Shown: piece after piece, positions 1 through 31,327 of the stretch | Numbering within the stretch: the first letter of the stretch is position 1 | Layout: each line of letters opens with the position of its first letter | Assembly (NCBI GenBank): GCA_010093815.1 | Contig: ML996569.1 | Source of the DNA: Pseudovirgaria hyperparasitica | Lineage: Eukaryota | Length of the DNA stretch: 31,327 nucleotides | Direction: 5' to 3' (one strand) | Translations under genes and position numbers: made by a program | The notes under the pieces: generated by a model | What the model was told of the DNA's origin: nothing | Database searches by the model: none | The model's input: only the letters and a program-made list of their open reading frames with translations

Positions 1-850
1 AGTCCATTATATCTTCCTTTACTAGCGTAATAATATAGGCGGGAGGTATGTTTTATAAATTATAATTAAGATAGTAGCTACTAAGATTAATATCTCCGGC
101 GGCTGTCTAGGCCGATTATACTAGTATCCTAAAACTATCTAGGCTACTATCTAGCCATATATTAAGGCGATCGAATACCGGTAGTAACCGGCCTAAAAAT
201 ATTATAGCGATTAAAATCTCTATTATTATAAGGTACCGGTCTCGTTCGTAAGACTAGAGACTATCTCTATAGGACTACCTCTTTTCATAGATAGTTAGTT
301 CCCTCTCTACTACCATTTCTCCACCTTCTTCTATTAAGCTAGATAGCTAATACGGTGGAGGAGAGGATATAAGGCCGTTATATCCCCGGTTACTATTACG
401 GTAGAATATTACCGTAACGTCTAAGCTATATAGGGCGTTACTACCACATTCGCTACCGGTATACCTAGACTACTAGGTTATTAGTAGATAAACGAACGCG
501 TCGAGATAAGCTAGATATATATATACACGTTTTTTATATTAATAGCTATCGTGTAAGTCCCTATTATTAATACTAATACGTGTCTACGTTATATCGTATC
601 TTCGTTTACCTATCCCGTTTGGTTTACTATGGTTACTAGATTATCTTCTATTAGTATTACCGCCACGGTAGCTAGATAGTCCCTTAACCGTCTTCCGTGT
701 TAGAGGTTCTATAGAGAAGATATATAAGAGATTAGTAGATATTTTCATTAGTAATGGGTCGGTAACCTACTAGGTAATAACATTAGATAGTGGGATAATA
801 ACTAGCTAGTAGACACGATAAAGGTTTAGGCGTAGACTAATATAGTATTT
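1..850 (-). pseudogene. Possible RIP-degraded gene divergent from the transposase, running off the window
   Basis: Coding-like minus-strand stretch with mostly TAA/TAG stops; no recognisable motif; boundaries approximate. Confidence 0.25.
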
Positions 851-1087
851 TTATAGACGCGTAATGCTTACGCGTTATTATTAATAATTTTAAGCGAGCG
901 TGTATAGGAATTAAGGGGCTAAGAGCTAGGTAGAAGTCGGGGGTTAGTAGGTATATATCGGGCTTTCGACGGGCTTACACCTAACTTCTTCCGGTATACG
1001 CCTAGAATATCCACCGTATACCGTATTATTACTATCTACTAATAATTATACTATAGTATTTTTCCTTTATAGTAACTATACCTTAAG

Positions 1088-1974
1088 ATGCCATAGGCCG
1101 TAGTCTCCTACTAATACTATAGTAGAAAGATTAGTAGTATACACTATATAATCCGTAGACACTATAACTTAGAACCATATAGACGAGCACGGCTTACCGC
1201 ATCGCTATTATTATTATAACTATTAGGCCCGTGGCTACTACTATCGACCGGGTTACGGCGCGGCTTTAGTACTCGTAGTTATATTAGTCGATAGAACTCT
1301 TTAGTTCGCTCTATTAGTATTTAGCCGTCGAGCGTTAATTAGGAGTCCGAGTCTATAGAATTAGGTACTTCTACTACTAATATTACCCTATATAAAGATA
1401 CTACTATTTTCCCTAATCCTATTTCGGACCTAAAATCTATAGATAGCGTTACTAGTAGCCATGGTATCGATTTAGTATATTAGTCTAATATATATAGTAG
1501 AAATACTATATCCATGGCGACGAGAGTATCTAGTACTATATATTTAATAAAAACGTTCGAAGAGGAGAGCGGTATATATATTATAGTAGACTAGAGTAGA
1601 CGTGATAATCCGTCCGACGTAAGTATATATAGTCTAGGTTTATAGTAGTAACTAATTTAGTAGGCCCGATTCGGTTAATTCAATAGTAAGTTTATAGAGC
1701 GCCTTATAATATAGACGAATCGGTTCGGTATTTCGAATATAGTATACGATAAATTAACTACTATCCTTAAATAGACTTCCGCTATACCCCCCGACCTTTT
1801 TATACTAAAATCTAATATCGTATATAAGTAGTTATTATACTACCCTAAAGGGATACCGCACGAAAGTTAATAGCGTAGCTATAACATATTCGGCACTACC
1901 ATAGTTAAATACTAGTATAGGGATCCGCTTACGTTAGTGGAATTCCTCCTTAGATACCGACCGTTCGCTAGTAA
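1088..1974 (+). pseudogene. Plavaka transposase, 5' part (N-terminal Zn-finger-like motif), interrupted by the Gypsy insertion
   Basis: ATG at 1088, then one frame with only TAA/TAG stops. It reads VKY*YRDPLTLVEFLLRYRPFAS, matching the Plavaka 'yRDpl..l..ll..p.f' segment. Removing 1975-9329 joins it in frame to K-LMFKPVR*FTSLGDRVY at 9330. Confidence 0.8.
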
Positions 1975-2198
1975 TGTAAGAATAGGGTTATTGGATAGTA
2001 GTATAGTTAGAACAATGGGGTGTATTCTATCATAGAACGAATTACTACCGAACCCTTTCGGTAGGAATCCGAGAGTATATACATAAAGGGACGCTAATCT
2101 ATCTAGTACGTGACTATTTACCGCCCTTCACGTTACCTTCTAACCCTATTAGCTAAGATACATATAGGTTAGGTCCTACCTAAGGCTAAGTCCTAATA
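1975..2198 (-). repeat. 3' LTR of Gypsy family A (224 bp)
   Basis: Plus strand TGTAAG...TCCTAATA; near-identical to 9097-9324 apart from transitions and a 4-bp indel. Confidence 0.95.
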
Positions 2199-2214
2199 AT
2201 TATCCCTTCCCTCT
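2199..2214 (-). other. Polypurine tract
   Basis: Minus strand AGAGGGAAGGGATAAT immediately precedes the 3' LTR. Confidence 0.85.
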
Positions 2215-2682
2215 AGGAAGCTACCCTTAGCGACCTAGATCGTTACCTATCTCTATATCCCTATCCTAAGTCTCGTAAGACCTTAGTCGTTCTCTACGCT
2301 TCGTCTTAGATACTTACCGATATTCGCTAATCTAAGATTTACACAAGCGTTTTCCTAATAAACTAGATTTTATCTATCTTAACTTCTTATAGAGGTAAGA
2401 TTACCTAATTAGGCCTAGCGTATCACGTAATGTAATTAGGTAAGCCCAGGTACTACCTATATTAAAATCTTTTCTTAGAAATATTCCTTTCTTTAAAAAA
2501 CTTCTTAACTCTTTATAGAGTTTTTTAGATTATTAGGTATATCACCCGATCCTTATAGACATAGATTTATATAGATTTACTATAATTTAGTACGATTTAC
2601 GCAATTTACTAATTTTCGTACCGTCCTTAGCTAGTAATAATATAATTCGTAATAATCCGTATAAATTAATAATAATCTTAAT

Positions 2683-3664
2683 ATGGTTTCCCGAAATCTC
2701 GACACTCTAAAGTAATTAGCGCGGAAATAGGCGCCTTCGAATAATCCCTATCTTATATACGTTACTAATATATCGAAAGCCATTAATCTACCCCGACCTA
2801 GGCTAGGCTCTAATAATCTAGCTATATATTATTATGGTTATCGCTTTCCGTCGTATATTACTCACGGTAGTACTAAATCTATAATATACGGCACTTACAT
2901 GACTAAGAAGCGTTATTACTTATAGGTATTTAAGTAAGTTCGAAGAACCTTACATAGATTTACTTATATCGGTATAGATTACTACTAGGCCTCTAGTAAC
3001 CTCTACCGATAAGGAGCGTGGTACTACCAATCGCAACACCTTAGAGAAGGCTTTCTACGAGCTATATACCTAAGGTAAGCGTTACGCCTAGGAGTACGAT
3101 TCTAATAAGATCCGTAAGGATTTATCGGAATCTACTATAGCTATTATTACTACGATTACTAGATAATATCATTTTTCTTAAATCGTTATAGATTCTTACT
3201 AATATATATTAATCTCTATAATAGTACTAAAATCTCTACCACTTTGGACTTCTTTCTATACACCGGCGATATTAGAATTCCTAGAAAAGGTTCTAGTAAA
3301 AAGGCTAAGGTTCCTTCCTCGCGCGTGCTAAAGAGCCGTAAATTTAGGGAAGATGGCTCTAATCTAGAAGTTTCTATACTAAAGGTATATGGTTCTATAC
3401 CGATCGTTAAATCTTTTCGCTAATTTATATAATTCTTAGCGTGCCCGCGCCGGTCCGTCCCTCTCCGTCCCGGGTCCCGCCGCTCTATAGGTTTCTATAG
3501 AGGAGTTTATAGCTATAAGGCGCGCTATATAGAATTTATAGCGTCGGAACGAAAGGCTAGAGACTTATGTTATAAAGCTCTATACTATGCTAAATAAGAA
3601 CCAGCGGAAGGAATTAGATGCAACCATCGCGGTAATTAGTACTTCTACTCCTACTCCGACTTAA
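2683..3664 (+). pseudogene. Putative antisense, intron-containing accessory gene inside the Gypsy 3' region
   Basis: ATG 2683 with TAA/TAG-only stops. YGTYMTKKRYY would restore to a Cys-rich motif. A GT..AG intron at 2926-2977 keeps phase. The last exon is coiled-coil-like (EEFIAIRRAI*NL*RRNERLETYVIKLYTML) and ends at TAA 3664. The middle exon structure is uncertain. Confidence 0.45.
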
Positions 3665-4083
3665 TCGGTTTGGATCTACATAGATCGGTGCTAATATGTC
3701 TCTTTTGTCTGGCGTTTTTGGTTTTCCGGTGGATAGATTGGTGCGAGTTTACATAGATCTACATAGATCTTCATATTTTCTTTTAGCTCTCTTAATTTTA
3801 TCTTTCTTTGATAATAACTTCTTTAATCTCTTTAGTAATCTATACCGATCTATACCGATCGGCACCGATTTTTAATGTCCATTTCTCTTAGTAAATCATT
3901 TTTCTAAGTCTCTTTTTTAGTTAAATTTTTAAAGTTCTAAGTTTGAACTTTCTAAGGAAGTTCCTTAATTCCTTAGAATGTTTTAAAGATCTATGTCTCT
4001 TTCACCTTCTTCCTTTTAGGCGGCCGTTCTCGGCGCCGAACTATACTAAAAAACATCGAATCGCCGTACTTTAGTATAATTCT

Positions 4084-7000
4084 CTACGATTCCGCGGCTT
4101 CCTTTGCTAATCGCTACTTATATACTAACATCGCTACTTTGCTAATGTTTATTATAGGTTCCCAAGTATCTTCGTTAGGATTATATCCTTTCTAATGAAT
4201 TTTATATAGCTATATACTATCTTCGGCGCGTTACTAGCTAAGTATCTACTTAACTTTATAGATATCTATACCTTCTTACGTAACTACTTTATATAGTATC
4301 TATTTAGAATAATCTAGTAATAATAAGGTATAAAATGGCTCGAGAAGCGTAATATAGAATATATTATATATCTTTAACGTAGGAGGGAGTTATAACTCGT
4401 ACGCCTAGTCATTAATTACACGAGTAATCTTATATAGACCTATTATTATATAGTTAAGCTTCTTCTTTAGCCTAATACTACGAATATTCTTGCTATTTAG
4501 TAAAACTTTATCCCTAACATTAAAGATCATAGGTTTTCTACCCTTATCATAGTACGATTTACTATAATTCGTAGCATCTTATAGTAACTTTATAACGCTT
4601 CTTTACGTTTAGAATAGTTCTATAGTAATTTCTATTACTTTAACGTTAGATCATTCTACTTTAAACTAAGTCCCTAAGAACTACATATTATGGTTCCGAC
4701 CGAAGTTTACTTCGAACGGACTTACGTAGGTTAACGTATATCGGCTATTATTATACGCGAATTCCGCGATATAGACTAACCTTACCTAGTTATCCTACTT
4801 ATAGTTATAATATACGCGTAAATACGCCTCGACTATCTGATTCTACCGCTCCGTCTATCTATCTATTTATAGGTGGAATATAGTACTAAGTTTCCGCTTG
4901 ATTCCTAGCGTATAGTAGAAATCCTTCTAAAATTTAGACGTTATCTACGGACCTCTATCCGAAACTATACTATTTAGTATACTATAGAGCCGGACTACGT
5001 CACGGAGTAGTATATCTATAAGATCCGGTGCTTGGATTATCTTCTTTATAGGGATGTAGTATAATATCTTCGTAAATCTATCTAGAACTATAAGTAAACT
5101 ATTATAAATATGCCTAGAATACTTACTTAGGGGCAGATCTATAATAAAATCCATCGATAATTCCTTCTATGCCTCCTTTAGCATAGGTAATAGCCTTAAT
5201 TTGCTATATAGTAAGTATCTATATACTTTTATATACTGGTAAACGTTATACGTTTTTATGTAGTCTTTTATATATTTATAAAGACCCGGCTAGTCGTACG
5301 TCCTTCGGATTAAATCGACCGTTCTTATAACGCTAAAGTACCCTACTAACGCGTAATCGTACTATTCCCTTAAAATATCGATTCGCAAGCCGCCTTCCGG
5401 TATATAGAGTCGGCCTTAGAAGTAGATCGCGTCTAATCGTCGTTCCTACCTTAATAACCATAGCGGATCTACAGCGCTTCCTTTTATGCTTATGACTTTC
5501 TTTACTAATATATCGGAATTCTAGGTAGATTTAATTAAGTCTTCGAGGGTTTTCTTAGTTTCTTAGACGTTTATTTAGATTACTTAATACCCGCTCTAAT
5601 TCCCGCGGAGAATCGCCGAAAGTGTTCTAGCTTCTAGTATTCTATTAGATAACTAGTCTTATAGTATCTAAAGTATAGCATAGTCTAAATTACACCGACT
5701 ATCTACGTCATTCTATAACGATTTCTTATAATCTTTACGCCGCGATAGAGGATTAGCTTTATTCTCTCTTCTAGCTTTATATAAGATTTTAAAGTTAAAT
5801 ATTAACATCTACTTAGCCTAACGTACTTATCGGCGATTAAGGACCTTAGTCGATATAAAGTAACGTAGATTTATATAATCTAATAACAATTCGATCTAAT
5901 ATACGGAGCCTTCTAAATAATATTACCATTACTTAAAACTCTTAACGATTACGAGTAGTTCCTAGTCGTGCGTGTTATAACGCGTCTCTATATCCGCTAT
6001 TTTACGGGAAAAGAAAGCGACCGAGTGCCAGTACACCTTGTCTTTCGCATCTTTATATGGTTAACTAATAATTCTAGTAATTATAAATCCTAACGCGTTA
6101 GTTTTAACCCGAATATACTTCTCGGGATTAAAATACCTAAGAATCGGCGTAGTTATAAAGTAATTCTTTAATGATTGGAACGTATCTCGCGCTTCCGGCG
6201 TTAATAATATCTTAACCGACTTAGCTTTACGCTATACTCGCCTACCTATAGGGATTTTACCGCTATTCTCTATAAGTTTATTAAGCGGCGCCGCAATTCG
6301 TAAGAAGCCTATAATGAATTTATAATAATAGTTTACGAAACCTATAAATGTTCTAATTTAACGTATAGTAGTAGGTTCTAGCCATTCCATGATGGTCTTT
6401 ACACGCTCCGGCTCTATTTTTAGGCCGCCATATGTCATAATAAAGCCGAGAAACCTAACTTCTTATTAGTAAAACTTGCATTTAGATAATTTTACGTAGA
6501 GTTTATACTACCTTAGACGATTTAGTACCGATTTCACGTATTCTTTATGATCCTATATACTATTAGAGTAAATTAGTATATTATCGAGATAAACTACGTA
6601 AATTACGTCAAGTAATTCTACGAGTATAGTATTAATATATCCTTAAAACGCTCCTAGCGCATTTATTAGCCCGAATAGCATAATAGTATACTTAAAATAA
6701 CCATATCTAGTCCGAAATGCGGTTTTCCACTTATCTCCGTAACGAATTTAAAGCCGGTAATATACATCTCGTAAATCTAGCTTCGTAAAGTACTTTACCT
6801 TCGTTAATTAGTCTAAAGATTTACTAACTAGCGGTAATAGGTAACGATTCTTCTTAGTCACCGTATTTAGTATCTAATAGTTAACGCATAGACGTAAACT
6901 TCCGTCTTTCTTCTTCACGAAGAGAATAGGTATACTAGCCGATGATATACTACGACGTATCTAGCCTCTTTTAAGGTATTCTTTAATATATTTATAAAGA

Positions 7001-7761
7001 ACTTTAAGTTCTAGTCTCGAAAGTAGGTAAAGTAGGCTATAAGGGACGTCTACTCCCTCTTCGAGCTCGATCTTTAGCTTATATAGCCCGTGATTAGGGA
7101 GAAGTAACGCATCTCCTACCGAAAACATATCTACATACTACGAATATACGTTAGGTAGCGTATCTTCGCCCCGATTATTACTATTATTCTCGTCTTTATC
7201 GACGATCGATAAGGACGTAAGATAGATTAGCGATAATCGGGTCCGCACGGCGAGGTTCCATGCCTCCTTACTAATAGTTATAACTTACTAGTATAATTTA
7301 CTACGGTATTATCGGAACGTTAATGTCTTCTTCTAAAAATCAAGGATAGGGTTTAGACGTCTAAGCTAAGGCATCCCTAGAATTATATTCTATTAGGTAA
7401 TATTAGCCACGATAAATTTATTAGACATCTACTATTTTATTATCTTCGAGTCATGAACTTCGTAATTCGTTATAGCTTTACCTAAAGTTCTAACTTTATG
7501 TCTATTAACTACGATAGTTCGGCTAACTTTACCGAGATCGTACGATAATCTATACTCCTTTACGAGAATCGACGAAATATAGTTATCTTCTATACTAGTA
7601 TCTACGAGGGCCTATATAGTTTTATTACCATTTACTATAGATAACGATACTTTTAGTAATATTAGGTCTTTACTCGCCGGAAGGCGCTACGGCTCCTCCT
7701 AAGTATATATAATTTAGCTAAGAACGCGGTTAGGTCTCGTGTACTAGCCTATTCTTTTTTT
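4084..7761 (-). pseudogene. pol: Gypsy pol polyprotein (protease, RT, RNase H, integrase, chromodomain)
   Basis: One frame: ALVDTSIEDNYIS (~7602, DTG protease), [36 protein letters not shown] at 6580-6591 (from YLDD), WHSVAFFSRK (RNase H), MDFIIDLP...SIVSDRGP (integrase; track ORF 4945-5154), YKIH*KGYNPNEDTWEP (chromodomain ~4150-4210). Confidence 0.95.
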
Positions 7762-9062
7762 AGATTCTTATAGTTAGGCGAAATATATCCTATTTCTCTA
7801 TACTTATAGTAACGAAGTGCGCTATAATCCTACTATTTTACGATAGGCGTTATATTTAAGCCTATACCTTATCCTTTTCCGTGTTAAGAAGCACCGCCTC
7901 GATTATTTCGGTATCCTCTTAACGCGTTTCTACCCCGATTTACACTCTTCTAGCACTAATCGTAGTAAGGTTACTCTTAATCGAATATATTCGATCGACC
8001 TCGTTTCTAACCCGTATAGGGTTCGTCGGTTTTACCTAGAGAGCCGCGTTTCTTAAGGATGCGGTAGCATTTATTAGCTTTCTTCTCTAATTCGTATAGA
8101 TAGTTAAAACTTAATAATACTATTCCTAGTCTTTCGCGGATTAACGGAAGTAGTACTTCGCGAAACTAGAATATACGAATATTTTCCTATAGCGTAGGAA
8201 TATTATCCTATAGGTTTTAGAGGTATTATAGTAGTTAAGTAGGTATCTAGTTCGGTCGTTATACCACGCTTCTTAACTTAGATAGTGCCTTTCTTTTACG
8301 TTCTCTATCCGTTCCGAGGGTGTTTAGTATAAATATAGCTAAATATTCCTAGGTTATCGTAGATAGTGGCTATACTTTCTTCTGTCTATCCTATTAATCG
8401 CGGGATTATAAGCCTAGGTATCGTTCTCCGAACGAAATGCGTTATACTTTAGTAGAAAAGAGTAGAGAGTTATCGAGGAAGTACTTTTCGTAGTCTCTCT
8501 TCTAGTCTTTCTACTCCTTTTAGTTCTTCCCTATAAATATAGTTAGGTCTTTAGGTTTTAGTACACCTAGAGAAGGAGTAGGGTAAATCGGCAACGAAGC
8601 GGTCGGGTATACGGTGGATTATCGCAACTCTAATGGTAGGTAAACTAATTCCGCCTAAATTGGTGTAGGAAGTCGTCCACCTACTATCGTTCGGCGTAGT
8701 TCTTTAAGAGACTCCTTAAGTTCTTATCTCTTTACGAGGAGTTTCGTGCGTTCTACCTATTCTTTAAGAGTTTAAATCTCTCGAGCCTAATTCGCGACGT
8801 ATTCCTAAAGTTCGGCGATGGTTTATTATAATACCTCGCGTAGCTCCGCCACGACTCGTTATCCGGCTTTATATTATTAGAAGTTACTCGGCGTATCTAC
8901 TATTTCTTCGTCTAAAAGCTCCGTGATTCAGTCTAATATTTCCACTTCTCGGTTAGAAACGGCCGGGATTAATACCGATTATAGAGGATCTCTATTATTT
9001 AATATAGTGTTACTTATCCGTATAGTGGATCGTGTCGATCTTCTCGGTTCTAGTTAGACTAT
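7749..9062 (-). pseudogene. gag: Gypsy gag with C-terminal CCHC zinc knuckle
   Basis: 438-codon frame from a likely RIP-altered start (ATA). It ends in YYKYREIGYISPNY, which restores to C-x2-C-x4-H-x4-C, then an A7 run (7755-7761) and TAG. pol lies in the -1 frame. Confidence 0.85.
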
Positions 9063-9096
9063 CTTAACTATAGTACTATATAGGGAGTAATTCGAA

Positions 9097-9324
9097 TGTA
9101 AGAATAGGGTTATTAAATAGTAGTATAGTTAGATAGAATAATAGGGTGTATTCTATCACAGAATAAATTACTACCGAACCCTTTCGGTAGGAATCCGAGA
9201 GTATATATATAAAGAGACGCCGATCTATCTAGCACGTAACTATTTACCGCCCTTTACGTCACCTCCTAACCCTGTTAGCTAAGGTACGTGTAGGTCGGGT
9301 CCTGCCTAAGGCTAAGTCCTAACA
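9097..9324 (-). repeat. 5' LTR of Gypsy family A (228 bp)
   Basis: Minus strand TGTTAGGA...TTCTTACA with canonical TG..CA ends; TSD AGTAA adjacent. Confidence 0.95.
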
Positions 9325-9329
9325 AGTAA

Positions 9330-11769
9330 GCTCATGTTTAAGCCGGTACGATAATTCACTAGTTTAGGCGACCGGGTATATAATAAAGCCTATATAGTAG
9401 ATGGTTAGTAGGATATACACGCTACTATTCTAGATAGTACTATCGTTATCCCTATTATTTTATCTTCGGATAAGACGAACCTTACTAACTATATTAGTAA
9501 TAGAGTAGCATGGCTAGTCTACCTATCTATTTATAATCTACTACTAAACGTCCACTTATCTAGGAGTCTACTATTATTTCTACTACTTACTCTATTACTA
9601 GTAGTTAAGCTAGAAACGGTAGCGAATCGCTTTATATTCCATTAGATTATAAGTAAAGTTCTAGCCTATATATCCGCCTATAATAGAGTCGTTAACTATA
9701 CTAATCATTATATAGCGTTATAGACTATATAGAGTACTAGAGTATTAGTATTATATACCGATGGCGGCTCGCGTAAGTACTATCCGCGTTTAGCTTTATA
9801 TATTATAGATTTTCCGGAGTAGGTACTTATCACGGGTGTATCCTATCGGTATGCATATCTAACATATATAGTCCCTAGTAATAGACGACAGTATCTACGA
9901 GAAGCCATTACTAGTATATAGGAGTTCCGTATATACTCGTCGTTATAGGAATAGATTTACCGTATATATCGTGAGTTAATAACTAATAGCCATAGTAGCG
10001 AGTACACTAGTAGTAAGATAGATAATAGGATAAGTATACCTAGTGTCTTATCGTTTTCGTCGACGTCTTTCGCGCTAGTAGTATAGGGCTATTATATTCG
10101 CTAATCGGTTAAGAGTCGGTATTCTAGTAGGTGGATAGAGCCATTAGATAATTTCGCCTAGTTACTTACTAGAGTTAATATATACCGCGCGGTCGCTCTG
10201 GACATTCTACATCAACTATATAAGGGCATATTAGAACACACGTTTAATTAGATAGTCTTATATATTATTAATTAAGAGCGTACGGGACATAAGTTAAAGG
10301 GTATATTTACTAGTATACCCCCTATAGAACGAGTAAAGAAGGCAATTAATAAGCGATTCGCGTCTATTAGGGCATTCGGTCGTTATAACCCACTTACGTA
10401 TATAACTTTAGTAATATAATAGACGGGGGCGATGTTTAAGCGTATACTAGTAGTGTTTATAGTCGCGTTTAAACCGCTCCTATATTATAATCGACACTTC
10501 CTAAGCGTAGTACGGGCGGTTATTAATATATATATATTAGCGGCGTACTATACGCATAATACGCAGACACTAGTATACTTAGAAGAGGCTATATTACGCT
10601 TAGACGACCTGAAATACTAGTTTACACCATATCGTGGAGACAAATCGGAGGATAATCATTTTAACTTTCCGAAGTTCCATATATTATCGCACCTAGTTAA
10701 TACTATTAAATACCATGGTTCGTTATATCTAATATCGGTAGAGCTACTAGAGTAATCTTATATCGTAGTAAAGGAATTATATCGAGGTTTAAACAAGAGG
10801 GAGACGTTTCTATAGTAGATGCTAGTAGTAGACACACGCACGACGAATACTAAAATCTCTAGTAGTATAGAGGTGGCGGCTAGTACTAGTATATTAGTGG
10901 CCCCTAGCCTAGAGTAGCTCGATAATACACGTAAGCTAGTTAGCTAGCGGCGTATTCTAAAGAAGCCACGCTAGAGTAAATATACACTCTACGTCTTATA
11001 GAGCCATAGACTATCTATATTCTACTAGACTACCGTTAGCAACCTCTATAACGTATATAGTAGTAGTTTTATATTACTTAATACGGTTATACCCTTTATA
11101 CGCAACTATTATAATTAGCTTATTAGGGATAATATATTAAAAGGTGCGAATATCGAACGTATTAAAAAGGACCCTTCGTGGGCACGGGTCCTTCCTATCT
11201 ATATATATAAGACTATGTACGTGCCGATATAACTAGATAGAGACATATCTATAGAGGCCTTCGACCCGATTCGGGTAAGGTATACCCGTAACTAGAAAAA
11301 GAGTGGTAAGGCTAGGGAGGATTATATAATAGTATAGGAGTTTAATAAGGGTAGTAACTACCTTAACGGGAAGCGGGTTAGTAAAGTCCGTATATTTCTA
11401 GAGGTATATAATATAGAGAGTATCGACGTAACTAGTGGTATAGCGGCGCGATTTCTAGGTACGTTAGTTAAACTACTTAATAACTCGGGTAGAGGTAATA
11501 TTAATACTATTAGTAGCCTTATACCATTACGTATAGCGGGTTAAAGGTCTAGTAATAAGACTCGTATGATAGATAGGTTCCGTGTCTATAAGCTAGAGTA
11601 TATCCTACGCCCTATATAGGTTATATTACGTTAGTTAGTTATAGATAGTTTATTCTAGTTAAACACGTATAGTAATTAGGGGATCTATAATAAGGTATAT
11701 AACCTAGACTTCTAGGCTATGAATAGACGAAACGTAACCGTAGCGTTAAAACACGGGCGCGTATCATAA
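9330..11769 (+). pseudogene. Plavaka transposase, core and 3' part
   Basis: Frame from 9331 reads IPIILSSDKTNLTNYISNRVAWLVYLSIYNL, DGGSRKYYPRLALYIIDFPE*VLITGV, ALDILHQLYKG, HFNFPKFHILSHL...YRGLNKR and F*LNTYSN*GIYNKVY. These are recognisable Plavaka-family motifs with RIP changes. Includes track ORF 10432-10620. The 3' end is approximate. Confidence 0.85.
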
Positions 11770-12216
11770 GTCTATCGCTATCTACCGCCGCCTACCGTAG
11801 TATACCGGTATATGCCGGCATATAGCGGAAGTTATAGTTTATATATAGTAGCACTTGATAGTCGTATCCTACACTAGGATATCTCTAAGGAATAATTATA
11901 GTTTATTACGATCGGTTCTATAAAAGGCTTATATTTAATAACTATCTATAATTTCAGCTAAGGAGTATCTAGGGATACACCTCCTTATTACCTAATAATT
12001 ACTAGCTAGTATAAAAACTCCACGCCTCTAAAAGGGGCATATAGAACTTAAAGGATCCTTATTCACGGGTAGAACTAGACGCGGATAGCATTAACCTAAT
12101 ATAGATAGATTATATACATTAATACCCTAAAATCCGAACTATATCTCTAGGCCCACTAGACCTAGCTCGCATCTAATCCTAATATTTTCGTTATTCGCGT
12201 TTATACCTTATTAGAT

Positions 12217-12344
12217 GCCGGGCATATAACGAGTCTATGGTTAAGTAAGTATTAGGTACGTGACGAGTCTATTAATAAATAAGTACCGGGTATATAACAA
12301 GTCTATATAAATAAGTATAAATAAGTGTATACCGGGTATGTAAC
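12217..12344. repeat. Degenerate ~34-bp tandem repeat, 3-4 copies
   Basis: Units resemble (G/A)CCGGGYATATAACRAGTCTAT...TAARTAAGT. Confidence 0.6.
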
Positions 12345-12349
12345 GCTCT

Positions 12350-13290
12350 TACCAGGGAAACGTCTTCCTTAAGTATCTCCCCCTTCTAATATTTCTCCTC
12401 CTCTTCCTTTATTCTTTTCCTAGCCTTATAAGTATAGTTAGACTTACATCGCTATATTATCGATATATATATTCTTATATAGACTATTAGAAACTACGGT
12501 AACTAGATGTACGTTCTTATAATAGATAAATATACCGTACTAATACGTCGCATTATTCGTGTTTAATATAAGGGTTTACTACTATAATCATTCGTCGTTA
12601 CGCTCGTCTATCTCTTCTTAATAATAGTACTAATTAATAACGACCTATTATAGAGATAATAGTTAGTATTACGTACTTCTCTTAAATATTTATATATTAA
12701 TATCGCATGAGCACATGCTTCGCGGAGGTCCTCTATCCTTCCCTTAAGCTACCTAGACTATCCCCTAATTACTAAAAACTCTTATATCTAACTATTTCTA
12801 CTATTTATTCCTCGGTTCTACTCGTTAGGCTTCGAACGATAGTAAACCATAATAGGTTAGTAGTTATCTATATTTCGTGTACGCCGAGTTAGCATACCTA
12901 AATATAATAGATAATAGTGTATTTATAATAGTATATACTAGATCTTATAGTATTCCTCTTTAGTAGTAGATCCACGTGGTCGTAAAGACGGCCTACTATC
13001 CTATCGTACCTATATACTACGCTACTCTTTTATCGTATATAGACGGTATTACTAGAGTAGGGCCATCGCCCGGTAAACTTAACGTTATATATAGAGTATT
13101 ATATATTTAATGTCGTTATTTTACGTGCTCTATATTAGTACGGGATCGGATGCCGGCCGTATGTTTCCCCGCCTCCATTAAATTAACGAGTTATTACCGA
13201 AAACCATGTAGACTACTCACGTTAATGTAGCCGTAACGTACGTATTATACCTACGCCTATTATATAGTATATATATCTTATCTCTCTATT
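12350..13290 (-). pseudogene. Possible RIP-degraded unknown gene
   Basis: Coding-like minus-strand segments ending in a charged tail (KARKRIKEEEEK); frame not fully resolved. Confidence 0.25.
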
Positions 13291-13328
13291 ACCCTAGTAA
13301 TATATACTATTCCCTATTCTATCTACCT

Positions 13329-14290
13329 ATGGCTACGTCCGGCCAGCCGCAAATAAATAGCCGAGTAGAAGCGAGTCTCGACCTACTTCATATATTCAGA
13401 GCGTCCGACAGGTAGAAACTTCGGGTACACATAGAAGAGTTAATTTAGGAGGAATTTACTAGCCTATTACTAAACCTACATAGTAAGAAAGTAAAGGACT
13501 ACTATATAAAATAAGAGCATTACCTACAGATAGTCGCGGATAAATGTATATTTATTAATAGTAGTTATACTATTTCACGGGTAGATACCATATATTAACT
13601 TAATACTATATTCTTGGTATTTACGCGTAACTGGCGGCGGTTAGCTAAATACCATTATATACGTTAAAACGATACCCCGGGCTAGACGAGCCGTCGTGAT
13701 ATTATATATACCCTACGAACCCGCCTAATATATCTAGCTAACCTAGTTATTTAACCGTTAGACTACTAGTATCTATATCTCCTAAGGTAGCCGTACCGCC
13801 GTGTTATATATATATGCCTATAGTCCTTATCCGCGATCGTACTCGGGTTACCCTAGTACTAATAACGGCTATATAGAATGGCACGACGCCGTCAAATATT
13901 AAGGGTGTAAAAATACGCGATATAGTAGGTCTTAGTATAAATAAACTATTAGAATTTATTAGCTCGTCTATAGATATACTAGAGGATATAGGTGGTTATA
14001 GGTATGGTCGCGTCTACCTAGAGTACCCGATCCCACCGAGCGAGTTAAGTAATATAATCCTTTATAAGGATAGTTTAGACTAGGTATTATAGTAGGCTAT
14101 TAAATAGGCACTAGGCTTAGGACTAGATCGGGTGGTTTTCCGCGTGGGCGATATAAACGGTATATTTAGAAGCCTACTATAACGTGTTAACTATAATCTA
14201 ACTATATAGGAACGTTGCGCTATGAGTATAGTAGCGGGATTCATCCGTCTAGCGCGCGTAGGTAAGCTCGAGATATATATACGCCGATAG
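13329..14290 (+). pseudogene. Unknown ~320-codon gene, RIP-degraded
   Basis: ATG 13329 MATSGQPQINSRVEASLDLLHIFRASDR*KLRVHIEELI*EEF...; TAA/TAG-only stops; a frame change near the (TA)n run at ~13805. Confidence 0.5.
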
Positions 14291-14451
14291 ATATTAGTAT
14301 ATATCGATATATTATAACTACTAAGCGGTGTATACCGATGTATGCCGGTATATCCGGTATATACCGGTATAATACCGTCGCTCTTCCGTGGATATAATAC
14401 TATTTATATATCTTAGGTTTTCGGTTATTAGTTATATATAGTATTATATAT

Positions 14452-15334
14452 ATGGCGGATACCTTACTAGATTTAGGTCTTTCGTCGATAGTATATAGGT
14501 ACGCCCTAGTCCACTTAATATAGACGTAGTCGACGCTTTACCTACTTAAACGATAGATATTAATAACGACGCGACTAGTATATTTATCTATTATATTATT
14601 AGCTAGCTAACGTTATATTAGGAGAGTCGAGCGCCGCCGTCCCGCCTACTCTATCTATCGATATTAACATGCTAGCGATTATAACCCAATCGCCTTACGA
14701 ATCGATATATAATACTAGTATACTCGAGAGTTCGAGCGAACGTATAAAAGTCTAATATTATATACTATTTAGGGCCGGGGAGGAAGCGCCTACCGGCGTA
14801 GTAGTTATTAAGGCGATAGTAGAAGTCTATATATAACTAGATATACTAAGTCCGCCTCCTTCTTATATGGTCCTATCGCTAGATAATATTACTAGTTTTA
14901 ACATTATAGAAGAGGAGTTTATAGACACGAACCCATGAATATCGGTATAACATTGGCTCGATAGTACGTATTATAGTATAAGGCAAGTTATATTTAAGCG
15001 GTAGTTAGACACGTACGCTAGTATACTAACGGATATATAGTATCTCTACCATGAATAGAATAGGCAAGGCATAGCTAGTAATATCTTACTATCTAGAAGA
15101 GATAGTTACCGTAGAATTTGGGAGATAGGCTCGGCGTCTATAGTATTAGTATATTAGACGGTTAAACTTTTATATAATACTATTTACTTATACCTATATT
15201 CACCTAAGCCCTAATTCGATAGCCTTCTATAACGTACTATATACTCGGTCGGTAAGCTACTAGACTTATATAATAGTAGCATACTACCCTACTTTATATA
15301 CTACTTAAGCTACTATTACTTTAGCCTACGTTAA
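14452..15334 (+). pseudogene. Unknown gene, RIP-degraded
   Basis: Long frame from ~14630 (AAVPPTLSIDINMLAIITQSPYESI...) with transition-type stops only; the ATG 14452 start and a possible 5' intron are tentative. Confidence 0.4.
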
Positions 15335-15616
15335 TCTTAGCTTCCTTTAGTCGTCCCTATATTATAAAAGAAAACTTCTATAAACCTTTCCTCTACTTAT
15401 CTTGGTTTTTAAACCTAAATCTTACCTTCTATACTTTATTCCGTGTTAATCACGACTATATACGAACGCTACGTTAAACTCGACTCTATTAACCCTTAAG
15501 GTCTATTCTATATAATAGTTAACGAGGTCATATTTATAGTTCATAATATGGATTAAGAACTCGTTATATTCGGCGATGTTTAGGACTAGTCTACGCTTAA
15601 CGTAATTAAGCCTTAT

Positions 15617-15940
15617 GTTTAAGCCGAGTCTCACGTTTAAGTCGAGCCTTACGTTTAAGTTAAGCCTTATACTTAAGTCGAGCCTTACGTTTAAGCCGAG
15701 CCTTACGTTTAAGTCGAGTCTCACGCTTAAGCTAATCCTTATATTTAAGCCGAGCCTTACGCTTAAGCCGATCCTTACGTTTAAGCCGAGCCTTACGTTT
15801 AAGCCGATCCTTATATTTAAGTCGAGCCTTACGTTTAAGCCAATCCTTATATTTAAGCCGATCCTTACGTTTAAGCCGAGCCTTACGTTTAAGCCGAGCC
15901 TTACGTTTAAGCCGAGCCTTACGCTTAAGTCGAAGCTTAC
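15617..15940 (+). repeat. 18-bp coding tandem repeat, 18 copies, ancestral (V-Q-A-E-P-H)n
   Basis: Unit GTTTAAGCCGAGCCTTAC, in frame with the helicase as GTT TAA GCC GAG CCT TAC. CAC survives in some units. Confidence 0.9.
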
Positions 15941-18900
15941 GATACGACTACCATCTCGACCGATAATAAACCACTCGTCTTTAGTATACTTACTAGTAAC
16001 TACCGTCCTAACGACGAGTATAAACTCAAGAAGGTCCAAAGTAGTAAGGCTCCCGTTCCTACTTATACTACCTATTAGATCTCTCTTATATAGGGCGATC
16101 TATAGTTAACCTTTAGAAATATCTATAGTATTAGTAGAGAAACAGATAGACTTAAGTAGAAATAAGCGAAAACTCAAGCCGAGCTTAAGCTAGTAGTATT
16201 TAAGGCTCGTGGTAAAGGTCACGGCTTTAAAGAGTCGATTAGTTATATATATAGATTTCTTAAATTCCCTAAGTACCGCTCTTAGATTAAGTTACGTGCT
16301 CGCTTCCGATAGATTAATAAAGGGAAATCGGTATCCTTAATAAGCTTACTCCGCTTTAATCGTACTAATATCCTTCTATTATCCGACCACTCTATAGTAT
16401 AGATCTTTAAGGTTAAGTAAGTAGATAACTTTATTAAGTATTTTCCTAAACTTCCTAATCTTATTATAAGCGAAGCGGATAAAGCTAATATACTATATAT
16501 TAACACCGGCCTCTACGAAGACCCTCGCGACTTTTAGGTTATTAAACTTATAGCTAGCGAGCTTCTTAGTATAGGTTTTACCATCCCGTTATATATCGGA
16601 CCCGATATAATATATAAACGAGTGAAGTAATTCTTCGAAGATCTAGGTGCTTATACTATAGTTCGTATCTTACTACCGCTACGTAACCCTATGAATCTTA
16701 CTAGCTTTAATAATAAGCTTAAACTAGAGAGTAATCTAATTAATTCATGGTATATAGGAGTTACTACTCCCTATATATAATACGGTATAATAAGTAGGCC
16801 GGACACTTAGCTCTAGATCTCTATTCCCTACCGCGAGTCATTTAATAAGAAATTCGACTACCTAATATATATTACTATAAGTACCTTATAAGACGAATAG
16901 ACGGATCTTCTATTATCCTAATTCCAAGACATTACTATCGGGTATATCTAGCTCTTAGGTATTACTCGGGCGCTCTTAGCTATCGTCTATCCTATTAATA
17001 CGAAAGAATTCTATTATATAGAACTAGGTAGTCGTAGGTACCTTAAAGTAGATTTAAAGGATTATAATAACGACGCGTACCGCTTTAAAGTCCTTTAATT
17101 TCGCCTAGGCATCCTTCTATTCGAATGCCTCGCTCTAAAAGTCTTCGATAAGGTTAGGCGTCCTTCTAAAGTATCTAAGGTACCGATTATATTAATAGAT
17201 ATAGTTACTAATGTAACTCGAGCTCGTCCTAAACATTTTATTCGGACTAGCGATACTAGTTTAAGTACGATCAGGTTATCCCTTACTACGCTTATAGGGT
17301 TTACGGACGTTCCGGCTTTAGTTAGCGTATAAACCTACGATAAGCTTACTAAGTAACGCATTAATACGTGCTAGAAACTAACCTACCACGCTATATAAGC
17401 TCCTAGAGACGGCGGCGTAGATGACCATGCCGCTTAGGATACGTTTAATATAATAGTCCTTAATATTATTATAGACTCGGTATCTATATCTCTAATATAT
17501 GGGTCCTCTAACCCTAATAATAAGATTCTAGATTATAGTACGGAGCCTTAGAATACTCTCGTTACTCTTTCTAAATTATCTATATCCCTAGATAATAATA
17601 AGGACACGAATATAGAATATAGTCACGATGTTATTAGCGACGAAGGTTCCATTACTAGCCCCGTTACTAATATATATATACTCCTAATATCGTCCAAAGT
17701 CTACTCTAGTATCCTATCCCCTTTACCACCCTCCGTATAGAACCTAATACTTAGTAATAACTACCTAAATCTTTAACCCGTTAACTATAACCGCTACGTT
17801 AAAGATTATAAAAGATTCCACGATCTCTAGGATATTATACGTTCGGAACTATCTCCCTAATAATAGTATACCTATATATAGGCGACGGACGCACTTAGGG
17901 CTTAGTTCCTACTTCACGGCTATGGAGGAGCTAGGAAGAGCCATTTATAGCTTCGTCTACTACTAGCTACACTTCTAATTAACGAAATAAACGGTACTCC
18001 TATCATCGCTTATACTACTAAGGTAGTTATTCTATCTAGCGATATAATAGCGTACCTCCCTACGCTAGGTTCCACCTAAATATATAGAATATATATACAT
18101 GTTATTATCGGCCTAACTAACGAAACCTACGACGACGCTATAAGAAAAGCATATGAATATACGAGTAATATATTTACTCGCTATAAGTCTCTAAAGATAC
18201 CGGTTATTCTTCGAAGATGCCCCGAAGCCGTTAATTAAGAGGTTTTCTTTACTATAGCTAGACTATCTCGTTGCGGTAACCCTCTTATTAGGCTAACCTA
18301 GAACGATATAATAGGCGGTACCATCCTCGTGTAAGCCTAGGCCGACTATAGTAAACGACCATTAGAATATAGTACGGATCCCCGTGCTCGTCTATAGGAA
18401 CTATATACTAGTTATATTACGCTCGAGGTCGTTAGACTCGTTAAATCTTAATACTAATATAAATAGATCCCTAAGAATTTCGAGAAAGAAACGGCTTAGC
18501 TATTACGCGCTATCTATAAATATTATACTTATAATAAGGACATGCCTAAGGAGAAGTATAATAGGATGAACGAGCTATACCTCGCTATCTAGGACCTAGT
18601 TACCATCCACGCCTAGATTTATATAGGGACCCTATATATTATAAACATCGCTAAGGTAGCCCGTAATATATATCCGATTTTAGTCGTAATGGAAGAGGCC
18701 ACGTATATCCTTAAAAGTAATATACTCGGGATTATCGTTAATTACACTACTATAGAATAGTAACCGACATTTATTTATATCGGCGACCCACGCTAGCTTA
18801 ACACCTACTAGCGTAATAGTACTAATATATAGGCCGCGAACTAGAGAATCTCCTTTATAAAGCGCTAGATATAATATAGTTTCCCGACTACTCGCCTTAC

Positions 18901-19930
18901 CGAGTTAGAACGCTTAGTTCCTAGGATAATAAACGTTATATTACTAATTACTTACTTAGACGAGCTAACAACCTCGCCCCACATAATAAATAATATTAAT
19001 ATACCACTTACAGAGACCGTTCGACAAATATTTAGAATCCGCGGCCATTAACACGTTATATATACTAACGTCGACGGGGATCACGCGTATATAGTAAATA
19101 ACTTAATATATAATATAGACTTATTACGTTTTACTTAGTAGATTATTACCAAGCTCTTCTATTATAGCGTTGCACTCGATCGCGTACTCTATATTTCTAT
19201 ATACGCTACCCAACGTAATCTATTTAAAGGAATAGTTAGGAACTCGCTTCTAACTACACTTACCGCAGCGGATAAAGCTCGATTTAATACCCTACCTAAG
19301 CCGGTATAGAAGCTTATCTAATAGCGTTCATAGGACGGTTCTTAGGGTTATAATAACGATATAGTCCTTATTAACCTAGTCTAAACCAATCGCTTCGGCT
19401 TCCTCTCGGAAGTAAACCGTAATATTATTACTATTACGCGCGCTAAATAGATAATGGTTATTATCGCTAACTTTATATCTCTTAAGAGGTAGAAAGTCCT
19501 AGACGGCGTACTCGGCGAGATATAGAATAAGTACTCTAAGATTCATGCGATATACACGTACATGACCCCTAACCTAGATAGCCTCCCTCTACTCTCTAAT
19601 ATATCTAATCTCTAATATAGTCGCTCTATACTTAGTATTAGAGAGAGGGGAGAACGAAGTAATTAATAAACTACCAATAGTACTAAGCCCCGTAAGCCGC
19701 TAGTCTACCATAAATATAACGTCGAAGGATATAAGTCTATTAAGTATCTAAGAGGGTCGACGCTTATATATAATAACTATTAGAATATCGGCTATAAAGC
19801 TAATGTTTACTCTAAACCCAAGACGCTTACGGGTACGTTTTACTATAATTATAGGACTACTAGTTATACTTAGCGTTATTATCCTAGCCGTACTAAATTA
19901 CCAGCATGCATAAATAGTAATAATCTAGTT

Positions 19931-20014
19931 AATGCTACTAGAGCTAATACTACTAGAGCTAATACTACTAGAACTAATACTACTAGAACTAATACTACTA
20001 GAGCTAATACTACT
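19931..20014 (+). repeat. 15-bp coding tandem repeat, 5.6 copies, in the helicase tail
   Basis: AATRCTACTAGARCT units in the helicase frame. Confidence 0.85.
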
Positions 20015-21029
20015 AATAAAGTAACTACTAGCGGCTAGGATGATAGAGACTACGAGGATACCGGCCGAGATAGCAGTATTACGACATATAAAGACATAGA
20101 AGTTAATTAGTAATAGTATATAATTAGACTTACGTGTTAGGGCTACTTAGTTACGGCTTCTTAGTAAGTATACCTTTATATCCATTTTAGATATAGTTAC
20201 GACATCCTACTAGGTAGATAGTTTAGCTCTATTAAAGACCTATTAAGGGTATTTCTATTACGTCTACTCTAGTATAGACGCGCTATTAGATAATACGGCG
20301 CCACTAGGCACGTTAACTAGTACCCACCGATTAAGAAATAAACACGATTCTATATCTACCGTAAGCCCTAGCCTAATAACGTAGGCTTCCTTTAGTTATC
20401 CCCTTTATACTTTTAAAACTACTTCTAGCCTTTATATCGGGAGATATTACCACCTAAAGAGAAAATATAAAAAAACATACGCCCTAATCAAAGCCTCCAC
20501 CTTTAGACTTTAACTATAATATATACGGGATATAGTAAACCTAAATATCGCATACTTCAAAAGCATAGAAGGATACGATACTTAAATATAACAAAATATA
20601 GGCTTACAATACTCGGAGAGTACCTAGGGATAAGTATATAAATATAAAATGGGATAAGACTAACGCGGCACCTCGTATATGCGTAGCCATATACCGTCCT
20701 AGACGTAGTCGCCTATAATATAATATTACGAGATAAGAATCATGGCTATCTAATTCTATTAAGGGTATTAGACGATATAAAGTAAATAACTACACGCCCG
20801 ACCACGCCACGCTAAGTTACGTACGTGTTATAAACGCGTGTTCGAGGAATAATAAGGATATAAACGAGGTTCACCTAGTAGGTGCCTCGTTATTCCGGCT
20901 TCTACCTCTATCGTCTAACCTATACCTTCGTCTTCCTCGCGCCCACGATATACCACGCGTATACTATATAATTAGTCCGTAAATTATAAACACTATATTA
21001 ACTATATACGTTAACTATACACGATTAAC

Positions 21030-21482
21030 ATATCGAATCCGATTCTATAATAAAGTAACCGTCCGAATATAGTAATTACTATAGCACTACTTCGTATCTT
21101 AAGCCTAGATATATAAGTAAAGCGTGAAGCTATAGAGGCGCGTATAAGGTAGCTATATATAGAAGTATATACGGCTACTCCACTCGCAGACCATAGGTAT
21201 TAAACTAAGAACAAGCTCGGCGTAAAAAGAGCACGTAAGATTATTAATAAGGTAGTAGGCGAATTCCTAGTAGTATAGAAAAGAGTAGTAGAGTGCATAG
21301 AGATGAAGGCGCTATACCATATCTACGACCAGGTACGCACTATAGTATAATAATAATAATAATATTATATAACTAGGTAGAGTAGTACTCTATAGGCCTA
21401 TGCCTCCTCTAGTCTAAGCCACTATATAAGAAGAAACCCCATAGGGAAAAACTTCCTTATATCTATAACTACATCTCGTTAA
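21030..21482 (+). pseudogene. Small unknown helical protein gene with poly-Gln remnant
   Basis: Frame reads ALLRILSLDI*VKREAIEARIR*LYIEVY...KALYHIYDQVRTIV, then (TAA)5, likely from (CAA)5. Confidence 0.45.
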
Positions 21483-21689
21483 ACCTCTATTTTATCTTAA
21501 GTATATAGCTATAGGGTACGCCTATTAGCCTATAGCCTATATTACCGTTATTTTACCCTTAGGCAGCACGTGTAGGTGCGGAGGTTATTAGTTAAGGGCT
21601 ACCCTTAACTAATAATCGGGGTTCTCCCGGGGTTCTTCCGGTATGTATCGGGTTGCTACCGGCGTATACCGGGTCTCTTCCGGTATATA

Positions 21690-23250
21690 TTTCCGGGTCC
21701 ACTGGTACTGGAGGAGTGGTAGATGTGTAAGCATCCATCGGGATACGCACTATAGTATAGAAAACCGTATATTATAGAAAAACTATCTCCGAGTATAAGA
21801 AGAGGCGCATAATTATAGCCCTACATTCTACGACCTTATAATCCCCGCCTATCACGACCTTATAACCTCCGCCTATCGCGACCTTATAACCCCCGCCTAT
21901 CACGACCTTATAGCTCTTATATACCACGACCTTATAGCCTATACTCGTAGCGGTCCCATAGCCTACTAACGTATATACTATAAGAAAAATTAAATTCACG
22001 ATTAGGTTTAACGACAACACATTCCTTAAAATACTAGTACCTATATCTAACTAGTAGAAAGACCATAGCGACGCTTCGTGTGTTAATTTAGTAGTATTTA
22101 TATAGTAAATTAGGGTCTAATACGCAACGAAGACTAGGAGGGTACTTAACTAGAGCCGTACTACTATACATTCTATCGTGCTAGTAATCGAGTATACGAT
22201 AAGTAAAACGGAACTAGAGGTAGATATTAGATAGCTCCTATAGTTAGTAATCGAATATATCCTAGAATATAGTAATAGTATAATACTCCTCGGCCTTAGA
22301 TAGGATATAGATAGTATACCCGAAGTAAAACGAAATATAAACCAGCGACTAATATATAATAGTATAGACGGCTATATATAGGTTACGCTCGAATAAATCC
22401 GCCCCTCCGTCCCTAATACTACACTCGCTACGATTAGTATAATAATAGTAATAGAAAGCTACCGCCTATGACGGTAGAGATACCCACGGAGATAGTATTA
22501 TAGGTAGTAGATAGCATTACCTAAACGACTTGACCCTTCCTCTAGCGATACTATATATACTACTATTAGCACCCGGGAAGTCGCGAGACCGACCTATAAG
22601 CTCTAAAGATAGTAACTTTAAAAGCCTTAAAAGTACCTTAGATATAGAGAATATAGATATCGCTTTCGAAGACTAATAGAATAATAAAAAGGGTGCTAGA
22701 GGTAGTAAGAGTAGCGTGCGTACTTAGCTAAGGCGATGCAATCCGACGTAAGACGGCTTCTACCTACTATATATTAGTATATACCTAATTCTACTAGCTA
22801 TATAACTATAGCGTATATGTTCGGTTAAGACGTTACGATACTAGTATAAGCCGGCGTCTACCTAGTTCACGTCGGGATACGCCCGGTTCTACTAGCTATA
22901 TTATTACTACGACTATAATTATATAAGATCTACTCTAATAATTAAACATTTACTTATATACTTTACTTTCTCCGTACTTATTAAAATTATGTTATAATTA
23001 CTAAACGCGGCGACTTAACTCCTACCGCCTAAATCTAGTTTTCATATCTTATCGCCATTAACGCCGTCTTACTACCTATAGCCTAAGTCATATATAGAAA
23101 TAGATAGGTATAACGAGAGTCATGACTATCCTAGTTTAACTACTAGCCATAGAATGGCTAACCGTAACACGCATATACGACGTATAGAGGCCTTAAGTAT
23201 TAGCGCCCTCCTACCTTATATCTAGTACCTCTAAGGCCTATACCTAATAC
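21690..23250 (+). pseudogene. Unknown coding region, either a separate gene or the N-terminal part of the SNF2 gene
   Basis: Coding-like frames with TAA/TAG stops, including the TTL*PPPI repeat; continuity with the downstream gene not resolved. Confidence 0.35.
21830..21949 (+). repeat. 24-bp tandem repeat, 5 copies (T/A-T-L-Q-P-P-P-I)
   Basis: ACGACCTTATAAYCYCCGCCTATC-like units start at 21830, 21854, 21878, 21902 and 21926; the last two are degenerate. Confidence 0.85.
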
Positions 23251-23495
23251 CCGAAATAAGTCATGATATATATAGGGCTACCATTATTAAGATAGTAAGT
23301 AAAGAAGTGGTAATAGAGCTTAAAACTAGTAGTATAGACACTACTATACTCTATAGAATAGTTAAGGAAACCGTTACTAGAGAATTTAATTAGTATATCG
23401 CGGCTATAGATAGTAAGTTAGTACCGACGGTTACGACCATAGATATAACAGAGGCTAAACTAGACATAGATACTATAGGCATAGGTACGTAGATA

Positions 23496-24395
23496 TAGTT
23501 ACCGCTGGAATATAAGGAGAAAGATAATATAGAAGATACTAAAATAGAAGACGACGTAGCTAGTATACTTAGACACATATATATATACACGGTCCTAGAT
23601 ACTAATATTAGAGTAGTATCGAATATAGGCGCGGTTATAACCACCGATATAGATAATCCACCTATGAATATCGTCGTGCCTAGCGAAGCTCATCCACGCG
23701 TAAATACACCAGCCATAGAGATATAGTTATAGTTACCGCCGGAATATACAGAGAAAGAGAACGTAGAAGATACTAAAATAGAAGACGACGTAGCTAGTAT
23801 ACTTAGATATATATATATATATATAGTTCTAGATGCTAACATTAGAGTAGTATCGAAGATAGGTGCGGCTATAACCACCGACATAGATAATCCATCTATA
23901 AATATCGTCGTGTCTAGCGAAGCTTATCCACGCGTAAANNNNNNNNNNNNNNNNNNNNNNNNNNNNNNNNNNNNNNNNNNNNNNNNNNNNNNNNNNNNNN
24001 NNNNNNNNNNNNNNNNNNNNNNNNNNNNNNNNNNNNNNNNNNNNNNNNNNNNNNNNNNNNNNNNNNNNNNNNNNNNNNNNNNNAGAGTAGTATCGAAGAT
24101 AGGTGCGGCTATAACCACCGACATAGATAATCCATCTATAAATATCGTCGTGTCTAGCGAAGCTTATCCACGCGTAAACACACTAGCCATAGAGACATAG
24201 TTATAGTTACCGTTAGAACATGCGGAGAAAGAGAACGTAGAAGATACTAAAATAGAAGACGACGCAGCTAGTATACTTAGACACATATATATATATATAT
24301 ATAGTCCTAGATACTAATATTAGAGTAGTGTCAAAGATAGGTGCGCCTATAATTACTAATATAGATAATTCCCCCACGAATGCCGTCGTGTCTCT
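23496..24395 (+). repeat. 234-bp (78-codon) tandem repeat, 3-4 copies, spanning an assembly gap
   Basis: Unit starts at 23496, 23730, (23970, in gap) and 24204; encodes LPxEYxEKxNxEDTKIEDDVASILR... Confidence 0.9.
23939..24083. other. Assembly gap (145 N)
   Basis: Run of N. Confidence 1.
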
Positions 24396-26736
24396 AGATA
24401 CTAGCGAGACTTATCTACGGCTACTAGAAATAAAGAGGACACTCTCGGATAATATAGTAAATCTAGTCGATTCTCCGAAACGCCTAAAACTAGAATATAT
24501 TATACTACTAGATGTCGACTAGTAGACATGTAAAAACCAGGAACTGTTCGGGTTAGTAGATAATTTATATAGTAGATATACATTGGATAGTACATTAGCG
24601 AACGGCCTTGACTTTAAAATCCTTTCTATAGACGACGACTCTAATAGAGATAAAGCAAAGCCAGATATAGAGGACTTAATTCCGGTAGATAACGATATTA
24701 GTACGAAACTATAGGAAGCGTAAGTCACACTAAGAAGTAAGTAGGAATATATACTACCATACTAATGTATCTATAGAATATTCGCCGTTAATAACTCCGA
24801 TAAAGTAGTCTAAGCTATCTCTTATTATACGGAAGAGATACGGTTACTTACTATAAGTATATTTAGGCTTACGCTAGATAACCTAATAAAGAAGTTCGGC
24901 CATATACCCACTCTATATCTAGCCTTTAGTATAAGTAGGTTATATAGGCTATAGGCCGGCTAGTTACTCGCGGTAGTTACTATATTTAAGTAGTAGGTAG
25001 GTCTATGGAAGTACCAGATCTTAGTAGATAGCCTAGGGCTAGGGAAAATAATCGTGCTTATAACGTTCATCCGCCTCGTGTTTTATTAGGACTTTCTACG
25101 CGATAATATAGAACTTAATCTAGAAAATCATCTATAACCGACTTAAGACTTAGGTATGGATAGGAAGTGCCCGATATAATCTCTGTATCCGATTAAATAT
25201 CCGTGTAGCTAGACCGATGATTTCGTCTATATACCCCGCCTTCAAGGACCATTTATACTATACTACCTAAGGTCCCTTCTAATAGCGTATTAGCCGTGGC
25301 GCTTTAAATAGATATATAATAATACGGATAGTATATTCACCGATTAAATTAATAAACGGAACCCGATAAAGATAATAGTATGGCTAGCGTACTCGAAAAC
25401 CCTTACTAACGCCCCTAGTATCCGATAATTCTCGCATGTAGACCGATAATACTTAGCTAAGAGATACCTACACCCCGAATAGAAACACAGCGTCGATATT
25501 AGTAATACTACTAAATTCGAGACTGACGAGGAGTATATTATTAGGGCATGGTTAATTCCCGTTAATAGAACCGCTACTACTAAATTTCCGTCGCGATACG
25601 CGAAGAACTATATAATCTATAGCACCGTCTAGAGTATAGAACCCTAATATCTTAAATCTTTTAAGGGACGCGTGGTTATAAGAGTAAAGAGGGCGAAATA
25701 ATTTAGTACTAAAAACACTTAAACTCGCGAAGTAGCATTCCTTAGTATATTAATAGTAGACGAGTTCTATTCCGCAAAGAACCCCGATATAAAACAGTAT
25801 AAATATACGATATATAATACCCTTATATTTAGTATATAGGTTAGTGTAACGCCCCTCTCGAATAGTCTAGTAGATATTCTAGTAGCTATTAAGGTAGATA
25901 CTCCGGATAAGTTACCCGACTACGTCGATAATAATACTACTAAAAGGGTATTCGAGAGCCTATAGAATAAAACTATAAGAAAGATTATTATAATATAGTC
26001 GAATAAACTCCTTAGTTTAATAAAAGGCAAGCCGGCGGACACGATGGCCGCGATAGTCCGTAGGGCATTAGAAACCATAGAAGGTAAGCGCACACTACGT
26101 ATGGTAGCCAATTAGTATTTACTATTTATTCTATAACGGGGACTACTAACTAAATAGTTTAATGGAGAGGTATATCTATCTACGACATTAAAGCTAGTAG
26201 TAGAGTTTATATCTATCCCGGCTATAGAACTAGAGAAGATAATTATACGGTTATACGAGAATAGAGGTAGATAGTTTAATAATCTATAGCCTAACGGAAC
26301 GCCGCGGGACTTATAGGTATAATCTACCGCCTAGAGTAAATTGAAAGGGGGTACCGGGTCCGGGCTTAACGTATACTACTATTAGGCTAGGCTAGCTACT
26401 ACGTGTATACTACTTATATACCTTACTAATAAAAAGATAGAAGACGAGTAAATTAATATTACGCTTACGCGTCGGAGGAATAGTAATAATAGTATACTAA
26501 GTAAGATAATCGCTAATCCTATACACAAAGCACTCCTATAGCTAGATAAGGCTATATAAAAGGAGATAGTATCGCTAGCTAATAAACACGCTTCGAAGGT
26601 AAACTAGATCCGTAACTTTATTAATAATAATATTTATAATAAAAGTACTAGACGCGCGCGACGAACATCCGCCAACCGCCTAGAGAAAATCATACTTACA
26701 TGTGCCGTACCGGTAAGCTTAATATTCCTATACTTA

Positions 26737-26785
26737 GTAAGTATTTACACTACCTACTAGTAACGTAATTCACTAATATATATAG
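26737..26785 (+). other. 49-bp spliceosomal intron in the SNF2 gene
   Basis: GTAAGT donor, CTAAT branch-like site at 26773, TAG acceptor; splicing joins the helicase-C motifs in frame. Confidence 0.75.
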
Positions 26786-27387
26786 GTACTACGTCCATAT
26801 ATATAAGTAAAAATATTAGTATATTTACTAGCCGGCCTAAGTACGTCCGAATTAAATAAGGCATATAGATTATTTAGATTAACCAAGTCAGATTCTCTAT
26901 ATATTCTACTAGTATTAGCTTCGTAGGTCTGCGAAGGATAAGACCTAATAGTCGCCGGTTTTATAGTATTAGTAGACTAATACTTACGTAAGGAGACGTG
27001 GCCGTAGGTAAGTATAAGATATTATCGCTATAGATAATATCGGCCTATAGTATATACGTATACTTTAATTTTAGACTATTTAGAGGTTAAGGCTAGACTC
27101 GCCGCGTTAGATAAGATAATCGAAAGCACGAGGATATAAGCCTTGGACCTAGGAAAAGGAGATATAGCTATGGTAGAGATAGCTATACCTAATATACTAG
27201 TAATAGGTGTACGCTTTAATTCTATAGAGATATAGTAGTATAGAAGTAAGTAAGGTAGTTAGTCAATTAGCTTCTAAGAGACTAGATAGCATGGTAGTAT
27301 AAATATAAACCGCTGTTTACTCGTGATTATATATCTATATATATCTATACGTGAAGAGAAATAAGATATTTATTCTATACTATTATA

Positions 27388-27698
27388 TAGTAGGACGTTA
27401 CTATATATGCCGGCATATAACGGAATATTCCGATATACGCCGGTATATTATAGGATATTCCTAGATACTTAAAGTATAGTCGTAGTATAAAGTAGTATTA
27501 CTATTATATGCCGGCATATAGTAGGACGTTACTATATATGCCGGTATATAACGGGATCATGTTCTAATATACTATACGCCGCCGGTATATTATAGAATAT
27601 TCCTAGATACTTAAAGTATAGTCGTAATATAAAGTAGTATCGCTATACTATACTAGTATTTAGTAGGACGTTACTATATATACCGGTATATAACGGGA
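27388..27698. repeat. Subterminal ~131-142-bp tandem repeat, 2.3 copies
   Basis: TAGTAGGACGTTACTATATAT(G/A)CCGG(C/T)ATATAACGG at 27388, 27519 and 27661. Confidence 0.85.
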
Positions 27699-27739
27699 TT
27701 AAACGTTTTCTTAACGTTCGATAGAACGATTCTAAAAGA

Positions 27740-27914
27740 ACCGGGACGGCTCTAGGAGAACTAGAATAACTCCGGGAGGACTAGGACGACTCTAGGAGGA
27801 TTAGAATAACTCTAGAAGTACCGGGACGACTCTGGGAGGATTGGGATAACTCTAGAAGTACCGGGACCCATTTAGGATAACTTTAGAAGTACCGGGAGAC
27901 CTAGAAGCATTGGG
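27740..27914. repeat. Terminal 20-bp-period repeat array ending in GGG, the putative right end of the DNA element
   Basis: Six regular 20-bp units like ACCGGGACGACTCTGGGAGG / ATTGGGATAACTCTAGAAGT, then shorter units. Gypsy protease sequence begins immediately after. Confidence 0.8.
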
Positions 27915-28219
27915 AGCGCCGTATCTTTCCTAATGTAGATACTATATTTAATAGTATAGGTGCCGTGTAACTTAATAGGACCGTCGATACTATAGAATAT
28001 AGTATCTATTAGAGCTAGGATATCGGTATTAAGTTCTCGTGCTCGTTAGGTCGATATAACATTAGTAGCTAACCTACTATTAAGTATTATAGTCTAATAT
28101 TATCCACGAGGGACCTCGATAGGTCTAGCCTATAGTTTAATATACTATTTAGCGGATTACCCCTCTATTATAGTCGCGCCTATAAGTCACGAGGGTTTCT
28201 TATAGGCTATTAGTTTTTT
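27915..28219 (-). pseudogene. pol: Gypsy family B pol N-terminus (aspartic protease), truncated
   Basis: ILNSRLATNVIS (~28087-28052) restores to ILDSGSATNV.S, in the -1 frame relative to gag. Confidence 0.7.
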
Positions 28220-29592
28220 ATATTCTATACTAGATAGTTAGGCGCGATATATCCTAGCTACTAGCACTTATAGTATATAACTAGTTAGTTAGTTATATTA
28301 GTACCCGGTAGCTTCCCTAAACGGTACTTAGGTACTATATAGTCTATTCTACTATAGGTATAGTAAGTAACTTTAGGTCGTTTATACGAGTCGGTCCTTA
28401 TATCTTAATATATCGATTAGTAGGGAGATCCACGATATAATCCGCGTGGTTTTAAATTTAAGGCGTGGTAGTAGCCTCGTAACGTCCCGCGAGATCTATT
28501 ACTAAATCGGTTTTAGTTAGACGATTTTACGTTAGATTAGATCGTTAGGGATAGTCATGCACTAGCACGGCGTTAATTATTTATTATACGCTAGTATCGC
28601 TCCGCGAGATTTATAAGAGCTTAGAGGTCTATAGAGATTATCGTTATAAGGTTAAGATAGTCCTTTATATTTAGGGTAAGGGACCGTTTAAAGTCGTTAT
28701 ACTATTAAATTATATAATCTTCTTCGGCTTCTCTCTAGAGAGGCTAAAGGTATTTAAGGAGTTATAATAGTAACTAATTATCTTATTATCGAGTCTCGAA
28801 GATATAGCCCTAGGCCTAGTCGCGTTATTTAGCCCTATCGCTAAAATATTAGAGGAGAAATTCGGTGAACGTGTCCTAGTTATAGATATCCTTAGAATAT
28901 TCGATTCGGTATACTATCTAACGTTCTAAAGGCGTCGGGTCGAGGTAGTTCTAGGCGAATCTAATTTTATTACTATCGTTCGTGAATAGATAGAAGAATC
29001 GGCTATATTAGTAAGTCTATACGTAGAAACTCTTTCTACTTTTACTATTAAAGTAAGGTGGTTTCTTAGGTCGGGGTAATTAGGATAGTAGTAGACTAGA
29101 ATAGATCGTTTTAGTTAGTATAGATCTATATAAATATAGATTAGTCGTTACTAGAACTAAAGCGTATAATATAGCTTTAAGTCTTATAGTACGTCCTCGA
29201 GCTTCGTCGAGTTTATATAGTTATTACTTAAGTTAAATCTATTATTACCTCTCTTTATATAGTCTAGTATATATATCGTTATAAGGTGTGGTTAATATTA
29301 GGCGATTCTAACGGATTAACTCGTTAACGTTAATAAGGTCTAGCCTCGTGTTAAGGTTAGGTCTAGTATAGTTTAAACTAGACTAAGATAGAGTATAATA
29401 GACTCCATTCTCGTATTCTATAATATCTTCTATAGTTATACGGAATATCGTGCGAGTTATCGGTGTAATAGCCTATAAGGTATAGTTATTAGTAGGGGTA
29501 GTTATAGATAGACTATTCTCCTCGTTTAGGTTAGGAGAAGGTCTACTATAAGAGGCGGTGCGACGGGTATTATAACGAGTAGTTAGAGCTAT
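28210..29592 (-). pseudogene. gag: Gypsy family B gag, two CCHC knuckles
   Basis: 461-codon frame: PKKPPYFNSKSRKSFYV*...KIRFA*NYL...*DTFTEFL, knuckles YYTYSRIDYIVPKY and YYKC**LGYIAPNY, ends AAA AAC TAA. Confidence 0.85.
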
Positions 29593-29811
29593 TTCTATAA
29601 ACTACCGTCGTGCTATATAAAGAGGAATTAAAATATAAGGATTATAGACGTAGGATAGTAGTCTAATAGATTATAGAAGGATTCGGGAATATATTTAAAA
29701 GGGTAGTCTACTCTCTTAATAAGGTTAATTTCTAAAGAGTAGGAATTAAGTATATGCGGTCTACTTATATAGTGGTCTCGCTTATTCTAGCTAGCTTACC
29801 CTAGGTCCACC

Positions 29812-30076
29812 TGTCACGGACCGTACTAGACCATAGTATTCTAGTTAAGTCTATCCTAGTGTTAGCCCTAACATAACTAGAGTCTTTCTACTATTATAAT
29901 CTATTATACTAAACCTTTTTAGAATATATTAAGAGTAAGCCTTTTAAGAAAGCTTAATTTAGTCTTCTTAAGATTAATTAATCTTAATATCTAATATTAA
30001 GCGTACTTCTCTAAGATCTTTATATTTTATATATTCTATAATCTATTACTTAAAGTATTAAATATAAGGTTTCTCC
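29812..30076 (-). repeat. Probable 5' LTR of family B (partial, interrupted)
   Basis: TGTCACGG terminus ~220 bp upstream of gag; no second copy in the window to confirm. Confidence 0.45.
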
Positions 30077-31154
30077 TATTAGGACTTAGCCTTAGATAGA
30101 ACCCGACCTATACGTACCTTAGCTAACAGGGTTAGAAGGTAACGTAAAGGGCGGTAAATAGTCACGTGCTAGATAGATCGGCGTCCCTTTATATATATAC
30201 TCTCGGATTTCTACCGAAAGGGTTCGGTAGTAATTCGTTCTATAATAGAATATACCCTATTATTCTATCTAACTATACTACTATCTAATAACCCTATTCT
30301 TATATTCGAATTACTCCCTATATAGTACTATAGTTAAGATAGTCTAACTAGAACTAAGAAGGTTAACACGATCTACTATAGGGATAAGTAATACTATATT
30401 AAATAATAGAGATCCTCTATAATTAGTATTAATCCTAGCCGTTTCTAATCGAGAAGTAGAAATATTAGACTAAATCACGGAGCTTTTAGATAAAGAAATA
30501 GTAGATACGCTAAGTAACTTCTAATAATATAAAGCCGGATAATAAGTCATGGCGGAGCTACGCGAGGTATTATAATAAACTATTACTAAACTTTAAAAAT
30601 ATATCGCGAATTAGGCTCGAGAGATTTAAACCCTTAAAGAATAGATAGAACGCGCGAAACTCCTCGTAAAGAGACGAGAACTTAAGGAGTCTCTTAAAGA
30701 ACTACGCCGAACGATAGTAGATAGATAACTTTCTATACTAATTTAGGCGGAATTAGTTTACCTACCATTAGAGTTATAATAATCTACTATATACCTAGCC
30801 GCTTCGTTACCGATTTACTCTACTCCTTCCCTAGATATACTAAAATCTAAAGACCCGACTATATTTATAGAGAAGAACTAAAAGGAGTAGAAAGACTAGA
30901 AGAGAGACTACGAAAAGTACTTCCTTAATAACCCTCTACTCTTTTCTACTAAAGTATAATATATTTCGTTTGGAGAACGATACCTAGACTTATAATCCCG
31001 CGATTAATAGGATAGATAGAAGGAAGTATAGCTACTATCTACGATAACCTAGGAATATTTAGCTATATTTATACTAAATACCCTCGGAACGGATAGAGAA
31101 CGTAAAAGAAAGGTACTATCTAAGTTAAGAAGCGTAGTATAACGACCGAACTAG
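30077..31154 (+). mobile_element. Second copy of Gypsy family A: 5' LTR (30077-30304) and 5' part of gag
   Basis: Colinear reverse complement of 9324 down to ~8247, differing by transitions where compared; match stops after AACGACCGAACTAG at 31154. Confidence 0.95.
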
Positions 31155-31327
31155 TGTGGAAGGCCGCTCCTACAGCCCTACATGTATGTATCCCTGGCTC
31201 GATTATATGGCTTCATTGTATATTTAAGGAGGGCGTTTTCCTTGGTCATTCTACTCGGCGCGCTTCCCCCATTACTAATATTCGACTATTCGACCTTTCC
31301 TTACGTTCATAGGCCTCTATAGGTATT
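31155..31327. mobile_element. Edge of a further nested insertion, probably an LTR, with lighter RIP
   Basis: Abrupt loss of family A gag homology; starts TGTGG; retains many CA/TG dinucleotides. Confidence 0.6.

What the first reader, a model, noticed from the sequence alone, without database searches (positions are those of the whole stretch)
1..27914. Candidate giant Plavaka/CMC-like DNA transposon carrying both an SF1 helicase and a SNF2 ATPase
Seen: a Plavaka transposase, an Upf1-like helicase, a SNF2 ATPase and 4-6 unknown ORFs lie in one block of >20 kb (excluding the Gypsy). All are similarly RIP-mutated, the block ends in subterminal repeats, and it abuts a cut retrotransposon pol gene. 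Known: RIP targets repeated DNA; Plavaka transposases are related to the CACTA/Mirage (CMC) group; other fungal DDE elements (AcademH, KolobokH) carry a RecQ-type helicase. Inference: this is one multi-copy, multi-gene mobile element with its own nucleic-acid/chromatin motor genes. I do not know of a described Plavaka element with this SF1+SNF2 gene set, but I cannot check the literature.
Basis: partly seen in the sequence, partly recalled or inferred. Interest (0 to 1): 0.9.

Follow-up and report, generated by a model that had tools for sequence, protein, structure and literature searches.

The report
RIP-killed giant Plavaka-type transposon candidate
A mutation-riddled, many-copy stretch of fungal DNA of about 20 kb carries a Plavaka-type transposase gene followed by a helicase gene and a probable chromatin-motor gene, and is probably one very large dead transposon of a kind so far described with other cargo genes.

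Summary
Reading stop codons as X, Pfam finds a Plavaka transposase (E 1.6e-24) and an Upf1-like SF1 helicase (AAA_12, E 2.7e-10; best solved relative ZNFX1). The SNF2 ATPase is only probable: a sub-threshold Pfam hit (E 0.046) plus four SNF2 motifs in order in one frame. Two wide homology searches found nothing.

RIP signatures cover the whole window, flanks included, so they delimit nothing. The "cut pol gene" beside the block is not confirmed, nor are the "4-6 unknown ORFs".

New here: the Gypsy (1975-9324) has a perfect 5-bp target duplication and sits inside the transposase gene. Contigs of two runs of one sample show that 9330-28005 is multi-copy, with transition-type variants and a nearly flat summed depth that steps up about 5-fold near 27.93 kb. 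That rules out RIP leakage into single-copy host genes.

No termini, left end or second full copy could be examined. A repeat cluster like the right-end array also lies just after the transposase gene, so two adjacent units remain possible. Giant multi-gene Plavaka elements are already described in red algae, so this is a new variant of a known kind. One composite element: about 0.5.

The parts
1..1974 (+). Left part of the block. It was contiguous with base 9330 before the Gypsy inserted, and probably holds the N-terminal part of the transposase gene. No left terminus was found.
   Evidence: The 5-bp duplication AGTAA at 1970-1974 and 9325-9329 shows a simple insertion. The reading frame of window:2-1975 runs into the Plavaka frame across the junction (read). 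There were 0 Pfam hits in six frames. Relatives have 235-363 residues before the aligned part.
1975..9324 (-). Nested Ty3/Gypsy chromovirus inserted into the Plavaka transposase gene. It is not part of the element.
   Evidence: LTRs at 1975-2198 and 9097-9324, 88% alike. RVT_1 1e-25, RT_RNaseH_2 2.4e-17, Integrase_H2C2, rve, SH3_Tf2-1 and Chromo.
9316..11650 (+). Plavaka-type DDE transposase gene remnant, full of RIP stop codons. The 3' end is estimated.
   Evidence: PF18759, E 1.6e-24. 11 relatives found. tblastn matches cover 9316-10812, and the relatives have about 280 more residues after that.
11775..12340 (.). First cluster of the family motif (palindrome TATATGCCGGCATATA and GCCGG(G)CATATAACG variants), directly after the transposase gene.
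   Evidence: A 45-nt match to 27404-27448 is reported both as direct repeat D5 and as inverted repeat I3.
14325..14371 (.). Second small cluster of the same motif, in the unassigned spacer 12.4-15.5 kb.
   Evidence: There are no Pfam hits in 11500-16103 (plus frames) or 12400-16103 (minus frames).
15539..15988 (.). Tandem array of an 18-nt unit, upstream of the helicase gene.
   Evidence: 18.5 copies, 81% matches.
16100..20034 (+). Upf1/ZNFX1-like SF1B helicase gene remnant. A Walker-A-like site starts at 17912, AAA_12 covers 18887-19471, and a 15-nt (pentapeptide) array lies in frame at 19915-20034. The gene limits are estimated.
   Evidence: AAA_12, E 2.7e-10. ZNFX1 at 8e-7 and other Upf1-like helicases. 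Arrays. Motif position.
21336..22002 (.). Short piece of much higher copy number that looks partly un-RIPped (about 21.5-21.75 kb) and carries CCGGTAT-type motifs and a 24-nt array. Likely a separate small repeat, perhaps a short derivative of the same family.
   Evidence: Summed depth is 240,579 here against about 20,000 around it. Sequence, motifs, array 21823-21936.
22900..26700 (+). Probable SNF2-type ATPase gene remnant. A 234-nt (78-aa) tandem array lies in frame at 23376-24393 and is broken by an assembly gap (N at 23939-24083). The gene limits are estimated.
   Evidence: SNF2-rel_dom, E 0.046, nt about 25018-25914. Motifs I, II, III and the LRRxK block at 25036, 25759, 25849 and 26131 in one frame. 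Arrays, gap. Minus frames gave 0 hits.
27371..27867 (.). Right-end repeat arrays: copies of the palindromic motif in 142-nt units (27371-27699), then a 20/40-nt array (27722-27867).
27900..27960 (.). Approximate right boundary of the roughly 20,000-depth repeat.
   Evidence: Summed depth is 15,551-27,732 up to 28005 and 96,405-108,228 from 28006. The slightly raised last bin fits a step near 27.93 kb (the position is inferred).
27915..30075 (.). Flanking repeat of unknown kind and higher copy number. It is outside the element.
   Evidence: Depth. There were 0 Pfam hits in six frames.
30076..31327 (+). Second, inverted copy of the same Gypsy family (LTR 30076-30306). It runs off the window.
   Evidence: Inverted repeat 8247-9322 / 30079-31154, 92%. 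Purine/pyrimidine-collapsed matches.

Best explanation
The stretch 1-1974 plus 9330 to about 27930 is a copy of one very large cut-and-paste DNA transposon of the Plavaka lineage, related to CACTA/EnSpm. It is at least 20 kb long without the nested Gypsy, and RIP has inactivated it.

Shown here:
- It carries a Plavaka DDE transposase gene. Downstream on the same strand lie a ZNFX1/Upf1-like SF1B helicase gene and a probable SNF2-type ATPase gene.
- A family-specific palindromic motif is clustered after the transposase gene and at two sites in the stretches between the genes (one of these lies in the separate high-copy piece at 21.3-22.0 kb), and arrayed at the right end.
- The whole stretch is present in roughly 40-90 copy-equivalents in the sequenced sample, and the variants differ by RIP-type transitions.

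Inferred:
- The transposase bound the subterminal motif arrays and moved the whole unit.
- The two motor genes were accessory (cargo) genes. By analogy with the TET/JBP, methylase/SET and 2OG-oxygenase genes of other Plavaka elements, they may have helped the element get access to chromatin or evade silencing.
- After amplification, RIP destroyed all reading frames. A Gypsy then inserted into the transposase gene, and a small high-copy repeat landed at about 21.5 kb.
For: Gene content: Plavaka (E 1.6e-24), AAA_12 (E 2.7e-10) and a ZNFX1-like match. The SNF2 motifs are in order and SNF2-rel_dom was the only family listed for that stretch. All three genes are on the + strand.

The Gypsy is a clean nested insertion with a perfect 5-bp duplication, so the two parts are one sequence.

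Multi-copy, with transition-only variants: 1310 of 1328 variant places in X1 and 1383 of 1410 in X2.

Summed depth is 15,551-27,732 in 26 of the 28 bins between 9330 and 28005. The two exceptions are a tandem array and the 21.3-22.0 kb piece. Depth jumps to 96,405-108,228 beyond 28005. A perfectly matching contig has depth 304 in X1 and 175 in X2.

The motif TATRYCGGYRTATA has 12 matches against 0.16 expected, all between 11.8 and 27.7 kb. None lies in the Gypsy, in 1-1974 or in 27.9-31.3 kb.

Precedent: giant Plavaka families of 17.4-19.1 kb with three accessory genes and tandem repeat arrays in a red alga (bioRxiv 10.1101/2025.02.11.637652, passages), and TET/JBP-carrying Plavaka in mushrooms (PMC12730594, passages).
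Against: No terminal inverted repeat, no 2-3-bp target duplication and no left end were found.

The contigs are 140-210 nt long, so none links two genes. The read-laying tool warns that summed depth is no copy number.

A motif cluster like that of the right end lies at 11.78-12.34 kb, just after the estimated end of the transposase gene, where an ordinary Plavaka element would stop.

Depth differs somewhat between segments. The X1 means are about 18,700 for 9.3-14.7 kb, 23,900 for 14.7-20.7 kb and 17,300 for 24-27.3 kb.

SNF2 is below Pfam's threshold and has no Helicase_C and no homologue in two wide searches. The helicase query also found no homologue in the word-based search.

The flanks of 80 metagenomic Plavaka loci (566,471 nt) showed no helicase or SNF2 likeness. 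These loci are distant, mushroom-like relatives.
Confidence: 0.5

Rival explanations
1. These are two units of one family lying side by side. An ordinary autonomous Plavaka element ends in the motif cluster at about 12.35 kb. A separate non-autonomous unit of about 15.5 kb (12.4-27.9 kb) carries the helicase and the SNF2-like gene, has the same repeat motifs near both ends, and is moved in trans.
For: Motif clusters at 11775-12340 and 27371-27699 match each other both directly and as an inverted pair. The transposase gene is estimated to end at about 11.65 kb. There is a small drop in summed depth after 12.66 kb, from 19,269 to 17,122 in X1 and from 9,396 to 8,609 in X2.
Against: There is no depth step at 12.35 kb comparable with the 5-fold step at about 27.93 kb. 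Further motif clusters lie inside the supposed second unit, at 14.35 and 21.65 kb. No termini were seen at 12.35-12.4 kb.
Confidence: 0.25
2. The block is a repeated gene cluster amplified by segmental or subtelomeric duplication rather than by transposition, like the X3X3R8 repeat of Stagonospora nodorum. The Plavaka gene is a passenger or an old insertion.
For: There is a precedent. X3X3R8 is a RIP-affected multi-copy repeat with Rad5/SNF2-like helicases, a Rad6-like gene and unknown ORFs, read by its authors as an endogenous gene cluster (PMC3017866, passages). No transposon ends were found here.
Against: Roughly 40-90 copy-equivalents is high for segmental duplication. The transposase has the same depth and strand as the motors. 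The motif arrays in spacers and at the end look like transposase binding sites, though this is an inference. No UBC/Rad6 domain was found in the frames scanned.
Confidence: 0.15
3. The SNF2-like stretch is not an SNF2 gene. The motifs are chance or belong to another P-loop protein, so the block holds only a transposase and one helicase.
For: The Pfam hit is below threshold (13.3 bits against 24.9) and there is no Helicase_C. There were 0 PDB hits at E up to 1 and 0 hits at E up to 0.001 in 1.84 billion proteins.
Against: Four SNF2 motifs lie in one frame in canonical order within 1.1 kb. Their chance rates per whole six-frame window are 0.05, 0.015, 0.4 and 0.43. SNF2-rel_dom was the only family listed at E up to 10. 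RIP lowers scores strongly: in the Gypsy of the same window the integrase core reaches only 22.7 bits against a cut-off of 32.6. The motif patterns themselves are recalled, not taken from a call.
Confidence: 0.1
4. The helicase and SNF2 genes are single-copy host genes mutated by RIP leaking from neighbouring repeats.
For: The whole window is equally RIP-affected, so RIP alone cannot tell.
Against: The helicase and SNF2 parts are covered by thousands of diverged contigs, at a summed depth 50-90 times that of a perfectly matching contig and equal to that of the transposase part.
Confidence: 0.02

Closest known systems
Giant Plavaka DNA transposons of red algae (Bostrychia moritziana, Chondrus crispus; bioRxiv 10.1101/2025.02.11.637652, passages read)
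   Same: A Plavaka DDE transposase, a size of 17-19 kb or more, several accessory genes with DNA- or chromatin-directed functions, tandem repeat arrays inside the element, many mostly degenerate copies.
   Different: The accessory genes there are PAG1-3 (N6-adenine methylase plus SET; ParB-like plus 2OG oxygenase; unknown). Here they are an SF1B helicase and a probable SNF2 ATPase, and no PAG-type domain was found in the frames scanned. The host here is a RIP-performing fungus, and the ends are not defined.
TET/JBP-carrying Plavaka (PlavakaB) of Agaricomycetes (PMC12730594, passages read; Iyer et al. 2014, cited there and not read)
   Same: The same transposase family (PF18759; the nearest hits are Agaricomycete proteins). 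The principle is also the same: a Plavaka element carries a gene that may counter silencing.
   Different: Those elements have defined termini (CATCA..TGATG or TGT..ACA) and 2-3-bp duplications, and one accessory gene of another kind. They are reported from Agaricomycotina. Identity to the window's transposase is only 22-28%.
X3X3R8 repeat family of Stagonospora (Parastagonospora) nodorum (PMC3017866, passages read)
   Same: A RIP-affected multi-copy unit of several genes that includes Rad5/SNF2-like helicases and unknown ORFs in an ascomycete.
   Different: No transposase was reported. It has a Rad6-like ubiquitin-conjugating gene, was interpreted as an endogenous gene cluster, and had nine copies with gene models.
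CACTA/En-Spm elements of plants (recalled, no call)
   Same: A related transposase clade. Subterminal repeat arrays serve as binding sites, the elements are large, and they readily carry extra genes.
   Different: They have CACTA termini, 3-bp duplications and a second element-encoded protein (TnpA) that binds the repeats. None of these could be tested here.
Large KDZ transposons of Cryptococcus (PMC11343200, passages read), and helicase-carrying Academ-H/Kolobok-H (named in PMC10799480, passage; otherwise recalled)
   Same: Fungal or eukaryotic DDE elements larger than usual, with extra ORFs or a helicase.
   Different: The transposase superfamilies differ.

Membership tests
Plavaka transposons (CMCT clade) | Transposase with the Plavaka domain (PF18759) | tested here: met
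   E 1.6e-24, 87.2 bits against a cut-off of 26.3; 11 of 11 hits carry PF18759; matches at 9316-10812.
Plavaka transposons (CMCT clade) | Termini TGT..ACA (PlavakaA) or CATCA..TGATG (PlavakaB) with 2-3-bp target duplications (PMC12730594) | tested here: inconclusive
   No ends were located. Purine/pyrimidine-collapsed repeat scan and transition-tolerant alignment (not clearly above shuffles). The left end may lie outside the window, and RIP can alter these short motifs.
Plavaka transposons (CMCT clade) | [quoted passage not shown] | not tested
   The frame is heavily mutated and no residue-level alignment was inspected.
Plavaka transposons (CMCT clade) | Repeated (multi-copy) in the genome | tested here: met
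   20,716 and 10,164 contigs laid. Summed depth is about 50-90 times (X1) or 40-70 times (X2) that of a perfectly matching contig.
Giant Plavaka with an accessory gene cassette (red-algal type) | Transposase and accessory genes lie between one pair of ends in many copies | not testable with these tools
   No genome assembly is held and the contigs are only 140-210 nt long.
Giant Plavaka with an accessory gene cassette (red-algal type) | PAG1-3 homologues (N6-methylase/SET, ParB-like/2OG oxygenase) | tested here: not met
   No such Pfam family appeared in the frames scanned. RIP lowers sensitivity, and not all frames were scanned.
Upf1-like SF1B helicases | AAA_12 C-terminal helicase domain | tested here: met
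   E 2.7e-10, 40.6 bits against 27. ZNFX1 at 8e-7, then aquarius, Nam7, Sen1, SMUBP-2 and DNA2.
Upf1-like SF1B helicases | AAA_11 N-terminal domain with Walker A | tested here: inconclusive
   No AAA_11 hit at E up to 0.01. A Walker-A-like GxxGxxKS stretch is visible from 17912 (a direct reading).
SNF2 ATPases | SNF2-rel_dom above Pfam's threshold | tested here: inconclusive
   E 0.046, 13.3 bits against 24.9, the only family listed. Motifs I, II, III and the LRRxK block are in order.
SNF2 ATPases | Helicase_C lobe | tested here: not met
   three plus frames of 26101-27401 gave 0 families at E up to 10.
Ty3/Gypsy chromoviruses (the nested insert) | LTRs, 5-bp target duplication, RT-RNaseH-integrase-chromodomain order | tested here: met
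Starship giant elements | Tyrosine-recombinase 'captain' gene (DUF3435) at one end | tested here: not met
   No such Pfam hit in any frame scanned. The minus frames of 9330-12399 and 16104-19999, and two plus frames of several stretches, were not scanned. The defining feature is recalled.

The most novel reading that the evidence does not exclude
An ascomycete once hosted a burst (tens of copies) of a Plavaka transposon of 20 kb or more that carried its own ZNFX1/Upf1-like helicase and its own SNF2 chromatin remodeller. That would be a DDE transposon equipped with two nucleic-acid motors, possibly to open chromatin at its ends or to blunt RNA- or chromatin-based silencing, until RIP killed the whole family. 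I found no Plavaka or other DNA transposon with this cargo in the papers searched.
Probability: 0.4. Interest if true: 0.65.

Novelty: new variant of a known kind. Interest (0 to 1): 0.45.

Why it matters
If the three genes really travel together, the list of chromatin- or DNA-directed accessory genes that Plavaka/CACTA-like transposons pick up would gain two ATP-driven motors. The genes known so far are TET/JBP, methylase/SET and 2OG oxygenase. It would also show giant Plavaka elements in RIP-performing fungi; the fungal families reconstructed in PMC12730594 are all from Agaricomycotina. It might further give a transposon origin to puzzling multi-gene helicase repeats such as X3X3R8.

This copy is dead, so function can only be studied in intact relatives, if any exist. 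On the practical side, about a megabase of such a genome may be this one family. That figure is a rough inference.

Tried and rejected
- No genome is held for the window.
I then used shorter references.
I resent it with X at the stops.
- Stop-density mapping of frames was not discriminating.
- The word-based homologue search with the helicase gave 0 hits.
- phmmer of the SNF2-like stretch against the PDB gave 0 hits. The same stretch against 1.84 billion representatives gave 0 hits.
- The ESM Atlas tool does not take readings with X at stops. I did not pursue it.
- Pfam found nothing in 1-1974 (six frames) or in 27915-30076 (six frames).
- Pfam also found nothing in 11500-16103 (plus frames), in 19899-23938 (plus frames) or in the minus frames of 24084-27901.
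- In the minus frames of 12400-16103 and 20000-22902 the only hit was a spurious sub-threshold DNAJC11 match on a tandem array.
- The purine/pyrimidine-collapsed repeat scan found only the Gypsy LTRs and the tandem arrays.
- The transition-tolerant alignment for terminal inverted repeats gave scores at or only slightly above the highest shuffle, with long gappy alignments that show no TIR, so it shows nothing.
- Metagenome scan with an alignment of 11 Plavaka proteins: 80 loci. The helicase and SNF2 queries gave 0 tblastn hits and the block gave 0 tblastx hits. One GLGKT motif in L046 led to no SNF2 domain among 11 ORFs.
- Earlier findings of the scan held nothing relevant.
- The runs were found with 12400-22399. 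1-9329 was never laid on the reads, so the copy number of the left part is unknown.

Full report
WHAT IS IN THE WINDOW

The whole 31.3 kb is AT-rich (GC 0.32-0.40) and carries the dinucleotide signature of repeat-induced point mutation everywhere. TpA/ApT is 1.48-1.71 and (CpA+TpG)/(ApC+GpT) is 0.14-0.33 in all 16 two-kb bins, including 28-31 kb outside the claimed block. Only two ORFs of 100 aa or more survive, both in a tandem array. No genome is held for the window. All gene calls therefore rest on frames read through with X at the stop codons.

GENES

A Plavaka transposase is certain. PF18759 scores E 1.6e-24 and 87.2 bits against a cut-off of 26.3. A database search gave 11 hits, which all carry PF18759, at 22-28% identity; nine bear names of Agaricomycete species and two are unnamed. 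Their tblastn matches cover 9316-10812 in one frame. The Pfam match starts at profile position 65, exactly where a Gypsy LTR ends.

That Gypsy (1975-9324, minus strand) has LTRs at 1975-2198 and 9097-9324 and a perfect 5-bp target duplication, AGTAA. It has the full RT-RNaseH-integrase-chromodomain set. It is therefore a simple insertion into the transposase gene, and 1-1974 was once contiguous with 9330 onward. The frame of window:2-1975 runs into the Plavaka frame across the junction (read). Pfam sees nothing in 1-1974. The relatives have 235-363 residues before and about 280 after the aligned part. The gene should therefore begin somewhere in 1-1974 and end near 11.65 kb (an inference).

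An SF1 helicase is also certain. AAA_12 scores E 2.7e-10 at about 18887-19471. The best solved relative is ZNFX1 (8e-7), followed weakly by aquarius, Nam7/Upf1, Sen1, SMUBP-2 and DNA2.

The SNF2 ATPase is only probable. SNF2-rel_dom was the sole family listed for 24940-26100 even at E up to 10, but at E 0.046 and 13.3 bits it is under the cut-off of 24.9, and no Helicase_C follows. phmmer against the PDB and against 1.84 billion representatives found nothing. On the other hand, the motifs GLGKI, DEFYSAKN, TPLSNSL and LxRGLLTK lie in one frame in SNF2 order at 25036-26131. Their chance rates per whole window are 0.05, 0.015, 0.4 and 0.43 (the motif patterns are recalled). RIP lowers scores strongly here: the integrase core of the Gypsy reaches only 22.7 bits against 32.6.

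All three genes are on the + strand. Nothing else was recognised in the frames scanned. Those were the plus frames of 11500-16103 and 19899-23938 and the minus frames of 12400-16103, 20000-22902 and 24084-27901. The "4-6 unknown ORFs" cannot be verified.

REPEATS AND ENDS

The right end holds arrays: a 142-nt unit at 27438-27699 and a 20/40-nt unit at 27722-27867. Their core is a palindrome. The pattern TATRYCGGYRTATA has 12 matches against 0.16 expected. All 12 lie between 11.8 and 27.7 kb, and none lies in the Gypsy, in 1-1974 or beyond 27.9 kb. A looser pattern has 27 matches against 4.5 expected, clustered at 11775-11828, 12219-12300, 14325-14367, 21638-21672 and 27410-27696.

The first cluster lies just after the estimated end of the transposase gene. 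It matches the right-end array both directly and as an inverted pair. This can be read two ways. The motif may mark the spacers of one large element, or an ordinary Plavaka element may stop at about 12.35 kb with a second unit following.

No terminal inverted repeat or left end was found. The purine/pyrimidine-collapsed scan and the transition-tolerant alignment gave nothing clearly above shuffles. The published Plavaka termini (TGT..ACA or CATCA..TGATG, with 2-3-bp duplications; PMC12730594, passages) are too short to recognise after RIP.

The flank 27915-30076 gave no Pfam hit in six frames. The "cut retrotransposon pol gene" is therefore not confirmed. A second, inverted copy of the same Gypsy starts only at 30076.

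COPY NUMBER

Two runs of one sample hold the stretch. Their contigs were laid on 9330-29329 at 80% likeness or more and gave 20,716 (X1) and 10,164 (X2) pieces. In X1 these split into 6802 at 99% or more, 5884 at 95-99%, 6281 at 90-95% and 1749 below 90%. Variant places are transitions in 1310 of 1328 cases (X1) and 1383 of 1410 (X2).

Summed depth in X1 is 15,551-27,732 in 26 of the 28 bins from 9330 to 28005. The exceptions are 37,932 over the 234-nt array and 240,579 at 21336-22002. Depth is 96,405-108,228 beyond 28005. A contig that matches the window perfectly has depth 304 (X1) or 175 (X2). This suggests roughly 40-90 copy-equivalents of the whole stretch and a boundary near 27.93 kb.

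The read-laying tool warns that summed depth is not a copy number. The contigs are only 140-210 nt long, so none links two genes. I take this as solid evidence that the transposase, helicase and SNF2-like parts are all repeated to a similar degree. That excludes single-copy host genes hit by RIP leakage. It is only suggestive evidence that they are one unit.

COMPARISON OUTSIDE THE WINDOW

A scan of metagenome contigs with an alignment of the 11 Plavaka proteins gave 80 loci (566,471 nt). The window's helicase and SNF2-like translations found nothing there, and tblastx of the block found nothing. A lone GLGKT motif in L046 led to no SNF2 domain. These loci are distant, mushroom-like relatives and the queries are RIP-damaged, so the negative result says little.

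LITERATURE

Among papers that mention Plavaka (20 held, 16 listed; 10 also mention helicase, 8 listed), I read passages of five. None links Plavaka with an SF1 or SNF2 gene.

Giant Plavaka elements are, however, described. Three families of 17.4-19.1 kb make up about a third of the Bostrychia moritziana genome. They carry three accessory genes (methylase plus SET; ParB-like plus 2OG oxygenase; unknown) beside tandem arrays of inverted repeats (bioRxiv 10.1101/2025.02.11.637652, passages). Mushroom Plavaka elements can carry TET/JBP (PMC12730594, passages).

In Stagonospora nodorum, the RIP-affected repeat X3X3R8 holds Rad5/SNF2-like helicases, a Rad6-like gene and unknown ORFs. Its authors read it as an endogenous cluster (PMC3017866, passages). 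Two further searches for transposons with SNF2 accessory genes found nothing closer (passages of PMC10799480 and PMC11343200 read). Supplements were not seen.

VERDICT

The most likely reading (about 0.5) is one dead, giant Plavaka-type transposon of at least 20 kb, whose cargo was a ZNFX1/Upf1-like helicase and a probable SNF2 ATPase. The transposase would have moved it through the palindromic subterminal repeats. The movement and the role of the motors are inferred, not shown.

The rivals are:
- two adjacent units of one family (0.25);
- a block amplified without transposition (0.15);
- a false SNF2 call, which is a sub-claim compatible with any of the readings above and not a fifth alternative (0.1);
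- RIP leakage into host genes (0.02), which contradicts.

It is a new variant of a known kind. Interest is moderate (0.45), because the kind is already in print, the copy is dead and the unity of the block is unproven.

Noticed in passing
window 21336-22002 (core about 21500-21750): A short piece with about 12 times the summed depth of its surroundings (240,579 against about 20,000). It looks GC-richer and not RIP-mutated, and it carries CCGGTAT-type motifs like the block's end repeats plus a 24-nt tandem array. It may be a very abundant small element, short enough to escape RIP, and perhaps a miniature derivative of the same family.
   Followed up: partly
window 23376-24393, N run 23939-24083: An assembly gap of 145 N lies inside a 234-nt tandem array. 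The array is in frame with the SNF2-like gene (78-residue repeats), so the true number of repeat units is unknown.
   Followed up: partly
window 15539-15988 and 19915-20034: An 18-nt array lies just upstream of the helicase gene. A 15-nt array at its 3' end is open in the helicase frame (pentapeptide repeats). Together with the 234-nt array, each motor gene is flanked by its own tandem array.
   Followed up: no
window 27915-30075: A repeat of unknown kind with about 5 times the summed depth of the block and no Pfam hit in six frames. It lies between the block and the next Gypsy LTR.
   Followed up: partly
window 1975-9324 and 30076-31327: Two copies of one chromovirus family lie in opposite orientation. 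The two LTRs of the complete copy are only 88% alike, while its internal part is 92% like the second copy. RIP therefore acted after the insertion into the already repeated block.
   Followed up: partly
window 375-388 (minus strand): A single reverse-oriented, two-mismatch copy of the end-repeat motif lies in the left part, within the chance rate for this loose pattern (4.5 expected per window). It could hint at a left subterminal region but is not significant on its own.
   Followed up: no

Follow-up and report, generated by a model that had tools for sequence, protein, structure and literature searches.

The window, a stretch of 31,327 nucleotides of Pseudovirgaria hyperparasitica (G000:C5:1798001-1829327, in an assembly of 35.4 Mb), contains the right-hand portion of a DNA transposon, the Gypsy retrotransposon that it cuts, and further elements nested within it. 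The genes are broken by repeat-induced point mutation (RIP). The features are as follows.

1..46, minus strand: window part of a DUF6532 gene remnant, mapped from other copies; its remainder is upstream of the window and is interrupted by a full-length family-B Gypsy nested in it
1574..1974, plus strand: 5' portion of the gene for the Plavaka transposase, with an approximate start, mapped from copy C10
1975..9324, minus strand: family-A Gypsy, an LTR retrotransposon nested inside the transposase gene and splitting it, with a 5-bp duplication
9325..11770, plus strand: main part of the Plavaka transposase (DDE core), RIP-broken, with PF18759 at 9322-9876 (E=2.3e-18)
14570..19900, plus strand: long RIP-broken gene with an SF1 helicase (ends approximate); AAA_12 in copy C9, E=1.2e-7
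21347..21747, minus strand: nested SINE-like insert about 400 bp long, ending in poly(TAA) and accompanied by a 15-bp duplication; of fixed length and present in many copies in the genome
23376..24393, plus strand: tandem repeats with a 234-bp (78-codon) unit, lying immediately before the SNF2-like frame or at its start
24390..27000, plus strand: RIP-broken SNF2-like ATPase remnant (ends approximate, support moderate), from a RIP-aware score and a Pfam match below cut-off
27371..27699, no strand: subterminal 142-bp duplication with palindromic units, common to the copies
27722..27909, no strand: right subterminal 20-bp array, from repeat analysis of the sequence
27910..27935, minus strand: right terminal inverted repeat (TIR) of 26 bp, identical to the left TIR at 25 positions
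27936..27937, plus strand: 2-bp target-site duplication (TSD) TA, seen as an empty site in uninterrupted family-B copies; a second TA precedes the left TIR
27936..29873, minus strand: host Gypsy (family B), interrupted by the insertion within its protease; the 5' LTR, gag and the initial portion of the protease lie here

How decayed is this stretch? Its GC content is 0.32-0.40, its TpA/ApT ratio is 1.4-2.0 and its (CpA+TpG)/(ApC+GpT) ratio is 0.09-0.45, while only four stop-free frames of at least 100 codons are present across the window. Together these values amount to a signature of RIP, which would make the host a filamentous ascomycete. Between the core of the window and copy C10, 17,194 sites show 1204 transitions and 4 transversions, from which we conclude that the copies of the element were near-identical before RIP. 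Among six full-length copies (L083-L100) the C/T or G/A differences fall in the contexts CpG (1503), CpA (1294), CpC (318) and CpT (39). That CpG is at least as frequent as CpA at differing sites may reflect saturation of CpA or a CpG-biased RIP. The island as a whole is a deep nest of Gypsy insertions from about 30 kb upstream of the window onward; just beyond the host family-B LTR, positions 30058-31154 match 8247-9341 as an inverted LTR end of the family-A Gypsy.

Where does the element end on the right? The preliminary description had placed the end of a CMC-type cut-and-paste element in the region 27740-27930, where a 20-bp array stops and a family-B pol frame is interrupted. The tandem array is present at 27731-27867, the minus-strand Gypsy frame is indeed cut within its protease, and an end lies nearby, at 27935 and not at 27914 as had been proposed. 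A search with 27300-27914 gave 44 matches, from which 30 loci were taken (L001-L030); L001-L025 make up the right-end count, L026 had no match and L027-L030 duplicate earlier loci. In 25 of 25 distinct right-end loci the common sequence runs 21 bases beyond 27914, to 27935, and then diverges. In all 19 uninterrupted family-B copies the flank in the window is matched from 27936 onward, or from 27930 where chance extends the match, and the sequence before the junction is unlike that of the window. Because every right-end locus is shared up to 27935 and every family-B copy starts beyond it, we place the right end there. Copies that extend past 27914 with shared sequence, named in the preliminary description as the observation that would count against its end, thus exist, and the end at 27914 is refuted.

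The right terminus is 5'-CATTAGGAAAG; the element accordingly begins 5'-CAT(T/C)AGGAAAG and not 5'-CCC. The AGC at 27915-27917, previously read as an AG or AGC target duplication, belongs to the TIR. Alignment to the uninterrupted family-B copies, which had been recommended, defines the empty site and identifies TA as the true duplication. That the 20-bp array stops near 27914, and that a CCCAA motif lies inside both TIRs, favours the older model of a 27914 end, a CCC terminus and an AG/AGC duplication; however, with 27915-27935 common to all the right ends and missing from all the family-B copies, that model has practically no chance of being correct. What it said of the type of element is borne out by the short TIRs, the 2-bp duplication and the subterminal repeats, as is the insertion into the family-B protease, whose frame resumes in frame across the junction. 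The units of the right 20-bp array are likely candidates for transposase-binding sites.

In the 60 kb upstream of the window there is a sole inverted match to the terminus, starting at G000:C5:1788103, about 9.9 kb before the window. The family-B Gypsy resumes immediately to the left of it. The left end is therefore upstream of the window, as are the remaining pol domains of the Gypsy (RT and RNase H), where they had been predicted. The two TIRs agree at 25 of 26 positions. An inverted 20-bp array, also predicted for the left end, is absent: read from copy C26, since part of the region is N in the copy of the window, the left end carries 10- and 18-bp arrays of its own, and the two ends of C26 share only about 44 bp.

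Do these ends behave as a pair elsewhere in the genome? Pairing by position and orientation among the loci taken gave 14 left-right pairs, the remaining ends having no partner among those loci or a discordant orientation. The 2-bp flanks match in 13 of the 14 (8 TA, 3 AA, 1 TT and 1 CG), against 5.4 expected on shuffling (p=5e-6). The pair with unmatched flanks is C9:1521162-1548194. Several discordantly oriented ends were seen at C1:2695158 and 2744547, on C40 and on C41, and a left end is doubled 130 bp apart at C8:1582803 and 1582933; ectopic recombination, rearrangement or assembly errors may account for the unmatched pair, the discordant ends and the doubled end. Two of 47 distinct ends keep CATCAG and read CATCAGGAAAG. 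Most others begin CATTA or TATTA, the RIP products expected from CATCA.

The lengths of the five uninterrupted copies are 21.9-22.4 kb, and these copies can be aligned over their whole span. The copy of the window measures 37.8 kb because a full family-B Gypsy, a family-A Gypsy and the SINE-like insert of about 400 bp are nested in it. Both nested Gypsys, the family-B element upstream of the window and the family-A element, are flanked by 5-bp duplications. The SINE-like element is probably a SINE; ARAGORN found no tRNA in the window. Of 584 genome-wide candidates for this element 40 were scored, and all of them match at near full length.

To read the gene content, copy C9 was translated in six frames, stops being replaced by X, and scanned with Pfam; the nested insertion and the terminal 500-600 bp were left out. 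The matches are Plavaka (PF18759, E=7.5e-31), DUF6532 (E=1.3e-4), AAA_12 (E=1.2e-7) and SNF2-rel_dom (E=0.009), the remaining frames giving one negligible match. PF20149 (DUF6532) has 10 matches, every one of them above cut-off and at an element position; the copy of the window is not among the ten. PF18759 is above cut-off at 24 loci, all broken by 6-13 stops. An 18-bp repeat (15609-15941) and the 234-bp repeats are in frame and vary in copy number between copies of the element. A second subfamily (C30, C9:1464448-1514772; L118-L125) differs from the first by transversions at less than 1% over the left 17 kb and at 3-9% over the right 5 kb. This mosaic suggests that the right 5 kb, the arm bearing the SNF2-like frame, may have been exchanged between subfamilies.

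To which family does the element belong? In the CMCT clade the DDE triad goes together with C(2)C and H(3-4)H motifs. The D, D and E positions of the DDE triad are kept in 11 of 11 copies. With positions set by eye against P0005, the first Cys of the C(2)C motif is kept in 6 of 11 copies and the second is Tyr in all 11, while H-x3-H is kept in 2 of 4; the losses in both motifs look like RIP-type changes. A word-indexed protein search with the RIP-broken transposase gave one match among 8000 scored candidates, a fragment from Emmonsia, through which intact relatives were reached at 22-27% identity (E 1e-44 to 1e-56), among them proteins named from Sclerophora and Chaenotheca. In the parts of Kojima (2025, PMC12730594) drawn on here, Plavaka lies within the CMCT clade, and PlavakaB is defined by 5'-CATCA..TGATG-3' ends and TSDs of 2-3 bp. 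The ends of PlavakaB-1_SLL given in its supplement are CATCAGGAAA..TTTCCTGATG, and the first ten bases are the same as in the two least-changed ends here. PlavakaA, with termini TGT..ACA, is excluded on that ground; the transposase tree has rows of neither reference set, PlavakaA or PlavakaB. EnSpm/CACTA sensu stricto has 5'-CAC, a 3-bp TSD and Transposase_21; here we find CAT, a 2-bp TSD and no Transposase_21 match in the Pfam scans. Starships carry a tyrosine-recombinase captain as their first gene and lack the classical combination of TIR and TSD. The present element has a DDE transposase, TIRs and a TSD, and no recombinase match appeared in the six-frame scans of C9 minus its terminal 500-600 bp. 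An ESTA element, with its fixed TA duplication, is contradicted by the TT, AA or CG found in 5 of the 13 matched duplications. We conclude that the element is, very probably, a RIP-destroyed 22.1-kb PlavakaB (CMC/CMCT) DNA transposon with its right end at 27935 and the cargo listed above, identity, ends and cargo being judged jointly.

The SF1 gene has the motifs of an Upf1/ZNFX1-like helicase (Walker A at 17906, Walker B at 18686, last motif at 19430), the in-frame 18-bp repeat, and eroded CCHC-type knuckles. A profile search matched 22 proteins among 1.84 billion, the best at E=7e-9; we conclude that no close relative of this gene is on record. All nine of the relatives scanned are AAA_11/AAA_12 helicases. 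A PDB sequence search gave five weak matches, the best being ZNFX1 (E=1.3e-4).

The identity of the second cargo gene, probably a remodeller, is weakly supported. Its frame has a motif I at about 25018 and a DEF motif at about 25753. SNF2-rel_dom reaches E=0.0018 in C14, 0.051 in C10 and 0.12 in the window, below cut-off in these three copies. Searches with the remnant found no match in PDB sequences and none among 7470 candidates of the word-indexed protein search, and its AlphaFold model, with a pLDDT of 27.5, is unusable. Between the subfamilies the frame is kept across 740 codons, with four indels, all in frame. Purifying selection was not detected, for transversions between subfamilies are spread 55/45/54 over the codon positions, with no third-position excess; this even spread gives no sign of amino-acid constraint. 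The pattern as a whole fits relaxed or diversifying evolution and not strong constraint. The genome has further RIP-broken SNF2 stretches, which form part of an unrelated repeat. That second RIP-mutated repeat, of at least 15.8 kb (L111-L117; G000:C3 end, C10 start, C2 start), lies near contig ends; its copies are 93-95% identical, carry an SNF2-type helicase of their own and have no DNA similarity to the Plavaka element.

Are such genes found beside intact Plavaka transposases? A metagenome scan with the intact transposases gave 526 relatives, from which 78 loci were kept. The best-scoring of these against the transposase of the element, L174, is not RIP-mutated. It encodes a transposase and, downstream, a helicase with AAA_11, AAA_12 and zf-CCHC (E=6e-26), the only SF1 gene beside a Plavaka among the 78 loci. 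It also has a divergent SNF2 gene (SNF2-rel E=5e-14, Helicase_C exon E=7e-4), to which that of L152 is homologous (E=3e-28). A third locus, L131, has a Helicase_C piece upstream of its transposase. With tblastn, no SNF2-type gene turned up next to any of the remaining 75 loci, of which 32 are at least 10 kb long and many come from a few metagenomes. In a quick tree of 72 rows, from which low coverage excluded 15 of the 78 loci, the element joins L174, L152, L131 and the named ascomycete proteins (SH-aLRT 94), its own branch being long and of biased composition. SNF2-type genes flank three of the five loci of this clade, and the other two loci are shorter than 4 kb.

In RIP-aware scoring the L174 helicase picks the helicase tile of the element at z=11-15 in C9 and C10 and at z=7.8 in a third copy; it has five C-terminal CCHC-like spacings against two or three in the element. 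For SNF2, a profile of the L152 and L174 proteins against 1560 element tiles was not significant (best E=0.16), and hhalign found no match between the remnant and these proteins. RIP-aware scores rank the expected tile first for L152 in two of three copies (z=4-6), with off-target tiles reaching z=6-7 with other queries. The RIP-aware alignment to L152 and L174 is collinear through motif I and the CPC, DEF and TP motifs, and is only suggestive of homology. The gene order of L174 differs from that of the element, and DUF6532 was not found in the 12 of its 15 ORFs that were scanned. No TSD-bounded ends were found in L174, L152 or L131, the best end pairs of L174 being without a matching TSD. At L174:18700-19950 about 1.2 kb of 10-bp-based, partly inverted repeats adjoins a ..CTGATG site at 20159; by its letters it resembles a subterminal array.

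The order of insertion is plain: the family-B Gypsy came first, then the Plavaka element, then further Gypsy and SINE-like elements. For the family it is established that the copies are dispersed and near-identical, that they have TIRs, 2-bp TSDs and a Plavaka transposase, and that RIP killed them; the footprint is one of cut-and-paste. On the pattern of CMC/CACTA elements, the DDE transposase would have attached to the TIRs and the subterminal arrays; after excision, the element would have entered its new site, with no fixed target, through a cut staggered by 2 nt. The family spread in a recent burst; the copy of the window landed in the Gypsy protease and was later struck by two Gypsys and a SINE-like element.

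What role might be played by the helicases? We think it probable that an ascomycete Plavaka lineage carries the SF1 helicase and the SNF2-like ATPase as standing accessory genes, and that they are not one-off captures. If instead they were host genes captured once, in the style of Pack-CACTA, and useless to the element, their metagenome neighbours would be chance or separate captures. That account, which we judge rather unlikely, gains from the lack of codon-position bias in the SNF2-frame transversions, from the different gene order of L174, from the failure of direct SNF2 homology to L152 and L174 to reach significance, and from the named SF1 relatives, which are Aspergillus and Penicillium proteins of unstated genomic context. 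On the other hand, SNF2-type genes stand at three of the five clade loci and, by tblastn, beside none of the other 75, the SNF2 frame has survived over its 740 codons in both subfamilies, and C-terminal CCHC-type knuckles occur in the helicases of L174 and of the element alike, if eroded in the latter.

SF1 helicases such as SAD-3 and Hrr1 participate in fungal RNA silencing. The role that we favour for the cargo, as a tentative proposal, is anti-silencing: the SF1/CCHC protein would act on element RNA or on small-RNA silencing, and the SNF2 protein would open chromatin at the element. Comparable roles have been proposed for TET/JBP cargo (PMC12730594) and for the accessory genes of the red-algal Plavakas (bioRxiv 10.1101/2025.02.11.637652). 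The cargo might instead be standing but serve transposition, SNF2 clearing nucleosomes, or SF1 processing long transcripts or repairing the donor site. AcademH and Helitron elements use helicases of their own to move, synapsis may call for assistance when an element is large, and RIP killed all the copies here, so that any protection failed. But in the portions of the literature covered no helicase is described for the published 6-9-kb Plavakas, whose ends and TSDs are intact, and the accessory genes reported there for others of the group modify chromatin or DNA (TET/JBP; methylase, SET, 2OG oxygenase). A role in transposition is in our view unlikely. Anti-silencing, taken to its full extent, would mean that an undescribed ascomycete lineage of giant PlavakaB elements keeps a fast-evolving SF1/CCHC and SNF2 cassette against RNA silencing, heterochromatin or repeat pairing, a possibility that we regard as doubtful when all its parts are required together. 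If it is true, the two-helicase cassette would be the functional counterpart, in RIP-defended fungi, of the TET/JBP cargo of basidiomycetes, and the two subfamilies would have traded their right 5 kb, the part with SNF2; L174 and other intact relatives would permit a direct test.

Plavakas are poorly described beyond mushrooms, truffles and algae. The present family provides exact ends and TSDs in a RIP-type genome, in a 22-kb form with helicase cargo that would escape automatic annotation. Should the cassette prove conserved and functional, it would supply candidate transposon-encoded suppressors of fungal genome defence, so far proposed only for TET/JBP cargo.

How does the element compare with known systems? 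In the sections of the sources covered, the description of a helicase-carrying Plavaka was not found. A repeat of Stagonospora nodorum, X3X3R8 (PMC3017866), is likewise multi-copy and RIP-mutated with Rad5/SNF2-like helicase genes. Compared by description only, it is presented as a duplicated endogenous gene cluster with Rad6, and the parts of that article covered mention no transposase, TIR or TSD. An ascomycete Plavaka is already known from Tuber (PMC12581995), and shares the 2-bp TSD and the 5'-CAT terminus, its own being CATAC, with neither size nor cargo stated there; by itself, the terminus is thus ordinary. Giant cargo-bearing Plavakas are known from red algae (bioRxiv 10.1101/2025.02.11.637652). 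As far as the consulted text of that preprint goes, they resemble the present element in their size (17.4-19.1 kb), three accessory genes, internal repeat arrays and proposed anti-silencing; they differ in belonging to another kingdom and in carrying an adenine methylase plus SET, a ParB plus 2OG oxygenase and an uncharacterised gene. The PlavakaB families (PMC12730594, in part) have the same PF18759 transposase, a 2-bp TSD and CATCA..TGATG termini, here mostly CATTA. They are 6-9 kb long and come from Agaricomycotina, with TET/JBP as the sole cargo described, for which an anti-silencing type of role has been proposed. No TET/JBP match appeared in the Pfam scans of C9, where RIP could mask one. 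In contrast to those families, the element described here is 22 kb long, has been killed by RIP, and carries SF1, SNF2-like and DUF6532 genes.
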